Assembly (NCBI GenBank): GCA_905211955.1
Contig: CAJMCT010000001.1
Span: 1-40,374, forward strand
Source of the DNA: an uncultured Eubacteriales bacterium
Lineage (GTDB): Bacteria > Bacillota > Clostridia > Christensenellales > Borkfalkiaceae
Length of the DNA stretch: 40,374 nucleotides
Direction: 5' to 3'
The notes under the pieces were generated by a model. It worked only from the letters and a program-made list of their open reading frames with translations. It made no database searches and had not been told where the DNA came from. This document shows positions 1 through 40,374 of this stretch, piece by piece. A program made the position numbers and the translations under genes. How positions within the stretch are numbered: position 1 is the stretch's first letter; each line of letters opens with the position of its first letter.

Positions 1-269
1 TTACTCGCCAAATATGGTGGCTCTTTCGAGCTCTTCTACCTCTTTGTGCGGCATACTTGATTATAATAACAGGGAGATTTGGTTTCGTCAAGAGGTTTTG
101 CGAAAAAATTATAAAAAAAATAACTTCCGTAACACACACAAATCCTTAACTCATCACTTTAATTATTAGAGAAAATAAATATGTTATAACGCCACCCACA
201 ATCACCGCAAGTCTTACTATAATTTGGCTACGATTTTGGAGACTCTCACTTCGTGTTTTCGCAGTAAAA

Positions 270-2087
270 TTACAACTTGTTGTAGTACTCTTTAATTCTC
301 TGCGCCATCAATTTTCTTCTTTCGGGTAAGAATTTTTCAATATAATCATTATAATCCCAATTCACAATATCTAACGGAATGCAATTATCCTCTAAGTTCT
401 TATCCAACTCTTCTTTTGTCATAGGAACACCATAAACAGTTTGATTGTTTATCGCAGATTCATAAGCTGTCTTGAAATAAACGTTAGGTGATTTTTCTCC
501 AATTTGAATATTCACAGGCGTGTCTAAAAAAGTATAATTTGCCACCTGATTATAGATAGATTTATTATCTAAACCGCCAACCTTTTGCAAATAAGCTTTA
601 GGAAAAATGTGATGAACGTCACTTACTCCATACAAATCTCTTACATAGGAAGATGCGGAAAATAAACCTTTACTGTTAGAAACAATTTGAGAAGCAAAGA
701 AAGCTGATAATGCAGGCGCAGTTGGAACTGGAGAATCCAATTTCTGCACTAACCCAAACGACCAGAACGCATCTGACAATTCCGCATTTTCAATCTCTTC
801 TAAATATTTTATAACGCCCTTTTCATTGATATTTCTAATATCCAAATCCATCTTAGATTCGGGAGACGCACTATATCTCCCCGTTAAAATAGACATGGTA
901 AACCATTTCGCCACATAGCGTTTAATTTCATTTTTGTCAACTTCGTTTGACATTACTAATTTCAAATACACAACGTAAGCGAAATCAAGAGCATTTTGAG
1001 AGCTAATCAATTTGGAACTAACAAATCCTGCACTTTTGATCGCAAGAATAAATTGTTCAAAATAGTATTGTCTCATGAAATGTTTAATACCTGTCGAAAG
1101 TTTATTAAAAGAATCCTCTGCTATTTCTTCTTTATAATCCCTCGTTAAGAAATCCCGTCCAGAAAGCAAACTAACCAAATCTTTCAATTTACCTCTTGAA
1201 AACATATGTATAAACGAAACCCTTAACATATCCTCGTAAGAAGGATCGTAAATGGACGAATTATCATCTTTTAACCACGCCATTTCCTTACCAAAATCCG
1301 AACTTAAAAATTCAGGATCGGCTTCTTTTAATTTATGATAAAAACTCGGCTCTATCGCAATATGACAGAAATAATCGATAGCCTTTCTTAAGTTATTACC
1401 GCCAAATTTACTATCAGCCGCAATCTTACTCATGGCGAAATCTGCTTGACTCAAAACGGTGCCTTTTGAGTTAATCCTAATAAAGACGTCTGTTACAGTA
1501 TCTATATCCAACTCTGCTGACAACTCTATAACACCCAAATCTTTTTGTTTAATCGCTAATATAGATTGAATCTTTTGATTCATTTCCCTTTTTGTGATTT
1601 CATGATTTTCTTCACAATATTTCTCAATAAACTCAAAAGAATCAAAATCCGATTTGAAGAAAATCGATATATCTTCAATCCATTTTTTACTCTTTATATG
1701 AGATTGGTCTTGAACATCAAATATTTCTTCATCTTCTTTCGCGAAAGGATTATATGCAATTTTAATGACTCTTTCTTTATACTCTTCATCTAAAACAGTT
1801 ATCCCTAAAATAGAAGTCATTAAAGCCGTAACTCTTTGTTGTCCGTCAATAAGTATTCTTTGTCCTTTTGACAAAGAGCCATCTTTAAGCTTTACGTCAT
1901 GACTTCTACTCACAATAAGATAGCCAGTAGGATATCCTTTATATAAAGAATCAATTAAATCCCTAACTTGCTTCGCCTTCCACACAAAAGGTCTTTGGAT
2001 TTCAGGAATAACTACTTCTTTATTTTTAACCCAACTCAATATTGTTTCAACGCTATATTTATTAATGTCATATTTTTGCATAATCAC
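270..2087 (-). CDS. DUF262/DUF1524 protein, GmrSD-like type IV (modification-dependent) restriction endonuclease candidate
   Basis: N-terminal DUF262/ParB-like motifs (PEIQRPFVW, LIDGQQRVTAL). C-terminal His-Me/HNH-like DUF1524 motif (DVHHIFPKAYL). 605 aa. Function inferred from this domain architecture. Confidence 0.7.
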   Translation of the reverse strand: MIMQKYDINKYSVETILSWVKNKEVVIPEIQRPFVWKAKQVRDLIDSLYKGYPTGYLIVSRSHDVKLKDGSLSKGQRILIDGQQRVTALMTSILGITVLDEEYKERVIKIAYNPFAKEDEEIFDVQDQSHIKSKKWIEDISIFFKSDFDSFEFIEKYCEENHEITKREMNQKIQSILAIKQKDLGVIELSAELDIDTVTDVFIRINSKGTVLSQADFAMSKIAADSKFGGNNLRKAIDYFCHIAIEPSFYHKLKEADPEFLSSDFGKEMAWLKDDNSSIYDPSYEDMLRVSFIHMFSRGKLKDLVSLLSGRDFLTRDYKEEIAEDSFNKLSTGIKHFMRQYYFEQFILAIKSAGFVSSKLISSQNALDFAYVVYLKLVMSNEVDKNEIKRYVAKWFTMSILTGRYSASPESKMDLDIRNINEKGVIKYLEEIENAELSDAFWSFGLVQKLDSPVPTAPALSAFFASQIVSNSKGLFSASSYVRDLYGVSDVHHIFPKAYLQKVGGLDNKSIYNQVANYTFLDTPVNIQIGEKSPNVYFKTAYESAINNQTVYGVPMTKEELDKNLEDNCIPLDIVNWDYNDYIEKFLPERRKLMAQRIKEYYNKL

Positions 2088-2113
2088 TTCTCATTAAATA
2101 CATTTCCTTGTTT

Positions 2114-2572
2114 TCAATCTTCCAGCAACGCTAAAATTTCGTCGGCGTTGGTGTCGGGTTTTACTTTGGGCATAACCGCTTGTATAATGCCTTGCTCGTC
2201 AATCAAGAACGTCGTTCTCACAACGCCCATACTCACTTTGCCGTACAACTTTTTCTCTTGCCAAACGCCGTAGGCTTGAATTGTCGAAAGTTCACTATCC
2301 GAAAGCAAAACAAACGGCAAATTATATTTCGTCGCAAAATTCAAGTGCGAATTCACGCTATCTTTGCTGATACCGATAACCACCGCGTTTTTGTTTTCAA
2401 TTTCTTTGTTTTTGAGCGCAAACGCACAGGCTTGTCTTGTACAACCGGGCGTATTATCTTTCGGGTAAAAATATAAAACCACTTTCTTGCCGAGAAAATC
2501 GGACAACGAAACCATATTCCCATTTTTATCTTGCAACGTAAACTCAGGCGCTTTCATTCCAACTTCTAACAT
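2114..2572 (-). CDS. bcp: Thioredoxin-dependent thiol peroxidase (peroxiredoxin Bcp)
   Basis: 152 aa. Typical Bcp N-terminus APEFTL...GKKVVLYFYPKDNTPGCTRQAC with the peroxidatic Cys in PGCT. Confidence 0.85.
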   Translation of the reverse strand: MLEVGMKAPEFTLQDKNGNMVSLSDFLGKKVVLYFYPKDNTPGCTRQACAFALKNKEIENKNAVVIGISKDSVNSHLNFATKYNLPFVLLSDSELSTIQAYGVWQEKKLYGKVSMGVVRTTFLIDEQGIIQAVMPKVKPDTNADEILALLED

Positions 2573-2576
2573 TCTT

Positions 2577-2789
2577 TTATTCCTCTCTTTTCATTATTTC
2601 GTAGGCTTTTTTAATGAACTCTACTTTCGTCATACCTTTTTCGGTTAAAAAGGCATTGATTTCTTCAAACAACTCTCTTGGAATCATCGTTTGAAAATTC
2701 GCGTTTTTCTCTTTACGTAATTCTTTATTCTTTTCTTCGTACTTACGTCTCGCCACTCTTTTCGACGTATCTTCTTTACGAGTAACCAT
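2577..2789 (-). CDS. Small basic protein, putative ribbon-helix-helix-like DNA binder (paralog 1 of 3 in this window)
   Basis: 70 aa with an ATG start. It overlaps the NUDIX gene end by 14 nt and ends 4 nt before bcp. It shares the RRxYEExNKxxRK...TMIPRxLFxEINAFL...TKV core with ORFs 15132-15428 and 29248-29475. Confidence 0.6.
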   Translation of the reverse strand: MVTRKEDTSKRVARRKYEEKNKELRKEKNANFQTMIPRELFEEINAFLTEKGMTKVEFIKKAYEIMKREE

Positions 2790-3183
2790 TAACAGCTTTC
2801 TCCTTTATCTTTTTCAAAATTTCTTCATCTGCTGGGCAGAAATTGTAGTTAATAATTTCCGCTGGCGTTATCCATTTTATATCATTATGCTCGAGTTTTT
2901 GCGGAACGCCCTCGGCTATTATTGCATTAAATAACGTTAAATGCACGGTAATGTCGGGATATTCGTGGATAACTTCCATAAAAATATCCCCAACGCTAAT
3001 GATAATATTTAATTCTTCTTTGCACTCGCGAATTAAGGCTTGTTCTTTTGTTTCGCCTTTCTCGACCTTTCCGCCAACAAACTCCCAAAGGAGCGCTCTT
3101 GCTTTATATGCTGGTCTTTGGCAAATCAAAAACTTATCCTTATCCCATATAAGCGCAGCAACAACTTCTACCATAACACTCAC
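2776..3183 (-). CDS. NUDIX hydrolase (MutT-like)
   Basis: Nudix box GGKVEKGETKEQALIRECKEELNI. 135 aa. Confidence 0.85.
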   Translation of the reverse strand: MSVMVEVVAALIWDKDKFLICQRPAYKARALLWEFVGGKVEKGETKEQALIRECKEELNIIISVGDIFMEVIHEYPDITVHLTLFNAIIAEGVPQKLEHNDIKWITPAEIINYNFCPADEEILKKIKEKAVNGYS

Positions 3184-3280
3184 CTATTTCTATTATAACA
3201 TAACCAAATTTAAAATCTATTCCGCAGTAATAATAGTATTTTTCCGCAGTTGTCGAATTTAAGCCCTAAAAAGTATAATT

Positions 3281-3508
3281 TCACTTTATTCTTGCGTAAT
3301 ATTCGTGCAACTTTTTATCGCAAATTATAGAAATCTTTTCTTTTTCTTCATCGGAAAGTTTCTTCCAAACGGTTGAATCCACTTCTACAATTCCAAGCGT
3401 TTTGTTAATGGTGTTATGTAAAAAAGGCAACACGATAAAGCCGCAAAAAGCAATTGCGACTAAAATATGCCAAAATATATTAAAAATTTTCTTTAGCGTT
3501 TTCTTCAA
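3281..3508 (-). CDS. Small membrane protein, unknown function (last gene of the type III R-M operon)
   Basis: 75 aa. One hydrophobic helix (IFWHILVAIAFCGFIVLPFL). TTG start 5 nt after AAGGAG, which overlaps the res stop codon. Confidence 0.5.
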   Translation of the reverse strand: MKKTLKKIFNIFWHILVAIAFCGFIVLPFLHNTINKTLGIVEVDSTVWKKLSDEEKEKISIICDKKLHEYYARIK

Positions 3509-3517
3509 TGGTTCTCC

Positions 3518-6130
3518 TTATAAATCTTTAATAATGTTCAAGAATTTATCAAAAGACGTAGCGTCGGGGTTGCTTGCAATATCATTCTCGCTAACCATAT
3601 AATAACGGAACTTACTACCTGCTTGCGATTGCCACATCTTACCAAGTTCTGCTTTTTCACGGCTATCGTCGTTAGACGTTAAGTGTTCGCCTTTGGTTTC
3701 AATCATAACCACAAAACCACTATTTGTCATAACGATAAAGTCAGGATAATGGTTGATAAAACCGTTTATATAAAACTCGTGACGTTCAATATTTCTATGC
3801 CACCACTTAATATTAGGCATAGAAGAAACTTTTTCAATAACCTTGCGTTCAAAAGCGTTCATCGTTTGTTCTTCAGTATATAAAGACTTAGAAAGCAACG
3901 AGAACGTTTCGCCCGGATTGATTTCACTCTTTAACTTAAACGACGGAATGCAAACAATTTTACCCGTTTCAATTAAATGCTTAAATCTATCACGACGATA
4001 TTCATCAAGAAGTTTATTGATTTTGTCTTTAATTCTAATAGCAAAACCGTGAACGTTCTTTTCAAGCGCGGCAAGTTCGTCACCGTTCATATTTTCCACA
4101 ACACGGTCAATATAAACGGTCAATTCGCCACTTGAAACAATATCAAGTGTTTCAAGAATTTTCTTTATTTGATATTTACAGTTTCTCACACGGCTTTCGG
4201 GCGCTTGATTTTTAAACATTTCTTTGAAATATTCACTTTCAGCTTCAGCCATAAAACGATATTTCGGTTTTTCGTTTTTATTGACGTCAACTTCTGCAAC
4301 GCCTTCGGTTGCTGAACGGAAATCAATTTCAACGCTCTTATCTTTCAGCGTAAAACCGTCGGATAAAAATTCCTTACTTACAAGTTCTTTATAATCGCCA
4401 TCCAAGAAAGCAAATAAACTGTTCTCGGACTTATAATAGAACTGCGGAATTTCTAACGCCAAAGCTTCGTCTTTATATTCATCGTAAATTCTGTATGTAG
4501 TCACTTTACTTCTTACCTCCAACGGTAAATCACTTAACGGCTCCGTCTGAAGCGCTTTTAATTCTTCATCATAAATATCACTCTTAACTTCTGCACTTGC
4601 CAACATATCGTCAATAGCAGTAGAAGGCGTTTCCGTTTTTTGTCTTTCTTCGATAATTGCTTTAAGTGCCGAACTATCAAACTGCAAAAATTCTTCTTCA
4701 TCCACCGTAGGCGGTGTAAGCGTAATTTCTTGTTGTACAGGCTTCGGTGCAGGTTCAACGACAGGTTTTTCTTCTGCCACACGGTAATCTTTACTACTAA
4801 AGCCAGCATCGTTAAGTCCTTGAATTACTTTCGTAATCGTAGCGTGGAAATCGTTAGAACTTGTAAGCACGTAAGAAAGATTTAAGAATTTACTCGTATT
4901 TTGTTTTGTGTAAGGCAAACGCAAAACACGACCTAAAATTTGCTCTACGTCAACGGTAGAAGTTTTGTTTGCAAGCGTTGCTAAAATATATGCAAACGGG
5001 CAGTCCCAACCTTCTTTAAGCGCGTTAACCGTAATGATATACTTTATCTTGCAATCGGGCGACATTAAGTCTTTATCTTTAATTTCGTTTATTTCCGCCG
5101 TCTTAATTGCAATTTCTTCCGCAGGAATACCGTTTTCAATAAGAACTTCTTTTACTTTTTCAAAAGTCTTATTATCTTTTTCATTTTTTGGTTGTGCTTG
5201 GAATAAAACGATAGGACGTATATAACGAGCACCCGTATTCGTTTTAGCAAGTTCGTCTAAACGTTTTCGTAAATCAATCGCATCCGCAATAACTTCTCCC
5301 CAAGATGGACGATTGTAAACAATAACGGGAAGTTTAACCATATTTTCCGCTTTAAGTTGCGCTGCATCTACGTAAGAAATAATATTACTATTCTTTCTTG
5401 GTGTAGCGGTTAAGTCAAGAATAAAGCAAGGATTCAAGTTTTTAAGCATTTCTACACTTAATTCGCCCGTAGTGTGATGGCTTTCGTCAACGACCACAAC
5501 GGGGGAAAGTTGATTCAATACTTGAATAAGCGCAGTATCGTCAACACCTTCAATAAGGGTTTCAGGTGTAGAAATAAACTTGGTAAATTGTTGCAAATTG
5601 CCGTTTTCTTGATAAACCTTCCTACCTTCTTTGTTTTTAATACGGAAACTATCAAAACTCATTACCACAATAGAAAGTTGTTCGTTCACTGTGGTAGGGT
5701 TAAATTGTTGTCCGTCTAAAACTTGTTGTTTACTATAAACTTGAACTCTACCGTTAAAATCCGATTCAATTTTTTGCCTATACGGATGTGCAGGATTTGA
5801 TAAATTCTTTAACGTTTGCGTTAAAATTGCTTCAGAAGGGACAAGCCAAACGACGACTTTTACCTTTTTGCTTGGTAAGTTGCCGAAAATAGTTCTTAAC
5901 GAATTGCACGCCAAAAAGGTTTTACCGCCACCCGTAGGAACTTTGAAACAAACGTGCGGAGTATTTTCAATCGTGTTTTTGTATGTAGGAATAGCATCAA
6001 AACCGACCCTAACGCCTTTTTCTAACCAATAATCGTTGTAGGCTTTAACAACGCTATTCGTAGAGTTCAATAACTCACAATAACGGTTTAAATCACTTAT
6101 AACTTGTTTTTGAAAGTTTTTTAATTCCAT
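3518..6130 (-). CDS. res: Type III restriction enzyme Res subunit (SF2 helicase-nuclease)
   Basis: Walker A VPTGGGKTF, DEAH-type box VVVDESHH and later helicase motifs (TATP, QILGRVLR). It lies immediately downstream of mod, as in type III operons. Confidence 0.85.
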   Translation of the reverse strand: MELKNFQKQVISDLNRYCELLNSTNSVVKAYNDYWLEKGVRVGFDAIPTYKNTIENTPHVCFKVPTGGGKTFLACNSLRTIFGNLPSKKVKVVVWLVPSEAILTQTLKNLSNPAHPYRQKIESDFNGRVQVYSKQQVLDGQQFNPTTVNEQLSIVVMSFDSFRIKNKEGRKVYQENGNLQQFTKFISTPETLIEGVDDTALIQVLNQLSPVVVVDESHHTTGELSVEMLKNLNPCFILDLTATPRKNSNIISYVDAAQLKAENMVKLPVIVYNRPSWGEVIADAIDLRKRLDELAKTNTGARYIRPIVLFQAQPKNEKDNKTFEKVKEVLIENGIPAEEIAIKTAEINEIKDKDLMSPDCKIKYIITVNALKEGWDCPFAYILATLANKTSTVDVEQILGRVLRLPYTKQNTSKFLNLSYVLTSSNDFHATITKVIQGLNDAGFSSKDYRVAEEKPVVEPAPKPVQQEITLTPPTVDEEEFLQFDSSALKAIIEERQKTETPSTAIDDMLASAEVKSDIYDEELKALQTEPLSDLPLEVRSKVTTYRIYDEYKDEALALEIPQFYYKSENSLFAFLDGDYKELVSKEFLSDGFTLKDKSVEIDFRSATEGVAEVDVNKNEKPKYRFMAEAESEYFKEMFKNQAPESRVRNCKYQIKKILETLDIVSSGELTVYIDRVVENMNGDELAALEKNVHGFAIRIKDKINKLLDEYRRDRFKHLIETGKIVCIPSFKLKSEINPGETFSLLSKSLYTEEQTMNAFERKVIEKVSSMPNIKWWHRNIERHEFYINGFINHYPDFIVMTNSGFVVMIETKGEHLTSNDDSREKAELGKMWQSQAGSKFRYYMVSENDIASNPDATSFDKFLNIIKDL

Positions 6131-6141
6131 AATTTTACCTC

Positions 6142-7845
6142 TTAAAGCCTTGTGATATCACGTGGTATTTTCTTAAATACGATATTAAACTTTTCCATTA
6201 CTTCTTGCGCGAGAACGCATTTATCCGCGTAAATAATGTATTCCGTTGCTTTTGTGTTTATCGTTGATAAAAATTCGTGGTTAAGCGTAGTAATTTCGTC
6301 CTTTTTATAATAGAAGTAATATGCTGTATCGTTATTCTTACTTAACAGGTAAGGGTTATCCGCTCTATCCGTATCAAGTGGCTTTTTCGTTTCCATATAA
6401 TAAACGTATTTACGAATTTCTTCTTCGGGGACTTCTTCGTTTAGATTTTTATCATCCTTAAACAAAGGTTGTCCAAGTTCATAAAAGCTGAAATCACCGG
6501 GAATACCTGCAACTGCTTTATCGTTTTTACCATATCCGTTTATAACGCGCTTTACTCTTTCTGCGGTAATGGTATCCGCGTAATCCATCATTTCCACAAG
6601 GATAAACTTTCTATTTCCGCCATCTTTCTTATTTAGATTTAATACGGCGTGCGCCGTAGTTCCTGAACCACCAAAAGAGTCAAGAACTAATGCATTTTTA
6701 TTGTCAATCAAAGAAATTAGTATTTCTATTAACCCTTTGTTTTTAGGATTATTGAAAATAGTAGCAGTTGTTTCAAAAATATCCTTTAATTCTTGTCCTG
6801 CCGAAGTTGTTTTAACGTCTATTTTATAATCTATAACGTTTCCATTTGAATCGTAAGTTTGGTAATTTCTATTTGAAAGAATGCTTTTTATTCTAATGAA
6901 ACTACTAAAATTCTTCTCATAAATTTTTCCGTTCTTGAAATCCAACGCTTTATTTTCAAACAGTTCAACTATTTTTTCAGCAGTATAAGTGTTTTCTACG
7001 AAATTCTCTCCTGAATAGGAGTAATATCTCACATATCCTTTAGATATCAACTCGTTGTCTATTTCGTTTAACGATGTTTCTTTTTTTAATATCATATCAC
7101 ATTGTTCAGCGTTATAGTAAACAGTATAATGTTTTTTAGAGTTAAAATCTTCAACTATGTTATTAAATGAATTTTCACCGACTAGTACACGTTTGCCACT
7201 GTTATGAACTAAATTCCCATTTTCATCAACCGATAAATCTTTTTTATCTTTGGGAATATTCTCCAAGAAATAAGTATCTTTTTTGTTTTTAGCATATATA
7301 ACACAATAATCGTTGCTAATAGATATATAATCCGAGTTTTTTCTTCCTTTGGGGTTTATTTCAACGGAAAGATATCCTATAAAATTACTAGAGCCGAAAA
7401 TTTCATCACAACACAGTTTAAGGCTTGCCAACTCATTGTCATCAATACTAATAAAAATAACGCCTTTCGTTGAAAGCAATTTATGTAAGAGCTTTAATCT
7501 AGGATACATCATACACAGCCACTTATCGTGTCTTGATAAATCTTCGCCTTCTGCGCCAACCACTTCGCCAAGCCATTTCTTAATTCTTGGGTCATCCACA
7601 TTGTCGCTATATACCCATTGCCCCTCCTTTTTCCCAGTATTGTAGGGCGGGTCTATATAAATACAGTCAACACTTCCTTCATATTGGGGAAGAAGGGATT
7701 TAAGCGCAAGCAAATTGTCCCCGTGAATTATCATATTCTCGGAGTTTTCCGCATTAAACGTATATTTTTTATCAAGAATCCTAAACGGCACTTCTTGATG
7801 ATGATTTACAACCTTATCTTTTCCAATCCATTCTAACGTAGGCAT
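6142..7845 (-). CDS. mod: Type III R-M Mod DNA methyltransferase (beta-class N6A/N4C)
   Basis: Catalytic motif IV DCIYIDPPYNTG precedes the SAM motif I LDSFGGSGTTAHAV. I place the start at ATG 7845-7843 (MPTLEWIGKDK), which overlaps the upstream stop by 1 nt (TAATG). The ORF-track start at 7863 is a TTG. Confidence 0.85.
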   Translation of the reverse strand: MPTLEWIGKDKVVNHHQEVPFRILDKKYTFNAENSENMIIHGDNLLALKSLLPQYEGSVDCIYIDPPYNTGKKEGQWVYSDNVDDPRIKKWLGEVVGAEGEDLSRHDKWLCMMYPRLKLLHKLLSTKGVIFISIDDNELASLKLCCDEIFGSSNFIGYLSVEINPKGRKNSDYISISNDYCVIYAKNKKDTYFLENIPKDKKDLSVDENGNLVHNSGKRVLVGENSFNNIVEDFNSKKHYTVYYNAEQCDMILKKETSLNEIDNELISKGYVRYYSYSGENFVENTYTAEKIVELFENKALDFKNGKIYEKNFSSFIRIKSILSNRNYQTYDSNGNVIDYKIDVKTTSAGQELKDIFETTATIFNNPKNKGLIEILISLIDNKNALVLDSFGGSGTTAHAVLNLNKKDGGNRKFILVEMMDYADTITAERVKRVINGYGKNDKAVAGIPGDFSFYELGQPLFKDDKNLNEEVPEEEIRKYVYYMETKKPLDTDRADNPYLLSKNNDTAYYFYYKKDEITTLNHEFLSTINTKATEYIIYADKCVLAQEVMEKFNIVFKKIPRDITRL

Positions 7846-8396
7846 TATTGTTCTCCATTGCAAAACTCGTAGTTTTTATAATTTTTTTGTTCAATTAATT
7901 TCGTTTGTTGTCTATCGTTTTCGTCTTTATAAGACAACGACACTTTCGTGGAATTATATACTTTCTCTAAATCTTCTTTTTTTATCCATCCATATAATTC
8001 TATGCTAATAGCAGACTTTGCAGGAATATTTAATGCTTTTACATTTTTATGAATTTGCCAAGAAATGTTATATGACTTATCATAGGGAATATCTACAAGC
8101 TTTTCTTTGTTCTGTCCCTGAAAAACTATTTTTATGTCACGCATAATTTTTACGTTACTACTTGAATTGTAGATTTCAAGATTAATTTTATAATAAAAAT
8201 TATGTGAATTTTCTATTGACGTTGCTTCACACTCATCTTGTGTTTGGAACACTCCATTTATACCGTCTTTAACAAAAATAGAAATTTTTCCTTTCCGTGA
8301 TAAATTATTTAACAACCAACCAACAATCGTACCTAATATTGTGCCCATCACGCCTATAATAGCATCCGAATTATCGCATACCGTTTCCCAAAACAT
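7845..8396 (-). CDS. Hypothetical single-pass membrane protein, first gene of the type III R-M operon
   Basis: 183 aa. N-terminal TM helix (AIIGVMGTILGTIVGWLLNNL). Its stop overlaps the mod ATG. No recognisable domain. Confidence 0.55.
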   Translation of the reverse strand: MFWETVCDNSDAIIGVMGTILGTIVGWLLNNLSRKGKISIFVKDGINGVFQTQDECEATSIENSHNFYYKINLEIYNSSSNVKIMRDIKIVFQGQNKEKLVDIPYDKSYNISWQIHKNVKALNIPAKSAISIELYGWIKKEDLEKVYNSTKVSLSYKDENDRQQTKLIEQKNYKNYEFCNGEQ

Positions 8397-8466
8397 TATT
8401 TTTTCTCTCCTAAGTTTAATTCTACCACATAAAATATGACAAATTCAGTCATATTTAAAAAAGATT

Positions 8467-9402
8467 TTAATTTTCTCTAACGCGCCACAATGCGGCAGGG
8501 TGATTTTTCACGTTTGCGATAATCTCTTCATTGCTAAACAACAATTCAGGAGCGTAAACTTTTTCTTGTAGTTTAGATAAAAACTCTTTTTCGCCGTCCG
8601 TTAAAACAAGTAAATCCTTTACATAAGCTAAAACTTTTTCTTTTGCCTTTTCAATATCAAACTTATCGTCTTTGGATATAACGGGTTTTAATTGAGTTTT
8701 ATACTTCCTATAATCTAATCTTTCAACGTTTTTATAGTCTAACTCTTGAATATCATAGTCCCCACCGATAGCGTTATAAAATACAAGGCATTTTCTTAAA
8801 AGTTCGGTATCGTTTATAACGTTATTTTCTATCATAGCGTTAACGTCGTACAAATCTCTTGGCGTAGCGCGAGATAAAAGTGCGTTAATTTTACTTGCAT
8901 AGAGTTCAATAGTGTTTAAGGTTAAAACTTCAAAATCTTCTACTATACCCTTCGTTAAAATTTTCTTCTTTTCAAGCGGTAAAACGTGGCACCTATCCAA
9001 GAAGTTAATTTCAACCTTAATGTTGTCACGATTACCGGCGTTGTTAATGTAATTAAATAAGAATGACGTTAAAGCGAAATGGTCGCGAGAATCGGCAAGT
9101 GAATAGCCTTCTTGCCACATATAATCGGTTAGGCGCTTTTTGAACTTCTCTTTAATTTCAGGCAATTCTTCCCTATCGACGTTTACGATAAAGTCCAAAT
9201 CAATATCAACCGAAAGGCGTGGAAGTTCTACCGCCGTTAAATTTATTGCCGTACCACCTTTAAGAGCAAGTTTATCCTTAAAAACAACGTCGCTATTTAA
9301 GAATTTTAGGATTTCAGAAAGACGTAAAACCTTTTCCAAAGTATCTTTTATAAAGTTAGATTCTTGGGCAAGTCTTGTCAAGTATTGTCTTGAAAATTCC
9401 AT
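8467..9402 (-). CDS. abiEii: AbiEii/AbiGii-family nucleotidyltransferase toxin (type IV TA / abortive infection)
   Basis: NTase motifs LKGGTAINL and LSVDIDLDF. 311 aa. Its start overlaps the stop of the upstream AbiEi gene. Confidence 0.8.
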   Translation of the reverse strand: MEFSRQYLTRLAQESNFIKDTLEKVLRLSEILKFLNSDVVFKDKLALKGGTAINLTAVELPRLSVDIDLDFIVNVDREELPEIKEKFKKRLTDYMWQEGYSLADSRDHFALTSFLFNYINNAGNRDNIKVEINFLDRCHVLPLEKKKILTKGIVEDFEVLTLNTIELYASKINALLSRATPRDLYDVNAMIENNVINDTELLRKCLVFYNAIGGDYDIQELDYKNVERLDYRKYKTQLKPVISKDDKFDIEKAKEKVLAYVKDLLVLTDGEKEFLSKLQEKVYAPELLFSNEEIIANVKNHPAALWRVREN

Positions 9403-10139
9403 TAATATCCCCCGTTTAGACGAGATTTAAGATTTTTAGGAGCCATAAGTTTCCATTTAGAATTAAACTCTATATCTTTATACTCGTCTCGTAAAAAATA
9501 TTTTATCTGATTGGTTAGTTTGCTTTTACACTCTTCAAAGAACGAATCGTTCATCATAAATTTGTCTTGAAAATGTTCTAACACGTAGCCTGTTTTTTGA
9601 TATAGAAATACCGAATCGTATGCTTTTAACGTTTCAAGTAGTTTTGTTTCGTCTAAAACGCGAATTTGGTCAAGCGCATTTAAGATTTCGTCAATTCCAC
9701 CGCCTGCGTCAATATCGTCAAGGCAGTCAATAACCGTACGTTCAAGAGACGTTACGCGAACCGCGGCGGTTACTATATTCATAATTTGAACGTCGTGTTT
9801 TAGGGGTTTACGAACATAGTCGATATCGTCAAAAGTAAAATCGTTGAAACGCTTTTTACTACCCACCGTTACGGTATTAAAAACTTGATTAGCCACGCCA
9901 AAATATTCAAAAGCAGAATGATAGCACACGAAAGCATCTTCAGCGATTTTTGTAGCAAGCTCAAACTTTGTCGTAAGCGGATATCCCGACACGTCAACGT
10001 GAACGTATAACCCGTTGCGAACCTTAACTATTTTTTTGGAACGAACTTGCCCCGCTATCCAATTTTCGTATTGTTTATCATTTATAAAATTGTCTATTAC
10101 GTCCTTTTTTGTAAACGTATAAGGGATAAATTTTGCCAT
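9402..10139 (-). CDS. abiEi: AbiEi-family antitoxin / transcriptional regulator
   Basis: 245 aa. Sits directly upstream of, and overlapping, the AbiEii gene. The N-terminal wHTH-like region plus C-terminal domain is typical of AbiEi. The call rests on context and general sequence resemblance. Confidence 0.7.
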   Translation of the reverse strand: MAKFIPYTFTKKDVIDNFINDKQYENWIAGQVRSKKIVKVRNGLYVHVDVSGYPLTTKFELATKIAEDAFVCYHSAFEYFGVANQVFNTVTVGSKKRFNDFTFDDIDYVRKPLKHDVQIMNIVTAAVRVTSLERTVIDCLDDIDAGGGIDEILNALDQIRVLDETKLLETLKAYDSVFLYQKTGYVLEHFQDKFMMNDSFFEECKSKLTNQIKYFLRDEYKDIEFNSKWKLMAPKNLKSRLNGGY

Positions 10140-10424
10140 TTACATATCCTCAAAACTAATTTTAACCACTTTAACATAAAACACTAAAAAAATCAAGTGG
10201 TTTGTGTAGATTTGGTTAATATTTAGTAATACTATACCTGATTTGCATAATTTCCGCAGAAAAATCAACGTTTCTTACGCATTTTTGGTGTAAAAAATAT
10301 GAATTTTAACTGTTTTTACGCAAAACACTACGTTAAATAAGTGTTTCGTGTGAGTTTAGTTAAAACAATACATAAACTAAAAGGTTAGAACGTCTTTGTC
10401 CTAACCTTTTAGTTGATTATTCAA

Positions 10425-10970
10425 TTACTTGTCGTCTAAGATTTTATCTTCTTCGAGTTTTAAGGATTTTAGCCACTCTTCCTTTTTAAGTTGGATTACT
10501 TGATAGTTTATACTTCCACGCGGACAACAAGATAATAAAAAGTTAAAGTCTTTTAGTTTGTTGCGAATCTTGTCGTTTGGGTCTTCGACTACAATTTTGG
10601 GTCTGCGATAAGCATTATATAAAGTTATAAAGCATTTCCAACTGTATGCCATCAAATTTTGTTTTGCGGCACGTTTGCAATACCTGCGCCAACATAGCCT
10701 TATAGACGATTGATTTTTACACATTTGAAACTCTTCCCACTTAAAATCGGGAATTAAATACCCGTCCCCTGCTTTCGCCCTTTCGAGGAATAATAAAGAA
10801 GAAATTTCTTCTTCACTCATTGACTTTACGTCATCATGATTAAGTTCTAGAGTTCGAAAACGCTTTAGCACAGTAAAAACAGTCATTCGAGAACAACTGC
10901 AAAGAGTAGCGATTTGCTCTTGTTTATTGCCTTTTTGATAATATTCAATGATTAATTTGTATTTTGACAT
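10425..10970 (-). pseudogene. IS21-family transposase (IstA) N-terminal HTH fragment without a DDE domain
   Basis: N-terminal HTH (QEQIATLCSCSRMTVFTVLKR). The IstA-like segment IPDFKWEEFQ...IRLCWRRYCK...YSWKCFITLYNAY resembles the conserved PDW..EL...LLWeEY...YSYsqFc..Y block. The ORF ends after 181 aa with no catalytic domain. Confidence 0.45.
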
Positions 10971-11090
10971 AATTTTCTCCTATTTTATCGCCCCTTTTTT
11001 ACCCATAGCGGTAGATACAGAAAAGTGTTCAATTTGAGGAACCACCCCGTTTTTTTGACCGATTTTTGACCTAACAAGAGATTTTTAAGA

Positions 11091-11126
11091 GAAAAAAAGT
11101 AGTCACTCTCCGAGAAGAATGACTAC
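11091..11126 (-). terminator. Rho-independent terminator-like hairpin
   Basis: On the minus strand: GTAGTCA-(14 nt loop)-TGACTAC followed by TTTTTTTC. It lies 270 nt downstream of the disrupted recombinase stop. Confidence 0.45.
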
Positions 11127-11394
11127 TAAAACCTTATTTTTTAATTAAAAATTGAATTTTTACCGCTTTACGGTGCTAATTCTTAGCCCCTAGGATTACG
11201 GATATTAGCCTGTGCTGTACCAACTTTCGAGCGAGCGATTTATCGCCCGTTTGAGTGCTGTATTATATCGCTTGACTATGTGCAATATCTGTATTCTACG
11301 ACGACGTCGCAGCTTGTTTTCGTATTTATACTACGCAAGTAAATAACTTGTCTTGAGTAGTTATTTTTCTCCCCTTATGAATTTTTCAAATCCC

Positions 11395-13075
11395 TCAAAT
11401 GTATACTCTGACAATGAGGTCTTCCCACTGATTGGGTCTTAACATTCCTTCTCTCTCTTTACGATATGTTTTCGCCTCGTTATAGTCTATCTTAAATGAC
11501 CAAACCATTTTTTTCTTTTCGTTCGGTTTCTCAATCAAATCGAAATCCATATACCACTCATAACAAGTTTCGCTTCGCGGAATAACGGTATCAACAAATT
11601 GCGAGATTATATCTCTATCCACATAATGCTCCGTAAAATCCATTTTTTGCAAAAGGAAATTCTGTATTTTCCCCTCTACGCTATCGCTGTCCGTTCTCGT
11701 TTCTACGCCTGCTTCAAATGCGAGTCTCTGTTGTACAACTTTTTCTCTTTCTTTTTCTATTTCAGATTTATATTCCAAAAATTCTTCTTTGGAAATTTCA
11801 TCTTCCAATCGCATTCGAGTCAAACGTTTCATTTTCTCGTCCAATTTAGCAATGTCTTGATTTAACCTATCTTTTAGAGCATCAGTCTGTCTGCGTCCCT
11901 CGTGGACCCCGACTTGATAAAGAGAAGAAACCTCATATAAAATATCTTTTCTGTTTCCCCATAGTCCTGAAAAAATATGTCTTGCCATCAACTCCAATTT
12001 CCAATCACATATTTCTCGCAAATCGCAAGCTCTTCCCGGATCGATTCCGGCTTCATCCCTTACGCTTTTTGAACCATTATTTAATTGGTTATAGCATTTG
12101 TATCCGTAGATTATATCTCCGTTTTTGTTTTTTCTCCACTTATTTCGGCGCATACGATATCCACAACGACATTTCAGTTTTTTTACCCAAACGTCGCCAC
12201 TCGCATGAATCCCCGCAGTATGTATTACATCACCGTCAAGCGAAAAATAATGAACTTTACGTTTTCTTTGTTCTCTTATTTGCTTACATCGTTCCCATTG
12301 CTCTTCACTGATAATCGGCTCAAAATCACCTTTCACATACATATAAGAATCTTCATCGCGATTCCTTATTATCTTTTGGTCAAGAAAATTGTTTCTTCGG
12401 GATTTCAGATATGCGGGGTAACCTTTATAGGTAGAATTATGCAAGATACGAGAAATTTTTGAATTCTCCCATCGCACTAAACCTGAACTATCCTTACGAT
12501 GCCGCCGAATCATTTCATCACGAATTTGCGACATACCCATTCCAGCGCAATACAAATCATATATCATTTTTACGGTTTCGGCTTGTTCCGCATTTATAAC
12601 ATATGTTCCTGTATTCTTGTCTCGATCGTAGCCGAGAATATTGCCGTTTCCGTATAGAACGCCCTTGTCGCGACTAATTTTCTGCCCCGCACGAACGCGC
12701 TCGGACGTTTTTCTGCTCTCTTCCTGTGCAAGCGTAGCCATAATCGTGAGTCGAAGTTCGCCGTCACCGTCCATCGTCCAAATGTTATCTTCGACGAAGT
12801 AAACTTCCACACCGTAATTCTTCAAATCTCTCGTGACCACAAGAGTATCTACTGTATTTCGAGCGAAACGGCACACCTCTCTTGTTACAATAAGGTCAAA
12901 CTTCTTTTGCTTTGCATCTTGAATCATTTGCAGAAACGCAGGTCTTTTCTTTGCTTGCGTTTCCGTGATACCTTCATCCACATACTTTCTCAACACCATC
13001 CAATTTTGATGCCTTGTTGCAATATCGTCATACCACTGAATTTGATTTTCCAAAGCCGACAACTGCGCTTCATGT
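11395..13075 (-). pseudogene. Large serine recombinase, 3' portion of a gene split by the transposon insertion (outer-element recombinase)
   Basis: Has resolvase, recombinase and Zn-ribbon regions but no N-terminal catalytic YxRxS segment and no ATG. The frame is open upstream only to the TAA of the neighbouring gene, and the ORF-track M is a TTG. The missing 32 codons are at 28838-28935. Confidence 0.8.
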
Positions 13076-13077
13076 TC

Positions 13078-13101
13078 GGATGAGTAAACGATAGGGAGAA
13101 T
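13078..13101. repeat. Left terminal inverted repeat of the transposon
   Basis: GGATGAGTAAACGATAGGGAGAAT matches the reverse complement of the right end, AGATGAGTAAACATAGGGGAAAC. 20 nt match with two 1-nt indels. Confidence 0.7.
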
Positions 13102-13110
13102 ATGCAGCCG

Positions 13111-14799
13111 TTAAAAGATTTCGGCTACACGACTTCCTTTCACTTTATACCCGTGCGTGCTTTCCGCACCGATAAATTTATAAATAATTCTGATTTCCTG
13201 TTTGTGTGCGCTTCCGTCGGCATACTTCTCGCCTATATAAATCCTGTCGATGAAATTATTCAGTATTTCGGGTGTAAGTCCCTCGATTTCCGTATAACTA
13301 TTGACGACCTTCAGAAACTCACGAATATTGCTCTCTTCGTCGTTTACAAGATCTAAAGCCTTTTTCAACTCAAGGATTTCGCTCTTTAAAGCCGTTTGTT
13401 CCGCCTCGTATTTTTTCGCCAACAAATCAAAGCGTTCGTCCGAAATTTTACCGGTTACGTTGTCTTCATACAGGTTTGCAATGATATCGTCAAGCGTTTT
13501 TATACGATTTTCCGCTTTTACAATTTTCGTTTGCGCCGAGAGCCGCACGCTCCGCATTTCTTTTACCGAACATTTACGATACTTTTCGATAAACTCCGAT
13601 TCGTGCGTTTTCACTTCGTTCATCACCCGTTTAATATCTTCCAGAACCAATTCGTTCAACACCCTCTTCAGAATCGAATGCGCCGTACACTGAATTTTCG
13701 TCCGTCTGTTGTACTTTGAGCAAACGTAAAAATCATAGTTCCTGTTTTTTGCAACACGTCTTAAAGTGATAGGAAATCCGCAATCGGCACAATATAACAA
13801 TCCGGCGAAAATATTGATATCGTCAAAGTGATTTTTCACAACCCTTTTTACCTGCGTCAACTTCTGCGCCAGATCAAACGTTTCCTTATCGACAATCGCT
13901 TCGTGGTGATTTTCGATAACCTTCCATTCGGACGGATCGCGATAGACAAACCGTTTGTTTTTATACGATTTTCTCGTCGTTTTGAAATTTACGAGATGTC
14001 CGATATAATTCGGATTACGCAAGATTTTATAAACCGTGCTTCTGTGCCATAAATACGGTTCGGTCGTGTCGTTCCGATACATATTCCTGCCCTGTTTCAG
14101 ATAAAACGCTTTCGGGGTGTCGTAGCCATTTTCGGTCAGTATTTTCGCTATTGCAAGTGCGTTATAGCCGTTTACGCATAGTCTGAATATCTCCCGGATT
14201 GTCGGCGCGCACCTTTCGTCTATCAACCACTTGTTTTTGTCGTTCGGATCTTTCATATATCCGAGCGGCGGCGTGTTCGTCAGCGGTTTTCCCGATTCGC
14301 CTTTATTCCTTATCACCGCGCGTATTTTTTTGCTCGTATCTCTCGCAAGCCATTCGTTGAAAACGTTTTTGAACGGTATCAATTCGTTATCCGAGCCGTT
14401 TTCGCTATCCACGTTATCGTTTATCGCTATAAAATGAATATCTTTTTCGGCAAACGTAAATTCCGTAAGATAGCCGACTTTCAGATAATCTCTTCCGAGC
14501 CTCGACATATCTTTTACGATTATCGTTTTCACTTTTCCTTCGTCTACGTCGGACATCATTCTTTGAAAATCCGGGCGATTGAAATTCGTTCCGCTGTAAC
14601 CGTCGTCGATATAATATTCAATATTCCGGTATCCGTGTTGTTTCGCATACCGCCCGAGAATATCTCTCTGATTTTTGATACTGTTGCTTTCGCCCTCGGT
14701 CCCGTTATCGTCTACGCTGAGCCTGCAATAAAGCGCGGTTATTACCTCACCTCCGTTTTTTGTTCTTTTATTTTTATTTGCCGTTTGTAATTCTAACAT
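13111..14799 (-). CDS. Large serine recombinase (TnpX/TndX-like transposase)
   Basis: Catalytic motif ALYCRLSVDD...SIKNQ, DDGYSGTNFNRPDFQRM, SRLGRD, a recombinase domain and a Zn-ribbon (CADCGFP...YVCSKY). The stop lies 33 nt from the element end. Confidence 0.9.
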   Translation of the reverse strand: MLELQTANKNKRTKNGGEVITALYCRLSVDDNGTEGESNSIKNQRDILGRYAKQHGYRNIEYYIDDGYSGTNFNRPDFQRMMSDVDEGKVKTIIVKDMSRLGRDYLKVGYLTEFTFAEKDIHFIAINDNVDSENGSDNELIPFKNVFNEWLARDTSKKIRAVIRNKGESGKPLTNTPPLGYMKDPNDKNKWLIDERCAPTIREIFRLCVNGYNALAIAKILTENGYDTPKAFYLKQGRNMYRNDTTEPYLWHRSTVYKILRNPNYIGHLVNFKTTRKSYKNKRFVYRDPSEWKVIENHHEAIVDKETFDLAQKLTQVKRVVKNHFDDINIFAGLLYCADCGFPITLRRVAKNRNYDFYVCSKYNRRTKIQCTAHSILKRVLNELVLEDIKRVMNEVKTHESEFIEKYRKCSVKEMRSVRLSAQTKIVKAENRIKTLDDIIANLYEDNVTGKISDERFDLLAKKYEAEQTALKSEILELKKALDLVNDEESNIREFLKVVNSYTEIEGLTPEILNNFIDRIYIGEKYADGSAHKQEIRIIYKFIGAESTHGYKVKGSRVAEIF

Positions 14800-15026
14800 A
14801 TCTGTTTACCTCCGTCAGATTCCAAACAGCAAGTTCGTAACTTACCTTCTCCAAGCCGTTCTTCCGTCAGGCTTGTAAATTTTTTTATTACCAAACGCTC
14901 TAATATCTCGTATGCGGATTCTCGTGCGCCTTGCATCGATTCCGTGCTTACGATATACAGCGTTTCGTTTTTCCTTGCCCTTACCTTGTTTTTATCCGTT
15001 ACCTTATTTGTCTCTCTGTTTTGCAA
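14793..15026 (-). CDS. Hypothetical small protein upstream of, and overlapping, the recombinase gene
   Basis: The ORF overlaps the recombinase start by 7 nt. The annotated start is a TTG only 2-3 nt from AAGGAG, and an alternative ATG is at 14936. No recognisable domain. Confidence 0.35.
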   Translation of the reverse strand: MQNRETNKVTDKNKVRARKNETLYIVSTESMQGARESAYEILERLVIKKFTSLTEERLGEGKLRTCCLESDGGKQIC

Positions 15027-15047
15027 TTCTCCTTAACTTTATTGTGC

Positions 15048-15091
15048 GGATACTATGTTCTCTCTCCGGATGGATACTATGTTCTCTCTCC
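15048..15091. repeat. Two perfect 20-nt direct repeats (GGATACTATGTTCTCTCTCC) separated by 4 nt
   Basis: Read directly at 15048-15067 and 15072-15091. They lie in the intergenic region upstream of the small-ORF/recombinase unit. Confidence 0.85.
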
Positions 15092-15131
15092 ATAAACACA
15101 AAAATCCTCCTGTTCGATATTTTAGTTTTTG

Positions 15132-15428
15132 TTACGTTTTATTGTTGTTTTTCTCTTCCTCGAATTTGCGCAACTCAAAATCAAAGAAATCGTCGTAGCC
15201 GTCCGTTATCTTCGCAAGGTCGGTATTTATCTCTCCCGACTGCTCCAACAGCGACTTATATCCTTCTTCAATGAGTTTAACTTTCGTATACCCATGTTTC
15301 TTCAAAAATGCGTCTATTTCTTCCGCCGTTTCTCTCGGTATACTCGTTCCCCATACCACGTTTTTGGCTTTTCTCTCGTTCTTATGCTTTTCTTCGTATC
15401 TTTTATCTCTTTCGCTTCTCGGTTTCAT
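15132..15428 (-). CDS. Small basic protein, putative RHH-like DNA binder (paralog 2), downstream of mob
   Basis: 98 aa. ATG preceded by GGAGGG at 7 nt. Shares the KRYEEKHKNERK...SIPRETAEEIDAFLKKHGYTKVKLI core with the other two paralogs. Confidence 0.6.
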   Translation of the reverse strand: MKPRSERDKRYEEKHKNERKAKNVVWGTSIPRETAEEIDAFLKKHGYTKVKLIEEGYKSLLEQSGEINTDLAKITDGYDDFFDFELRKFEEEKNNNKT

Positions 15429-15543
15429 TCCTGAACCCTCCGTAAATATATCATCGTATCTATACGACGATTATATTTTACTGTTTTCTGCGCTCAGAGT
15501 CAAGCTCTTTTATGTGAACGGAGAGTAAAAGCCGCCTTAAATT

Positions 15544-16578
15544 TTACTTATGATTATTGTTTCTGCCTTGTTTTTCTTGCTTTTTGCGTTCTTCTTCGAT
15601 TTCCGCTTCTATCTGTTGTAACCTCGGAACTTGCCGAACGACGTCGAGCGTAAAGAGCGAAAGAACGGAATCGAAAAAGCTACCGATTGTTTTTGGCTTT
15701 CCGTGGACGATACGCTCGTATTCTTTCGGATTAGTTCTTGCAAGTGTTTTTCCCGCGTGGATATAACGATTATCGTTATCCCTTTGTCTTTGTAATGCTT
15801 CCGATTTCCGCGCATATTCGAGCGTTTCGTCCATAGCCTTTGTAAGCCGTTTTGAAAGGTCGTTGTTGTCTGCCGTTAAAGCGATTACTTGTTCCTGCAA
15901 CTTTCCGCGTTTCCGTGGAATATTCCCGCTTTTTGCCTCGGTTAAAGCGTCCGCATAAACCTGATTTTCTTCCCGTATGGCTTCCGCTTGCTCGATTATC
16001 TTTTTTGCCTTAAATTCTGCGGTGGAAAGGTGTTTTTTCTGACTACCTTCTTTTCCGCGCTGTAAACCCCAACGTTTTCCGACGGATTCATAAAAATCCG
16101 TCTGCAACTGCTGTAACTGCGGTTTATCGAAAAGTTGTTTACTGCAAAGTCTGCCGTCTTTTGTTACGGGCATCAGGTTTAAGTGCATATGCGGCGTTGT
16201 TTCGTCGTTATGAACAACCGCCGCGATAATGTTTTCTTCGCCGTAACGCTCCGCAAAAAACTTGTAGCAGTCCGAGAAAAAGTTATATTGTTCTATCTTG
16301 GCTAAACCGTCGAAAAAAGTTTTATCCGACCCTAACACAAACGAGTTCATTACAACTGCGTCTTTGCGCGGAGATAAGCCTAACTCTTTTATTCTGCCGT
16401 TTATGAACTCCGTGTAAGTTTTGCCGAAATATGGCGTGAAGCGATAATTGTTTCTCGTCCGCTCGCTGTCTATTTGTGGATTGTCCGACTTGTATTTTTC
16501 GTCCCGTTCGTTTTCCTTTTCGATAGGCGCGACGTCTTGTTTATGGTATTTCTCCATATGACACACTAAATATGAAAT
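15544..16578 (-). CDS. MobV-family relaxase (Mob/Pre plasmid recombination enzyme, TnpZ-like)
   Basis: Mob_Pre motifs include AAVVHNDETTPHMHLNLMPV (HxDE...HxH). The canonical N-terminus MSYLVCHMEKY requires an ATT start at 16578, 9 nt after AGGAGG. A conservative ATG is at 16557. The 36-codon extension in the ORF track lacks an RBS. Confidence 0.85.
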   Translation of the reverse strand: MSYLVCHMEKYHKQDVAPIEKENERDEKYKSDNPQIDSERTRNNYRFTPYFGKTYTEFINGRIKELGLSPRKDAVVMNSFVLGSDKTFFDGLAKIEQYNFFSDCYKFFAERYGEENIIAAVVHNDETTPHMHLNLMPVTKDGRLCSKQLFDKPQLQQLQTDFYESVGKRWGLQRGKEGSQKKHLSTAEFKAKKIIEQAEAIREENQVYADALTEAKSGNIPRKRGKLQEQVIALTADNNDLSKRLTKAMDETLEYARKSEALQRQRDNDNRYIHAGKTLARTNPKEYERIVHGKPKTIGSFFDSVLSLFTLDVVRQVPRLQQIEAEIEEERKKQEKQGRNNNHK

Positions 16579-16685
16579 GATGATTTTCCTCCTGAAATTT
16601 GTTTTTATTCTCATTGAGCAAAGTGTGTAGAATTTCCTCTGCCGACTGTTTTTATCAGTGGGTTCACAGCCTCGCAGAGCCCACA

Positions 16686-16717
16686 ACTTCGCCTGCGAAG
16701 TATAGTGGGCTACACTT
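16686..16717. other. Candidate oriT / RSA site for the MobV relaxase
   Basis: Hairpin ACTTCG-CCTG-CGAAGT (16686-16701) overlaps AAGTATAGTGGGCTACACTT (16698-16717). That segment resembles, from memory, the pMV158 oriT core AAGTATAGTGTGTTATACTT. It lies just upstream of mob. Confidence 0.45.
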
Positions 16718-16903
16718 TGCCTGAATTGTTCTCATTTTGCTTCCCGTTTGCTTCCAAAGTTTTTCTCTACGATATACATTGAAAAACGCTCTTAAAAATA
16801 CATTTTCAACTTGTATCCAACTTCATTTTTCTGCCTCCTTCATTTTGTTTTACTTTCAGTTTTTGTTCTTACGAGTCCACGAAAGACAAATTATCTCTCT
16901 ACT

Positions 16904-17015
16904 TATATTGGAAAGTTTCAATCTCTTTGCGGGGGTGTTTCGCAAAAGTTTTTTACCCCCTCACTATAATTGGAAAGTTACGAGCCGTTTGTCGGGGTAT
17001 TTCACGAAAATTTTT
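16904..17015. repeat. Two imperfect ~51-nt direct repeats, period 61 bp
   Basis: TATATTGGAAAGTT..TTTGCGGGGGTGTTTCGCAAAAGTTTTTT (16904-16954) versus TATAATTGGAAAGTT..TTTGTCGGGGTATTTCACGAAAATTTTT (16965-17015). Non-coding, between the operon terminator and mob. Confidence 0.6.
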
Positions 17016-17065
17016 ATATTTTTTCTTTAGGAATATTGAAAATCTTATACCTCCTCAAAATAGGA

Positions 17066-17097
17066 ACAAAAAAGCCGATGACTGTTTGCCATCGACC
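17066..17097 (-). terminator. Rho-independent terminator of the seven-gene operon
   Basis: On the minus strand: GTCGATG-GCAAACAGT-CATCGGC followed by TTTTTTGTT. It lies 36 nt after the stop of the last operon gene. Confidence 0.6.
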
Positions 17098-17132
17098 ATA
17101 AATAATTTTATATGTTTTTATAATAAGTAATT

Positions 17133-17645
17133 TTAGTTAATGCCGCATTCCGATTCACTAATTAGAAGCGGTAAAAGCCATTTTAATATCCAACGCTTTG
17201 TCGTGTCGTAATTTGAATCGTAAAACACCGCGCCGACAATCGCTTCGATATAAGGATCGTGTCCTTTATTTACTACTTTTTCGTGATCTGGAACATTCGA
17301 ATCCGATTGGAAGTGTTTTGCGTTGTATGCATATCCGATTAAACCGCATTTCAGCATAATATTATGCATAACTTCATTATTTTCAAGTTTACTTTTTATC
17401 TGCGTAATCTCGCCTTTTGTAGTTATTCCTTTCCGATAGAGATAATCGGCAATAACGGATTTCAATACAGTATCGCCGATTGTTGCAAGCCCGTCGTTAG
17501 TGTATTCGCTATGGTTCTTTCCCTCTCCGAAAACTTCTATTTTTTCCGATCTCATTGCCTTTGAAAGCCACGCGATATCGTTAAAATGGTAATGTATTTT
17601 AATTTCAAGTTCGCGCATTTTTTGATATACAACGACTCTATCCAT
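17133..17645 (-). CDS. RNase III-domain-like protein (Mini-III-sized, no dsRBD); operon gene 7
   Basis: 170 aa. NDGLATIGDTVLK (17472-17498) aligns to the RNase III signature NERLEFLGDAVL. DPYIEAIVGAVFYD aligns to the second catalytic block DxxEAxxGA. The ATG overlaps the upstream stop by 1 nt. Confidence 0.55.
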   Translation of the reverse strand: MDRVVVYQKMRELEIKIHYHFNDIAWLSKAMRSEKIEVFGEGKNHSEYTNDGLATIGDTVLKSVIADYLYRKGITTKGEITQIKSKLENNEVMHNIMLKCGLIGYAYNAKHFQSDSNVPDHEKVVNKGHDPYIEAIVGAVFYDSNYDTTKRWILKWLLPLLISESECGIN

Positions 17646-18190
17646 CAGATTTTATCTCCATTGAATACAATTCTATTAGACAAATTCACTTCCACGGATT
17701 TACCGTTTTTATCTATATCAAACCAAGAAATATCATTTTTATATCTGTCCGTCAAGCATAAAATGCGTTGATTTTCAGAGCCGAGTAACCTGCGTTTTGT
17801 TTCTTTTTCTTCCAAAACGTATTCGCCATCAAGCACAAGGTCTACGCCGGCAAGAAAGTCTGAAACTTCTTCGTATTTTCTGCCCGTAAACGATATAATG
17901 CCAAGCCCGAGTTTTTTTATTTCGTTGGTTAAAAACGGAAGATTATGTTGACAAGTAGGTTCTCCGCCGGAATACGTTACCCCTTCAATTCCAAATTCGT
18001 CAATCGACTTTTTTATTACCGAAATAATCTCGTCGATCGACATAATATGGCGCGCAATAAACGGCTGGTAATCAGGATTACAACACTCGTTACAATGAAT
18101 ATCGCAACCCTGAAACCATATACACAATCTTTTGTGCGGACCTTCTGTTTCCGTACAACGGTTTATACTCGCAACGTTAAACTTAATCAT
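17645..18190 (-). CDS. Small radical-SAM protein of the NrdG/glycyl-radical-activase-like type; operon gene 6
   Basis: FQGCDIHCNECCNPD contains CxxxCxxC (18083-18106). GGEP motif (YSGGEPT). ~181 aa from ATG 18190, which overlaps the upstream gene by 8 nt. The ORF-track start at 18208 is a TTG. Confidence 0.65.
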   Translation of the reverse strand: MIKFNVASINRCTETEGPHKRLCIWFQGCDIHCNECCNPDYQPFIARHIMSIDEIISVIKKSIDEFGIEGVTYSGGEPTCQHNLPFLTNEIKKLGLGIISFTGRKYEEVSDFLAGVDLVLDGEYVLEEKETKRRLLGSENQRILCLTDRYKNDISWFDIDKNGKSVEVNLSNRIVFNGDKI

Positions 18191-20021
18191 TGTCAAAATC
18201 AAATTCAAGCCCGTTTTTCGTCGTTTTTACTACGATTTTCGAGCCTTTCATCGACGGCAATTCTTCTTTGTTTTCAAACATAAACATAGCAAGTTCGTCA
18301 AGCAATTTATCATTGATGGCGTTAAGAATATCACGACCGCCTTTACTGCTGTCCGCTCCGCCGAGAACGTAATCTATAAATTTAAGTTCGTCTTCAAATT
18401 CAAGGTCGATACGATATTTTTCCGATATTGCTTTCTGGACCGGACGAAGTTTCGATTTTGCAATTTTTACGCTAAACTCTCTGTCTTTGATGAAGTTGAA
18501 CGGAATGATATTGCTGTAACCGATACGACCGAGAATTTCGGGACGTTTGATTTCGTTATCGAAATAGTTTTTAACGATTTTTATAAACTCATCCGCCACT
18601 TCTTCGTTTGAACCGTTCGAAGACACTTCGGACGCTCCGAGATTTGACGTGAATATAATTACGCTTTCGCTGAAATAAACCGTTTCGCCTTTGCTGTCGG
18701 TAAGTCTGCCGTCTTCGAGAATTTGCAGAAAAATATCCAGAATTCTCGGATTCGGTTTTGCTGCTTTTTCGATTTCGTCGAATAGAATTATGCTGAACGG
18801 TTTTTCTTTCACGGCGTTAGTAAGTTGCCCGCCTTCTTCATAACCGACGTATCCCGGAGGCGCGCCGATAAGTTTCTGATCACTGTTTTCCTGCGCATAT
18901 TCCGACATATCGAAGCGAATACAAGCCTGTTCGTCGCCGAAAAGGAATTTTGCAAGCGCCTTTGAAAGTTCGGTTTTACCTACGCCGGTAGGTCCGACGA
19001 AAAACAGCACGCCTTTCGGTGCAGAACGAGAAGACGATTTATGTATTCCCGTAAGTCCCATATAAGCCTTAACAACGACTTTTTCAATCTTTTCGATAGC
19101 TTCTTCCTGACCGACTACACGTTCGCTTAAAATCTTTTTGATGTTTTTAACCGACTTATAGTCGAGTTTTTCCCAAGGATTATCTTTTTCGCCGTACTTA
19201 AACAGCAAGTACAACTGCTCGAACGGCATTTTGCCTTCTTTTCTCGAAAGGCGCGCCATCTGAACGATTTCACGGTTTGTAAAATCGTCGAGCATATCGA
19301 CGTATTCGTTAAATTTGTCCGAAGTCAGGAGCGTTTCTCCGGGTTTGAGTTTTACGTCGAATCCGCTCTCGATTTTTTCCATCATTTTAGCGCGTTCTTC
19401 TCTGTCGGGTTTTGAAAGAGTAAGACAAGCGACTTCGGGGTTGCCCTGATAGAAAGAAATCGGGAACATTGCCAGTTTGCTCGTAATGAGAATAACCGTG
19501 CTTTCGTTTACTTCGGCAGACAAATACTCCGTTTTTTTATCTTTTATCGCTTTCCCGAGCATTGTGATAAGTTCTCTCTCGTCGGGCGGTAATTGTCCGC
19601 CGCTTGAAAAGAGATAATCCGCCCAATTCAGCACGAAAGCAGTTTTTCTATTCGGCTTCTTCAAGTTTTTGAATACGATATTGAAAATCTCGGCAGGCTC
19701 TTTGAACTGACCGCTTCCCGTTTTTTCTTCCGCTTGCGGTTGATTATCTTCGTCATCGTCAAAGGAATAAGCGTCTCCTTCAACTTCGACTTCATCGATA
19801 ACGGAAAGCCTTGAAACGTCTCCGTCTATGCCGTCGATACGATCCCAATACAAAACGTCGTCGTATTCCATTCCTTTGAGCATGTCCGTAAGGTATTGTT
19901 TCAGATCGACGATTTGCTTTTTGTCGTTAAGATACACGTCACCGACGTTGCCGTCGAGTATTACGCATCTTTTGATACCGACTTCGCGTTTTAACCTGTT
20001 AAACGTTGTTTGTAATGCCAT
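18183..20021 (-). CDS. AAA+ ATPase with a ClpA/ClpB D2-type module and a degenerate N-terminal half; operon gene 5
   Basis: VVGQEEAI...FFVGPTGVGKTELSKALA (Walker A at 18972-18995), LIGAPPGYVGYEEGGQLT and IILFDEIEKA (Walker B) are classic Clp D2. The first ~330 aa have no Walker A. The start is ATG 20021, preceded by GAGGTG at 6 nt. Confidence 0.75.
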   Translation of the reverse strand: MALQTTFNRLKREVGIKRCVILDGNVGDVYLNDKKQIVDLKQYLTDMLKGMEYDDVLYWDRIDGIDGDVSRLSVIDEVEVEGDAYSFDDDEDNQPQAEEKTGSGQFKEPAEIFNIVFKNLKKPNRKTAFVLNWADYLFSSGGQLPPDERELITMLGKAIKDKKTEYLSAEVNESTVILITSKLAMFPISFYQGNPEVACLTLSKPDREERAKMMEKIESGFDVKLKPGETLLTSDKFNEYVDMLDDFTNREIVQMARLSRKEGKMPFEQLYLLFKYGEKDNPWEKLDYKSVKNIKKILSERVVGQEEAIEKIEKVVVKAYMGLTGIHKSSSRSAPKGVLFFVGPTGVGKTELSKALAKFLFGDEQACIRFDMSEYAQENSDQKLIGAPPGYVGYEEGGQLTNAVKEKPFSIILFDEIEKAAKPNPRILDIFLQILEDGRLTDSKGETVYFSESVIIFTSNLGASEVSSNGSNEEVADEFIKIVKNYFDNEIKRPEILGRIGYSNIIPFNFIKDREFSVKIAKSKLRPVQKAISEKYRIDLEFEDELKFIDYVLGGADSSKGGRDILNAINDKLLDELAMFMFENKEELPSMKGSKIVVKTTKNGLEFDFDND

Positions 20022-20026
20022 TATTT

Positions 20027-21112
20027 TCACCTCTTATTTGTGTTTGTTTTTACCGTTTGGTACTTCATAGACAATATTTTATCGGGATTGCTCCAAATTT
20101 CCTGCGTTTTGGTAACATGTAAACCGTAAACTTCTTCCAAATCGTTCAGAAAAGGCTGTATATCCTTTTGGCACGCCTGTCCTTCGTAACCTCGGAAGTC
20201 GTAAATAAATTTACCGTCCAGAAACACGCGGAATTCCGCTTTTTCGCCGCTTGCTTTCAGTCCGACCAAAATCACTTCGTTTGTATCGCGTTTGATTTTT
20301 ATATTCTTTTTATCCACGATAAATCCGCGGGCGGTTATCGCCGACATTATGATTTTCAGCGACTTCTGACGGATTTTTTCGCCTACGATTTCTTCCGTCG
20401 CCGCCGATCTTATTTCGGAAAGCGGTTTATTCTCTGTTATGACTTTATCGATGATAGTCTTTTCAACTCTTGCGGCTTCGAGTTCGCGGCGAATCTTTTC
20501 ACGCTCTTTTTCGATACGCGATTCATAAGTTTCGTTTTTGAGTTCTCTGCCCGCTCTGATTAGATCATCGCCCGAAAGCGTATCGTTTTTCAGATATGCA
20601 AGGTAAGCAAACTGCCTTTCCGTTTCGTCCTGAATGGAATCGAGAAGTTTTTGAATCTCGGCGGGGATTGTAACGACTCCGTTTGCTTTATCTCTCAATC
20701 TTTTTTGATTTTCTTCGATACTGTTTTCAAGTAAACTTTGATAAAGCGCGCGCATTTCGACTAATCGTTTAGCCGCCAACTCGTTTACTTGATTTTGTAA
20801 TTCTTGCGCCGCTTTATCCACGTTATCGGCAGAATTCAGTCTTAATCTGTCGCTATCACCGCTTACAACGCCTTTTTTCGCTACTTCTTTTGCCTGCGCT
20901 TTTAAGTTTTCGATTTTTCTAACGAATGAATCTCGTTTTTCTACAATCAATTGTTGTAATGCCGCCGTCTGACTATTCTGTAAGCTTTGCGAGCCGTTTT
21001 CTATATCCGAAAGTATCTGGTCGAGTTCGGCGATCTGCCTTTCGGCAACTTCGCAAATGCTTTCGCATCTTATCGCTATCGCCTCGTAGTCTATTTGTAC
21101 CTGATGGCTCAT
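20027..21112 (-). CDS. Coiled-coil protein with a ~100-aa C-terminal globular domain, unknown function; operon gene 4
   Basis: The first ~260 aa have heptad-rich, low-complexity Q/E/K/L/A composition. The start ATG 21112 forms an ATGA overlap with the stop of gene 3. No recognisable catalytic motif. Confidence 0.6.
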   Translation of the reverse strand: MSHQVQIDYEAIAIRCESICEVAERQIAELDQILSDIENGSQSLQNSQTAALQQLIVEKRDSFVRKIENLKAQAKEVAKKGVVSGDSDRLRLNSADNVDKAAQELQNQVNELAAKRLVEMRALYQSLLENSIEENQKRLRDKANGVVTIPAEIQKLLDSIQDETERQFAYLAYLKNDTLSGDDLIRAGRELKNETYESRIEKEREKIRRELEAARVEKTIIDKVITENKPLSEIRSAATEEIVGEKIRQKSLKIIMSAITARGFIVDKKNIKIKRDTNEVILVGLKASGEKAEFRVFLDGKFIYDFRGYEGQACQKDIQPFLNDLEEVYGLHVTKTQEIWSNPDKILSMKYQTVKTNTNKR

Positions 21113-23337
21113 TTTCGTTCCCCCTTTATGGCAAATACTATATCGCGCCAATTTTCAATCGTTTCTTTATCGAAACGTGTTTGCGACTTTTCCGGATGTT
21201 GCAATCCGTTTCTGCACATACGAAGTTTATGTAATGCGGATTCTTGCTTGCCGTCGAGAATGCCTTTATCTTTTGCCATAACGAGTAAATCGTGTGCAGA
21301 CGTCATAGGCTCGGCGTTAAGCATATCTCTTAAATCGTATTGCAGTTTTACGAATAAATCGCAAATTACGTCTTTATATTTTCCGCGTGCAATCTGCTCG
21401 TCAACGTATTTTTTCGTAATTTTTTCGGGATGAGAAGACGCGCTGCGCTCAATAGACAACAAATCGTGAATCGGTTCGTAAATCTCTATAAACTTTCTGA
21501 TTGCAGCATAGGATTTAGGCGCATATTTCTCGTATTTTGCCACCGATTTCAACTTCGAATTAAGCGTAGCGTAAGCATCGAAAAATTCGTCTTCGTTATA
21601 ATCGTCTTTAAGCGTATATTCCGAAAGGCTCTCTATCCCGAGCATATCGTTCAGTTTCCACAAATTCCGTTTAATATTACAAAAAGTGTTACCGAGATCG
21701 GAATCCGAGTAAATTTCTTCGTTATTTACAACTTTCTCGGCAAAGTCCGCCACCACATTCACAACACTTAAAACGGCGTCAACGGTAAAACCTGCGCTTA
21801 AAAGTGCCTCGTAAACAATATCGTCGTCTTCCGTTTTTTTCATTTCTTTCGCAAAGGCGGAAACGTAGTCGAAATCGTTCATCCCGAGTGCTTTTCTGAG
21901 CGGATTCAACACCGACGATTTATAAATCGCATTATCGATTTTTATCTCGCTTGCGCTTTCTTCAAACAATTCTTTTGCCGTCGATACAAAATAGTTTTGC
22001 CACTCGGCATTCTTGATAAAAGCGTTATTCAGTTTTAACACAACTTCTATCTTTTCATCAACAGTTTTTGTGTTTTCAAACAGCGCCCTAATAGTTCTAC
22101 CAAAATACGAAGAATCTTTCAACGCGGCAACCGTAAACAAAACCACTTTTGCAACATCGTCGGCAAAATCTTTTTGTACGTAATACTCAAAAATTTCTTC
22201 TACCGTTTCTTTATGGCGCATTTCGTCTAAAACACTTTCGGTAAGCAACTGCATTTCAAACGTATCGCCAAGCTGGTTGCAAGCCATTTTTACGTTTACG
22301 GCGGAATAGTAGTGAAGCGCGGAAGTATCGAGCAAAGCAAACTCGGCATTCCCGCCTATTTCGCCAAGTATCTTTATCGAAAAATCTTTATCCGTTCTTA
22401 AAACGTTATCCGTTCTGTCGGTTGCAAGTCTGCCGCCGTCGATAAAAATTTTACAAGGTCGTTTCGCCTGCTTGGATACGTCGTTCGGGATATATGCGCC
22501 CACGATATCGGTAAGCTCGGAAAGTAACACCGTCGGCACGTCTACCGCATTTTTAAGAGCGTCCACAAACTTATACTTTTCTTTGGCAAGCAAGCATTTT
22601 GTCATAAATGCGGATGAATACCACTTGTCAAAATATGCGGTTTCGTCCGACGTTTCAAACGAAAATACAGCGCCGCTTTTGTTTATTACAACTTGCGTTC
22701 CGTCCTCTTTTCTGACTTGTTTTTCTTCTCCGACCTTGGGTATTTCGACTTCGACAACGCGTTCTTCGGCTTTTAGCCCTACTTTTGTCGGATTCGCTTC
22801 TATATAATCTTTAAGTCCGCTTATGTCTATCGTTTTTCCTAAAAACCTTTCGATATCTTCGTAAAGAACGGACGAATCGAGAGAGGTATACGGAAGCGAA
22901 TAACTCACGTCGAATTTCCGCGTTACGGGGCTATAAAAAATATCTTTCGTCTTTACTTTTTCTTCGCCTGTGGGAATCGCGCCTTCACGGAACATTTTTC
23001 TGCCTTTCGCAGTAAGCGAAACGTCTTTTACTCTGATTTCCGAAAAGTATTTCGGATTCATAAAATGCGACGGATCGTAGTCATAAGACAGTATTTCGGT
23101 ACCGATAAGATTTGAAATTTCTTTCCCGAAAATATAGTGCAAATCATTCGGAATCCCGAATTTAAGCAGCACGTCGCATATTTTGTCTTCCGAACCCGCA
23201 GTTTTTTCGATTACGTCGAGTAGAATATATGCAACGCCCGACGCCTTCCTTACCTCGTTATATCGCACGTTTACTTTATAGACAAGTAGCGGAAACGGAA
23301 TAGCCGTAGTGAATTTTAACAAACTTTTCTCTTCCAT
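21109..23337 (-). CDS. 742-aa protein of unknown function with a C-terminal HEPN-like Rx4H motif; operon gene 3
   Basis: No recognisable N-terminal domains. The C-terminal helical region contains LHKLRMCRNGLQH, with R-N-G-L-Q-H at 21196-21213. The ATG lies 1 nt after the helicase stop. Confidence 0.6.
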   Translation of the reverse strand: MEEKSLLKFTTAIPFPLLVYKVNVRYNEVRKASGVAYILLDVIEKTAGSEDKICDVLLKFGIPNDLHYIFGKEISNLIGTEILSYDYDPSHFMNPKYFSEIRVKDVSLTAKGRKMFREGAIPTGEEKVKTKDIFYSPVTRKFDVSYSLPYTSLDSSVLYEDIERFLGKTIDISGLKDYIEANPTKVGLKAEERVVEVEIPKVGEEKQVRKEDGTQVVINKSGAVFSFETSDETAYFDKWYSSAFMTKCLLAKEKYKFVDALKNAVDVPTVLLSELTDIVGAYIPNDVSKQAKRPCKIFIDGGRLATDRTDNVLRTDKDFSIKILGEIGGNAEFALLDTSALHYYSAVNVKMACNQLGDTFEMQLLTESVLDEMRHKETVEEIFEYYVQKDFADDVAKVVLFTVAALKDSSYFGRTIRALFENTKTVDEKIEVVLKLNNAFIKNAEWQNYFVSTAKELFEESASEIKIDNAIYKSSVLNPLRKALGMNDFDYVSAFAKEMKKTEDDDIVYEALLSAGFTVDAVLSVVNVVADFAEKVVNNEEIYSDSDLGNTFCNIKRNLWKLNDMLGIESLSEYTLKDDYNEDEFFDAYATLNSKLKSVAKYEKYAPKSYAAIRKFIEIYEPIHDLLSIERSASSHPEKITKKYVDEQIARGKYKDVICDLFVKLQYDLRDMLNAEPMTSAHDLLVMAKDKGILDGKQESALHKLRMCRNGLQHPEKSQTRFDKETIENWRDIVFAIKGERK

Positions 23338-23338
23338 T

Positions 23339-26300
23339 TTACTCTCCTAAAATATCTTTCGCCGTAAGTATTCTTCCGCGGAAGTTTATCGTGTCGATAA
23401 TTTCTCTGTATACGGGGAAGTTGATTTTATCGCGACTGTGATCGCCTTCGAGATCGGGAAGGTCGATTATGCCCGCTTCCGATAAAAACTTTTTCGAGCC
23501 GACAATAATCAAAAGTTTTCTCGCTCTTGACAACGCAACGTTGATACGCTCGAATTTTTTGATAAATTCCGCATCATACCTCGCGCCGCTCGGATTTCTT
23601 ACCATCGAAACGATAATGATATCCCTTTCATCGCCTTGGAAATCGTCAACGGTACTGATAACAAGTTTTTCGTCCGGTTTACCCGAAAAGCCCGTAAATT
23701 GATAGCCTTTACGTTTCTTTTTTATTAGTCCCGCCTGATCGCCATATGTACAAATAATACCCGCGCTCGGTCTTTCGTCGATTTTCCTTGACGGATCAAC
23801 GATAATTTTATGCTCGGAAACAAGCACTTTCGCCGCTTTGTCGAGTTCCTTTAATAGCGTTATCGCAACCTGCGCTTCCTGCTCGTTGATTTTGGACGTA
23901 CTGCCTTCGAATGCGCTCGATTCTTTTTGGTCGCAATCCACAAAATATATGTGCCGTTTGGGATCGATAACGGTATTTCCGTTGATTTTTACGGTAAGAT
24001 TATGCTCTTTTTCGTCGTCTTGTTGTTTTTTTCCTACAACAAGACCTTTACCATTACCGCCATAGAAATGATTGAACACTTCCATAATGTGGCTGTGGCA
24101 ACGGTATTGCTTATTAAGCATTACTCTGAAATCGCTCGGAACTTTCTCATACAGCGTTTTGAAGAAACATTCTTCATATAACTTTGTATATCCGTCGTTG
24201 ATTTCCTTTGTGATTTTTTCTTCGTCGAGTCCGTCGAAATCATCTCCCCGCATATGCCGCAAATCGTACATAGGCGGAAGTTGACGATGGTCGCCGACGA
24301 GAATAACCGTCTTGCCGTATAAAATAGGTATCAGCAAATCGAGAAAAGACGACTTTGACACTTCGTCCACGATTACAACGTCTATGCCTTGCGTTCTGAT
24401 ATCTACCGATTCGATTCCGTATTTACCGAGTTCGGCAAGTTGCGACGGCGTGAATCTGTCGCGGCTTGTGCAGGTAATACCGAAAACGTTTGCCGAATTG
24501 TAAAGTTCTCTCGTATATGCGGCTCTATCTTCCTCTAAGATATCTTCCTGCGACAAGTATTTTACGATATCCTTATACATCGGAATTTTTATTTTGTTTT
24601 CGGAAGACGAAGCATTATACTCGGTTTCGAGTTTATTCCACTCGTCGCTGATAATGTCGAAAGCCGTTTCAAGATTGTCCGAATCGTATTCCCTGACAAT
24701 TCCGAAATCGCGGAAAAATCTCATAATCTTTTGTTTTAGTACGGAATTCAACTCACCGTATTCTTCAATATCGGGATTTTCTCCGAGTTTTTCGTATAAA
24801 CGTTTTTTCTCGCTTATTTGGATTTTTAGTTCGTTTATTTTATCGGATATAGCGTTTTCGTTGTCTATATCGCCATTGATTTTGAATTCGATTATATTTC
24901 TCTGTGTGTTTACAATATCGGCAAGTTTTGCCTTGAATTGCGCAAGTTCGGAAGGCAATTGCTTCAATATTTCTTTTGCACCCGTAATACCGGGGACGAG
25001 AGAGTAAATCACGCTTCCGGCAATATCGAACTCCGAATTATTTTCGTATTCTTTAATCTTTTTGCCTACGGCAATCAACTCGCTTTGATTCTTTTTATAC
25101 TCTTCGTAATTAAAATCTCCTTCATTCGGTGCTTCGTCCGTATCGGGATCTCGCAAACCGCTCAAAACGTTTCGCAAAGCACGCTGGCGATTTTTTAACT
25201 CCACAATCGCGTCTTCGCTCAAAAAACGCTCTAATTCTTTGTTTATTGCCTGAATATCGGCATTAACAAGCTCGGCAACCTTATCGAGCGTTACCTCTTC
25301 AAAACAAGCAAAGCACTTTAACAGGCGTTCTACTTGTTCGGCGTATTTATCCAATACGTTGCTATCTGCGCCTTCGCCCGAAAAACGATACGATTCGACG
25401 TATTTAAGCGTTCTCGTATACTTTTCGGTATCTTCTTTTGCGGCAAGAAGTTTTTCTCTTAAAACTTCGTTTTCTCCGGTTAAACGGTTTATTTCTGAAA
25501 GCAAATTGTTCCGCTTTCTTTCCGTATCTGCATTCTCCCGTTGCAATTTCAAAAGGCGATCGTAATCGAGGCGAAGAGATTTCATCGTCGAATCGAATTC
25601 TTCTCTCGTCTCTTTGTAATTGTCGTATCTTGCTACTTGCTTTTCAAGGTTTCCGCAAATATTGAGATAGAAATTGTCTACAAGCCTTTCGGGACTGTAA
25701 TTCGTTTCTTTACCGTTTTGCGACGGAATAAGACGAAGCGGACGTATTTCGGGGATTTTAGGCAATCTGTCAAATACGTTATCGATTGCCTTATGTGTTT
25801 CGGAAGATATTAAAACTTTCTTACCGCGTTTCGTCAGTTGCGCCGTAATCTCGGCTATAACCTGTGTTTTTCCCGTTCCCGGAGGACCTTGCAACAAAAA
25901 TATACTTTCGCTTTGAAGCGCGCGTTTTACGGCAAGTTTTTGTCTGTCGTTCAAACTTTCAAGACACCACTCGGGATCTTTGATCTCTTCTACGGAAGAC
26001 TGCGCAAGCGTTTCGGGCGAAAAAAGATACGTCGGTAAGAACGGATTCTTAACGTACCCGCCCAAAATAGAAGTCAACGCCTTTTCTTGTCTGTCTATTT
26101 TTGCTTTTTCCGCACGATTATCATAAGTAAGATACCTCGGCGCAATTTCCTCGATTTGCTTTTCGATTTCTTTTACTTTGTCTGTGATATCTTGCGGACG
26201 GAAATAAATCTGATATCGGCGTATCGTTTCGTTCTCGATTTTATCAGCCTTATCTTCGTTTAATTTTTGAAGTAAAACGTTTTTTATTTCGGTTTTCTCG

Positions 26301-27964
26301 GAATCGATACCCTCTGCATATTGAAATTCTAATTGATTTTTCTTTTCCTTTTTAAGTTTATCCAGTTCTTCCTGACAACGTATTGCCAAACTCTTTTGCT
26401 TTTTCTCGACAAGTGCCATATTGCGGCGAATATAATGGTCACGCAAAGATACCTGTGCCTTCGCCATTTCTATACGCTTATCGTATTCATCGTTCAATGC
26501 CGATTCATCACCGTATAAAGCATCGATCTGTTTGTCTTTTTCGGCGGTAGACAATTTTGAGCGTCTAATTTGGTCTATTTTGGAACGAATTGAGCCGAGT
26601 CGTTTCTTCCTTTCGGTTTCAATCGGCGTGATAAGTTGAGTAATCTCGCTTTGGTATGCCTTGTATACATCTTTATCGGAATTATTTATAACGTCGGAAT
26701 CAAGTCTATCGTAAAGCTCTGTTTTGTATTCAATAAGTTGTGCGTCGTATTTTTCTTGCGTTTTAGCAGAAACGCCTGCCATATAACGATTCACCTCGGC
26801 AAGAATTATACCGTTATACTTGCTGTCGATTTCTCCGTATCTTGCAGTCAATTCTTTTTCGTAATTCTTGTCGAGAGCAGATAAATCAGGTTCTATATCT
26901 ATGTACGCGAATAAATATCGTTCACCGAGAAGATACGATTTGATACTTCTGATATTACCTTTATCGTCCGATTTCGGCGGATACGGCGACAACCCCATAG
27001 CGTCCCGAGTATATCGGTTCAGGTTAACCTCAAACTTCGGTTTTCCTTTCCCGTTTCTACCAACCGTTTCGGATAATATTTCCTTTCTGTTCTTTTCTAT
27101 CGCAACGCAAATCAGCGGAAAACCGTCGGCGCCCGCCACTTCTTTCGATAATATTATCTGCTCGCTTTTGCCGAAATCTTTAATTCCGTCCAAAAGAAGT
27201 CCTGAAAAAGCCTCTTCGTTTCTGCGATAGGATTCTTTCGTTATCATATATGCGTCGCATACGTGAACGTCGGTAATTTCTTCGCAACGCTCGGATTGTT
27301 TTCCTAAATAGTATCTGCGAAAATCGATATACCGCAACCATTGATTAAAAATGCCAATCGCCTCGGCGGGATTCGGAACGGGAAATAGTTTAGTGGCTAT
27401 TTCATTTACAAAGTCGTTTGTAAGAACAGAATCGTGCAATTCGCCGTTACCGTAATCAGGAACCGAAAACGTATTTCCGGTATTTCTGCTATATATTTCC
27501 TTCTTTGCAAACGCACAAAGCGACGAACAAAAAACTCGCTTTTCTCCGTATTTTACCGTTCGTCTGTCTATCAAATCTATCCCTTTTACGGATATTTCCG
27601 TAACGTTCCCAAATGTAACGTCGCCGATTATTATAAAGTCGTATGTTTCGGGCAGAATATGGCGAGAGTTTTCATCCGCTTCGGGGCGAATTACGATATT
27701 ACGCAAAATCTTATTCCCACGCTTATTTTCGTCCATTGTTCTGTCAAACGAAGGCAAAGATACGTTGTAATATTTTTCAGGCGTAGACGGAAACGTGTAT
27801 CCGATAAATTCTTGAAAAGTGTCGGGCGCATAACCGCCGAGTTTTCTTTTCAGCGTTTCGTATTGCTCGTTTAACGATTGTGTGAAAAAGTCGTTTCTCC
27901 CCCAAGCCTTATCACCTAAACCTTTATCCAAATTATCCAAGAAATTCAGATATAAGTAAGCCAT
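23339..27964 (-). CDS. 1541-aa Upf1/DNA2-like superfamily-1 helicase with large uncharacterised N-terminal and coiled-coil regions; operon gene 2
   Basis: Motifs read: I LLQGPPGTGKTQ (25865-25888, about residue 693), II VVIVDEVSK (D about residue 1200), III VGDHRQLPP, IV LNKQYRCH, V TVDDFQGDERDIIIV, VI NVALSRARK. Confidence 0.8.
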   Translation of the reverse strand: MAYLYLNFLDNLDKGLGDKAWGRNDFFTQSLNEQYETLKRKLGGYAPDTFQEFIGYTFPSTPEKYYNVSLPSFDRTMDENKRGNKILRNIVIRPEADENSRHILPETYDFIIIGDVTFGNVTEISVKGIDLIDRRTVKYGEKRVFCSSLCAFAKKEIYSRNTGNTFSVPDYGNGELHDSVLTNDFVNEIATKLFPVPNPAEAIGIFNQWLRYIDFRRYYLGKQSERCEEITDVHVCDAYMITKESYRRNEEAFSGLLLDGIKDFGKSEQIILSKEVAGADGFPLICVAIEKNRKEILSETVGRNGKGKPKFEVNLNRYTRDAMGLSPYPPKSDDKGNIRSIKSYLLGERYLFAYIDIEPDLSALDKNYEKELTARYGEIDSKYNGIILAEVNRYMAGVSAKTQEKYDAQLIEYKTELYDRLDSDVINNSDKDVYKAYQSEITQLITPIETERKKRLGSIRSKIDQIRRSKLSTAEKDKQIDALYGDESALNDEYDKRIEMAKAQVSLRDHYIRRNMALVEKKQKSLAIRCQEELDKLKKEKKNQLEFQYAEGIDSEKTEIKNVLLQKLNEDKADKIENETIRRYQIYFRPQDITDKVKEIEKQIEEIAPRYLTYDNRAEKAKIDRQEKALTSILGGYVKNPFLPTYLFSPETLAQSSVEEIKDPEWCLESLNDRQKLAVKRALQSESIFLLQGPPGTGKTQVIAEITAQLTKRGKKVLISSETHKAIDNVFDRLPKIPEIRPLRLIPSQNGKETNYSPERLVDNFYLNICGNLEKQVARYDNYKETREEFDSTMKSLRLDYDRLLKLQRENADTERKRNNLLSEINRLTGENEVLREKLLAAKEDTEKYTRTLKYVESYRFSGEGADSNVLDKYAEQVERLLKCFACFEEVTLDKVAELVNADIQAINKELERFLSEDAIVELKNRQRALRNVLSGLRDPDTDEAPNEGDFNYEEYKKNQSELIAVGKKIKEYENNSEFDIAGSVIYSLVPGITGAKEILKQLPSELAQFKAKLADIVNTQRNIIEFKINGDIDNENAISDKINELKIQISEKKRLYEKLGENPDIEEYGELNSVLKQKIMRFFRDFGIVREYDSDNLETAFDIISDEWNKLETEYNASSSENKIKIPMYKDIVKYLSQEDILEEDRAAYTRELYNSANVFGITCTSRDRFTPSQLAELGKYGIESVDIRTQGIDVVIVDEVSKSSFLDLLIPILYGKTVILVGDHRQLPPMYDLRHMRGDDFDGLDEEKITKEINDGYTKLYEECFFKTLYEKVPSDFRVMLNKQYRCHSHIMEVFNHFYGGNGKGLVVGKKQQDDEKEHNLTVKINGNTVIDPKRHIYFVDCDQKESSAFEGSTSKINEQEAQVAITLLKELDKAAKVLVSEHKIIVDPSRKIDERPSAGIICTYGDQAGLIKKKRKGYQFTGFSGKPDEKLVISTVDDFQGDERDIIIVSMVRNPSGARYDAEFIKKFERINVALSRARKLLIIVGSKKFLSEAGIIDLPDLEGDHSRDKINFPVYREIIDTINFRGRILTAKDILGE

Positions 27965-27965
27965 T

Positions 27966-28490
27966 TTACTCCCCCTTCGTAAATTTACGATACTTATCGA
28001 ATATATCTATATAATCCAAAAATTCCTTTATTTCTGCAGGCGACATACCGTTTGTAATACCGCCGACTTTATCGAGTATAACGCTTTTCGTAAACGGATC
28101 GAGTCCGTTTAATGCTTGCCCCGCAGTCAATTGCTGTTTTAACGCATCGTTTTCGCTTTGTAATCTTTCAAGTTCGTTTGTCAGATTTTCCACAGAAGAA
28201 AGCGACTGCTTTTTATCCTGAATACTGTCTTTCAGAATACTCGAAATTCTGTTGACGTATTGTGCGAGAATATCGGGATCGGACTCGTCAAGAACCAACT
28301 CCAATTCATCTTCGCTTTCCTTCCCGAAAAGATAGAAGATTTTATATTGCTTATCTTTAGGAATATCCGAAAAGTTTTCTAGATTTCGATAATTGTAGAT
28401 CGTCGCTTTGGATATTTCGAGATATTTAATTAAATCCGTAACCTTAATAGAAAATTTCGTAACGAGTCTTTCAAATAATTTCGTTGTCAT
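27966..28490 (-). CDS. HTH DNA-binding protein with a central coiled coil (putative operon regulator); operon gene 1
   Basis: N-terminal HTH-like VTDLIKYLEISKATIYNYRN. Coiled-coil segment LTNELERLQSENDALKQQL. The stop lies 1 nt before the helicase ATG. Confidence 0.6.
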   Translation of the reverse strand: MTTKLFERLVTKFSIKVTDLIKYLEISKATIYNYRNLENFSDIPKDKQYKIFYLFGKESEDELELVLDESDPDILAQYVNRISSILKDSIQDKKQSLSSVENLTNELERLQSENDALKQQLTAGQALNGLDPFTKSVILDKVGGITNGMSPAEIKEFLDYIDIFDKYRKFTKGE

Positions 28491-28519
28491 TTTTGGTACC
28501 TTCTTATCCGTTTGACATC

Positions 28520-28548
28520 ATTATACTATATTAAAAACATAATGTCAA
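28520..28548 (-). promoter_or_regulatory. Consensus sigma-A/sigma-70 promoter of the seven-gene operon
   Basis: On the minus strand: TTGACA (28548-28543), exactly 17 nt, then TATAAT (28525-28520). It lies ~30 nt upstream of the gene 1 ATG. It is bracketed by the 7-bp inverted repeat TTGACAT/ATGTCAA (28542-28548 and 28512-28518). Confidence 0.65.
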
Positions 28549-28814
28549 TACATTTTGTCTAAAATAGTCTAATTTATATCCAATAAAACAAAAAAATTTT
28601 GTAAACAACTAAAAAGTAGTGTTTTTAGACCAATTTAACCATTTCATTCTGCCTTTTCTATGCTTAAGCCGCAATATACGGACCTCATATAAACGCTTAC
28701 GATATTTTCAAAGCAAAAAGAGACTGCCTGTCTTTTTAATTGCAATCTCTTTTACTTAAAGCATTATATTACGTTGTTTTTATAGCAATATATTTACGAA
28801 CTTGCTGTTTGATT

Positions 28815-28837
28815 GTTTCCCCTATGTTTACTCATCT
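28815..28837. repeat. Right terminal inverted repeat of the transposon
   Basis: Plus-strand GTTTCCCCTATGTTTACTCATCT is the reverse complement of AGATGAGTAAACATAGGGGAAAC, which matches the left end at 13078-13101. Confidence 0.7.
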
Positions 28838-28935
28838 TCACTTGACACTCGCCCGTAAAAAACGACACGCCGCTGTCGGTTTCTGTTAGTATTCACACCC
28901 GTAGGCATAACCATACTGTTTTCAACCATTTGCAT
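28838..28935 (-). pseudogene. 5' fragment (32 codons) of the split large serine recombinase gene
   Basis: The minus strand reads MQMVENSMVMPTGVNTNRNRQRRVVFYGRVSS, then enters the transposon end and stops (..EDE-TAA). YGRVS is the serine-recombinase catalytic motif. GGGAGG lies upstream. Confidence 0.75.
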
Positions 28936-29109
28936 TTACCTCCCAACTAATTTATTTTGCGATATAATACTCTCTCCGTATTGAATACTTTTACGCTCAA
29001 TATTCGCATACTTACCATCTTCGATAAAGCCATTGTCACGTAAAATTCTCAATAATTTGAAAGCAATCACCTTGTTTAATACATTCATATTCACTTCTGT
29101 TTTATCCAT
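28936..29109 (-). CDS. Hypothetical 57-aa protein immediately upstream of the split recombinase gene
   Basis: Not in the ORF track (below its cutoff). ATG 29109 is preceded by AAGGAGAGG. Translation is MDKTEVNMNVLNKVIAFKLLRILRDNGFIEDGKYANIERKSIQYGESIISQNKLVGR. Its TAA abuts the recombinase ATG. Confidence 0.45.
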   Translation of the reverse strand: MDKTEVNMNVLNKVIAFKLLRILRDNGFIEDGKYANIERKSIQYGESIISQNKLVGR

Positions 29110-29247
29110 TAACCTCTCCTTATTGACAGGGTACGATAAAACAGTTGAATATGGTTGGCATTGCCACTTTATACTTTATCGTACCCCGATTTTTGTATTC
29201 GTGGAATGCCAAACGGCATTCAAATTATTAAATTGTATCAGACCAGA

Positions 29248-29475
29248 CTACTTATTATCGTTCTTTTCGTACTCGGCTTTCAAAGATTCGTATCCTCTGA
29301 AAATCAACTGCACTTTCGTGATATGGTGTTTCGCCAAAAACGCATTGATTTCATCGAACAAATCGCGCGGAATCATCGTTCCGAAATTACCGCTCGCTTG
29401 TTTACGCTTGTCCTTGTTACGTTCCTCGTAACTTCTTCTTGCCGCTCTGCGCGGCGTTGTTTCTTTCTTTTCCAT
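29248..29475 (-). CDS. Small basic protein, putative RHH-like DNA binder (paralog 3)
   Basis: The likely start is ATG 29475 (MEKKETTPRR), preceded by GGAGG at 7 nt. By eye it is ~55 percent identical to paralog 1 over the core (RRSYEERNKDKRK...GTMIPRDLFDEINAFLAKHHITKV). Confidence 0.6.
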   Translation of the reverse strand: MEKKETTPRRAARRSYEERNKDKRKQASGNFGTMIPRDLFDEINAFLAKHHITKVQLIFRGYESLKAEYEKNDNK

Positions 29476-29488
29476 AAATACCTCCGTA

Positions 29489-29611
29489 TTAGCCTTGTGA
29501 AGTAATGGCACAAATCAACGCACCTATGATGTTCATTACGAAATGCCCTGCAATAAGTACGCCTGCCAACGCAAATCTGCCGATAGTTCCAATTACTTTT
29601 AACACTTTCAT
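29489..29611 (-). CDS. 40-aa hydrophobic peptide (candidate small membrane protein)
   Basis: Hand-translated as MKVLKVIGTIGRFALAGVLIAGHFVMNIIGALICAITSQG. The ATG is preceded by GGAGG at 8 nt. It sits between the TnpV-like gene and paralog 3. Confidence 0.35.
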   Translation of the reverse strand: MKVLKVIGTIGRFALAGVLIAGHFVMNIIGALICAITSQG

Positions 29612-29624
29612 TTTGATACCTCCG

Positions 29625-29981
29625 TTATTTTACATAAACGATTTCATTTAAGATTTCTTCTTCGATAAGCCGTTGCATTTCGGTTTCCCTTTTCAGGTTT
29701 TCCATAAAGTCCGCCGACTTTTTGAACCGCTCTTCTTTCGAAAATTTTTCGTACATCGTTTCGTACAGTTCATCGGCGGCTTTATCTACGCCGTGCAGGT
29801 ATTCAGGAAGATTCGCAATCGTCCAATCGATTCCTTTGTCCTCCAAATACTGTTTAGCAAGCGTTCCGTACTTGCCGTAAACGTGCTTTTCGGGTTTAAC
29901 AGCCTTTTGATAAACCTTGATTTCCGCTACGGTCAATCCCTCGCCCGCTTCCGCTTTTCGCATTACTTTTGCTTTATTCAT
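29625..29981 (-). CDS. TnpV-like transposon-associated protein
   Basis: General resemblance, from memory, to clostridial TnpV proteins (YGKYGTLAKQYLED...PEYLHGVDKAADELYE...EMQRLIEEEILNEIVY). The likely start is the internal M (MNKAKVMRK) at 29981. Confidence 0.5.
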   Translation of the reverse strand: MNKAKVMRKAEAGEGLTVAEIKVYQKAVKPEKHVYGKYGTLAKQYLEDKGIDWTIANLPEYLHGVDKAADELYETMYEKFSKEERFKKSADFMENLKRETEMQRLIEEEILNEIVYVK

Positions 29982-30196
29982 AGTTCCACCTCCGATTATC
30001 TTTCGTCGTATCAATACGATAGCATCCGAATCTGTATTTGTCAAGCTGTTTTGACCACTTTTCATAAAATATTTTCAGAATCTGTCCGTAAAACCGATTT
30101 TGCACTAAAACTATTGATATTTGCATAGTTTTAGCGCATTTTCGGCATAGAAAAGGAACGCTCCGAAGAACGTTCCTTATACCTGTATATATTTTA

Positions 30197-31249
30197 TTAC
30201 TTTGAATTGAAATCTGTTTTCTTTTTTTTAGGAGTATTGCCACCGTTCGCAGTTTGACTCGGACGAATTATTTTCATACCGTATGCGCTTTCGTCTTTGC
30301 CCGCCACCTCGGCGACAAACTCCGTTACCGTCAATTCAGCGGTTTGATTTGTCCTGCCATTTTTCAGTCTGACCACATAGTCTTTCGGTAAATGAAATAC
30401 AATCGCCTTTTCGCTTCGGTTAATGCTAATAAACTTATTCGGAATCTTATATGCATAATCTCCGTACTTATCGTGCTCCGGCATTGCAAATATTCTGTAC
30501 TCCTTATAACTCGCAATCTTCGACGCCGACGAAACGGATATATGTACCGTATTTTTTTCGTATTCCTCGTCTTTTCCGAACATTCCGCTGTCGATTATTT
30601 TTTTAAGCCCCGTAATTGCTTCTTCATAATTGCAAGGTGTATACAACATCGTCCGCGTATGTTCTTCATAGTCCTTTTTATAACACTCTGTTTCTATCAC
30701 TTGTTCAAGCAAAGCAGGAATGTCTGCGTTATTCTGCGCCGATACACATAGCGAGTGATATTTCCGATCCTCCCTGACTCTATGTATAAGCGCGCGGAAC
30801 TCTTCGTTTAATTCCACTCTTCCAAGCAATTGATATATGTCGTAAATATGACGGGAATGCTTTTGCATATCGTCCAAAAGCATATAATCGCACAACGCAA
30901 ACACTTTGTCTACAAGCGTCCTTTCCATTGTTTGGACGTGAATATCGAAAGAAAGAAGCCCGTATTCTTCCGCTTGTTTTGTAAAACCGTTCGCTTTCAA
31001 CCATTCTCCGATAAGAGAATCCGCCTGTTTCACTTCTTCCGGATAACATTCCTGTATAAATACCGTTTCCGCCTTGATGACAGGATCAATCTCATCGTTC
31101 TCAAACAAAAGCGGATAACTTATCTGATAGCAGTTATAATCCCTTCTGCTTCGCGTGTTTTCAAGGTTGTTAATTGTCAGTCCGAGTTCTTCGCAGATTT
31201 TTACAATCGTCGGTTTAACTATCTTTCTTTGCCCTTCCGTACAGCAATG
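30197..31249 (-). pseudogene. AbiEii-family toxin gene, 3' portion (split by the lnu cassette)
   Basis: The frame is open from 31249 (HCCTEGQRKIVKPTIVKICEELGL...RRDYNCYQISYP...ERTLVDKVFAL...SRHIYDIYQL). It has no start codon of its own. It is directly preceded by the in-frame lnu stop codon. Confidence 0.7.
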
Positions 31250-31741
31250 TTATTTTGATAAACTTTCAAGAATTGAAATATCATGCTTATCTTTATCTCT
31301 TAATTCATAACCTGAATGGAAAACTCTTTGGCCTTTTAAGGATATACAAGGAATTGTTTTTCCTTCAAAAAAAGCACTACCAAAGTAATCTTTTTCAAAC
31401 TCATACCAGCCACCCTCTAAATCAGCTTGTTTTGAAGTTCCGTCCTCACTTAAAACGAACGGGTGAATGTCTAAGTAACCAAGTTCATCACTATATAACT
31501 CTATTCTAACCGGTTTCCAGTCTGTATCAATTTTATAGCCCAGATTCAAAAGCACATTTAACAATTTTTCCGTATGTTGAGCATCAAAATTTATATCTAT
31601 ATCTCTATGAATTCTTGTTTGTTTACCAGCTAAAATATCTACACCCCATCCGCCATCCAACCAGTATGTAATTCCAGTATTTTCGAATAATTCTATTACT
31701 TTCATTAAATCTTCTTTTGTTGTTATTTCTTTTCTACCCAT
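31250..31741 (-). CDS. lnu: Lincosamide nucleotidyltransferase, Lnu(A)/LinA family
   Basis: 163 aa. Strong resemblance to Lnu(A): ITYWLDGGWGVDILAGKQTRIHRDIDINFDAQHT, GYLDIHPF, IPCISLKGQRVFHSGYEL. AAAGGAG RBS. Visibly more AT-rich than the flanks. Confidence 0.85.
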   Translation of the reverse strand: MGRKEITTKEDLMKVIELFENTGITYWLDGGWGVDILAGKQTRIHRDIDINFDAQHTEKLLNVLLNLGYKIDTDWKPVRIELYSDELGYLDIHPFVLSEDGTSKQADLEGGWYEFEKDYFGSAFFEGKTIPCISLKGQRVFHSGYELRDKDKHDISILESLSK

Positions 31742-31762
31742 ACAAAGTCTCCTTTACAACTT

Positions 31763-32020
31763 CTAATTTGTAATAATCATTCTAAGGTGTTCGCTGTCAA
31801 GCGTTAAGTCTATATCTTCCGAAAACCTGTTGATTGCCTTATGACATTTGGAAAGCGAAGTACCACCCTTAAAAATAAGTCCAGAAAGTTCTTCGTTAAG
31901 TCGTTTTAATACCAACGTAACGTAATAATCTTTTTCGACAAGTGCAGGAGAAATATTTAACCCTCTGCTTACTGCCTGTACCGCTTCGGTAAAATCCTCT
32001 TTATTCTCATGCAAGTTCAT
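31763..32020 (-). pseudogene. AbiEii-family toxin gene, 5' portion (NTase motifs), truncated by the lnu cassette
   Basis: FKGGTSLSK and RFSEDIDLTLD are the AbiEii nucleotidyltransferase motifs. The frame ends a few codons into the inserted DNA. It overlaps the AbiEi-like gene by 14 nt. Confidence 0.7.
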
Positions 32021-32627
32021 TTAGTATATTGCTCCCTATCAGATTTTTTAAAGCTTTTGCCGGAAACTTCATTGCTACGTCCATCAACTGCTCTTTCGTA
32101 ATACCTTTTTCACGCATAAAATTGATCAGGCGTCTCCTTGCAAATTCGTCAATTTTCTCGCCGTTCAAATTGTTAAACAACTCCATAATCATATACGCAT
32201 TTGCATTGTCTTTGTTGATCTCGAAACGCGATTTACGCAAAATAAACGTCCTTCCGTCCATCTTTACTTCTCTTCGTTTTGCAGATTCGTTGTTCGACAC
32301 GATTTCATAAATATTGGGAACTTGCGTCGTTACGGAAAACATATTCTGTAGCTTTAATCCTCCGTACACACCGAACACTTCGCCGTTCCATTTCAAATAT
32401 CTACGGGCTATTACCGTGTCCGCCGTTATCGTGGACAAACCGATAAACGTATTACGCGGGATATAATATATTCCTTTTGCGAAATTAACTATTTCCTTTT
32501 TCTCTTCGGCTTCACGTATAAACCTGAAAATCTGCGGTCTTGAATAATCGGGGAAAAGCCCGATGATTTCTTCCGTATATATAGGTTCGTTCGTAGCAAA
32601 ACTGCTTTTAACTCTTTCGGTAAACAT
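32007..32627 (-). CDS. AbiEi-family antitoxin-like protein (second AbiE locus)
   Basis: 206 aa. Sits directly upstream of, and overlapping, the AbiEii 5' fragment. The N-terminal wHTH-like region is YSRPQIFRFIREAEEKKEIVNFAKGIYY. The call rests mainly on context. Confidence 0.55.
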   Translation of the reverse strand: MFTERVKSSFATNEPIYTEEIIGLFPDYSRPQIFRFIREAEEKKEIVNFAKGIYYIPRNTFIGLSTITADTVIARRYLKWNGEVFGVYGGLKLQNMFSVTTQVPNIYEIVSNNESAKRREVKMDGRTFILRKSRFEINKDNANAYMIMELFNNLNGEKIDEFARRRLINFMREKGITKEQLMDVAMKFPAKALKNLIGSNILNELA

Positions 32628-32789
32628 AGACTTAACCTCCTTTTACAGACATATTATGCTCAATCTTCGTTTATATGATACTACAATTTACCTAAAAAGT
32701 CAAGAGTAATATAATGACAATTCCATAAATTTTAGAAAATCGCGAAACAATATTGCCAAAAACACCTTTTCAGGACTCTTTTTACCGTT

Positions 32790-35700
32790 TTACCCCGCAA
32801 TCAAAGCCGCAATACCTCTGACAAGATAAGGGCAGGCAACAAGGATAACCGCGATTACAACAAGTCCGATGACGTAGTTTTTAATCATCTTTCTCGCTTT
32901 TTCTTTGTCCTCGTTCTTTGCCGCAATGCCGAAGAATACGCCCATCACGACGCTCCAAACGCCCGCGGTCGCCAAAAGCACCCACCACATATAAGGCTGA
33001 TACTGTTCAAACAGATACTCCACATAAGAAGATACCTTTTCGTACTGTTCACCCATATTCTGCGTGGTAATCGCTCCGCAATTCGTGCAGACGTAAGTAC
33101 GGATATTCTCTCCGTCCACAACGGACGATTCCGCAAGTTCAAAGTTATGCCCCGTAGCCGGGATCTCCGTATAGTATTCGTCGCCGCACTTCTCGCAGTG
33201 GAAAATTCGTTCTCCCGCCGTTTCGCAATGCGGTTCTCTCACGACTCTTGTGGTATAATCGTGATCTGTCGCTTTTACCGTATCGGTCAGATATTCGTAT
33301 CCGCAAACGGTACAGGTATGAAGCTGTCCGCCGTCCTCCGTACAGGTCGCCTCCTTTGTAGTTTCGGTATATTTATGACCGAGCGCCGTCCGAACGTCCG
33401 TTTCGTAAGTATCGCCGCAATTCAGACAGGTATGCTTGATACAACCGTAAGTCGTACAGGTTGCCTCTATCGTTTCGACGTCGTAGTTATGTCCGAACGC
33501 AAGTTTTACGTTCCCCTCGTACTCATCGCCGCAACTCGTACACTTAAAAACCGAATAGCCCTTTGTCGTGCAGGTCGGCTCAACGATTTTCGTTACGACG
33601 TAATTGTGCGTAATAGAAAACGTCTTTGTCGTGGACAGTCCGTATTCGTTCGTTACCGTTACGGTATAACTGCCTTCCGTCTTGATCCAAGTTCCTTTGG
33701 TATAATCATCTCCGTTCAGCGTTGCCGTGTTGCCGTTCGTCCAAGTGATATAGACGGAATTGTCCGTTCCCGATTGTTCTACCGTCGGATCAGGATACAA
33801 GATTTGAAGGTCAATCCAATAGGTTTGGCTTCTGTTTCCCAAATCGTCAACGGCGTAGAAATAATACTTTCCGTTTTCGCTTTCAAGCGTCGTCGAATAG
33901 GACGACGTTCCGGCAAGTACGTAACTGCTGCTTGACGGCGTTTTGTAATACAGCTTTACGCTTCCGCTGTCATCGCTTGCCGATACGGTAAAGCCGAGTC
34001 CGTAAGTCGAATAAAACTCCGTCTGCAAGCACCCGAGAATCGGCGCAGACTTGTCGAGAATAACCGTGTAAATCATCGAGAAGTTTCCCGCAGCGTCCGT
34101 ACAATAGAAACTGTACGTGCCTTCTTCTGCGAGCTGGCTTCCGCTCGTGTAGGATTCGTAGCCCGACGATGAAGGGGTTTGAACGTAAATGCTTTTGATT
34201 CCCGACATCGAATCGCTCGGCACAAACTTAACGTAGTTCGCATTGGTTTTTCCGCCGCTTGCGACCGTCGAAGTTCCGCCGTAAAGCGTTCCCGTCGGTT
34301 TTACGGTATCAAGACAAATCATAACCGTTTCGGATTCGTTTCCCGCATTATCAAACGCACGAAAACGGTAAATGCCGTTTGTATCCGTGGTCTGAATCAG
34401 CGTACCTGCTGCATAAGTTTCCCATACCGTACTGTTCGGCTTCTTGTACTGCATATAAGCGATTCCGCTCAACCCGTCGCTTGCCGTATATTTGAACGCT
34501 TTATTGGTCGTAGTCGTAACCGTCGTTCCGTTACTGTCGGTAATTTTTCCCGTCGGAATCGCCGTATCGAGATAAATTGAACTCACCGCAGAAGTGTTTC
34601 CCGCATTGTCCACAGCTCTGAACTGATACAAACCGTTCGTCGCGCTTGCGGAAATGGTTGTACCCGAAGAATAAGTCGTCCACGAAGAACTGCCCGGCGT
34701 TTTATATTGCAGGTAACTCACTCCGCTCCCCGTATCCGTTGCCGTATAGGAAAACGCACCGCCCGTGTAACCCGATATTGCCGTACCGCTACTGTTTTTT
34801 ATCGTTCCCGTAGGCGCGGCGGAATCAAGGTAGATCGTTTTCGTATCCGACACATTTCCTGCCTTATCTACCGCCCTGAACTGATACTGTCCGTTCGTTG
34901 CGGTTGAAGCAATCGTTGTACCCGAAGTATAGGACAACCACGAAGAACTACCCGGTTTTTTATATTGCAGGTAGCTCACGCCGCTCCCCGTATCCGTTGC
35001 CGTATAGGAAAATGCGCCGTTTGTGTAACCCGATATTGCCGTGCCGCTGCTGTTCTTTATCGTTCCCGTGGGTGTTGTCGTGTCGAGATACAAGTAATAT
35101 GTACTTGAAGTATTTCCCGCCTTATCCTTGGCGTAGAAATAATACAACCCGTTTGTTGCGGTCGATGAAACCGTTGTGGAAGTACCGACGTTTGAATAGT
35201 AACTGTTGCCCGGCGCTTTCATATAAAGTGCTTCCGCACCGCTTCCCGAATCGGAAACGGAAATATATGTGGAAGCGTTTGTGTATTTCCCGGTCGAAGA
35301 AGTCGATGCGCCGTTGATTGTCGGAGCCGTAGTATCTACGACAAATGAGGACGAAACGTCCATACTGTACCAAGCGTATGCTCGTGCGTTCGGATTCCAT
35401 CCCGCACCCCTCAAAGAACAGGTGAAATTATATGTACCGTCCGACAAATTCGACAGCGTATAATTCTTTCCTGACTGAGAACCTACGGTCGTTCCCGAAC
35501 TGTTGGTTACGCTCATCGAATAACCTTGTATCGACGCGTCAAGCGTAATTGTGAGCGAGTTGCTTGCTATCGCTCCGCCTTTGGTAAGATTCGCAGTACC
35601 CGAAGTGGAGCTTCCGTAAATATAAAACTGTACGGTCGTCATACTTCCGTTGTCGCCCTTTACGCTTGCAGATAAAACGCCCGTTCCCGAACCGTCAGCC

Positions 35701-35876
35701 GATTTAGACGTGTTATAGTTGTAATAGTGCGTATAGTCATACGCCAAGGTATATTTCGGCGTTGTCGCCGCATACGCCGTGTTTGTCGTCGCCATTGCCA
35801 AACACAGACTGATACAGAGTGCGAATACGGCAAGACACAGCCACCTTGCTATGCCTTTCAGTTTGGTTTTTACCAC
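32790..35876 (-). CDS. Large secreted/membrane-anchored surface protein with six ~85-aa Ig-like repeats and 4-5 CxxxG...CxxCG zinc-ribbon-like repeats
   Basis: Signal peptide ending AYA. Repeats of the PTGTIKNSSGTAISGYT..FSYTATDTGSGVSYLQYK..NGQYQFRAVDKAGN type. Cys repeats (EPTCTTKGYSVFKCTSCGDEY...GHNY). Two C-terminal TM helices. GTG start 8 nt after GGGGAGG. Confidence 0.8.
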   Translation of the reverse strand: MVKTKLKGIARWLCLAVFALCISLCLAMATTNTAYAATTPKYTLAYDYTHYYNYNTSKSADGSGTGVLSASVKGDNGSMTTVQFYIYGSSTSGTANLTKGGAIASNSLTITLDASIQGYSMSVTNSSGTTVGSQSGKNYTLSNLSDGTYNFTCSLRGAGWNPNARAYAWYSMDVSSSFVVDTTAPTINGASTSSTGKYTNASTYISVSDSGSGAEALYMKAPGNSYYSNVGTSTTVSSTATNGLYYFYAKDKAGNTSSTYYLYLDTTTPTGTIKNSSGTAISGYTNGAFSYTATDTGSGVSYLQYKKPGSSSWLSYTSGTTIASTATNGQYQFRAVDKAGNVSDTKTIYLDSAAPTGTIKNSSGTAISGYTGGAFSYTATDTGSGVSYLQYKTPGSSSWTTYSSGTTISASATNGLYQFRAVDNAGNTSAVSSIYLDTAIPTGKITDSNGTTVTTTTNKAFKYTASDGLSGIAYMQYKKPNSTVWETYAAGTLIQTTDTNGIYRFRAFDNAGNESETVMICLDTVKPTGTLYGGTSTVASGGKTNANYVKFVPSDSMSGIKSIYVQTPSSSGYESYTSGSQLAEEGTYSFYCTDAAGNFSMIYTVILDKSAPILGCLQTEFYSTYGLGFTVSASDDSGSVKLYYKTPSSSSYVLAGTSSYSTTLESENGKYYFYAVDDLGNRSQTYWIDLQILYPDPTVEQSGTDNSVYITWTNGNTATLNGDDYTKGTWIKTEGSYTVTVTNEYGLSTTKTFSITHNYVVTKIVEPTCTTKGYSVFKCTSCGDEYEGNVKLAFGHNYDVETIEATCTTYGCIKHTCLNCGDTYETDVRTALGHKYTETTKEATCTEDGGQLHTCTVCGYEYLTDTVKATDHDYTTRVVREPHCETAGERIFHCEKCGDEYYTEIPATGHNFELAESSVVDGENIRTYVCTNCGAITTQNMGEQYEKVSSYVEYLFEQYQPYMWWVLLATAGVWSVVMGVFFGIAAKNEDKEKARKMIKNYVIGLVVIAVILVACPYLVRGIAALIAG
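34566..35081. repeat. Near-identical tandem 258-bp coding repeats (two adjacent Ig-like units) inside the surface-protein gene
   Basis: The two units cover protein residues ~266-351 and 352-437 and differ at only ~15 positions. The corresponding DNA strings (for example ccgctccccgtatccgttgccgtatagga) recur at this period. Confidence 0.7.
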
Positions 35877-37334
35877 TTATTTAACCTCCCCTTTTTGATA
35901 ATTTTCGCCCGTTTTCTCCTCAAACAGGCTCTTGATATATTCTCCCGTCGTGATTTTCACGCAGGTGCGAAGTTCCGTAGAACCGACAAAGAACACCTGT
36001 CCCGTAACCGCCGATATAATCATTCTCTGCTCGTCGCCGTTGAAGCTGTCGCCCGCCTTGTAAACGTCCAAAACGTCTTTCATGTCGGGCGCGCTTAATT
36101 TGAAAATAAACGTGTACTGCGAGTTTTTGAGAATGGCGCTCGTCTTGCTCCTGAGTTCCTCGTTTGCGTTCCAGTCCGCAATGTTTTGCGTGGCGGGAAT
36201 AAATCCGCCGTTATATTTTCTGATACGCTTACTCATCGAAAAGAAAAAGTCCAAAGCAATCGGAAATTTCGCGTCGATGAAAAGATGTGCTTCGTCGGCG
36301 ATAATGAGCGTCCGCAAGTTTCTTCCGCTCTTGTTCGCTTCTCTCGCATTGATGACTTCCTGTTCGATAAAACGGAAAACAAGCAACATCTGCGCGTTCG
36401 CCACCGTATTGTTCTTATTTGCAAAAAGCGACTGAAAATTGAAGTCGATAAGGTTTGCATTGACTTCGAGCGTGGACGGCGCGTTCCAAATGTCCGAATA
36501 TCTGCCGTTTACAAATTTCTGCAAGTACAGTTCCGCCGTGCGCATATCGCGCAAGGTCAGATTGTCCATTTCCTCCTTGTTCTTCTCCTGCAATACTGCA
36601 AGCAAGTCGGAAAACAAAGGAAAGTCCTCTGCTTTGAAGTTCGTGCAGTCGGTCGTTTCGGTGATGCCTTTTCTCTCATACGCTTCCACGACGAGATTAT
36701 TGATGAGTTCGATAACGTCCGCGCTCGCGCCCACAAGAACGATTTTGAAGAAACTTTCAAGCATTTTCAGGTGCGTATTGAACGTAACCGCAGGCTCGGC
36801 GGGCGTTCCGTCCTCCGTCAGTATCTTATAGATATGGAAAGGATTGATTCTGCCTTCTTTCGCGTTGCCGACGTCTATCAGATTGCCCGACAGATTTTTT
36901 GTCAAGGTCAGGTACTCGGCTTCGGGATCGAGAATGATTACCCTCGTATCGTTCGCCCATTCGTTTGCGATGAGCGACTTTAAGAAGAACGATTTGCCCG
37001 AACCGGACTTACCGATAATCATACCGTTTGAGTTCTGATACAGGTTGCCGCGTTTCCACATATTGAAGATGAACGGATAGCCGTTCGCTTTGTTCTCTCC
37101 GAGCATAATGCCGCCCTCGTCCATAACGAACGTTCTCACGAACGGAAATACCGCCGCCAAGCTGGAGCTGTTGATGCCGCGCTCGTATGTTTTTAAGGTG
37201 GAAACGGGAGAGATTGCCGACGACCTGAACCCTTCTATCTGTAAACCGTAAAGATTAGACGGCTTGAAATTGCCCGTCATAACGTTTCTGCGCACCGATT
37301 TCTTGTAATTCTCGTCGTCAAGATATCCGTACTT
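35877..37334 (-). pseudogene. VirB4/TcpF-like conjugative T4SS ATPase, C-terminal ~485 codons only
   Basis: Walker A IIGKSGSGKSFFLKSL and Walker B LIIADEAHLF. The frame opens at 37334 without an ATG, and the ORF-track start is a GTG. About 300+ N-terminal residues expected for this family are absent. Confidence 0.65.
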
Positions 37335-37584
37335 TCAATTCGTTCTGTTCGCTGGCACGTATCATCTGTTCTTCCGGCGACGGCGTATCATCCGCAGGCT
37401 CGAAACCTGTTTCTTCATACATCTCATCGAGTGAAGAACATTTTTCGTAATATGTATCCTCCGACTTTGCAAAGCGATCCGTTTCACGGTTCAGTATTTT
37501 TACTGCTTGTTCCTGTTCTACGCTTTCTACTTCTACTTTTGCTACTTTGTAGCGATTGAGTTTGTAATAGACTTTCTTTTTCAT
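37318..37584 (-). CDS. N-terminal fragment of an ICE-type sigma-70-like regulator (truncated), or a small hypothetical protein
   Basis: 88 aa. The YYKLNRYKVAKVEV...DDTPSPEEQMI pattern resembles, from memory, the N-terminal part of conjugative-transposon sigma factors. The region 4 HTH is missing. The 3' end overlaps the VirB4 fragment frame. Confidence 0.4.
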   Translation of the reverse strand: MKKKVYYKLNRYKVAKVEVESVEQEQAVKILNRETDRFAKSEDTYYEKCSSLDEMYEETGFEPADDTPSPEEQMIRASEQNELKVRIS

Positions 37585-37656
37585 TTTGAAATCCTCCGAT
37601 TTTTGCGTTTTCTCAGTATTGAAGAAATTTTCGCAATCGGACAGATTTCTGCCCCA

Positions 37657-37700
37657 AATAGAAAAAGCCCGACTGCGAGGTAAAATCCTCGCAATCGGGC
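37657..37700 (-). terminator. Rho-independent terminator
   Basis: On the minus strand: GCCCGATTGCGAGG-ATTTTA-CCTCGCAGTCGGGC (13 of 14 bp paired) followed by TTTTTCTATTT. It lies downstream of the KTR gene. Confidence 0.6.
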
Positions 37701-37873
37701 ATAATAGGCATCAAAAAAGAAGCCTGACAAATAGAATAACCCTATGCTTTCAGGATTTTACTATCTGTCAGACTCCTCTTAACCTTCTCATTAAGTCCAG
37801 CCTCATAACAAGATGTCAGTAAAGGAATACAACGGCACTCCTTTACCCGCTGCTATTCAGTTTTCTTTTTTAT

Positions 37874-38062
37874 TTAAGCGTGTTGCTTTAACTGCTTGTC
37901 CTGCGTTGTCGTAAATATCGGCTTTTTGCTGATATGTATATCATCTTCTTCGATGATAACGGAAGCAAATTCTCCGCACTTCGGACACTCCATTTCCACC
38001 TTGGTTCCGTTTTCGCCTTTACAAAGACGTCGACCGCATTTCGGACACATTGCATATTTCAT
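37874..38062 (-). CDS. Cysteine-rich KTR-type zinc-ribbon protein
   Basis: MKYAMCPKCGRRLCKG...ECPKCGEF has two CPxCG pairs. The likely start is ATG 38062, preceded by GGAGG. Confidence 0.6.
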   Translation of the reverse strand: MKYAMCPKCGRRLCKGENGTKVEMECPKCGEFASVIIEEDDIHISKKPIFTTTQDKQLKQHA

Positions 38063-38212
38063 TGAATACAACCTCCTTCCTCCCAAGCCTTACATCCGAT
38101 TTGAATTTAAGCAACTGTTCAAGCATGGTCGGGATAACTCCAATGCAACAGTCGCTCATCGTCCGTAATTTCTATATCTTTGCGCTTTCGGGGCGTAAAG
38201 CGCATCAATACC

Positions 38213-38812
38213 TTAATCATATATCTTGATACAACTGACCAAGACTCCCTGTATCTCGCAATCCTTTACGACAATATCTTTCATCTCTTTGTTTTCGGGA
38301 TGCAGAATGACTTTGCCGTTTCTTCTGAAAATACGTTTCAAAGTCGTTTCGCCGTTTATCATTGCCACGACAATCTCTCCGTCATCTGCCGTGTTTTGCT
38401 TGCGGATAACTACGAGGTCGTCTTTTTTGATACCTATGTCAATCATACTGTCGCCGAACGTGCGGAGCATAAACAAGTCGCCGTTTCCGAAAATAGAGCG
38501 CGGAAGCGCAAAACTTTCTTCGATATTTTCTACCGCGTCAACAGGTTGTCCGCAGGCGATAGAACCCACAAGCGGCGCAATCGCAACTCCGCTCGGCTTC
38601 AGCTTCGGCGGCACGGAGATATTGCCGATTCGCGTCCTTTCGATTCGTCCCTTTCTTTCAAGCGCCAAAACGTATCTCTGTACAAGATTGAGAGAACTCA
38701 TCCCCACGCCGTGCATAATCTGACGGTAGCTCGGTGATTTTCCGTTCTTCTTCTGATATTCGGTGATATAGTTCTCCACCCGTTCCAAGGTGTTCGGGTT
38801 TAGCGTTCTCAT
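38213..38812 (-). CDS. lexA: LexA-like S24 autopeptidase repressor
   Basis: N-terminal LexA wHTH (SYRQIMHGVGMSSLNLVQRYVLALERKGRIER). Cleavage region PLVGSIACGQPVDAVENIEE. Ser nucleophile GDSM and Lys in ETTLKR. The start is ATG 38812 with an AGAGGA RBS. The ORF-track start is a TTG. Confidence 0.8.
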   Translation of the reverse strand: MRTLNPNTLERVENYITEYQKKNGKSPSYRQIMHGVGMSSLNLVQRYVLALERKGRIERTRIGNISVPPKLKPSGVAIAPLVGSIACGQPVDAVENIEESFALPRSIFGNGDLFMLRTFGDSMIDIGIKKDDLVVIRKQNTADDGEIVVAMINGETTLKRIFRRNGKVILHPENKEMKDIVVKDCEIQGVLVSCIKIYD

Positions 38813-38837
38813 TGGTAAGTCCTCTTTTGTTCTTATA

Positions 38838-38899
38838 TTGAACTTTGCGTTCAATTTAGATTGTGAGCGTATTATACCATTTCTTTTTGATTATTTCAA
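38838..38899 (-). promoter_or_regulatory. lexA promoter with a palindromic operator
   Basis: On the minus strand: TTGAAA (38899-38894), 17 nt, then TGGTATAAT (-10 at 38876-38871). The perfect palindrome TTGAAC-N5-GTTCAA (38838-38854) lies between the -10 and the RBS. Confidence 0.5.
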
Positions 38900-38950
38900 A
38901 TTTTCAGTTCCAAAAATTTGGCATTGAAAGACTTTTTTATGAATTTTTTC

Positions 38951-38980
38951 AAAAAAATTTGCTCCCACCGAAGTGAGAGC
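38951..38980 (-). terminator. Rho-independent terminator after the WYL regulator gene
   Basis: On the minus strand: GCTCTCAC-TTCG-GTGGGAGC followed by AAATTTTTTT. A T-run also follows on the plus strand, so it could act in both directions. Confidence 0.6.
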
Positions 38981-38994
38981 ATCTTTTTTACGGG

Positions 38995-39972
38995 CTAATA
39001 TACTTCTTTTATCTTTGCTACAAAGTCTGAAAACTCCGTAACTACCTTTTCAGGAGCTTTGATTTTGACCTTTCCCTGCGTTCCGACGATCCACGCAAAG
39101 AACGTTTTCGATACCTGAACGGCTACGTCAACCGTATATGTATTGTCGTCAATCTTTCTGATTCGTATATCGTCCCCGTAACGGTCGAACATATCCGAAA
39201 GAATTTTCGGCGTAAAAAGAAGGGTTACTTTTTGCGTTTCTCCGCCGAACATTGAAAACACCTGCTTTCGGTATTCTTCCGTATTGAATAACTCGTATTC
39301 CGGGTGCGGTTCGCGCTCCGCTTCTTCGACCTTTACGTTCTCCATTTTGTCAAGGCGGTACGTTACCATGTCGTCGTGTCCGTTTGAGAAACACAACATA
39401 TAATAATTATCCCTGTTCCACACTATAAAGGCAGGGTTGGCCGTATATCTGTCGCCGTTCTTTCGATAGACTTTTTTATGCTTCTCGTCATAGTCGAAAT
39501 ACAAGAAAGAAATTTGCTTGTTTTCTTCTATTCCGCGCTCTATGGCGTCCACGTTGTAAATCAAAGACGAACTTCCTTTTCTGCTTTTATCCAACGAAAT
39601 AATATGCTTTGAAAGATTCTCTGCCTGATGGGAACACAGCGTACCTGACAATTTTTCAATCATTATATTTTTCTGCGTAGAAGTCAGTTTGGACGCCTTG
39701 ATGACGTCTGCAAGCATAACGACTTCCGCCGTTTCAAGCGGACGGCTTACGACGTAATAATAGTAATACTTTTTCTTATAGGATAAAACCTCATAGCCGT
39801 ATTTATTTAATGCGGCTATGTCCGTTGCAACCACTTTACGCATTACGCTGATTCCGCGTTTTGCAAGTTCTTCGCGTATCTCGTCAGAGTTCATTGCGTG
39901 ATTTTCGTCCGTGTTTTTACACAGAATATCCCACAGAACAAGCAATTTGATTTTATTCGTATCGTTTGCCAT
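38995..39972 (-). CDS. HTH-WYL domain transcriptional regulator
   Basis: N-terminal wHTH pattern KIKLLVLWDILCKNTDENHAMNSDEIREELAKRGISVMRKVVATDIAAL. WYL-type core (YMLCFSNGHDDMVTYRLDKMENV). 325 aa. Confidence 0.75.
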   Translation of the reverse strand: MANDTNKIKLLVLWDILCKNTDENHAMNSDEIREELAKRGISVMRKVVATDIAALNKYGYEVLSYKKKYYYYYVVSRPLETAEVVMLADVIKASKLTSTQKNIMIEKLSGTLCSHQAENLSKHIISLDKSRKGSSSLIYNVDAIERGIEENKQISFLYFDYDEKHKKVYRKNGDRYTANPAFIVWNRDNYYMLCFSNGHDDMVTYRLDKMENVKVEEAEREPHPEYELFNTEEYRKQVFSMFGGETQKVTLLFTPKILSDMFDRYGDDIRIRKIDDNTYTVDVAVQVSKTFFAWIVGTQGKVKIKAPEKVVTEFSDFVAKIKEVY

Positions 39973-40249
39973 AAGCTATCCTCCTATAAAGCAGATGGTT
40001 GGGACGCATCAAAACATAATAATACTTTAATTATATATGATATCTCAAGTGTTAGCAGCATTTTTTCTATATATCGTAACAACGCCATCACAAATCTCAA
40101 ATATATTTATAGCCTCTTTCATAGCTTTCTCCCCATTAATGATTATAGTACAATAGGTAATTCACATTTTATTCTCCTAAATGCTTTTTACATACAGGTA
40201 TTTTTATTTAGAAGATATTTGTAATAAACATATTGATAAGTCATCTCCG

Positions 40250-40374
40250 CTACCGTTTTGAGATAGTTTCGGCAAAAATTCCGCTTTCCTGCAACAGTTC
40301 ATAAACAGCCATAAGAAGTGGTTCAATATCCGTAATATCCATAATTGCCATATTAGAAACTGCTTTCGTAAAGG
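40250..40374 (-). CDS. Possible 3' end of a gene running off the window (40 codons)
   Basis: Hand-translated frame ..FTKAVSNMAIMDITDIEPLLMAVYELLQESGIFAETISKR-stop. Too short to assign. Confidence 0.2.
   Translation of the reverse strand, partial: FTKAVSNMAIMDITDIEPLLMAVYELLQESGIFAETISKR

Follow-up and report, generated by a model that had tools for sequence, protein, structure and literature searches.

A TnpX/TndX-type putative mobilisable transposon within the large serine recombinase gene of another element, and the preference of its family for such genes

In the window, i.e., the whole 40,374-nucleotide stretch of DNA analysed here from an uncultured Eubacteriales bacterium, the gene of a large serine recombinase (LSR) is split by a transposon, and the in silico removal of positions 13078-28839 joins its two halves in frame. 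It is shown statistically that the transposon family prefers DNA coding R-[V/L]-S-x-[E/D] of many LSR genes, and that the outer LSR gene was hit by targeting rather than by accident. As an explanation of the whole, it is likely that a TnpX/TndX-type IME integrated at a targeted GA in the LSR gene of a decayed conjugative element. While nested mobile elements are usually recorded singly, the nesting here would follow a rule, namely the recognition by a transposon family of the DNA coding the serine recombinase active site.

The split recombinase gene

The outer LSR gene is read from the minus strand in two pieces lying 15.8 kb apart:

28840..28935, minus strand: codons 1-32 of the outer LSR, …VVFYGRVSS (translation, comparison with intact homologues)
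11395..13077, minus strand: body of the outer LSR, codons 33-592 plus stop, without the catalytic N-terminus (translation, Pfam, homologues)
12961..12963, minus strand: GAA codon producing the G69E change within DEGITGTQ, a conserved motif, in the split gene (homologue comparison)

Translated from 13077 to 11395, the body reads EHEAQLSALENQIQWY…VRVYI* (560 codons, or 561 including the stop) and possesses neither the catalytic segment nor a start codon, the automated ORF call (11395-13062) opening at a TTG. A sequence-only reading of this DNA had correctly recognised a body deprived of its catalytic segment but gave it 555 codons from 11395 to 13075, where it actually extends to 13077. In the same way, the 32-codon orphan piece ending in …GRVSS holds but not its extent as an ORF (28838-28935), since the stub ORF runs from 28935 to 28828, ending …SSEDE* at a TAA (28828-28830) from the transposon end, and only 28935..28840, which includes R-V-S (catalytic Ser) and S32, is derived from the recombinase; on the stub side, 28944..28840 translates as …MQMVENSMVMPTGVNTNRNRQRRVVFYGRVSS. 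Moving the deletion leftwards by as much as 2 nt or rightwards by 1 nt leaves the repaired product unchanged, since 13075-13077 and 28837-28839 both read TTC, i.e., GAA on the minus strand. Counted from the second Met (MVENS…), the repaired protein comprises 590 aa with Pfam matches to Resolvase (residues 24-172, 3e-28) and Recombinase (residues 196-303, 3.9e-18), the zinc-ribbon scoring 18.6 bits, under the 25.3-bit Pfam cut-off. It is only once repaired in silico that the outer gene exhibits the features of an LSR, i.e., the Y-x-R-x-S nucleophile motif, the Recombinase domain and a length of ~590 aa.

The proposal that a single LSR gene was split by the transposon, and that excision restores its N-terminus, is borne out by both intact homologues and empty sites. 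In a BLAST search, the repaired protein is identical at 588/590 positions to an intact database protein with an uninterrupted N-terminus (P0001) and at 571-585/590 positions to P0002-P0008, all of which read …FYGRVSSEHEAQLSALENQ… over the junction; full-length homologues differing there, which would have spoken against the split, were thus looked for, and the homologues agree across it. Relatives carrying the outer element without the insertion were also found, the LSR gene being uninterrupted in metagenome contigs L001-L004 and L075-L080, which read through the site as …GTCAAGT-GA-ACATGAAG…. The best of these empty sites (L079) is contiguous over the site, has a single GA and matches the window at 99.8% over 28832-30423 and at 98.0% over 11307-13077. 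The use of in silico excision as support for the transposon boundaries is confirmed by the same homologues and empty sites.

Boundaries, ends and crossover of the transposon

The boundaries of the window transposon are fixed to the base:

13078..28839, minus strand: putative mobilisable transposon (IME), 15,762 bp with one GA copy (28838-28839) counted (absent from empty sites)
13076..13077, minus strand: left copy of the inferred GA crossover dinucleotide, TC on the plus strand (junction and empty-site comparison)
13080..13096: left terminal inverted repeat ATGAGTAAACGATAGGG (repeat search)
28820..28835: right terminal inverted repeat CCCTATGTTTACTCAT, matching the left repeat at 16/17 positions with a single gap (repeat search; conserved in L005-L074)
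14823..14840: 18-nt sequence just 5' of the transposon LSR start codon, perfect complement of 28794-28811 near the right end (repeat search)

Terminal inverted repeats of ~17 bp are flanked by GA on both sides of the transposon, and the same right end is joined to 47 distinct flanking sequences. In the outer LSR gene, the GA of the integration site occupies positions 1 and 2 of the Glu33 codon. Since this codon is Glu in 96 of 97 intact homologues while GAA-G, GAC-G and GAT-G are all seen at junctions in the same LSR family, the base following GA derives from the transposon, and we infer that the crossover dinucleotide is GA and not AA. The suggested likeness of the target to the transposon joint, which would be expected of TnpX-like enzymes, is retained only in a weak, marginal form: over the 8 nt to either side of GA, target and joint agree at 8/16 positions (empirical p ~0.03), as do 3.4% of GA sites taken at random from the window, and there is no excess at 15-20 nt per side. 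A core A-Y-G-A occupies +4 to +7 in 4/6 right half-sites. Both copies of the 18-nt inverted repeat (14823-14840, 28794-28811) are conserved in related loci.

Genes and cargo of the transposon

13111..14799, minus strand: transposon LSR, 562 aa, with Resolvase, Recombinase, Zn_ribbon_recom and DUF4368 (Pfam 8e-26, 9.7e-24, 6.2e-13 and 8.8e-19, all over gathering scores)
15132..15428, minus strand: small 98-aa protein between relaxase and LSR (translation)
15544..16686, minus strand: MobV / Mob_Pre relaxase (Pfam 9.7e-54; NCBIfam MobV 179 bits, cut-off 100; L081)
17133..28490, minus strand: cargo, i.e., RNase III-like, radical SAM, ClpB-like AAA+, 374-aa, 742-aa, 1541-aa MkoA-like helicase and 174-aa proteins (Pfam, PADLOC)

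Homologues of the transposon LSR are 80-96% identical, and those of the MobV relaxase have 337 aa, so that its true start is probably internal to the ORF. The 98-aa protein is a paralogue of those encoded at 29248-29511 and 2577-2789, and the same gene is found in L081, L082, L084 and L085. With an MkoA match of 5.1e-87, the cargo of ~11 kb is a Mokosh-like putative defence cluster; no match to MkoB or the PLD family was found in the other cargo proteins with PADLOC and Pfam, which leaves the cluster outside the definition of Mokosh type I. Among the transposon ORFs >60 aa scanned, i.e., all except the 98-aa ORF, none gave a Pfam match to VirB4/VirD4. The insert thus exhibits the composition of an IME, namely (i) its own LSR integrase, (ii) its own MobV relaxase, and (iii) no mating-pore genes in the scanned ORFs. 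Judging from its DUF4368 domain set, GA flanks and many sites, it is assigned to the TnpX/TndX-type mobilisable transposons, DUF4368 being a mark of the multi-targeting, TndX-like LSR clade (bioRxiv 10.1101/2021.11.05.467528). The gene order at the element end, i.e., Mob, small ORF and LSR, is that of an annotated TnpV/Mob/TnpW/DUF4368 element, the LSR of which is 41.6% identical.

Target preference of the transposon family

Among close relatives of the window transposon, to which the junction scans are confined by the exact 23-nt right-end match required, 29 of 47 distinct right-end junctions come immediately after the codons for R-[V/L]-S-x in an LSR gene, in frame ([YFI]xR[VLI]Sx). As a background, this motif precedes GA at 77 of 92,255 sites (0.08%) across all the DNA retrieved. 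The 29 LSR flanks form 16 nucleotide-distinct clusters (<75% nucleotide identity) and belong to approximately four LSR types, namely FYGRVS[ST], AYCRVST, LY[CFT]RLSx and IYIRVST. The VVFYGRVS[ST] family accounts for eight of these clusters, and some of its insertions could descend from one ancestral insertion via transfer or homologous recombination. On the left side, five of the six distinct junctions continue as an LSR body (EHEAQL…, EDERQGES…, DEESQQS…), and a scan of one genome per species placed 7/8 matches in LSR genes. In public gut metagenomes, the recurrent target feature is DNA encoding the LSR catalytic motif, although, in the logo of the left half-site, DNA recognition and coding conservation of the targets are inseparable. 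Specificity is nonetheless loose, since 18 of the 47 right-end flanks lie outside LSR genes; several of these sites yet encode GRVSTE, GVSTD or RRLSSE-like strings.

Extent and decay of the outer element

11188..11202: approximate end of the outer element, where homology to all intact copies ends, ~195 nt beyond the LSR stop codon (blastn)
11343..11368: inverted repeat AAATAACT-N10-AGTTATTT just past the LSR stop, internal to the outer element (alignment)
29248..30065, minus strand: outer-element genes 5' of the LSR, 87-aa small protein (29248-29511) and TnpV (29625-30065) (translation, arrangement as in L001, L075 and L079)
30197..32627, minus strand: AbiEi/AbiEii module of the outer element (domain search)
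32790..37324, minus strand: surface protein (32790-35876) and C-terminal 472 codons of VirB4 (35877-37295) (comparison with L001)

The blastn breakpoints fall at 11202 (L001, L075) and 11188/11189 (L076-L078, L080). The inverted repeat at 11343-11368, earlier put forward as a candidate left boundary of the outer element, lies inside the ~195-nt tail conserved in all intact copies and is not that boundary; its sequence does not vary among the window, L001, L075-L078 and L080, and it is followed by ~150 more conserved nt and was not called by a consensus terminator scan. On the other side, a 541-bp insert (31242-31782), which carries an lnu(AN2)-like gene, separates AbiEii into two parts (31763-32020 and 30197-31108); L013, a contig from an independent metagenome, lacks these 541 bp. 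Window positions 32782-37325 correspond to L001 8818-4275, within the 883-aa VirB4 gene of the latter, and outer homology ends at 37324/37325. VirB4 is thus truncated at 37325 in the window, where it is fused to a piece of another element, 37324-38588 matching L080 1265-1 at 99.8%.

With only the C-terminal 472 of 883 codons of VirB4, and an integrase both split and bearing G69E, the outer element falls short of a functional ICE, while both genes are whole in the intact relatives L001 and L075; it is the remnant of a conjugative element. Position 69 of the DEGITGTQ motif is Gly in 110/112 homologues where the motif was found and Glu in the outer LSR, which may reflect decay following inactivation. 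The earlier view that the outer element is immobilised is therefore plausible, but not with the insertion alone as the cause because excision, if it proceeds as with TnpX, should be precise and would make the gene whole again; the VirB4 truncation and G69E provide the stronger evidence.

Proposed mechanism and alternative explanations

Integration would have proceeded by conservative serine-recombinase recombination at the GA of the Glu33 codon, leaving the catalytic R-V-S segment on a 32-codon stub ending in a transposon-borne TAA. If it behaves like TnpX/TndX elements, the transposon would excise as a circle with the joint …ACTCATCC-GA-AGATGAGT… (predicted as CGTTTACTCATCC-GA-AGATGAGTAAACATAGG, with …CAAGT-GA-ACATG… as the restored site), presumably without a directionality factor (PMC5704250), and this excision would precisely restore the host LSR gene. 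The transposon could further be mobilised in trans via its MobV relaxase. Recombinase genes of mobile elements may in this way provide a harmless landing site travelling with conjugative DNA, and the insertion would lock the host element in place.

A precise insertion, which should be reversible at GA, at a site recurring in many LSR genes is also what would be expected from a programmed intervening element, the signal-triggered excision of which would rebuild the host recombinase gene and so act as a switch controlling whether the conjugative element can move; the conserved 18-nt inverted repeat, linking the right end with the LSR promoter region, could even sense the integrated versus the circular state. 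Such are the skin element (SpoIVCA) in sigK and the fdxN element excised by XisF, LSR-bearing elements interrupting a gene, the reading frame of which is restored by precise excision, but these are domesticated, immobile and developmentally regulated, whereas the window transposon has a relaxase, occurs widely and at many sites, and lies in a gene that belongs to another mobile element. As the same transposon also sits at unrelated sites, and G69E together with the partial loss of VirB4 suggests decay and not maintenance, a programmed element appears improbable.

Alternatively, a transposase of low specificity, as in Tn4451, could simply leave those insertions that are tolerated in dispensable recombinase genes, one or a few ancestral composites then spreading by transfer and homologous recombination. 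Tn4451 relatives are indeed described with low integration specificity (PMC5704250), the 18 non-LSR flanks and the single LSR family behind half of the 16 LSR clusters fit this view, and the flank is identical in the window and L013. Selection, however, cannot direct insertions to the same codon, and all 29 LSR insertions lie directly after Ser-x codons, in four deeply different LSR types with flanks <75% identical, whereas the motif is that rare before GA in the background and similar strings recur at several non-LSR sites; survivorship is accordingly considered quite unlikely. As for an assembly or chimera artefact joining unrelated pieces, suggested by the chimeric-looking database proteins P0012, P0017 and P0050, it is hardly credible: the right junction recurs in L013, the transposon of which is 96.8% identical, family junctions occur in ~70 contigs from many samples, GA and the inverted repeats are common to both junctions, the repaired site equals real contigs, and P0012 itself occurs in two samples for which different assembly tools were used.

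Comparison with known systems

Taken as a TnpX/TndX-type IME, the window transposon shares with Tn4451/Tn4453 (TnpX) and Tn5397 (TndX) the DUF4368 C-terminal region of the LSR, flanking GA dinucleotides of which the empty target has a single copy, terminal inverted repeats that are imperfect, and the use of numerous targets. Like Tn4451/Tn4453, it also has a MobV-type relaxase (TnpZ equivalent) for mobilisation in trans. In contrast to these elements, the LSR gene is the last one and reads towards the element end, none of TnpV, TnpY and TnpW was recognised inside the transposon, and the cargo is the 11-kb Mokosh-like cluster, not catP.

The nested insertion is of a known kind, while the target preference is apparently undescribed, no description of a strong preference for LSR catalytic-motif DNA having been found in the literature for TnpX or TndX. 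TnpX-related mobilisable transposons inside a conjugative element are found, as in the window, with Tn6104/Tn6105/Tn6106 in the conjugative Tn6103 of C. difficile R20291, which have a 2-bp repeat and are thought to block transfer (PMC3158075), and with the "matryoshka" composites of Firmicutes, where ICEs and IMEs are integrated into each other (PMC12084326); these insertions, though, are described in conjugation-module ORFs and not in a recombinase gene. LSR-bearing elements in the serine recombinase gene of another element are exemplified by the ICE Tn7740 in an aadE IME of C. difficile (PMC12271512) and by ICE_Fpr918_intser of Faecalibacterium, an element named in PMC12084326, but there an ICE sits in the gene of an IME, the reverse of the window. 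The authors of the Tn7740 study report no core motif at integration sites (PMC12271512), and no statement of catalytic-serine codons as a recurrent target was found.

The targeting rule would explain the frequent stacking of composite elements at integrase genes in gut Firmicutes and suggests a route by which one element silences the mobility of another and possibly releases it again. For annotation, the signature is an orphan stub of ~30 codons ending …RVS[ST] and adjoining ACGAGTAAAC, and LSRs whose target motif is both defined and portable are of interest for use in genome integration. It is conceivable, if somewhat doubtful, that transposons of the DUF4368 clade are specialised "recombinase-gene homers", separate lineages of which would have evolved specificity for the best-conserved coding motifs in the recombinases of other elements, reversibly disarming their hosts and gaining a harmless site riding on conjugative DNA; if so, they would be regulators of, or parasites on, the mobility of other elements. 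In a sister lineage (P0184, 51% identical), 7 of the 10 places examined have the element at a single codon position in IS200/IS605 Y1 tnpA genes.

The split recombinase gene

The genes concerned are all on the minus strand, and the large serine recombinase (LSR) gene of the outer conjugative element, hereafter the outer LSR, is found there in two pieces on either side of a 15,762-bp mobilisable transposon of the TnpX/TndX type, namely:

13077..11395, minus strand: outer LSR body, stop-free translation EHEAQLSALENQIQWYDD…VRVYI*, 560 residues plus stop
28935..28840, minus strand: outer LSR stub, translation MQMVENSMVMPTGVNTNRNRQRRVVFYGRVSS

Deletion of 13078-28839 brings the two pieces together in frame. 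Because TTC (GAA on the coding strand) is found at 13075-13077 and again at 28837-28839, moving the deletion leftwards by as much as 2 nt or rightwards by 1 nt leaves the product unchanged. In the repaired protein, the Resolvase catalytic domain is complete (residues 24-172, 3e-28) and is accompanied by a Recombinase domain (3.9e-18). As it stands, the stub ORF reads past the junction as …RVSSEDE*, its TAA lying within the transposon end (28828-28830).

The sequence-only reading had held that one LSR gene was split by the transposon, that excision in silico restored its catalytic N-terminus, and that a BLAST search with the repaired gene would serve as a check. When this search was run against 5.8 billion proteins, intact 590-aa proteins were retrieved that align uninterrupted across the junction, one of them (P0001) identical at 588/590 positions and seven others (P0002-P0008) at 571-585/590, all with …VVFYGRVSSEHEAQLSALENQ… over the proposed joining point. 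The contigs encoding them are uninterrupted in DNA too: window positions 11202-13077 and 28832-30052 are adjacent stretches in contigs L001 and L075, while contig L079, 98.0% and 99.8% identical to the two flanks, displays the empty site as …CGGGCGAGTGTCAAGT-GA-ACATGAAGCGCAG…. In another sample, contig L013 exhibits the right junction exactly as in the window, with a transposon copy 96.8% identical. The split is therefore real, in agreement with the earlier claim, and the transposon boundaries are exact but for the shared GAA; the coordinates first proposed were correct to within 2 nt. As a single case, this is an ordinary nested insertion. The nesting of TnpX-like mobilisable transposons in conjugative transposons is known from Tn6104-6106 inside Tn6103 (PMC3158075) and “matryoshka” composites have already been described (PMC12084326).

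Ends, gene content and crossover of the transposon

The transposon is delimited by imperfect terminal repeats and devotes some 11 kb to cargo:

13080-13096: left terminal repeat, ATGAGTAAACGATAGGG
28820-28835: right terminal repeat, CCCTATGTTTACTCAT, inverted repeat of the left end with one gap
17133-28490: cargo, putative multi-gene defence cluster, seven proteins noted

Its own recombinase (inner LSR, 13111-14799) is a 562-aa protein with Resolvase, Recombinase, zinc-ribbon and DUF4368 domains, the latter being the mark of a multi-targeting LSR clade including TndX-like transposases (bioRxiv 10.1101/2021.11.05.467528). A MobV relaxase gene is also carried, with a small 98-aa ORF between it and the inner LSR gene; this order of Mob, small ORF and LSR is like that of an annotated TnpV-Mob-TnpW-DUF4368 element of enterobacterial plasmids, whose LSR is 41.6% identical to the inner LSR. 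An exact look-up of the inner LSR returned no identical record, and homologues 83-96% identical were used in its place; megablast of the left 3.7 kb of the transposon against plasmids gave no match.

The split codon encodes Glu in 96 of 97 intact homologues of the outer LSR, while GAA-G, GAC-G and GAT-G are all seen at occupied junctions of that LSR family. It follows that the base next after GA comes from the transposon and that the crossover dinucleotide is GA, not AA; the same comparison rules out the second GA. Recombination at 2-bp identities, with no need for a directionality factor, is described for Tn4451-type elements (PMC5704250). Upon excision, the circular joint would be expected to read CTATCGTTTACTCATCC-GA-AGATGAGTAAACATAGGGG, and precise excision would restore CGAGTGTCAAGT-GA-ACATGAAGCGCAG.

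It had also been put forward that the target partly resembles the joint. This is literally true, with 8/16 positions (8 nt each side of GA) common to the target …GAGTGTCAAGT-GA-ACATGAAGCGCAG… and the inferred joint …CGTTTACTCATCC-GA-AGATGAGTAAACA…, but carries little weight, 3.4% of GA sites taken at random from the window matching equally well. Mimicry of the joint over a long stretch is rejected, with no excess similarity over 15-20 nt per side, and the sole recurrent feature in common is A-Y-G-A at +4 to +7, in 4/6 right half-sites.

Of note, the transposon contains a perfect inverted repeat of 18 nt, whose arms lie immediately upstream of the inner LSR ribosome-binding site (14823-14840) and about 25 nt inside the right end (28794-28811). 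Both arms are kept in related copies and would flank the inner LSR gene in the circular form, which suggests regulation by the integrated versus circular state.

As for the cargo, its largest protein (1541 aa) resembles the Mokosh helicase MkoA (PADLOC, 5e-87), and the PLD partner, MkoB, was not found in the cargo. Alongside are a 174-aa protein, 742-aa and 374-aa proteins matching no family, a ClpB-like AAA+ protein (PDC-M37B/DolB-like), a small radical-SAM protein and an RNase III-like protein. Altogether, this looks like an undescribed multi-gene defence cluster, still putative.

Target preference of the transposon family

In the assembly collection, 232 blocks contain the 174-aa protein encoded at the right end, and exact-pattern scans with the right-end sequence yielded 8 loci when each species was represented by one genome and 52 loci in metagenomes, the latter mostly labelled human gut. 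Metagenome-assembled genomes carrying related loci belong to Clostridia, Christensenella and one Sphaerochaetaceae bin; IMG/VR viral contigs gave no match to the pattern. The left-end sequence is present in none of these loci, as none is long enough to reach across the transposon.

After removal of duplicates, 47 distinct right-end flanks remained, 29 of which, read in frame to GA, end in [YFI]xR[VLI]Sx, i.e., the serine recombinase catalytic motif, against a background of 77 out of 92,255 GA dinucleotides (0.08%) in all fetched DNA. These 29 flanks fall into 16 clusters at <75% nucleotide identity and represent four kinds of LSR N-terminus, namely VVFYGRVS[ST], (C/A)AYCRVST, LY[C/F/T]RLSx, the kind to which the inner LSR itself belongs, and VVIYIRVST. 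Left junctions, taken from loci of inner LSR homologues, agree, as they run on as EHEAQLAALENQ… in L084 and L087, as EDERQGESASIEHQ… in L081-L083 and as DEESQQSSYELQ… in L085. The only exception, in L086, falls in the stretch of a tyrosine recombinase gene that encodes the C-terminal part (…HELRH…); this, too, is a mobile-element recombinase, of a non-serine kind.

Selection for harmless sites leaves the identical codon position unaccounted for. The spread of a single ancestral composite cannot have produced the divergent targets, though it may lie behind part of the dominant VVFYGRVS family. These flanks show that the integration site is not accidental and point instead to a family-wide preference for LSR active-site DNA, and this preference, more than the single case, is the part worth pursuing. 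Several non-LSR flanks nonetheless encode GRVSTE, GVSTD or RRLSSE, suggesting that the enzyme recognises the DNA and not the gene as such.

In the literature searched for insertions into serine recombinase genes, one explicit case was found, the ICE Tn7740, which sits in the serine recombinase gene of an IME and whose authors reported no core motif at integration sites (PMC12271512); the name ICE_Fpr918_intser implies such a target too. No description was found of a transposon family homing to catalytic-serine codons, in a literature coverage that is incomplete and where a gap is no proof of novelty.

A sister DUF4368 LSR (P0184, 546 aa, 51% identical to the inner LSR; loci L088-L096) belongs to an element ending in …AAAATCCCCAAGGATAATTA(A/G)CACA. 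In 7/10 places this end lies against an IS200/IS605 Y1 transposase gene that lacks its 5' part, the junction falling each time at one and the same codon (…HTKWNCKYHIVFAPKYRR…). The tnpA alleles concerned have diverged from one another, and what follows downstream varies. This hints that the sister lineage may likewise target IS200/IS605 transposase genes, a pattern also worth pursuing.

Extent and decay of the outer element

The conjugative element of L001 and L075 has the intact LSR as its final gene, preceded, in this order, by an 883-aa VirB4, a 1028-aa surface protein, TnpV and several small ORFs, with the chromosomal genes rplU, rpmA, obg and mutS 5-10 kb downstream. The 195 nt 3' of the LSR stop are kept in every copy, and similarity ceases at window positions 11188-11202, where two different downstream contexts start; the element end is best placed there. 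The inverted repeat at 11343-11368, previously advanced as a candidate boundary, is internal to this conserved tail and is discarded.

On the VirB4 side, similarity is lost at 37325, partway through that gene, and window positions 37324-38588 correspond to the start of contig L080 (1265 nt, 99.8% identical), a different element with a 99%-identical LSR; an 88-aa ORF (37318-37584) is the N-terminal fragment of the L080 sigma-70-like gene. With VirB4 broken mid-gene and L080 sequence beyond, the outer element is a deletion remnant. At 37324-37325 the junction is of the deletion type, with the last 472 codons of VirB4 fused to the first 87 codons of the sigma-70-like gene, and the LexA-like and WYL-like regulators (38213-39972) belong to the L080-type LSR-associated element.

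The outer LSR body further bears G69E in its DEGITGTQ motif (GAA codon at 12961-12963), a position occupied by Gly in 110 of the 112 homologues where the motif was found. Such a change in the D-x-G-I-T-G motif, itself conserved, fits a gene under weaker selection once it was split. The outer element is likely immobilised, as had been supposed, on the strength of the VirB4 truncation and G69E more than of the insertion, which should itself be reversible.

A 541-bp insert (31242-31782) splits the AbiEii gene of the outer element at CCTTA|…|TA, this gene being intact in L013 (426 aa). Its sole gene encodes a 163-aa lincosamide nucleotidyltransferase related to lnu(AN2) (252 bits, cut-off 340), with no recombinase alongside.

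Public data also hold in-frame chimeras of the outer LSR (loci L099 and L100 among them): in P0012, AbiEii residues 1-79 run into the LSR from about residue 94 on (IVTREVC), in P0017 the N-terminus of the WYL-like regulator is fused to it at TLAQEES, and P0050 has an internal deletion. P0012, found in two samples assembled with different tools, is joined at the same ACCTTA as the lnu insert. These chimeras suggest recurrent deletions removing the catalytic end of the LSR.

Neighbouring genes

Outside the outer element, a defence-island-like stretch (270-10139) comprises, together with NUDIX-like and peroxiredoxin-like genes seen by eye from translations only:

270-2087: DUF262-like protein, by eye from translations
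3518-7863: type III restriction-modification, methylase and restriction subunits, by eye from translations
8467-10139: second AbiEi/AbiEii pair

Downstream of its intact LSR, contig L077 has the same gene order (HTH protein, 245-aa protein, AbiEii), with no nucleotide similarity to the window by blastn.

Three paralogous small proteins of 70-98 aa (2577-2789, 15132-15428 and 29248-29511) share the core …(M/S)IPR(E/D)…(E/D)EI(N/D)AFL…TKV…. Two of them (15132-15428 and 29248-29511) are encoded upstream of an LSR gene at a distance of a few hundred bp, and scans of these two against Pfam, NCBIfam and PADLOC gave no match; the third (2577-2789) is the 70-aa protein. These paralogues could be regulators or directionality factors of the recombinases.

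Follow-up and report, generated by a model that had tools for sequence, protein, structure and literature searches.

The window, as the whole stretch of 40,374 nucleotides analysed here is called, contains a mobile element of 15,760 bp (13078-28837) inserted in the gene for a large serine recombinase (LSR). The element is most probably (a rough probability of 85%) an integrative mobilizable element that combines a Tn5397-like recombinase with a Tn4451-like layout and has a catalytic-site codon of LSR genes as its preferred target. The features are collected in Table 1.

Table 1. Positions of the element, its genes and the interrupted gene in the window
Feature	Positions	Strand	Basis or remark
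Target gene, 3' part	11395-13075	-	Residues 33-592 of host LSR, resuming ...(E)HEAQLSALENQ
Crossover dinucleotide, recombinase side	13076-13077	-	TC on plus strand, GA on gene strand
Recombinase-side element end	13078-13110	-	Contains terminal inverted repeat 13078-13100
Large serine recombinase, 562 aa	13111-14799	-	Pfam Resolvase, Recombinase, Zn_ribbon_recom, DUF4368
98-aa protein upstream of LSR gene	15132-15428	-	No family match
MobV (Mob_Pre) relaxase	15544-16686	-	Pfam Mob_Pre, E 9.7e-54; NCBIfam MobV
Candidate oriT hairpin just upstream of mob	16679-16710	-	Read by eye from the sequence
Seven co-oriented cargo genes, candidate defence system	17133-28490	-	Pfam, PADLOC, NCBIfam
RNase III-like protein, 170 aa	17133-17645	-	
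NrdG-like radical SAM protein, 187 aa	17645-18208	-	
ClpB-like AAA+ protein, 615 aa	18183-20030	-	PDC-M37B and DolB models match
374-aa protein	20027-21151	-	
742-aa protein, C-terminal RNGLQH motif	21109-23337	-	
MkoA-like SF1 helicase, 1541 aa	23339-27964	-	MkoA model, E 5e-87
HTH-like protein, 174 aa	27966-28490	-	First cargo gene
Perfect sigma-70 consensus (TTGACA-17-TATAAT)	28520-28548	-	Upstream of first cargo gene; consensus match only
Far element end	28794-28837	-	Terminal inverted repeat 28817-28837
Crossover dinucleotide, far side	28838-28839	-	TC on plus strand, GA on gene strand
Target gene, 5' part	28840-28935	-	First 32 codons of host LSR (MQMVENS...RVVFYGRVSS)

The Interrupted Gene and Its Empty Site

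If positions 13078-28839 are removed in silico, so that 13075, TC and 28840 are joined, the two flanks form an open reading frame for an LSR of 592 residues. This host LSR has Resolvase and Recombinase domains and is without DUF4368. Its 5' part stops one codon past the catalytic serine, and the Glu codon two residues past that serine is cut between its second and third bases (RVSS-E-HEAQ, with the cut inside E).

The unoccupied target occurs in nature. Two metagenome contigs (L214 and L215) contain the exact 42-mer across the predicted junction, in an intact LSR gene of 590 residues. The unbroken homologues are 100% identical to the host LSR in the case of L215 (P0121, 590 aa) and 99% identical in the case of L214 (P0122). 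Instead of being products of excision, these natural empty sites may never have been occupied.

VirB4-like, pilin-like and TnpV genes are found in the DNA flanking the element, whose home in the window is the LSR gene of an ICE-like element around it. The initial annotation, made from the sequence alone, had overlooked that the flanks are two halves of another LSR gene; that fact is rated here as the more interesting one.

Element Ends and Crossover

At the left junction, TC is followed by GGATGAGTAAACGATAGGGAGAA at 13078-13100. At the right junction, TTCCCCTATGTTTACTCATCT at 28817-28837 is followed by TC and then by ACTTGAC. On the strand that carries the genes, the recombinase-side end reads ...CCCTATCGTTTACTCATCC, translated as VYSS directly before GA, and the far end reads AGATGAGTAAACATAGGGGAAACAATCAAACAGCAAGTTCGTAAAT. 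GA is common to the two junctions and the unoccupied target.

The initial annotation had proposed exact, GA-flanked ends that are inverted repeats of each other, with a recombinase reading frame that stops 33 nt from the left terminus. The GA flanks and the position of the reading frame are borne out. The 20 matching nucleotides also exist: when the left end is aligned with the reverse complement of the right, they fall into 11 contiguous matches (GATGAGTAAAC), 6 (ATAGGG) and 3 (GAA), with two 1-nt gaps and one mismatch at the outermost base. By itself, however, the inverted repeat is no better than chance. Shuffled 40-kb sequences contain 230-312 exact inverted pairs of 11-mers, 0-5 of which extend as far as the pair of the element. 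The boundaries are proven not by the repeats but because excision restores a reading frame, a natural empty site exists, and identical ends occur in many different flanks.

Other copies follow the same pattern. Elsewhere there are dozens of near-identical copies whose ends lie at the same bases beside GA, and all of the distinct flanks collected (29 on the far side, 27 on the recombinase side) abut this dinucleotide. The recombinase-side end is kept in L003, L005, L016-L018, L021, L084, L088 and 23 metagenome loci, and GA follows ...GTTTACTCATCC in every other copy. At the far end, an alignment of 36 sequences shows about 44 nt to be conserved even in relatives with unrelated cargo.

A 3-bp duplication, consisting of GA and a variable base, was also considered and rejected. 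In the copy bounded by L165 and L120 the repeat is 2 bp, not 3, since the far end has C where the target has T. At the far end, copies that are otherwise near-identical differ in the base adjoining GA (A, C or T), a variation for which a fixed 2-bp crossover is not in itself a sufficient explanation.

The Recombinase of the Element

Among the ten open reading frames of the element, the only enzyme for integration and excision recognized by Pfam is a single LSR; there is no tyrosine recombinase and no DDE transposase. A look-up of the exact protein returned no record, and homologues were used instead. These number in the thousands, with 1499 members in one cluster that is 96% identical (P0001). 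The LSR aligns over its full length with an annotated TndX (39% identity over 546 aa, E 9e-122) and has a DUF4368 match (E 9e-19). It sides with the recombinases of transposons, as the initial annotation had supposed, and not with phage integrases that use unrelated cores.

DUF4368 marks a clade of TndX-like, multi-targeting LSRs (PMC10083194). The criterion for multi-targeting was that LSRs at least 90% identical occur in over three unrelated clusters of target genes (Durrant et al. 2022), and the LSR family of the element shows this property: its targets include several LSR families as well as hsdR-like and other non-LSR flanks.

The LSR also matches the PHROG family phrog_95, "integrase", as would be expected of a prophage remnant or a phage satellite that uses a phage-type serine integrase. 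Such an origin is extremely improbable. The element has a MobV relaxase and no structural, packaging or lysis genes, and its remaining proteins are without PHROG matches, save two weak ones for the 174-aa protein. Four matches to the end pattern in viral_contigs were rejected, as they are without flanking element sequence and so are not element ends.

The 98-aa protein encoded upstream of the LSR gene is 50% identical over 58 aa to an 87-aa protein upstream of the host LSR, and a homologue also lies upstream of another LSR gene in L011. It is a possible regulator or directionality factor.

Other Copies

Two further complete copies, 95-96% identical to the element in the window, were delimited from both sides (L095 with L102, 15,778 bp; L165 with L120, 15,727 bp). 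Both excise precisely in silico, and removing either restores an LSR reading frame, in two other genes. The pair L011/L207 was rejected as a further paired-end example: that copy is degenerate, and the DNA beside its recombinase is different. In L019, a relative at 70% identity, the far end was not found within 10 kb.

The exact 174-aa protein at the far end has index entries in 232 blocks of the collection. The hosts of the copies are uncultured gut Clostridia, including metagenome-assembled genomes labelled Christensenella and Catabacter.

Target Preference

The restored gene in the window is one instance of a wider pattern. Among the matches listed, a sample that is partly length-ranked and not random, 17 of 29 distinct far-side flanks end in [YF]xRVS[ST] directly before GA, and on the recombinase side about 18 of 27 distinct flanks carry on as EHEAQL.., D[SG]EDQLESY.., DEESQQ.. 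or DKDDQL... Some 60-70% of the distinct junctions in these matches lie in diverse LSR genes, always two codons past the catalytic serine. The other 30-40% (8-12 distinct flanks per side among the matches listed) lie outside LSR genes. The specificity is a preference, not a rule.

Could this be an ordinary Tn4451-like transposon of low specificity, one that needs little beyond GA? The junctions in LSR genes would then be one or a few old insertions, multiplied by the spread of their host ICEs. Low integration specificity is described for Tn4451 relatives (PMC5704250), DUF4368 LSRs count as multi-targeting (PMC10083194), and the flanks outside LSR genes agree with this account. It is nevertheless quite unlikely. 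The LSR-type flanks come from at least five LSR families and differ in about 35-45% of their nucleotides: global alignments over 90 nt give them a mutual identity of about 63-66%, whereas the adjoining last 300 nt of the element are about 95% identical. On the far side, this measure is confounded, as several cargo types have no more than the first ~44 nt in common. No single ancestral insertion can therefore account for the flanks, and the insertions are independent and recent. The crossover falls at the same codon in every LSR-type flank. Likewise, diverged relatives with other end sequences (L001, L019 and L020, LSRs 70-83% identical) use this codon in further LSR genes, of the DUF4368 type. 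Relatives at about 50% LSR identity or below have no LSR gene just downstream.

Most independent insertions of the element and its relatives (LSRs 70-97% identical) are thus at the same codon of several LSR families. The joint of the element reads VYSS-(E/D)-DE-stop and resembles the LSR catalytic motif, a likeness that probably underlies the target preference. The consensus of the target half-sites weakly resembles the element ends, for instance in GA(A/G) at +5 to +7; no strong motif is claimed.

The new finding is that the preferred target is the catalytic-site codons of LSR genes of other elements. Literature searches found no prior report of LSR-gene targeting, which is not proof of absence. 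The dominant target class seen in this census is one not analysed for the DUF4368 clade in PMC10083194.

Proposed Mobilization and Circular Form

The relaxase expected from the initial annotation is present, as Pfam Mob_Pre and NCBIfam MobV both match (the latter with 179 bits against a cut-off of 100). The mechanically called TTG start at 16686 probably lies upstream of the true one, since residue 39 is the first that Pfam matches. The candidate oriT hairpin reads GCCCAC-TATA-CTTCGC-AGG-GCGAAG-TT-GTGGGC and is absent from the output of the repeat finder at the settings used. Between 13078 and 28837, Pfam and NCBIfam detect no type IV secretion, coupling-protein or Tn916-like genes.

In the proposed cycle, the TndX-like LSR would recombine both ends at the 2-bp GA core. 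The target would be resealed exactly and a circle set free, whose joint would read ...GTTTACTCATCC-GA-AGATGAGTAAAC...; this circle could then integrate at another GA-centred site, usually in an LSR gene, with a minority of insertions going to other GA sites. Transfer between cells would use the MobV relaxase, the putative oriT upstream of mob and the mating apparatus of a co-resident conjugative element, which would have to be borrowed because the element is without such genes of its own.

The initial annotation had looked to empty sites and circular joints for confirmation. Only the former were found: the joint pattern GTTTACTCATCCGANGAYGAGTAAAC, which would reveal a circle or a tandem copy, has 0 matches in metagenome_contigs, where assemblies rarely capture such forms. 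C-terminal LSR fragments (P0025) gave three further junction contigs, with the joint absent from them.

The missing joint would also suit a copy that is fixed and immobile, or a domesticated intervening element whose regulated excision reactivates the host recombinase, as skin and SPbeta do for sporulation genes. Such a switch agrees with the exact restoration of the host reading frame, and degenerate copies do exist (L011/L207 with deletions; L003/L004, where the target has shrunk to an 88-aa remnant). Yet all ten reading frames of the window copy are intact, near-identical copies occupy dozens of contexts, and nothing links excision to a host programme. Fixation or domestication is therefore unlikely. 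The idea of a switch is in any case compatible with a mobilizable element, and is no alternative to mobility.

Cargo

The order of the seven cargo genes is common to L001, L003 and L006-L015. The 374- and 742-aa proteins, like the 98-aa protein outside the cargo, gave nothing reliable with PHROGs, NCBIfam or relaxed Pfam searches. Assignment to Mokosh type I was considered, as the MkoA model matches, and rejected, as the MkoB PLD nuclease is missing: neither MkoB nor PLD has a match among the cargo proteins in Pfam or PADLOC.

Comparison with Known Systems

A recombination module of the same type is that of Tn5397, found in Clostridioides difficile and enterococci. Besides the homologous LSRs, both elements have GA as crossover core. 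In both, the LSR gene is the last gene and reads outward, with a stop a few to a few dozen nucleotides from the end. GA is always present in Tn5397 targets, and DNA coding for Fic domains is preferred (PMC4430133). Thus, both elements strongly prefer DNA of a conserved protein domain and have other GA sites as a fallback, although the domain differs: Fic for Tn5397, the LSR catalytic site for the element. Tn5397, a conjugative transposon of the Tn916 type, carries its own transfer genes and tet(M), whereas the element has only a MobV relaxase and defence-like cargo. Since no conjugation module lies within it, the element does not belong to the conjugative Tn5397 family, but shares its type of recombination module.

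Tn4451 and Tn4453 of clostridia, with TnpX and the Mob/Pre protein TnpZ, have the same general plan of an LSR, a MobV relaxase and a 2-bp core without conjugation genes; TnpX and TndX both use such a core (PMC5704250, PMC3158075). The recombinase compared here is TndX. The cargo of these transposons is catP, in contrast to the defence-like cargo of the element, and Tn4451 is described as low in specificity, unlike the element with its preference for LSR genes. A TnpV homologue in the surroundings of the element is a further link to Tn4451. In Tn4451, tnpX is at the opposite end, and the promoter that drives it is formed at the joint of the circle, whereas the LSR gene of the element reads outward at the element end, behind its own upstream region.

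An example of a similar nested arrangement can be found in C. difficile R20291. The TnpX-like elements Tn6104, Tn6105 and Tn6106 are LSR-bearing mobilizable transposons of ~11-16 kb within an LSR-bearing ICE, the CTn5-like Tn6103 (PMC3158075). For Tn6104, which has a 2-bp direct repeat, a circular form and an empty site have both been demonstrated (PMC3158075). These transposons break ICE ORFs 1743 and 1776, in the conjugation module, and no preference for recombinase genes was reported (PMC3158075).

The concept of a mobile element aimed at a conserved functional site of others is shared by two further groups. The "res hunters" Tn5053 and Tn402 aim at the res sites of other mobile elements. 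IME_oriT elements aim at the nic site of ICE oriT (PMC5704250). These groups use tyrosine integrases, or DDE transposases with TniQ, and their targets are oriT nic and res sites; none is known to split a recombinase coding sequence at its catalytic motif, as the element does.

Implications

The element is a clean example of a mobilizable transposon of the TndX/TnpX type: its ends and targets are known exactly, and its empty sites occur naturally. Human-gut Clostridia, a group poorly studied genetically, contain it in abundance. Its LSR is accompanied by numerous natural attB sequences and by an attachment site that is compact, the type of data from which the specificity of recombinases for genome engineering is predicted. 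The chassis of the element carries an uncharacterized seven-gene candidate defence system, with a helicase, a HEPN-like protein, a ClpB-like ATPase, a radical SAM enzyme and an RNase III-like protein.

A broader idea is offered tentatively. The element and its relatives may form a guild of hyperparasites, mobilizable and homing to the catalytic-serine codons in LSR genes of other mobile elements, with an attachment site that mimics or derives from this motif. Insertion would reversibly disable the recombinase of an ICE or prophage, and precise excision would re-arm the host element when its mating apparatus is needed. The 44-bp end and the LSR would then serve as a chassis on which defence cargos are exchanged among gut Clostridia.

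Some recombinases that appear in ICE annotations as split "pseudogenes" could be accounted for by the preference for LSR genes. The preference suggests that ICE mobility is reversibly locked, and would mean that mobile elements police or exploit one another.

The interrupted gene and its empty site

The element is inserted within a second large serine recombinase (LSR) gene, and its family prefers such genes as targets. When the two flanks are joined in silico (13075, TC, 28840), they give an uninterrupted minus-strand open reading frame (ORF) of 592 residues, which starts MQMVENS...RRVVFYGRVSS-EHEAQLSALENQ... and carries Resolvase and Recombinase domains. Since the flanks rejoin into one LSR ORF, the element must have entered an LSR gene, here called the host LSR. 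The crossover GA forms bases 1-2 of a Glu codon, two residues past the catalytic serine of this protein.

Searching with the reconstituted protein gave many uninterrupted homologues, among them P0121 (590 aa; 100% identity; 107 member sequences) and P0122 (99%). The empty target site expected in related genomes is also found. The loci encoding these two proteins, L215 (P0121) and L214 (P0122), match the predicted junction exactly over 42 nt (...GGGCGAGTGTCAAGT-GA-ACATGAAGCGCAG...). The interrupted gene sits in an ICE-like context, whose genes are included in the table.

Translation of the host LSR's truncated 5' portion would run three codons into the element and end at the TAA of the terminal repeat (GA-A GAT GAG TAA; window 28826-28839). 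At the opposite end, what remains of the host LSR ORF shares its frame with the stop codon of the element LSR, 11 codons away (window 13078-13113). This in-frame arrangement is absent from the 80-83% identical relatives and is probably a coincidence.

Ends of the element

The initial annotation had delimited a transposon by inverted ends, each next to a TC. Its observation and its interpretation are borne out. Both junctions are as it described them: TC at 13076-77 followed by GGATGAGTAAACGATAGGGAGAA, and TTCCCCTATGTTTACTCATCT followed by TC at 28838-39. The 20 matches between the ends align as 11 + 6 + 3; one terminal base is mismatched, and two gaps of a single base are needed. The minus strand encodes all ten ORFs of at least 98 aa that are found between the ends. 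The dinucleotide is therefore indeed GA on the gene strand. The recombinase ORF ends 33 nt from the terminus as claimed. An inverted repeat of this quality is unremarkable for 40 kb, because shuffled windows contain 230-312 exact 11-mer inverted pairs, of which 0-5 extend comparably. The boundaries therefore needed testing by other means.

Such a test is provided by other copies of the element. The exact LSR protein of the window is absent from the records; homologues with 96-99% identity are common. The exact 174-aa far-end protein is indexed in 232 blocks of the collection, and the ten-gene layout also occurs on contigs from human-gut metagenomes. All copies have the same boundaries, with ...CCCT(A/G)TCGTTTACTCATCC-GA-flank on the recombinase side and flank-GA-N-GA(C/T)GAGTAAACATAGGGG... 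at the far end.

Two complete copies, L095+L102 (15,778 bp) and L165+L120 (15,727 bp), are 95-96% identical to the 15,760 bp of the window. When either is deleted in silico, an LSR ORF is recovered, in a different gene each time. L165/L120 has C after GA at the far end, where the target has T; the repeat thus spans 2 bp, as expected for a serine recombinase. Decayed copies exist as well. In L003/L004 (11700-12000) the element LSR ORF is split into 354 + 170 aa and the target LSR is an 88-aa remnant, and L011/L207 is shortened, with internal deletions in the helicase and recombinase.

The far-end base adjoining GA varies (A, C or T) among near-identical copies (window 28837; L006-L014, L091-L208). 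It differs even within one target gene (C in L006 and L013, T in L117), and is not always the target's own, as in L165/L120. Such variation is not accounted for by a fixed 2-bp crossover. One may speculate that crossover occasionally takes place at the second GA of GA-N-GA.

Preference for recombinase genes

The preference goes beyond the initial annotation. Junctions were gathered from species-representative genomes, from metagenome contigs found with a pattern that the two ends share, and from the protein look-ups described above. Among the matches listed, 17 of 29 distinct flanks on the far side encode an LSR N-terminus ending in [YF]xRVS[ST] exactly at GA, and about 18 of 27 on the recombinase side continue in frame as LSR sequence. 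These continuations read EHEAQL(A/S)ALENQ, D(S/G)EDQLESY.AQV.YY, DEESQQSSYELQ or DKDDQLNSFF. The remaining junctions are other GA sites, for instance in an hsdR-like gene in L018, and some still end in ..RLSS, ..RYSS or ..GVST. L008 and L092 also have non-LSR sites. One non-LSR flank (L016, 2355-2400) reads GA-ATACGAGTAAGACAAT and so resembles the far end of the element itself, GA-AGACGAGTAAACATAG. Either this target mimics the joint, or an adjacent copy left a relic there.

The LSR-type flanks are about 63-66% identical to one another over 90 nt, against about 95% for the adjoining 300 nt of the element on the recombinase side, which indicates independent and recent insertions. In every LSR-type junction the element's genes are co-directional with the target gene, matching the requirement of a non-palindromic GA core.

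Diverged relatives, with LSRs 83%, 80% and 70% identical, occupy the equivalent codon of DUF4368-type LSR genes (SS-E/D-DE(R/L/Q).GES). Their end sequences differ: GTATACTCATC(T/C), GTACACTCATCC. In relatives at about 50% identity or less, an LSR gene is absent immediately downstream.

A possible basis for the preference

A resemblance between joint and target suggests why LSR genes are chosen. Read on the coding strand, the recombinase-side end is GTT TAC TCA TCC GA, encoding V Y S S followed by E or D; next, at the far end, comes N GAC GAG TAA, encoding D E and a stop. The joint inferred from these ends reads VYSS-(E/D)-DE-stop, similar to the LSR motif Y-x-R-x-S-x-(D/E)-x-E. After the crossover, DUF4368-type targets read GA(T/C/G) GAC GA(G/A), for example GAT GAC GAG in the L020 target, which is nearly the same as the element's far end. 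Beyond this the nucleotide consensus is weak, and the likeness is suggestive rather than a defined motif. At the equivalent place the element's own LSR gene reads ...AGC GTA GAC GAT AAC GGG, without the GAC GA(G/A) of DUF4368-type targets, a sequence compatible with self-avoidance.

Excision is predicted to form the joint GTTTACTCATCC-GA-NGAYGAGTAAAC, and the resealed target would read ...GTGTCAAGTGAACATGAAGCG.... A circular joint was not found by a joint-pattern search of metagenome contigs, nor were any seen among C-terminal LSR fragments. Excision, mobilization and any effect on the host ICE are inferred. It is an attractive idea that excision would re-arm the host recombinase just when the element needs the mating apparatus.

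Recombination, mobilization and cargo genes

The element's recombinase aligns to annotated TndX with 39% identity over 546 residues (E 9e-122), and is only 20% identical to the LSR that it splits. The 380-aa ORF proposed as a MobV relaxase is a MobV/Mob_Pre relaxase. Transfer genes are absent within the element, which is therefore mobilizable and not conjugative. Upstream of the element LSR lies a 98-aa protein that is 50% identical over 58 aa to an 87-aa protein upstream of the host LSR gene. These small proteins share the motif ...ERK.K....G..IPR....EI..FL.KH..TKV.LI..GY.SL, match no family, and are candidate regulators or directionality factors of LSRs.

No known defence system matches the cargo whole, MkoA being found without MkoB, which makes the cargo a candidate defence system. 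It looks like an uncharacterized, possibly RNA-directed, one. It probably has its own strong promoter, to judge by the consensus match, independent of read-through from the interrupted host gene.

Other copies carry other cargo. In an alignment of 36 far ends, about 44 nt are conserved and at least four unrelated downstream sequences follow. The divergence after this shared stretch is complete, into at least four cargo sets (L116, L117, L119, L155, L187, L189, L196, L202; L140, L172, L191, L204; L208), one set starting with an XRE-like HTH gene. In L001 the window's cargo occurs together with an LSR of 83% identity, and further cargos are found in L020 and L019. The recombinase and ends behave as a chassis that swaps cargo.

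Beyond the host LSR gene, the defence cluster has a GC content of 0.33-0.37, compared with 0.40-0.42 in the element. Elsewhere in the window (30197-32627, minus), a nucleotidyltransferase gene is flanked by two parts of AbiEii: an N-terminal fragment of 85 aa (31763-32020) on one side and, on the other, a 303-aa ORF with the C-terminal part (30197-31108). A DUF6088 (AbiEi-like) gene is next to them. The appearance is that of a toxin gene into which a resistance-type gene was inserted, or whose middle it replaced.

Features of the element and its surroundings
Feature	Position	Strand	Remarks
GmrSD-like (defence cluster)	270-2087	minus	left of host LSR gene; cluster spans 270-10139
Type III restriction-modification Res	3518-6130	minus	same cluster
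Type III restriction-modification Mod	6142-7863	minus	same cluster
AbiEii/AbiEi-like pair	8467-10139	minus	same cluster
HTH gene			left of host LSR gene
Element LSR	13111-14799	minus	Resolvase, Recombinase, Zn_ribbon_recom, DUF4368 domains
Small protein	15132-15428	minus	87-98 aa, upstream of unrelated LSR genes
Small protein	29248-29511	minus	as above
Small protein	L011 18707-19000		as above
Candidate oriT	16679-16710		putative; nested hairpin just upstream of mob
Cargo block	17133-28490	minus	seven genes, operon-like
HTH-like protein			cargo; 174 aa
SF1 helicase			cargo; 1541 aa; PADLOC MkoA match, E 5e-87; no MkoB partner
742-aa protein			cargo; C-terminal RNGLQH motif (Rx4H, HEPN-like); weak DUF4145 match
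374-aa protein			cargo
ClpB-like AAA+ protein			cargo; matches PADLOC PDC-M37B and DolB
NrdG-like radical SAM protein			cargo
RNase III-like protein			cargo
Consensus promoter	28520-28548	minus	TTGACA-17-TATAAT, 12/12 consensus match; 30 nt upstream of first cargo gene
Aminoglycoside 2''-nucleotidyltransferase family	31250-31741	minus	Pfam E 2e-60
TnpV homologue			right of host LSR gene
1028-aa protein			right of host LSR gene; T4SS-pilin-like segment
VirB4/TraG-like ATPase			right of host LSR gene
WYL regulator			right of host LSR gene

Relation to known transposons

Tn4451 and related elements integrate by means of a serine integrase whose sites are 2-bp identical sequences; they have a MobV relaxase and are called low-specificity (PMC5704250, PMC3158075). 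Tn5397 targets always have a central GA; Fic-domain-encoding DNA is strongly preferred, and insertions occur in many places without that site (PMC4430133). On an Enterococcus faecium plasmid with a Tn5397-like segment, the tndX gene likewise ends a few bases short of a Fic-like flank, so the geometry at the recombinase end is shared with the present element. DUF4368 is the mark of a multi-targeting clade to which the TndX-like transposases belong; the study that describes this clade left it out of its target-gene enrichment analysis (PMC10083194). An example of TnpX-like mobilizable transposons nested in an LSR-bearing ICE is Tn6104, Tn6105 and Tn6106 in Tn6103, where other ICE genes are interrupted (PMC3158075). 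No report of LSR genes as preferred targets was found in the literature searched. The recombination chemistry and the mobilizable layout are thus familiar, and the homing target and the cargo are new.

Follow-up and report, generated by a model that had tools for sequence, protein, structure and literature searches.

The window, that is, the whole stretch of 40,374 nucleotides that was analysed, carries seven ORFs on its minus strand, bracketed by a promoter-like and a terminator-like site. Protein lengths were taken from ATG starts backed by homologue alignments.

28520..28548, minus strand: promoter-like site TTGACA-17-TATAAT upstream of gene 1, the sole 12/12 consensus match in 16600-29000
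27966..28490, minus strand: gene 1, 174 aa, N-terminal HTH-like segment and short coiled coil (weak Pfam HTH matches)
23339..27964, minus strand: gene 2, 1541 aa, Upf1/DNA2-like SF1 helicase of the MkoA/CnuH type (Pfam, PADLOC and PDB matches)
21109..23337, minus strand: gene 3, 742 aa, predicted RNase effector with a C-terminal HEPN domain (motif, homologues and AF2 models)
20027..21112, minus strand: gene 4, 361 aa, coiled-coil protein whose C-terminal globular domain is conserved (homologue alignment)
18183..20021, minus strand: gene 5, 612 aa, Hsp100/ClpB D2-type AAA+ ATPase (Pfam, NCBIfam and PADLOC)
17645..18190, minus strand: gene 6, 181 aa, small radical-SAM protein of the NrdG/PflA (glycyl-radical-enzyme activase) family (profiles and motifs)
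17133..17645, minus strand: gene 7, 170 aa, RNase III catalytic domain only, in a variable 3' slot (Pfam)
17063..17097, minus strand: terminator-like stem-loop (17097-17073) and T-run, 36 nt past the gene 7 stop

These seven genes are one operon. Gaps of 1 nt separate genes 1 and 2 (at 27965) and genes 2 and 3 (at 23338), genes 3 and 4 share an ATGA overlap (21109-21112), a gap of 5 nt lies between genes 4 and 5 (20022-20026), and the last two junctions are overlaps of 8 nt (genes 5 and 6, 18183-18190) and 1 nt (genes 6 and 7, at 17645). A previous sequence-only reading of this DNA had given the same seven ORFs and lengths, and its description of all six junctions was exact. GGAGG-like ribosome-binding sites were found upstream of genes 1-5. 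The single promoter and terminator that the same reading had placed around the operon were also recovered, as the sole 12/12 site and as the top-ranked stem-loop of the region (10 pairs, 5 of them G-C). Since the region-wide totals of promoter-like and terminator-like sites showed no excess over shuffles, weight is given only to these two.

The conserved unit is formed by five genes, not seven. The helicase, the HEPN protein, the coiled-coil protein, the ClpB-D2-like AAA+ ATPase and the NrdG/PflA-like radical-SAM protein kept their order and strand in 60 of the 62 related loci long enough to be judged, which come mostly from gut metagenome contigs and are in many cases closely related, so that they do not represent 60 independent events. 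Among the core-keeping loci the identity of the HEPN protein ranged from 21 to 97%, and the two exceptions were visibly decayed copies. The search was seeded independently from the HEPN protein and from the Clp protein and both seeds led to the same five-gene block. Neither the helicase-HEPN half nor the coiled-coil/Clp/radical-SAM half was found by itself in the sampled loci, and in two of them (L011 and L099) the five core genes are inverted as a single unit relative to their neighbours. The block is co-inherited, and its recurrence goes beyond chance.

Genes 1 and 7 behave differently, and the earlier view of all seven genes as one functional unit holds for the operon and for the inheritance of the five core genes but not for these two replaceable accessories. 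Gene 1 was kept in 45 of 60 related loci (49-100% identity), its 5' slot being otherwise occupied by an unrelated protein of 309-338 aa. It had been called an HTH regulator; the Pfam HTH matches (residues 8-38, best E 0.029) are weak, and gene 1 is probably an accessory acting as regulator or adaptor. The RNase III-like assignment of gene 7 was borne out by Pfam (Ribonuclease_3 2.3e-11, Ribonucleas_3_3 1e-9). The protein has no dsRBD, and aligned with RNase III structures in PDB it retains the GD and EA..GA motifs, with the second signature Glu replaced by Ala. Its proposed place as a core effector was not sustained, as the gene is present in only 23/60 loci and other genes fill the slot elsewhere. 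The 3' slot contains an RNase III-like protein, a DEDDh exonuclease of the Cas-associated type, both of them, an ADP-ribosylglycohydrolase, a DUF4238 protein or a DUF4365 restriction-endonuclease-like domain of the pAgo-associated type. Such swapping of nuclease or effector-type genes is a pattern typical of defence systems.

The gene 2 protein was confirmed as a Upf1/DNA2-like SF1 helicase by Pfam (AAA_11 8e-31, AAA_12 3e-37) and by matches to DNA2, IGHMBP2, Sen1 and Upf1 in PDB (3e-20 to 4e-16). The PADLOC profile MkoA was matched at 5.1e-87 over ~1,080 residues (443-1526). Walker A spans residues 693-700, including the K699 of the GKT motif singled out previously, and is separated from Walker B (residue 1200) by a helical, coiled-coil-like insertion of ~500 aa. 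The N-terminal ~480 aa are uncharacterised. Gene 3 codes for a predicted RNase effector made up, from N to C terminus, of a wHTH-like domain on long beta arms, a beta domain in the middle, helical repeats and the HEPN domain. No Pfam, PADLOC or NCBIfam profile matched the protein from the window, and the HEPN assignment comes from the R709-N710-x3-H714 motif together with HEPN-clan Pfam matches of the homologues (at least 22 of 44 members). The family comprises 173 clusters at 50% identity. R709, N710 and H714, which include both residues of the Rx4H motif noticed earlier, are nearly invariant across it, with RNxxxH retained down to 17% identity. DUF4145 was matched by 22 of the 44 diverse members, the match being assigned to the protein and not to a position within it, and the remaining Pfam matches of the family were HepT-like, HEPN and RiboL-PSP. 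The AF2 model of the N-terminal domain (pLDDT 83.6) has a core of three helices and a beta-wing. Foldseek searches against PDB with the full-length and N-terminal models gave no significant match; judging only by the order of its secondary-structure elements, this domain may be a wHTH like that of CnuE.

Gene 4 is always located between genes 3 and 5 in the core-keeping loci. Profile searches, including Pfam and PADLOC, gave no significant family match, and its C-terminal domain has an invariant F-x-G-Y-x-G-Q-A-C loop (G308, Y309, G311, Q312, A313 and C314 in an alignment of 12-15 homologues). The Clp-D2 AAA+ call for gene 5 stands (Pfam AAA_2 9e-51, plus ClpB_D2-small). Walker A and B are intact and the GAPPGYVGYEEGG pore loop is present; the Clp homologues show no variation in either Walker motif or in the GYVG pore loop. 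NCBIfam ClpB matched at 5.5e-75 over the D2 part only, scoring 253 against an equivalog cut-off of 1232, and PADLOC PDC-M37B (2.5e-33) and DolB (5e-20) matched only the AAA core (residues ~281-476). The 290-aa N-terminal domain matched no family. The Clp protein is the most conserved of the block, with 61-90% identity where its partners show 21-58%. Gene 6, which the sequence-only reading had called NrdG-like, belongs to the NrdG/PflA family over its whole length and has kept its motifs for the cluster and SAM as well as that of the N-terminal loop (Pfam Fer4_12 1.3e-21 and Radical_SAM 6e-9, NCBIfam NrdG 1.3e-20 with a score of 74 against an equivalog cut-off of 126, PHROG phage NrdG 6.6e-23). 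Its CxxxCxxC and GGE motifs and the N-terminal GP..R line up with those of PflA from PDB (3e-5), and 15 homologues show all three without variation. Within the operon, neither a glycyl-radical enzyme nor a recognisable Gly-radical motif was found.

The block is surrounded by genes of a mobile element:

29625..30065, minus strand: TnpV-like gene (Pfam TnpV 1.2e-7), part of the carrier element
15544-16686, minus strand: Mob_Pre relaxase (Pfam Mob_Pre 1e-53)
13111-14799, minus strand: large serine recombinase with DUF4368 (Pfam Resolvase, Recombinase, Zn_ribbon_recom, DUF4368)
11395-13062, minus strand: second large serine recombinase (Pfam)

By this gene content the block is cargo of a Tn4451-like mobilisable element, in agreement with the earlier proposal, and a copy with 44% identity (L095) lies inside the same TnpV ... 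TnpW/TnpX frame. The R-M and Abi genes said to lie beside it were found as Type III R-M, GmrSD and AbiEii genes. Over the related loci the neighbours include R-M, GmrSD, AbiE, Lamassu-like, AbiTii and Fic genes, and the block is found on mobilisable transposons, on ICE-like elements or in islands flanked by recombinases. Its distribution is patchy, and the five genes move on mobile elements of gut anaerobes. Nearly identical copies (94-99%) were assigned to different phyla (Clostridia and one Bacteroidales MAG), and four copies were found in IMG/VR.

We read the block as a mobile operonic conflict system directed most likely against phages or plasmids, its core of five genes falling into two parts, and give this reading a probability of roughly 0.55. 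The sequences probably describe a defence or conflict system that targets RNA, and the outline given by the sequence-only reading, with the helicase as sensor and an RNA-targeting effector coupled to it, would still be the most plausible one. The first part would be a Mokosh/CoCoNuT-type pair, in which the gene 3 protein docks on the Upf1-like SF1 helicase with its long coiled-coil insertion; when the helicase engages foreign or aberrant RNA or RNA-DNA, the HEPN domain would cleave RNA. The second part, located where CoCoNuTs have McrB/McrC, would consist of a coiled-coil adaptor, a hexameric Hsp100/ClpB-D2-type unfoldase whose polypeptide pore loop is intact, and a radical-SAM protein of the glycyl-radical-activase family that is coupled translationally. 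Because the unfoldase and radical-SAM families both act on proteins, this part most likely remodels or radical-modifies a protein, which might belong to the system itself, switching or licensing the nuclease, or to the invader. The HTH-like 5' gene may regulate the system and the 3' slot may hold a swappable extra effector, in the window the RNase III-domain protein.

A different possibility is that the block serves its carrier element in addiction, stabilisation or competition with other elements, with a toxin-antitoxin-like HEPN toxin kept in check by the unfoldase module, and is not a host-protective anti-phage system. HEPN domains are frequent toxins of toxin-antitoxin systems, the block was always on mobile elements or recombinase-flanked islands in the loci examined, and the IMG/VR copies would fit too. 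We nevertheless regard this as rather unlikely: at ~11 kb and with five enzymes the block is far bigger than known addiction modules, while the swappable nuclease slot and the nearby defence genes fit defence islands. One role does not preclude the other, since abortive-infection systems often serve both. Two independent modules could also be travelling together, a Mokosh-like helicase-HEPN defence and a separate coiled-coil/ClpB-like/radical-SAM module. Helicase-effector pairs are self-sufficient elsewhere (Mokosh type I; cnuHE relatives, PMC11090510), ClpB-like ATPases appear in other candidate systems (the DolB and PDC-M37B matches), and the Clp protein evolves far more slowly than its partners. 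This is unlikely given that either seed recovered the same block, that order and tight or overlapping junctions persist in 60/62 loci with HEPN proteins down to 21% identity, that no half was alone in the sample and that the five genes inverted together.

An anaerobe housekeeping or stress pathway carried on mobile elements (RNA surveillance, ribosome rescue, or control of NrdD or PFL) would account for the Upf1-like helicase and RNase III, both involved in RNA quality control, for a relative of the ClpB-type stress chaperones and for a gene 6 nearest to NrdG and PflA. It is very unlikely in view of the patchy distribution, the nearly identical copies in different phyla, the mobile and defence contexts and the variable accessory genes. 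Furthermore, all seven proteins score far below NCBIfam equivalog cut-offs (52 against 166 for RNase III), and no glycyl-radical enzyme lay beside the block in any locus examined. The least probable reading, to which we give hardly any credence, is a radical-SAM natural-product (RiPP-like) or nucleotide-modification cluster, suggested by the radical-SAM gene, by a three-gene rSAM/SPASM/ScmC cluster adjoining the block in L011 and L099 and by weak PADLOC viperin matches (1e-4). Nothing in the operon encodes a precursor peptide, a transporter, a SPASM domain or nucleotide biosynthesis, the SPASM cluster was seen in a single clade only, with its orientation to the block varying, and the viperin matches are confined to the generic cluster-binding segment.

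Among known systems, prokaryotic viperins are radical-SAM anti-phage enzymes and share with gene 6 the defence context. However, gene 6 is of another radical-SAM family (viperin profiles match at 1e-4 to 1e-3, in the cluster-binding segment only), and while viperins work solo on nucleotides it is part of a multi-protein block and of a family acting on proteins. It resembles NrdG/PflA in its size, the CxxxCxxC directly after the FxGC strand, the N-terminal S-x3-C-x3-(D/E)-G-P-x-x-R loop, the GGEP SAM motif and the full-length NrdG profile matches. It differs in scoring below the equivalog cut-offs, in having no NrdD, PFL or other glycyl-radical enzyme nearby and in its fixed membership of an operon that also encodes a helicase, a HEPN protein and an unfoldase. 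Dodola (DolA DUF6414 and DolB) and PDC-M37 are defence or candidate-defence operons that likewise encode a ClpB-D2-like AAA+ ATPase, but the block lacks a DolA or PDC-M37A partner, and the N-terminal domain of gene 5 is unique to its family, the match being to the AAA core.

Mokosh type I consists of the MkoA helicase and the MkoB PLD nuclease and is modelled in PADLOC. The MkoA match links the block to Mokosh, which the earlier reading had listed among the systems that the combination does not match, and in both a nuclease-type effector gene lies directly downstream of the helicase. The PLD-domain protein required for Mokosh is nevertheless missing from the block, the effector is instead a HEPN protein whose 44 family members match no PADLOC model, and the coiled-coil, Clp-like and radical-SAM genes have no Mokosh counterpart. 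The claim that the combination matches no named system overlooked the helicase but stands for the block as a whole, which was assigned to none, PADLOC included, in four profile libraries; literature searches gave no description of the five-gene combination.

A close architecture is that of CoCoNuT Type II/III, a predicted system composed of cnuH-cnuE and cnuB/McrB-cnuC/McrC (Bell, Makarova, Wolf, Koonin, eLife 2024, PMC11090510). CnuH has a large helical insertion after Walker A and helicases of this type typically precede a wHTH-effector gene, forming the cnuHE module (Bell et al. 2024, PMC11090510). With CnuH, CnuE and MkoB compared by description and not by sequence, our helicase and the HEPN gene downstream correspond to that module: a Upf1-like SF1 helicase with a big helical coiled-coil insertion after Walker A, followed by a protein that has a DNA-binding-type domain at its N-terminus and ends in a HEPN domain. 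A separate coiled-coil protein (compare CnuA), an AAA+-superfamily motor just downstream in tightly overlapping reading frames and RNA as the predicted target are also shared. On the other side, the block has no McrB-type GTPase or McrC/DUF2357, which define CoCoNuTs as a McrBC branch, and no TerY-P triad, and SmpB-like or RelE-like domains were not detected at the sequence level in the N-terminus of its helicase. Its motor is instead an Hsp100/ClpB-D2 polypeptide unfoldase with a glycyl-radical-activase-type radical-SAM partner. Altogether, the block looks like a so far undescribed relative of the Mokosh/CoCoNuT-type antiviral systems.

The seven long ORFs on the minus strand between 17133 and 28490 have no competing long ORFs on the opposite strand. 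With start codons set by alignment of homologues, they encode products of 174, 1541, 742, 361, 612, 181 and 170 aa in the order of transcription:

27966-28490, minus strand: gene 1, HTH-like protein
23339-27964, minus strand: gene 2, helicase
21109-23337, minus strand: gene 3, HEPN protein
20027-21112, minus strand: gene 4, coiled-coil protein
18183-20021, minus strand: gene 5, Clp-like protein
17645-18190, minus strand: gene 6, radical-SAM protein
17133-17645, minus strand: gene 7, RNase III-like protein

The sequence-only reading had taken these genes as one tightly packed operon with its own promoter and terminator, and this description holds. Going down the operon, the first two junctions are 1-nt gaps, the third is an ATGA overlap, the fourth a 5-nt gap, and the last two are overlaps of 8 nt and 1 nt, all as in that reading; genes 1-5 are each preceded by a GGAGG-type ribosome-binding site. 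Within 12.4 kb no other site matches the promoter consensus perfectly as does TTGACA-17-TATAAT at 28548-28520, and the terminator, a stem-loop followed by a T-run at 17097-17073, ranks first among terminator-like sites; the totals of promoter-like and terminator-like sites do not exceed those of shuffled sequence, and weight is given only to these two individual sites. No RNA family was detected by an Rfam scan of the entire window. Directly upstream of the AT-rich stretch bearing the promoter there is a short minus-strand ORF (28830-28920; MVENSMVMPTGVNTNRNRQRRVVFYGRVSSEDE, terminated by a stop) that resembles the start of a serine recombinase (~30 residues) and may mark the point at which the cargo was inserted in the carrier element.

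Co-occurrence of the genes was tested from two seeds, the HEPN protein and the Clp-like protein. The proposal that the genes travel as a block stood for genes 2-6, which recur together, but genes 1 and 7 are replaceable, so that the unit is one of five genes and not of seven. HEPN homologues at 72%, 58%, 52%, 46%, 44% and ~22% identity were each found in the same block, ordered as helicase, HEPN protein, ~360-aa protein, ~612-aa Clp-like protein and ~181-aa radical-SAM protein, and with the Clp-like seed 259 relatives were retrieved from metagenome contigs and 4 from IMG/VR. In a tblastn census, 60 of the 62 loci with room for the entire core had all five genes with order and strand conserved, at HEPN identities from 21% to 97%; many of these loci are closely related and do not represent 60 independent events, and the range of divergence is wide. 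The two exceptions are decayed copies, one with an internal deletion (locus L040) and the other with a truncated radical-SAM gene (locus L088, 11814-11954). In the former (6516-12886) genes 1, 5, 6 and 7 are intact, the helicase is mostly gone, and so are the HEPN protein and part of the coiled-coil gene. Furthermore, in two loci of the most divergent clade, L011 and L099, the five genes are flipped together as one unit relative to an adjacent rSAM/SPASM cluster. This cluster (15798-20273 in L011 and 648-5127 in L099) contains three radical-SAM genes, one of them SPASM, and a ScmC-like gene, and is probably an unrelated peptide-maturation cluster. In one contig it follows the block on the block's own strand; in the other it precedes the block and has the opposite orientation.

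The position 5' of the core is occupied by gene 1 in 45 of the 60 loci and otherwise by an unrelated protein of 309-338 aa, often with a small Xre-type HTH gene before it. The 3' position, after the radical-SAM gene, also varies: gene 7 is found there in 23/60, and the alternatives are listed below. A constant core with an exchangeable nuclease-type slot is a familiar layout of defence systems.

Table. Alternatives to gene 7 in the 3' slot.
DEDDh exonuclease: PADLOC Cas-associated DEDDh, 1.5e-10
DEDDh exonuclease together with an RNase III-like gene
ADP-ribosylglycohydrolase: 5e-37
DUF4238: 2e-10
DUF4365 restriction-endonuclease-like domain: PADLOC pAgo-associated REase, 2e-16
Unknown proteins, or slot empty

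One 3'-slot protein of 424 aa (L071, 4401-5675, and L077) has no Pfam or PADLOC match and carries the string ERSGMVHGG, with an R-x4-H pattern; judging by this pattern it could be a further HEPN-type effector.

Gene 2 codes for an SF1 helicase of the Upf1/DNA2/IGHMBP2/Sen1 group, with Walker A at residues 693-700 and Walker B at 1200. The ~500 residues between them are largely helical and of coiled-coil-like composition, with coiled-coil-like segments at 781-849, 885-936 and 1006-1064. The product of gene 1 gave weak HTH matches and has a short coiled coil.

The product of gene 3 has itself no match in Pfam, PADLOC or NCBIfam, and belongs to a large family (at least 573 clusters at 90% identity, 173 at 50%). 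Residues R709, N710 and H714 are nearly invariant among 44 full-length members with identity down to 17%, corresponding to the RNxxxH form of the HEPN motif, and in a distant subset of the family the R and the H are invariant. Half of the members (22 of 44) match DUF4145 in Pfam, which we take to be a member of the HEPN clan, and others match HepT-like, HEPN, RiboL-PSP-HEPN or Apea-like HEPN families. In the AF2 model the region ~370-740 is confidently all-helical, with block-mean pLDDT mostly of 80-90 in the C-terminal part, placing the R-x4-6-H pattern in an all-alpha domain as in HEPN proteins. Gene 3 is thus a predicted HEPN RNase. A Foldseek search of the PDB with the full-length 742-aa model returned only TPR/solenoid matches, all non-significant, and PDB sequence profile searches with the family and with its C-terminal 150 aa gave no meaningful match. 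Residues 1-270, modelled separately (pLDDT 83.6), form three helices followed by a two-strand wing, located between long beta arms, and this model had no significant Foldseek match in the PDB.

Gene 4 codes for a coiled coil followed by a strongly conserved C-terminal domain with an invariant F-x-G-Y-x-G-Q-A-C loop. It has no family match, and a PDB sequence profile search with the coiled-coil family contained no meaningful matches. Its N-terminal MSHQVQIDY and the C-terminal pattern DG-x-hydrophobic ... G-x-x-G-x-x-C ... L-x3-G resemble those of DUF1257/DUF2997, small cyanobacterial proteins that accompany AAA+ ATPases. This assignment was dropped, as a Pfam scan (12 homologues, E<=10) listed neither family.

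Gene 5 codes for the D2 module of an Hsp100/ClpB protein (AAA_2 9e-51, ClpB_D2-small 4e-4). Walker A, Walker B, the polypeptide-translocating GYVG pore loop and the D2-small domain are all present, and the segments GPTGVGKT, ILFDEIEKA and GAPPGYVGYEEGG are unchanged across five divergent homologues. The N-domain, the D1 AAA+ module and the coiled-coil middle domain of a true ClpB are absent: the ClpB profile of NCBIfam aligns solely at its positions 558-852 of 853, with a score of 253 against an equivalog cut-off (the threshold for orthologue-level assignment) of 1232. Residues 1-290 have no match in Pfam or NCBIfam and, by eye, look like a degenerate AAA+ fold that has lost the Walker A lysine. 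Gene 5 is far more conserved than its partners, with 90% identity where the HEPN protein has 46-58%, and 61-63% where the latter has ~21% (L001, L010, L011 and L012), and this extends to the unmatched N-terminal 290 residues.

Gene 6 codes for a 181-aa member of the NrdG/PflA activase family of radical-SAM enzymes (NrdG 1.3e-20, phage NrdG PHROG 6.6e-23, PflA structure 3e-5). Alignment to PflA (8fo0) showed the CxxxCxxC cluster motif, the SAM-binding motif GGE and, at the N-terminus, the G-P-x-x-R loop, all three invariant across 15 homologues, and its score against NrdG (73.9 bits, cut-off 126.1) is below orthologue level. No Gly_radical or NRDD domain was found in the operon or in the called genes of eight annotated related loci. 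A glycyl-radical motif (RVxG[FYW]) at CRNGLQH of gene 3 or in the C-terminus of gene 5 was considered and rejected, since distant homologues do not keep the glycine. The 170-aa product of gene 7 consists of an RNase III-like catalytic domain (2.3e-11) without dsRBD, scoring 52 against a cut-off of 166. Of the RNase III signature (E-x-L-E-x-L-G-D and D-x-x-E) it retains, in alignment with the Campylobacter enzyme, GD and E133, and the second signature Glu is replaced by Ala54.

On one side the block is flanked by a TnpV-like gene and on the other by a Mob_Pre relaxase and two large serine recombinases, one of them with DUF4368. These genes identify the carrier as a Tn4451-like mobilisable element, in agreement with the mobilisable transposon of the sequence-only reading. 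The defence-type neighbourhood that had also been described was recovered: GmrSD, a Type III R-M pair and AbiEii genes surround the element, as do conjugation genes. Next to the element, defence genes are densely packed (270-10139):

270-2087: GmrSD
3518-6130: Res helicase of the Type III R-M pair
6142-7863: N6/N4 methylase of the same pair
8467-9402: AbiEii
9402-10139: unannotated gene of 245 aa, preceding AbiEii

Beyond the other end, a gene of the aminoglycoside-2''-adenylyltransferase family (31250-31741, Pfam 1.8e-60) is located between an AbiEii-like gene (30197-31108), whose match starts at profile position 98, and a DUF6088 gene (32007-32627). The arrangement has the look of an AbiE-type pair with a nucleotidyltransferase inserted in it or beside it. 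Over the conjugation-type genes at 33000-37000, among them one for a protein of 1028 aa that has a T4SS pilin-like segment and one for a TraG/VirB4-like ATPase (35877-37295), the GC content climbs from ~0.36-0.40 to 0.48-0.50, which suggests a mosaic of differently derived elements.

A copy at 44% identity has a similar TnpV ... TnpW/TnpX frame, and others adjoin Bacteroides-type conjugation genes, serine recombinases with a Lamassu-like locus, MobA/MobL relaxases, AbiTii or Fic. Most contig names in the Clp-seeded scan pointed to the human gut. Genome matches came from Clostridia MAGs, scaffolds labelled Christensenella and Faecalibacterium, and one Bacteroidales MAG at 94-99% identity. In the latter (JAEDDH010000027.1) the whole block is this similar to those of three Clostridia MAGs (L003, L004 and L006), of a different phylum, reflecting either a recent transfer on a mobile element or a binning error. 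The 742-aa protein had no tblastn match in annotated plasmid and phage collections, and blastn of genes 5-6 against plasmids gave generic Clp ATPase similarity only.

What is established here are the parts with their conserved catalytic motifs, the fact that they are inherited together, and a setting that is mobile and rich in defence genes. The block is a coherent candidate defence system that appears to be undescribed. In the mechanism we propose, the helicase would scan RNA (or RNA-DNA), with coiled coils linking it to the HEPN RNase. Since it retains the Hsp100 pore loop, the Clp-like ring probably works on a polypeptide. Known members of the NrdG/PflA family abstract hydrogen from a protein glycine, and because the radical-SAM enzyme belongs to this protein-glycine-acting family and is translationally coupled to the Clp-like gene, the coiled-coil, Clp and radical-SAM proteins may form a module directed at proteins, with a role in licensing, resetting or executing the response. 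As radical-SAM substrate, the invariant G-Y...C loop in gene 4 is a speculative candidate, and the 3' gene would supply a second nuclease or another effector. If the radical step is oxygen-sensitive, this would agree with the block's apparent confinement to anaerobic habitats.

A bolder reading, which we consider rather improbable, is that the NrdG/PflA-type enzyme, fed by the Hsp100-type unfoldase, places a radical on a protein (candidate targets are the F-x-G-Y-x-G-Q-A-C loop of gene 4 and a phage protein) and in this way arms or executes immunity. The radical placed would then be glycyl or otherwise protein-centred and the step oxygen-sensitive. If true, protein-radical chemistry would be seen here for the first time in prokaryotic immunity, and the mechanism of defence would be one peculiar to anaerobes. 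To our knowledge neither protein unfoldases nor radical-SAM enzymes of the glycyl-radical family have a known role in immunity. Should the block be a defence system, it would provide a concrete and testable case of a glycyl-radical-activase-like enzyme at work without any glycyl-radical enzyme. Members of the family are abundant in metagenomes from the human gut and other anaerobic settings and, because near-identical copies come from Clostridia and, by assignment, also from a Bacteroidales MAG, such a system may affect how phages and plasmids behave in the gut microbiome.

The sequence-only reading had matched the block to no named system. Indeed, none of PADLOC (2023), NCBIfam (2026), Pfam and PHROGs has a system name for it and full-text literature searches retrieved no description of the gene set, but the block is clearly related to the helicase-effector modules of Mokosh and CoCoNuT. 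It has the MkoA-type Upf1-like helicase of Mokosh type I (PADLOC PDLC03920, 5.1e-87, residues 443-1526 on profile positions 402-1097 of 1112), whereas the MkoB/PLD partner is absent, without a match in the seven proteins (Pfam, PADLOC) or in the 44 gene 3 homologues. Of Dodola, DolA (DUF6414) is absent and DolB gave only a partial match (5e-20). The Upf1-like helicase of CoCoNuT Type II/III, CnuH, carries a large helical, coiled-coil insertion behind its Walker A (PMC11090510), and gene 2, compared with that description, has such an insertion. CnuE, downstream of the helicase, has an elongated N-terminal wHTH and a C-terminal nuclease or HEPN; gene 3 agrees at its HEPN end, and its N-terminal model of three helices and two strands, without significant Foldseek match, was compared to the wHTH by description. 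CoCoNuT helicase-effector pairs join McrB-type AAA+ GTPases and McrC homologues, at times with a stand-alone coiled-coil CnuA (PMC11090510), which is paralleled here by gene 4. The CnuB/McrB GTPase and CnuC/McrC pair is absent: no McrC/DUF2357 match was found in the operon, and its McrB match is generic to AAA+ (E 8e-4, against 5.5e-75 for ClpB). Because both the McrBC pair and the PLD partner are absent, the block is not filed under Mokosh or CoCoNuT. The position of these partners is taken here by a ClpB-D2-type unfoldase and an activase-type radical-SAM enzyme and, if the block is a defence system, the family of Upf1-like helicase-effector systems would gain with them a third kind of partner module.

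Follow-up and report, generated by a model that had tools for sequence, protein, structure and literature searches.

Glycyl-radical activases such as NrdG and PflA are, to our knowledge, thought to exist solely for switching on glycyl-radical enzymes. The small radical-SAM enzymes QueE and RaSEA act on a pterin and on tRNA-bound preQ0-Lys, respectively. RaSEA is a radical-SAM enzyme that acts on tRNA in complex with ArcS (PMC11298593). We analyzed a 181-aa radical-SAM protein, g6, from a seven-gene operon in a 40,374-nt stretch of DNA (the window, meaning the whole stretch), and compared it with these enzymes. With NrdG and PflA (PFL-AE), g6 shares the same small partial-barrel fold, a CX3CX2C motif followed by Asn, a [DE]GPGxR loop, a GGE motif, and a GSxN[QH] motif, and these proteins give its best sequence and structure matches. 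It differs from them in falling under the curated cutoffs, in having no glycyl-radical enzyme nearby and an AAA+ ATPase as its fixed partner, in an additional conserved C-terminal stretch of ∼35 aa and a second Cys (CCNP), and in belonging to a family that occurs in strict aerobes. Prokaryotic viperins (pVips) are likewise radical-SAM enzymes found in defense islands; in contrast to them, g6 is ∼100 aa shorter, is without the nucleotide-binding C-terminal extension, has other partners, and shows weak similarity in the core. QueE and RaSEA are similar to g6 in size, QueE provides its second-best fold match, and an ArcS-like fusion occurs in its sequence cloud. However, g6 lies far under the QueE cutoffs, and queuosine or archaeosine genes are not found nearby.

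The other operon proteins also have described relatives. Mokosh type I combines a helicase (MkoA) with a PLD nuclease (MkoB). The helicase of our operon, g2, and its proteobacterial counterparts match MkoA (5e-87 to 1e-102), and both systems join an SF1 helicase to a nuclease-type effector. Neither MkoB nor a PLD domain was found in any operon protein; in contrast to Mokosh, the effector-like HEPN or PIN domain sits on a different protein, and g4–g6 are missing from Mokosh. Loci of the DO-GTPase/GAP1-N2 systems encode relatives of g6 (32–37% identity) and g5, and probably also a relative of g4. DO-GTPase, GAP1, vWA, and FGS genes are all missing from the window, and DO-GTPase and GAP1 appear only in distant group-B loci. 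The text of the paper on these systems (Kaur et al. 2020, PMC7159879) contains neither an NrdG-like radical-SAM nor a Clp-like component. Finally, the ATPase g5 resembles ClpB/ClpV in a D2 module with all motifs and a GYVGY pore loop; a ClpP-docking loop is absent, as judged by eye. Unlike ClpB/ClpV, it has a single active ring, a degenerate AAA-like N-terminal half, and no ClpN or M domain.

The radical-SAM protein g6

The g6 gene occupies 17645..18190 on the minus strand, with its ATG at 18190 and its TGA at 17647–17645, and encodes 181 aa; the plus-strand translation of the same interval is riddled with stops. It matches 387 protein clusters at E ≤ 1e-3, with 62–96% identity among the 120 matches listed, and is therefore a real gene. 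At the 50% identity level, at least 1,979 clusters match g6 at E ≤ 1e-10, and the majority of the closest have no link to NrdD. The g6 ATG falls within the final codons of the g5 ATPase gene, giving an 8-nt overlap (gacaATGATTAA), and the g6 TGA has one A in common with the start codon, ATG, of g7, which encodes the RNase III-like protein ("TGATG"). An earlier, sequence-only reading of this DNA had described g6 as translationally coupled to both neighbors, and the two overlaps confirm it.

That reading had also assigned g6 an activase-type cluster motif and a GGEP motif, and both are present. The [4Fe-4S] cluster motif C29-x3-C33-x2-C36 (codons 18083..18106, minus strand) is invariant in alignments A1 and A9; its three cysteines lie within residues 28–39 (GCDIHCNECCNP). 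The SAM-binding GGE motif is G75-G76-E77-P78 (codons 17957..17968, minus strand); over all contexts, PFL-AE included, G75 and G76 do not vary and E77 and P78 hardly do. A DGPGxR-type loop ([DE]GPGxR; E16-G17-P18-x-K20-R21) and an Asn after the third Cys (N38) are found as well, and G17, P18, R21, and N38 are invariant over all g6 contexts, aligned with PFL-AE. In PFL-AE, the GPGxR loop and the Asn after the cluster reportedly touch the peptide substrate. The C terminus of g6 carries a GSxNQ motif that is common to PFL-AE.

Among Pfam families, g6 matches Fer4_12 (1.2e-21, 77.9 bits; cutoff 22) and Radical_SAM (5.7e-9, 36.8 bits; cutoff 29.5). Its best NCBIfam model is NrdG TIGR02491, at 74 bits below a cutoff of 126.1, and its scores against PflA TIGR02493 (59.6 bits; cutoff 231.75), the glycyl-radical enzyme activase model TIGR02494 (36.4 bits; cutoff 174.35), and the QueE models (16.6–23.4 bits; cutoffs 206–300) are also below cutoff. 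Relatives from other contexts reach 87–115 bits against the NrdG model, likewise under its cutoff. The pVip models match the radical-SAM core region only (E 1e-4 to 1e-3), with no full-length match. Among solved structures, PFL-AE is the closest both in sequence profile (E 2e-11) and in fold (E 2e-6), the latter from an AlphaFold2 model (22 close homologues; pLDDT 62) suited to coarse fold matching only and not to active-site reading. The resemblance to the small NrdG and PflA activating enzymes proposed previously was borne out, with NrdG and PflA as the top NCBIfam models and PFL-AE as the best structure, and HMM searches placed g6 in no curated subfamily of known substrate, every such cutoff being missed. 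As judged from its sequence, g6 is a small activase-type (NrdG/PflA-like) radical-SAM protein outside all curated subfamilies.

We then looked for a glycyl-radical partner. No operon protein matched Pfam Gly_radical, PFL-like, or NRDD, and a regex search for RVxG[FWY] or relaxed variants found none in the seven operon proteins or in a six-frame translation of the whole window. NrdD similarity was not detected in the window (best E 0.4), and NrdD was absent from every locus of g6's family examined; it adjoins the genuine NrdG genes of the group A loci. The absence of a glycyl-radical motif from the other operon proteins, noted earlier by eye, thus extends window-wide by Pfam, regex, and NrdD similarity.

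Operon partners and distribution of the cassette

The gene upstream of g6, g5 (18183..20030, minus strand), encodes a 615-aa ATPase (Pfam AAA_2, 9e-51; ClpB TIGR03346 over residues 296–610). Its N-terminal half is a degenerate AAA-like domain in which GNVGD (GNVxD) replaces Walker A. The C-terminal ClpB-D2-like AAA+ domain has Walker A GPTGVGKT, pore loop GYVGY, and Walker B DEIEKA, keeps the sensor motifs and arginine finger in alignment, and is predicted from these motifs to be active. Amino-acid identity of g5 stays at ∼90% where neighbor genes have 47–66%, at equal third-position divergence, which indicates strong purifying selection, as would be expected of a component that works on conserved machinery. 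Matches of g5 to C. difficile "plasmid" sequences were dismissed as irrelevant, being a housekeeping ClpC in a ctsR operon.

Next to g5 lies g4 (20027..21112, minus strand; ATG at 21112), a 361-aa protein that begins with a coiled coil and ends in a conserved domain of ∼110 aa, in which Gly289 is invariant and Cys314 is the single universally conserved Cys (alignment A3). It has no match in Pfam or the PDB; profile searches of the PDB returned nothing for g3, for g4, or for the C-terminal domain of g4 by itself. The C-terminal domain is recovered in proteobacterial cassettes (E 1e-15 to 1e-19) and weakly resembles the group-B protein c7 (hhalign P 0.004 for the domains only; marginal, P 0.034, with full-length g4). 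Its AlphaFold2 model has a pLDDT of 59, and Foldseek found no significant match for it. We note a weak AdoMetDC/spermine-synthase-N lead for this domain: Pfam SpmSyn_N at E 0.021 and PDB 3c6k at E 0.8, despite a probability of 0.84. These are recorded as a lead only. A CxxxC in the N-terminal part of g4 was ruled out as a cluster site, being missing in proteobacterial homologues, and a 430-aa Aristaeella protein is not counted as a g4 counterpart, with no g4 match and a c7 match only at P 0.037.

The 742-aa protein g3 (21109..23337, minus strand) has no Pfam match above cutoff; its N-terminal region is conserved, and a putative HEPN-like domain lies at its C terminus. Its N-terminal ∼300 aa match the N-termini of the PIN proteins in the proteobacterial cassettes (hhalign E 3.9e-5, probability 71%). 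Its C-terminal part has an Rx4H HEPN-type motif, R709-N-G-L-Q-H714 (codons 21196..21213, minus strand; from alignment), of which R709, N710, and H714 are kept without exception in 16 homologues with identities as low as 23%. The HEPN family DUF4145 appeared in all five divergent g3 homologues tested, as the top match in four, and HepT-like was the second match in three of the five; these matches are consistent with a HEPN domain but stay under the threshold (E 8e-4 to 8e-3; cutoff 23.1 bits). Farther upstream, g2 (23339..27964, minus strand) is a 1541-aa SF1 (Upf1/MkoA-like) helicase (Pfam AAA_11 and AAA_12) that matches PADLOC MkoA over residues 443–1526 at 5.1e-87. The small first gene, g1 (27966..28490, minus strand; 174 aa), has no significant family and is found upstream of g2 in many loci at 47–68% identity; it is possibly a regulator, with an HTH-like N terminus as judged by eye. 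At the other end, g7 (17133..17645, minus strand) is a 170-aa RNase III-domain-only protein without a dsRBD (Pfam Ribonuclease_3, 2e-11).

Among related loci with enough flanking DNA, g5 lies upstream of the radical-SAM gene in 34 of 34, the g4 coiled-coil protein is found in 30 of 31, g3 in 27 of 29, and the MkoA-like helicase g2 in 25 of 26, counts that overstate independence because some loci are the same or near-identical contigs. The start/stop overlap of g6 and g5 is kept in Leisingera and Polaromonas, and in Aristaeella it holds for the radical-SAM and ATPase genes with the gene order reversed. By comparison, g7 occurs in 3 of the 33 loci whose downstream DNA is long enough and, besides these, in L010; all its carriers (L008–L011) are relatives at least 88% identical; elsewhere, its position is empty or taken by an unrelated 228/259-aa gene. 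Co-conservation of g6 with genes 5 and 7, which the earlier reading had proposed to test, thus stands for gene 5 and fails for gene 7, which is confined to the closest clade. On this distribution, g7 is a lineage-specific accessory gene, a local add-on.

The same five-gene cassette is carried by plasmids of Moellerella, Acinetobacter, Polaromonas, and Leisingera, where a PIN domain takes the place of the HEPN-like C terminus of the 742-aa protein and the helicase counterparts are also MkoA-like (1e-96 to 1e-102). The Acinetobacter carrier is an NDM-1 plasmid, and Photobacterium plasmids are carriers too. The cassette ranges from gut Clostridia to Acinetobacter plasmids and is present in strict aerobes (Acinetobacter, Polaromonas, and Leisingera). 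It is absent from 5,426 complete E. coli genomes, which gave ClpB-like fragments only, and a megablast search of g5–g7 DNA against plasmids gave no match. Phage matches to g6 proved to be ordinary NrdG genes of rV5-like phages at ∼30% identity. Defense genes in the window include GmrSD, type III R-M, and AbiEii; SIR2/DUF87 and nSTAND3 adjoin locus L005, and a viperin-like gene with a VakA-like kinase adjoins the Acinetobacter cassette. We regard the five genes (six counting g1) as a candidate cassette on a putative mobilizable element inside a defense island and, from context only, as a candidate anti-phage system that is undescribed: PADLOC 2023, NCBIfam 2026, and the searchable literature (which includes few subscription journals, so that absence is not proof) hold no description of the cassette or its gene combination.

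The radical-SAM/g5-like pair also occurs within DO-GTPase/GAP1-N2 loci, with a g5-like gene within 9 kb in 8 of 15 such loci, and in one kinase/FHA/PP2C locus, usually accompanied by a coiled-coil protein. Because it recurs in these systems, the pair looks like a portable module.

Substrate and role of the radical-SAM protein

The reading that we prefer, tentatively and with confidence a little short of even, is that g6 is a catalytically intact (predicted) enzyme of activase lineage acting on a protein handled by the ATPase, within a portable g4–g5–g6 module. Removal of a hydrogen atom from such a substrate is the best inference. In this scenario, g6 would descend from a glycyl-radical-activase (NrdG/PflA) branch that left the glycyl-radical-enzyme world and became the fixed, translationally coupled partner of a specialized unfoldase, g5 (pseudo-AAA plus ClpB-D2-like AAA+). 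The g4–g5–g6 triad would have been captured by different conflict systems; in this window, its companions would be an MkoA-like SF1 helicase and a protein with a HEPN-type RNase domain at its C terminus (PIN in proteobacteria). The fast-evolving helicase and RNase proteins would sense the invader, after which the slowly evolving ATPase would engage a protein, perhaps g4 itself or else some conserved protein of the cell or of the phage, and offer an extended backbone segment to g6. Cleavage of SAM by g6 would then allow abstraction of a hydrogen atom, as PFL-AE does on the Gly734 loop, and the resulting protein radical might activate a partner or cause irreversible backbone damage or cleavage. 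Several findings argue against this reading. Some of the hosts are strict aerobes, in which a stable glycyl radical would not survive, so that the radical would have to be transient or the cleavage oxygen-driven. In addition, several contexts are centered on nucleic acids (the helicase and RNases in the window, the helix-hairpin-helix (HhH) protein in B. cereus, and the ArcS-like fusion P0153), the glycyl-radical signature is in no operon protein, and one g5-like ATPase, in Geminocystis, has no radical-SAM gene within 8 kb.

The main rival is that g6 works on a nucleotide or nucleic-acid base, as viperin, QueE, and RaSEA do, producing a toxic or signaling nucleotide or modified or damaged RNA or DNA, with the ATPase as a separate regulatory part. 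We rate it as unlikely, though deserving serious weight. It draws on the RNA-directed character of the cassette partners (Upf1/MkoA-like helicase, HEPN or PIN, and RNase III), the rank of QueE among the structural matches, and the precedent of viperins for radical-SAM enzymes in defense. Relatives of g6 in B. cereus and Rhodococcus lie beside an HhH DNA-binding protein, and P0153, a representative in g6's sequence cloud, is fused to a DUF5591 domain like that of ArcS, with which RaSEA works on tRNA (PMC11298593). However, g6 resembles QueE (23 bits) and, in the core only, viperin (E 1e-3 to 1e-4) far less than it does NrdG and PflA, and at 181 aa it has no additional substrate-binding domain like the viperin C-terminal extension. 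Moreover, the universal partner across architectures is a protein-threading ATPase rather than a nucleic-acid enzyme, and RNA components are missing where the pair occurs with GTPases or kinases.

That the cassette serves the mobile element itself, in maintenance, exclusion, or anti-defense, seems improbable: its setting is always a plasmid or integrative element, with recombinases, relaxases, or ArdA adjoining, but its neighbors are overwhelmingly defense genes, its helicase is MkoA-like, and its effector-type RNase domain is swapped (HEPN/PIN) as in defense systems. It is still less probable that g6 is a noncatalytic Fe-S subunit that senses SAM or redox state and gates the ATPase, for example as a guard against phage SAM-degrading enzymes. 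Phage SAM lyases are an established counter-defense, and g6 is tightly, and probably stoichiometrically, coupled to the ATPase; however, the catalytic and SAM-binding motifs and the substrate-side loop are all invariant over very large distances, and this conservation exceeds what a ligand sensor needs. Least probable, and only slightly so, is that g6 is a working activase of a host glycyl-radical enzyme encoded elsewhere (NrdD or PFL), carried as metabolic cargo or to manipulate the dNTP supply during infection. Gut anaerobes normally carry class III RNR, and the hosts of the closest family are mostly gut anaerobes; g6 is 32–38% identical to genuine NrdG from NrdD-adjoining genes (group A) and retains the GSxNQ motif as in PFL-AE. 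Against this, g6 scores under all activase equivalog cutoffs, a glycyl-radical enzyme is never adjacent and g5 always is (34/34 loci), and some hosts of the cassette are strict aerobes, which make no use of glycyl-radical enzymes. Among 126 representatives at the 50% cluster level, only 2 were nearest to NrdD-linked NrdG, compared with 88 nearest to the conflict-system type and 31 nearest to the g6 family.

A large and widespread branch of the activase lineage lacks a glycyl-radical enzyme and is tied instead to an AAA+ unfoldase in candidate immune cassettes. A further step on the protein-directed reading, which we consider possible but on the doubtful side, is that the radical-SAM protein and the Clp-like unfoldase form a new immune effector in which a carbon-centered backbone radical would either switch a protein on or, as a "radical protease," break its target irreversibly. 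The ATPase would thread or open its coiled-coil partner, or some conserved protein of the cell or phage, and the portable three-gene module would be common to conflict systems built on helicases, GTPases, or kinases. An effector role for the module would make it, after viperins, the second way in which immunity employs radical-SAM chemistry, by a different mechanism, and perhaps the first that is aimed at proteins. The question is directly testable, because culturable and genetically tractable hosts carry the cassette (on Moellerella, Acinetobacter, Polaromonas, and Photobacterium plasmids).

The HEPN-like motif in the 742-aa g3, the MkoA-like nature of g2, and the occurrence of the radical-SAM/ATPase pair in other conflict systems go beyond the account given by the sequence-only reading. 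The cassette also adds a new system architecture to the MkoA-type helicase family, one in which HEPN and PIN domains are swappable.

The radical-SAM gene g6 and its family placement

In several system architectures that are unrelated to one another, the radical-SAM gene g6 (17645-18190) is genetically tied to a protein-threading ATPase. Judged by its motifs, its product is intact and activase-like, with a glycyl-radical enzyme (GRE) partner absent from both the operon and the window. The gene is encoded on the minus strand; on the plus strand, the same interval reads with many stops. Its ATG is at 18190 and its TGA at 17647-17645, giving a 181-aa protein with the N-terminus MIKFN; an in-frame TTG six codons upstream is unused by most homologs. 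The cluster motif noticed in the sequence-only reading was found as WFQ-GCDIHCNECCNP, carrying C29, C33, and C36, and the GGEP motif occupies residues 75-78. Pfam matches to Fer4_12 (1.2e-21) and Radical_SAM (5.7e-9) both exceed the gathering scores. The lack of a GRE partner, judged earlier by eye, held up in each search: Pfam gave zero Gly_radical, PFL-like, or NRDD matches among the operon proteins; RVxG[FWY] or a relaxed form was absent from the seven proteins and all six frames of the 40-kb window; and NrdD of true NrdG loci, used as query against the window, returned no match.

The resemblance to activases was likewise upheld. NrdG, the activase of the anaerobic ribonucleotide reductase NrdD, ranked first in NCBIfam with 74 bits (cutoff 126.1) and PflA second with 59.6 bits (cutoff 231.75), both under their cutoffs; other GRE activases came next, and MoaA and QueE were far lower. 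Pyruvate formate-lyase (PFL)-activating enzyme, PFL-AE, was the sole convincing solved relative (E 2e-11 with a 22-member family profile) and the best Foldseek match (E 2e-6) of a low-confidence AlphaFold model (pLDDT 62), with QueE second. The enzyme is activase-like yet outside every curated activase family, a new branch of a known lineage. We aligned the window protein with relatives from every genomic context found and with PFL-AE; invariant were G17, P18, and R21 of a [D/E]GPGxR loop, then G28, C29, C33, C36, and N38, then G70, T72, G75, G76, and Q81, and finally G137 and N140 of a GSxN[QH] motif. This invariance across contexts and PFL-AE argues that g6 retains its cluster site, its SAM site, and PFL-AE-type loop elements. 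In the PFL-AE peptide complex, such loop elements are on the substrate side.

A cassette conserved around g5

The operon comprises seven tightly packed minus-strand genes from 28490 to 17133. These encode a small 174-aa protein (g1), a 1541-aa SF1 helicase matching PADLOC MkoA models at 5e-87 (g2), a 742-aa protein with no family match above cutoff (g3, 21109-23337), a 361-aa coiled-coil protein of no family (g4), a 615-aa Clp-like ATPase (g5, 18183-20030), the radical-SAM enzyme, and a 170-aa protein with an RNase III domain only (g7, 17133-17645). Translational coupling had been proposed on both sides of g6, and both junctions agree: its start codon lies within the last g5 codons (8-nt overlap), and its stop shares one base with the g7 start. 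By eye, g7 reads 'NDGLATIGD' where the canonical signature is 'ERLEFLGD', with one acidic residue changed to Ala; it retains the later D...E pair, has no dsRBD, and resembles Mini-III-type enzymes.

From a scan of 185,579 species genomes, contig look-ups, and plasmid records, we drew 40 loci with a near-full-length g6 relative of at least 45% identity. In counts that use only loci with enough flanking DNA, and that include same or near-identical contigs and thereby overstate independence, g5 was directly upstream of g6 in 34 of 34, g4 was present in 30 of 31, g3 in 27 of 29, and g2 in 25 of 26. Co-conservation of g6 with the ATPase gene, raised in the earlier reading, was thus borne out; that with g7 was not, g7 occurring in 3 of 33 loci plus locus L010, all four at least 88% identical. 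Members of the family come from Clostridia, Bacilli/RF39-like lineages, Anaeroplasmataceae, and Bacteroidales. What follows the radical-SAM gene varies: the RNase III-like gene in the window clade, no ORF in L001 (10546-11190), and an unrelated 228- or 259-aa gene without Pfam or PADLOC match in L088-L090 (L088 12485-13171; L090 12489-13268). Decayed copies comprise L002 (8323-10008), which lacks g3 and g4 and has the g2 N terminus fused to g5, and L044 (7088-7480) and L046 (4373-4684), with internal radical-SAM fragments only and no g5. A SIR2/DUF87 and an nSTAND3 protein adjoin a Clostridiales copy of the cassette, and a Geminocystis g5-like gene has no radical-SAM gene within 8 kb.

The N-terminal half of g5 is a degenerate AAA-like domain with GNVGD at the expected Walker A site; a complete ClpB-D2-like domain makes up the C-terminal half, with Walker A GPTGVGKT, pore loop GAPPGYVGY, Walker B FDEIEKA, sensor 1, arginine finger, and sensor 2. 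We compared the window with loci whose g6 is 60-66% identical (for g5, L004, L014, L015, L017, L022-L024, and L047). Protein identity was 55-66% for g2, 43-56% for g3, 51-59% for g4, and 87-92% for g5 (N-domain 83-89%, AAA+ domain 90-94%). At conserved residues, identity in third codon positions was ∼0.45-0.55; because this divergence is equal among all genes, the conservation of g5 reflects purifying selection, not recent transfer. The fast evolution of g2 and g3 would fit invader-facing parts, and the slow evolution of g5 a part acting on something conserved. Selection on g5, its degenerate N-domain included, is unusually strong for a gene of a defense-type cassette.

Cultured Proteobacteria carry the cassette on plasmids, too: Moellerella wisconsensis (six plasmids), Leisingera thetidis, Polaromonas naphthalenivorans CJ2, and Acinetobacter sp. 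WCHA55 (NDM-1 plasmid). The order is MkoA-like helicase, PIN protein, g4-like protein, AAA ATPase, and 4Fe-4S protein, and RefSeq gives all five genes generic names. The helicases match MkoA models at 1e-96 to 1e-102, the C-terminal domain of a hypothetical protein matches g4 (E 1e-15 to 1e-19), the ATPase shares 36-41% identity with g5 along its entire length, and the '4Fe-4S single cluster domain-containing protein' is 33-37% identical to g6. The Acinetobacter cassette is followed directly by a small kinase resembling VakA/PDC-M51B and a viperin-like radical-SAM protein of 328 aa (pNDM1_010055; L095 10733-12715), which puts two different radical-SAM defense candidates side by side on the NDM-1 plasmid.

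The C-terminal end of g3 is LHKLRMCRNGLQHPE, with R709, N710, and H714 invariant in 16 homologs down to 23% identity. DUF4145 (HEPN family) gave a sub-threshold Pfam match in all five divergent g3 C-termini tested, ranking top in four, and HepT-like was second in three; we read this end as a putative HEPN-type RNase domain. The proteobacterial PIN protein (L091 4108-5967; L092 3585-5987; L094 4417-6882; L095 4625-6787) carries PIN_4 at its C terminus (4.6e-22), and its N-terminal ∼290 residues align with the g3 N terminus (hhalign E 3.9e-5, probability 71%). The family thus has HEPN-like ends (Rx4H, DUF4145-like) in Firmicutes and Bacteroidales and PIN_4 in Proteobacteria. PIN_4 joined to a g3-like N terminus argues that one protein carries a swappable RNase-type domain, predicted as HEPN in the window and PIN in Proteobacteria.

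The g4 family has one universally conserved cysteine, the sole cysteine in the Moellerella and Acinetobacter homologs. In the homologs P0271 (630 aa) and P0334 (613 aa), internal repeats enlarge the coiled coil but leave the C-terminal domain as it is; the length of the coiled coil appears to be unconstrained. The g4 C-terminal domain (20030-20401) weakly matches Pfam SpmSyn_N (E 0.021) and, in Foldseek with a poor structure model, 3c6k (probability 0.84, E 0.8) and 3dz3, two independent hints, both weak, of an AdoMetDC/spermine-synthase-N-like fold. If real, a SAM-related domain beside a radical-SAM enzyme would be notable.

The radical-SAM/ATPase pair in other systems

Distant g6 relatives (32-38% identity) are of two kinds. 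Group A genes adjoin NrdD with an RRITGY glycyl-radical motif and are ordinary NrdG genes. Group B comes from Planctomycetes, Proteobacteria, Scalindua, Aminicenantes, Chloroflexi, and Verrucomicrobia; a zinc-ribbon DO-GTPase2-like gene is immediately downstream of the radical-SAM gene, and the neighbors are a GAP1-N2 protein, a vWA-like protein, an FGE-like protein, a coiled-coil protein (c7), and a full-length g5 ortholog including the degenerate N-domain. We identify this context as the DO-GTPase/GAP1-N2 conflict system described by Kaur et al. 2020 (PMC7159879); their text makes no mention of an NrdG-like radical-SAM or Clp-like component. c7 lies directly upstream of the g5 ortholog, the same placement as g4. 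The C-terminal domains of c7 and g4 align with their cysteines in register (hhalign P 0.004), a statistically modest match suggestive of homology.

On an Aristaeella lactis plasmid (L096 1-15000), overlapping radical-SAM and g5-like genes occur in reversed order, surrounded by a DUF4011 (Hhe-like) helicase, two Ser/Thr kinases, FHA, a PP2C phosphatase, and DUF6273; the locus looks like a phospho-signaling conflict system, and one of its proteins is weakly indicated as a g4 homolog. On a Bacillus cereus plasmid (L093 8992-12801), the radical-SAM gene accompanies a 151-aa unknown, an HHH_3 protein, an IetA-like classical AAA ATPase, and DUF2997; this helix-hairpin-helix/AAA/DUF2997 context recurs, with Rhodococcus, Arthrobacter, and Paenarthrobacter among the matches (some on actinobacterial plasmids). 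The radical-SAM/ATPase genes appear to form a portable module. A full g6 profile search returned 7,644 clusters at E ≤ 1e-3 and 1,979 at E ≤ 1e-10. When 126 full-length representatives at the 50% cluster level were compared with labeled sets, the nearest label was group-B type for 88, the window family for 31, and NrdD-linked NrdG for 2, and all those tested fell under the NrdG cutoff. Two natural fusions were seen: P0153 (391 aa) joins an N-terminal DUF5591/ArcS-like part to an NrdG-like domain, recalling the ArcS-RaSEA archaeosine complex (PMC11298593), and P0162 (399 aa) adds an uncharacterized ∼220-aa C-terminal extension to an NrdG-like domain.

For g3 and g4, PADLOC-DB 2.0 contains no model, and it matches only generic domains in g5 (DolB, PDC-M37B) and g6 (viperin core); a specific model for the cassette proteins is also absent from NCBIfam release 20. 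Around its Mokosh-type helicase, the cassette has a new architecture. The searchable literature, which excludes most subscription journals, yielded no description of the gene combination and no counterpart of the radical-SAM/unfoldase pairing.

Candidate chemistry and rival readings

We propose that the ATPase would present a polypeptide segment to g6, which would abstract a hydrogen atom from it; the polypeptide may be g4, a protein of the cell, or a protein of the phage. A coiled-coil protein with a conserved cysteine usually accompanies the pair. Because strict aerobes are among the hosts of the cassette, a stored glycyl radical is an unlikely product; a radical that is only transient, or cleavage of the backbone assisted by oxygen, would fit such hosts better. 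Oxygen-exposed PFL undergoes backbone cleavage. That the chemistry is categorically new is a real chance, if a lesser one.

The main rival to a polypeptide substrate is a nucleotide or nucleic acid, favored by the RNA-centered partners in the window cassette, by the helix-hairpin-helix context of g6 relatives, and by the likeness of the ArcS-like fusion to RaSEA; the GTPase and kinase contexts, which have no nucleic-acid component, speak against it. It is less likely that this activase-like enzyme serves in trans as an activase for host NrdD or PFL, or that it is a non-catalytic SAM sensor. A non-immune function of the cassette for the mobile element is also less likely; defense is the candidate role, based on genomic context. 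The rest of the window is a defense island on a mobilizable element, with GmrSD (270-2087), a type III restriction-modification helicase and methylase (3518-7863), AbiEii (8467-9402) beside a likely antitoxin gene (9402-10139), two large serine recombinases (11395-14799), and a MobV relaxase (15544-16686). A 1028-aa protein (32790-35876) has weak DUF7743 and T4SS-pilin-like C-terminal matches, which hints that this mobile element also encodes conjugation or surface functions.

Follow-up and report, generated by a model that had tools for sequence, protein, structure and literature searches.

AbiE type IV toxin-antitoxin (abortive-infection) systems of Lactococcus and Streptococcus agalactiae have overlapping abiEi and abiEii genes and a promoter directly upstream of abiEi, and the same layout is found in the window, the whole 40,374-nucleotide stretch of DNA analyzed here. 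Unlike these systems, the AbiE operon of the window has a 426-aa toxin with a C-terminal extension of ~130 aa (the PADLOC AbiEii match stops at residue 296 of 426), and the toxin gene is split by an insert carrying a gene of the lincosamide O-nucleotidyltransferase family. Lnu(AN2) of Bacteroides NBU2-type elements, Lnu(A)/LinA of staphylococcal plasmids, and Lnu(E) have the PF10706 fold family, length, and catalytic motif in common with the encoded protein, which is only 64 per cent, 52 per cent, and similarly identical to them, respectively. MLS genes take one name at a level of 80 per cent, and the window protein falls below it. Integron cassettes, such as lnu(F)/linF expressed from Pc, likewise hold one short gene with its own ribosome-binding site and depend at least in part on a resident promoter upstream; unlike them, the window insert has neither a 3' attC nor an IntI/attI platform, lies off a recombination site, and keeps its own -10 box. 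In Tn4451 and Tn4453, catP is a cargo gene located after tnpV; the lnu gene of the donor elements described below is placed in the same way, whereas the window copy is out of that context. On the Campylobacter coli RM5611 plasmid pRM5611_48kb, lnu lies downstream of tet(O) among short ORFs and has the usual cassette ends, whereas the window has a differently cut fragment inside abiEii. The plasmid gene has been termed a 'putative' lnu(AN2), 64 per cent identical to Bacteroides Lnu(AN2), in a paper that gives no phenotype for it (PMC7518152). Beyond this remark on C. coli RM5611 (PMC7518152), our literature searches on the phenotype of the lnu gene, and on tnpV/tnpW elements with a cassette motif or a hot spot for cargo, found nothing.

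All four reading frames at the locus, and the parts of the operon and of the insert described below, are on the minus strand. The intact abiEi gene (positions 32007–32627) encodes a 206-aa antitoxin/repressor with a full-length PADLOC match (PDLC02236, 6.6e-49) and a weak Pfam match to DUF6088; its last 14 nt overlap with the start of abiEii. The 5' part of abiEii (31785–32020, native codons 1–79) holds the nucleotidyltransferase motif GG(T)S...DIDL and is 100 per cent identical to an intact allele at locus L015 (positions 1–770). Its frame enters the insert for six codons and stops at TAG 31765–31763, which makes an 85-aa N-terminal ORF (31763–32020; Pfam AbiEii positions 9–42). The 3' part (30197–31239, native codons 80–426) is 99.3 per cent identical to L015 769–2185 and belongs to an open C-terminal frame (30197–31249; Pfam AbiEii positions 53–226); it has no catalytic motif and no start codon before TTG 31108. 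An intrinsic terminator of the operon follows at 30151–30176 (GGAACGUUC-UUCG-GAGCGUUCC and then UUUU), with a predicted fold of -21.1 kcal/mol (z = -4.8). The antitoxin and toxin genes are thus adjacent in one operon, as indicated by PADLOC, the overlap, and RNA contigs, and the toxin frame is split by 543 bp after codon 79. The operon probably lies on a defence island, integrative and mobilisable, in a Firmicute of the livestock gut. A second AbiE pair, intact, is located in the same window at 8467–10139.

An earlier note on this DNA, made from the sequence alone, had proposed that an lnu-family gene interrupts an AbiEii gene, and the search for uninterrupted homologues bears this out. In L015, abiEii is a continuous gene of 426 codons, and the window matches it on either side of the insertion (blastn: L015 1–770 against window 32552–31783, 100 per cent; L015 769–2185 against window 31241–29825, 99.3 per cent). 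The 426-aa protein P0001, which represents a cluster of 614 sequences and has a PADLOC AbiEii match at 1.2e-82, equals a read-through of both window pieces except for two residues. Hence, relatives have abiEii as one undivided gene, and foreign DNA interrupts the window copy. Comparison of the intact allele with the donor loci places the limits of the insertion at 31240/31241 and 31783/31784, instead of the 31248–31791 given in the earlier note. The fragment shared with the donor (31240–31784) is 545 nt long, and the net gain is 543 bp, or 181 codons; no target bases were lost. The insertion point is a TA between codons 79 and 80, and TA at both junctions (31784–31783 and 31241–31240) is the only junction repeat; a junction ambiguity of at least 2 nt is expected by chance in ~17 per cent of insertions. 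The TGTT repeat previously suggested as a possible target duplication (31248–31251 and 31788–31791) has one copy inside the insert and the other outside it in abiEii and is a chance match. Metatranscriptome contigs of the intact allele omit exactly 543 nt, with two bases ambiguous. Being cut directly after its nucleotidyltransferase motif, the toxin is almost certainly inactive, while AbiEi stays intact.

The content of the insert is largely as it had been read before: a ribosome-binding site (AAAGGAG, 31749–31755, read from the sequence, 7 nt before the ATG) and one gene of the Lnu(A)/Lnu(AN2) family (31250–31741, 163 aa). The GC content is 31.4 per cent, compared to 38.9 and 40.9 per cent in the flanks, in line with the reported AT-richness, and a frame check places the TAA of lnu (31252–31250) in the frame of the C-terminal AbiEii piece, also as reported. 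The ATG of lnu is in frame with the N-terminal piece. Inserted DNA extends for 42–44 nt before the ATG and ~10 nt past the stop codon. ORF and repeat scans found no transposase, integrase, or second ORF in the insert and no terminal inverted or direct repeats at its ends, which agrees with the earlier reading, and a Pfam scan of the 24 larger ORFs of the window gave no tyrosine recombinase. No attC-like or terminator fold follows lnu in the window (10 nt after the stop; z = +0.2); the hairpin of the full lnu cassette is small and weak (z = -1.4), and the window copy has it truncated. Internal to the insert is a 20-bp near-palindrome, TTACAAATT-AG-AAGTTGTAA (31754–31773, inverted repeat I12), which is the usual 5' boundary of the lnu cassette in other contexts, where unrelated upstream flanks break.

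The Lnu-like protein matches PF10706 over its full length (1.8e-60; residues 12–157 against profile positions 2–148 of 149). Its NCBIfam scores are 252 bits for Lnu(AN2), 197 bits for Lnu(A), and 193 bits for Lnu(E), all under the allele cut-offs (340 for Lnu(AN2) and 300 for Lnu(A)). The alignments to Lnu(AN2) (64 per cent identity) and to the LinA/Lnu(A) structures 4FO1 and 4WH5 (52 per cent) are gap-free, and the motifs GGWGVD and HRDIDI are identical in them. By sequence comparison, therefore, the protein belongs to the Lnu(A)/Lnu(AN2) family without being an allele of any named lnu gene. The predicted enzyme would adenylylate lincomycin and clindamycin, and because of this activity, lincosamide use in livestock would select for the abiEii::lnu allele. 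That the protein instead acts on another substrate and confers no lincosamide resistance, with the allele fixed by chance or for the loss of the toxin alone, would fit its scores under every Lnu allele cut-off, the annotation of the Campylobacter plasmid copies, and the 'putative' status of the RM5611 gene. We nevertheless regard this reading as quite unlikely, given the full-length family match, the conserved catalytic motifs in gap-free alignments to Lnu(AN2) and crystallized Lnu(A), and the near-identical spread of the gene over gut taxa and onto pTet beside tet(O), as would be expected of a selected resistance gene.

Window positions 31240–31784 are identical over all 545 nt to positions 3958–4502 of locus L006, in the tnpV-lnu region of Tn4451-like elements. 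In these donor elements, lnu directly follows tnpV and is located near a TnpX-like large serine recombinase and tnpW. The 5' leader of the insert sits after tnpV in 48 of the ~80 lnu copies examined, and only 22 nt of the tnpV-lnu spacer are retained in the window, where the insert extends from the donor -10 hexamer to 10 nt beyond the lnu stop codon. In the donor, the segment is flanked by TA (GG-TA-GAATG ... GCTG-TA-ATTT); all other lnu copies examined run on as ...GCTGTA|ATTTCTAAGATAAATTNCAGTTTG, and only the abiEii copies end at GCTGTA. The gene is thus found in other contexts, including the known and extremely widespread tnpV-lnu one, but the ends of the window insert are used at no other site examined. 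The exact Lnu protein occurs in 18,853 blocks of the contig collection and is extremely common in gut Firmicutes. An identical protein is also encoded on Campylobacter pTet plasmids, where the gene is annotated only as 'hypothetical protein' and has no AMRFinder call; the copy in C. coli RM5611 (H4/L004) is the same gene at 98.8 per cent nucleotide identity. The lnu(AN2)-like gene is thus among the most widespread in gut Firmicutes and present on pTet, yet it lacks AMRFinder calls on the plasmids examined, and resistome surveys probably undercount it.

Transcription of the operon can be followed from a promoter-like site upstream of abiEi (TTGACT-17-TATCAT, 32675–32703; 10/12 in a consensus scan) to the terminator. 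Contigs in all four RNA runs span ~30182–32646 only, with zero depth over the neighbouring genes: they start at ~32620–32646, just downstream of the promoter-like site and with zero depth further upstream, and end at 30182–30259, by the terminator. In metatranscriptome X1, one contig (31095–31784) crosses the 3' junction and another (31755–32559) the 5' junction. These junction-spanning contigs support co-transcription of lnu with abiEi, as the earlier note had anticipated, although they are assembled contigs of one run and DNA carry-over is possible. Because there is no terminator between lnu and either abiEii piece, lnu is transcribed within the abiE mRNA. The same note had described the insert as promoterless, with no room for a promoter. 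The leader is indeed short, but the insert brings a -10 box with it and lands next to -35-like hexamers of abiEii: its first six bases, TAGAAT, are the -10 box that has the extended form in the donor (TGGTAGAAT, with TGG before it). The consensus scan found two promoter-like sites across the 5' junction (within 31773–31807), TTAACG(31807–31802)-17-TAGAAT(31784–31779), scoring 9/12, and TTGACA(31800–31795)-16-GATTAT(31778–31773), scoring 10/12; in both, the -35 hexamer comes from abiEii and the -10 hexamer from the insert. From such a hybrid promoter, lnu is probably transcribed as well. Contig depth is 19 upstream of the junction and 32–50 downstream, depth being a poor gauge of expression.

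We propose that a single 543-bp piece of the tnpV-lnu region of a Tn4451-like element was copied into the AbiE operon; this piece may have joined abiEii via a double template switch or by break-and-join with 2-nt microhomology. The event was probably a single illegitimate recombination, later kept by selection, and neither transposition nor site-specific cassette recombination. The same abiEii gene elsewhere shows microhomology-type deletions (P0017 and P0036); inspection of the donor ends against the target revealed no extended imperfect microhomology beyond TA. The tight trimming around lnu suits selection, and it could also hint at a directed process. Transposition with a 2-bp stagger, or integration of a circle by a serine recombinase, would leave the same clean TA-flanked insertion. 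The 543-bp segment might accordingly be a small non-autonomous mobile unit, integrated at TA as a circle by a serine recombinase acting in trans or inserted by a TA-duplicating transposase: the donor segment is flanked by TA, the empty target has a single TA and loses no bases, and two large serine recombinases are encoded 17–20 kb away in the window. However, we consider such a unit unlikely. The segment has none of the terminal inverted repeats, transposase, or second site of an insertion sequence, MITE, or transposon, its only repeat being TA. No copy with a base other than A after ...GCTGTA was found in 185,579 species-representative genomes, and no copy with a base other than G before TAGAATGATT... 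in JGI metagenomes, from which the donor 'scar' ACGGTATGG-TA-ATTTCTAAG is also absent. If the unit were excised, its circular joint would read CATTGCTG-TA-GAATGATT. Moreover, the surroundings of the three TAs have nothing else in common, and a 2-nt ambiguity is within the chance expectation given above.

Exchange at the 20-bp palindromic sites that bound the lnu cassette in other contexts is far less probable as the source of the window copy, and for the abiEii event it is ruled out by the positions of the junctions. The 5' palindrome (TTACAAATTAGAAGTTGTAA, 31754–31773) is present in the window copy, and the cassette has breaks at such sites in many contexts, but the 5' break in the window lies 11 nt upstream of the palindrome, and 22 nt upstream of the break point at the palindrome's centre. 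The window copy stops 33 nt before the 3' palindrome and lacks it altogether; the abiEii target (…GAACACCTTACGGAAGGG…) is unlike the motif, and a search of the window for the strict motif gave 0 hits. Hence, in contrast to other lnu copies, the window copy is not a palindrome-bounded cassette. Least probable of all is that the AbiEii-like pieces are two genes separate by nature, or that an assembly chimera produced them, a reading for which nothing speaks beyond the appearance of two ORFs. It is refuted by the intact 426-aa protein with its large cluster, whose DNA matches both sides of the insert, and by the recurrence of the same junctions in NCBI, ENA, and Logan assemblies that are independent of one another, as well as in contigs from RNA.

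Single illegitimate recombination also agrees with the distribution of the allele, which is rare; we see in it a one-off event and not a novel type of mobile element. The allele is marked by its 85-aa N-terminal fragment protein, for which the contig collection has only six blocks on record. Just two runs contain the full set of junction words, X1 (RNA from a gut metagenome) and X25 (DNA from pig gut), and the pig-gut run X30 has two of the three 3'-junction words. The allele is thus seen in a few gut samples, from pig gut wherever the source is labelled. Junctions are identical in L016, L017, and L018, and L016 matches the window at 99.94 per cent over 10.3 kb. With the empty site, the donor, the junctions, and RNA contigs over the junctions all in hand, the locus cleanly documents how a probable resistance gene, captured without mobile-element machinery, became part of a resident operon at the expense of a toxin for phage defence.

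In other contexts, the ends of lnu and further small genes are marked by a 20-bp palindrome, TTACAAAT-N4-ATTTGTAA, whose centre varies and at which unrelated flanks break. It is possible, if on balance doubtful, that the donor lnu is part of a so far undescribed cassette system in mobile elements of Firmicutes, made up of single promoterless genes between palindromes. A duller alternative is that short-homology recombination happens to take place at a palindrome that serves as a common 5'-leader or RNA-stability element. Compared by eye, the palindrome has no match that we know of and find convincing among XerC/D dif-like, integron core-site, and CTnDOT-type target motifs. The terL-portal hot spot of related phages was considered as a palindrome-defined site and rejected, as many unrelated morons lie there without the motif. 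Should the palindrome prove to be a genuine recombination site, the pattern would amount to integron-like gene capture in conjugative elements of Gram-positive bacteria, in phages, and in pTet plasmids of Campylobacter; such cassettes, if confirmed, would account for the movement of lnu-type genes among conjugative elements, phages, and plasmids. Genes seen at the palindrome are lnu, an Lnu(D)-like gene that has only the 5' site in the Erysipelothrix phage phi1605, and an ORF of 140 aa with no assigned function. The palindrome is often located 8–11 nt downstream of the TATAAT box of the host element, and otherwise identical backbones carry different cassettes at one palindrome site. A possible source of the enzyme is offered by elements with an IS91-like Y2 transposase plus a tyrosine integrase, for which the centre of the same palindrome is the insertion point.

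All four reading frames in the region are on the minus strand. The abiEi gene (32007–32627) is intact (PADLOC AbiEi, 6.6e-49) and is followed by an 85-aa ORF (31763–32020) that matches positions 9–42 of the Pfam AbiEii profile, a 163-aa lnu-like ORF (31250–31741) with a full-length PF10706 nucleotidyltransferase domain (1.8e-60), and a long open frame (31249 to 30197) that matches AbiEii profile positions 53–226. As the earlier note had proposed, the two AbiEii-like pieces are a single gene split by an insert: their read-through retrieved an uninterrupted homolog (P0001; 426 aa, from a cluster of 614 sequences; PADLOC AbiEii, 1.2e-82) that differs from it at two residues. In the DNA of this intact allele (L015), positions 1–770 align to 32552–31783 of the window (100 per cent) and positions 769–2185 to 31241–29825 (99.3 per cent). 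Compared to the empty site, ...GAACACCT-TA-CGGAAGGG..., the window carries 543 additional bp, has lost no target bases, and has a TA at each junction. Because this alignment places the junctions at the TA dinucleotides, the limits previously assigned to the insert (31248–31791) and the TGTT repeat taken to bound it are incorrect, being off by 7–8 nt at each end. The TA alone says little, since a junction ambiguity of at least 2 nt is expected in approximately 17 per cent of random insertions at the given base composition.

The insert has a GC content of 31.4 per cent, versus 38.9 and 40.9 per cent in the abiE flanks. It splits the abiEii frame between codons 79 and 80, immediately beyond GGTSLSK...FSEDIDL, and brings in a stop after six codons. 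The 3' piece, whose first possible start is a TTG at 31108, lacks the catalytic motif. The lnu ATG shares its frame with the N-terminal piece, and the lnu stop codon with the C-terminal piece. The abiEi–abiEii operon represents an AbiE system whose toxin is disrupted, and the toxin activity of the split AbiEii is probably lost. A second, complete AbiE pair is located at 8467–10139.

The domain and motifs of the 163-aa protein place it in the Lnu(A)/Lnu(AN2) family, but it does not count as an allele of any named gene. It is 64 per cent identical to Lnu(AN2) and 52 per cent identical to the crystallised LinA/Lnu(A), and NCBIfam models rank Lnu(AN2) above Lnu(A) and Lnu(E), with all scores under the allele cut-offs. 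The identical protein occurs in 18,853 blocks of a public contig collection, and its DNA in 62 stretches of species-representative genomes, mainly of Lachnospiraceae, Oscillospiraceae, and Erysipelotrichaceae but also of Collinsella. The gene is also found downstream of tet(O) on four Campylobacter pTet plasmids (98.7–99.2 per cent identity). A literature search returned a single mention, for one of these four plasmids (Campylobacter coli RM5611), where the gene is named 'putative lnu(AN2)' at 64 per cent identity and no phenotype is given (PMC7518152).

The commonest lnu context, large serine recombinase–HTH–tnpV–lnu, has a Tn4451-like layout. Window positions 31240–31784 are identical over 545 nt to positions 3958–4502 of one such locus (L006), and the match takes in 22 nt of the tnpV–lnu spacer that are absent from other lnu contexts. 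At the 3' end, all other copies examined run on as ...GCTGTA|ATTTCTAAGATAAATTNCAGTTTG; the abiEii copies alone end at GCTGTA. The complete match and the unique ends identify the insert, at the level of sequence, as a fragment of a tnpV–lnu element with cut points used nowhere else. The abiE operon is itself followed immediately by a TnpV-family gene (29625–30065), an arrangement shared by another interrupted copy (L017); the DNA of this gene is unlike that of the donor tnpV at the relevant spacer.

The same junctions are present in three other abiEii copies (L016, 99.94 per cent identical over 10.3 kb; L017; and L018). Junction-specific words are complete in a gut metatranscriptome (X1) and a pig-gut DNA run (X25), and two of the three 3'-junction words occur in another pig-gut run (X30). 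Numerous gut runs from pigs and cattle contain 95 per cent of the region's words, which points to intact abiE and the donor as separate molecules in those runs. We found no non-A base after GCTGTA in 185,579 genomes and no non-G base before TAGAATGATT in JGI metagenomes, as would mark the 3' and 5' ends of the insert at another site, and a scan of the JGI metagenomes for a donor 'scar', ACGGTATGG-TA-ATTTCTAAG, returned none. In relatives of the window element (P0017, P0036, and P0002), abiEii has been joined by deletion or fusion to a LexA-S24 gene, a WYL gene, or a different N-terminus, in one case only ~20 nt from the lnu insertion point; abiEii has therefore been broken repeatedly in the kin of this element. 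The deletion junctions in P0017 and P0036 show 2-nt and 5-nt microhomology.

An integron cassette is ruled out, as the insert has neither attC nor IntI, and so is an IS or MITE, as it has neither terminal repeats nor transposase. We also reject an origin from the palindromic sites that bound lnu elsewhere. TA-specific transposition or serine-recombinase integration could have produced the insert, as a single event is compatible with either. Nevertheless, the shared junctions, their rarity, the null scans, the lack of terminal repeats at the insert ends, and the microhomology deletions in relatives lead us to infer, by elimination, that the insertion arose only once and illegitimately, through a double template switch or through a break-and-join at TA. 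It is a fresh case of a known type of event, in which a resident transcription unit acquires a resistance gene by illegitimate recombination.

The insert had been described as promoterless, which is not strictly so. Its first six bases, TAGAAT, are preceded in the donor by TGG, forming an extended -10 box, and two promoter-like sites span the junction: TTAACG in abiEii DNA, 17 nt, and TAGAAT; and a perfect TTGACA in abiEii DNA, 16 nt, and GATTAT. The abiE operon has a promoter-like site of its own (TTGACT-17-TATCAT, 32703–32675). Because the small hairpin found after lnu elsewhere is missing from the insert, the first strong terminator is that of the operon (30151–30176; -21.1 kcal/mol, z = -4.8). 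In four metatranscriptome runs, contigs cover only ~30182–32646, with zero depth over neighbouring genes, which is more in keeping with a transcript running from promoter to terminator than with carried-over DNA. Three of the four contain the intact allele, with exactly 543 nt skipped and two ambiguous bases, plus the tnpV–lnu donor. In X1, contigs 31095–31784 and 31755–32559 span both junctions of the filled allele, in support of the predicted co-transcription of lnu with abiE. Depth in X1, a weak measure when taken from contigs, rises from 19 upstream of the junction to 32–50 downstream, compatible with extra initiation at the junction. AbiEi reportedly autorepresses abiE in a Streptococcus system; by analogy, such autorepression, if acting here, would make a junction promoter useful.

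In other contexts, lnu is bounded by near-palindromes of ~20 bp, TTACAAAT-N4-ATTTGTAA. The loci concerned in this pattern are window 31754–31773, L002 3270–3935, L082 1370–1860, L084 2400–2960, L092–L097, and L100 600–700. The fetched loci (566 kb) contain 123 strict matches to the motif, versus ~11 in shuffles; the window contains none. Similarity ends inside the palindromes for at least 11 unrelated upstream and at least nine unrelated downstream flanks. pTet backbones that are otherwise identical differ in what occupies one site: a 140-aa ORF, a short ORF with lnu, or lnu by itself. The 140-aa ORF is flanked by the motif on both sides in an Oribacterium chromosome and also in phages, where it lies between terL and portal and its protein is 72 per cent identical; an Lnu(D)-like gene of Erysipelothrix phage phi1605 has the motif on the 5' side only. 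The palindrome frequently lies 8–11 nt downstream of a TATAAT box. A literature search found no description of it, and it may be a cassette or recombination site not yet described; alternatively, it could be a shared leader element where short-homology exchange occurs. Two diverged IS91-like elements with a Y2 transposase and a tyrosine integrase are inserted at the motif centre in three loci (L011 1440–3975, L013 4520–7056, and L056 2464–4990 on the minus strand), each time flanked by AATT; in one locus the insertion is at the 5' site of lnu, in the other two at the 3' site.

In the second commonest context (L002 3275–3375 and a further 23 loci), lnu comes after a short ORF (MTMIFDFEPWQLDIDIDLTKQL) that has its own ribosome-binding site and could be a leader peptide or a remnant of another cassette; in L001, this ORF is removed exactly between two TAGAA(G/T)TT repeats. 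The terL–portal intergenic spot is a cargo hot spot in a widespread phage group (L100–L104, L092–L097) of gut Firmicutes, Streptococcus, and Erysipelothrix; some of these phages have no cargo there, and others have an Lnu(D)-like gene, a MerR-family regulator, the 140-aa ORF, or other small genes. The defence island at 270–28490 of the window belongs to an integrative, mobilisable element and includes a GmrSD/HEC-05-like system (270–2087), type III restriction-modification (3518–7863), two large serine recombinases (11395–14799), a Mob_Pre relaxase (15544–16686), an RNase III-like and AAA_2 ATPase pair resembling PDC-M37B (17133–20030), and an MkoA-like helicase of 1541 aa (23339–27964). Downstream of the pTet cassette site, one to three tandem ~100-bp units (…GAAAAAGGTNAAAAA…CATTGATAAGATTAGCGGTCAAGGCGAGAGGGAGTGAGGTG…; L002 3940–4170, L082 1850–2000), whose copy number varies among plasmids, precede a repA-like gene and are probably iterons.
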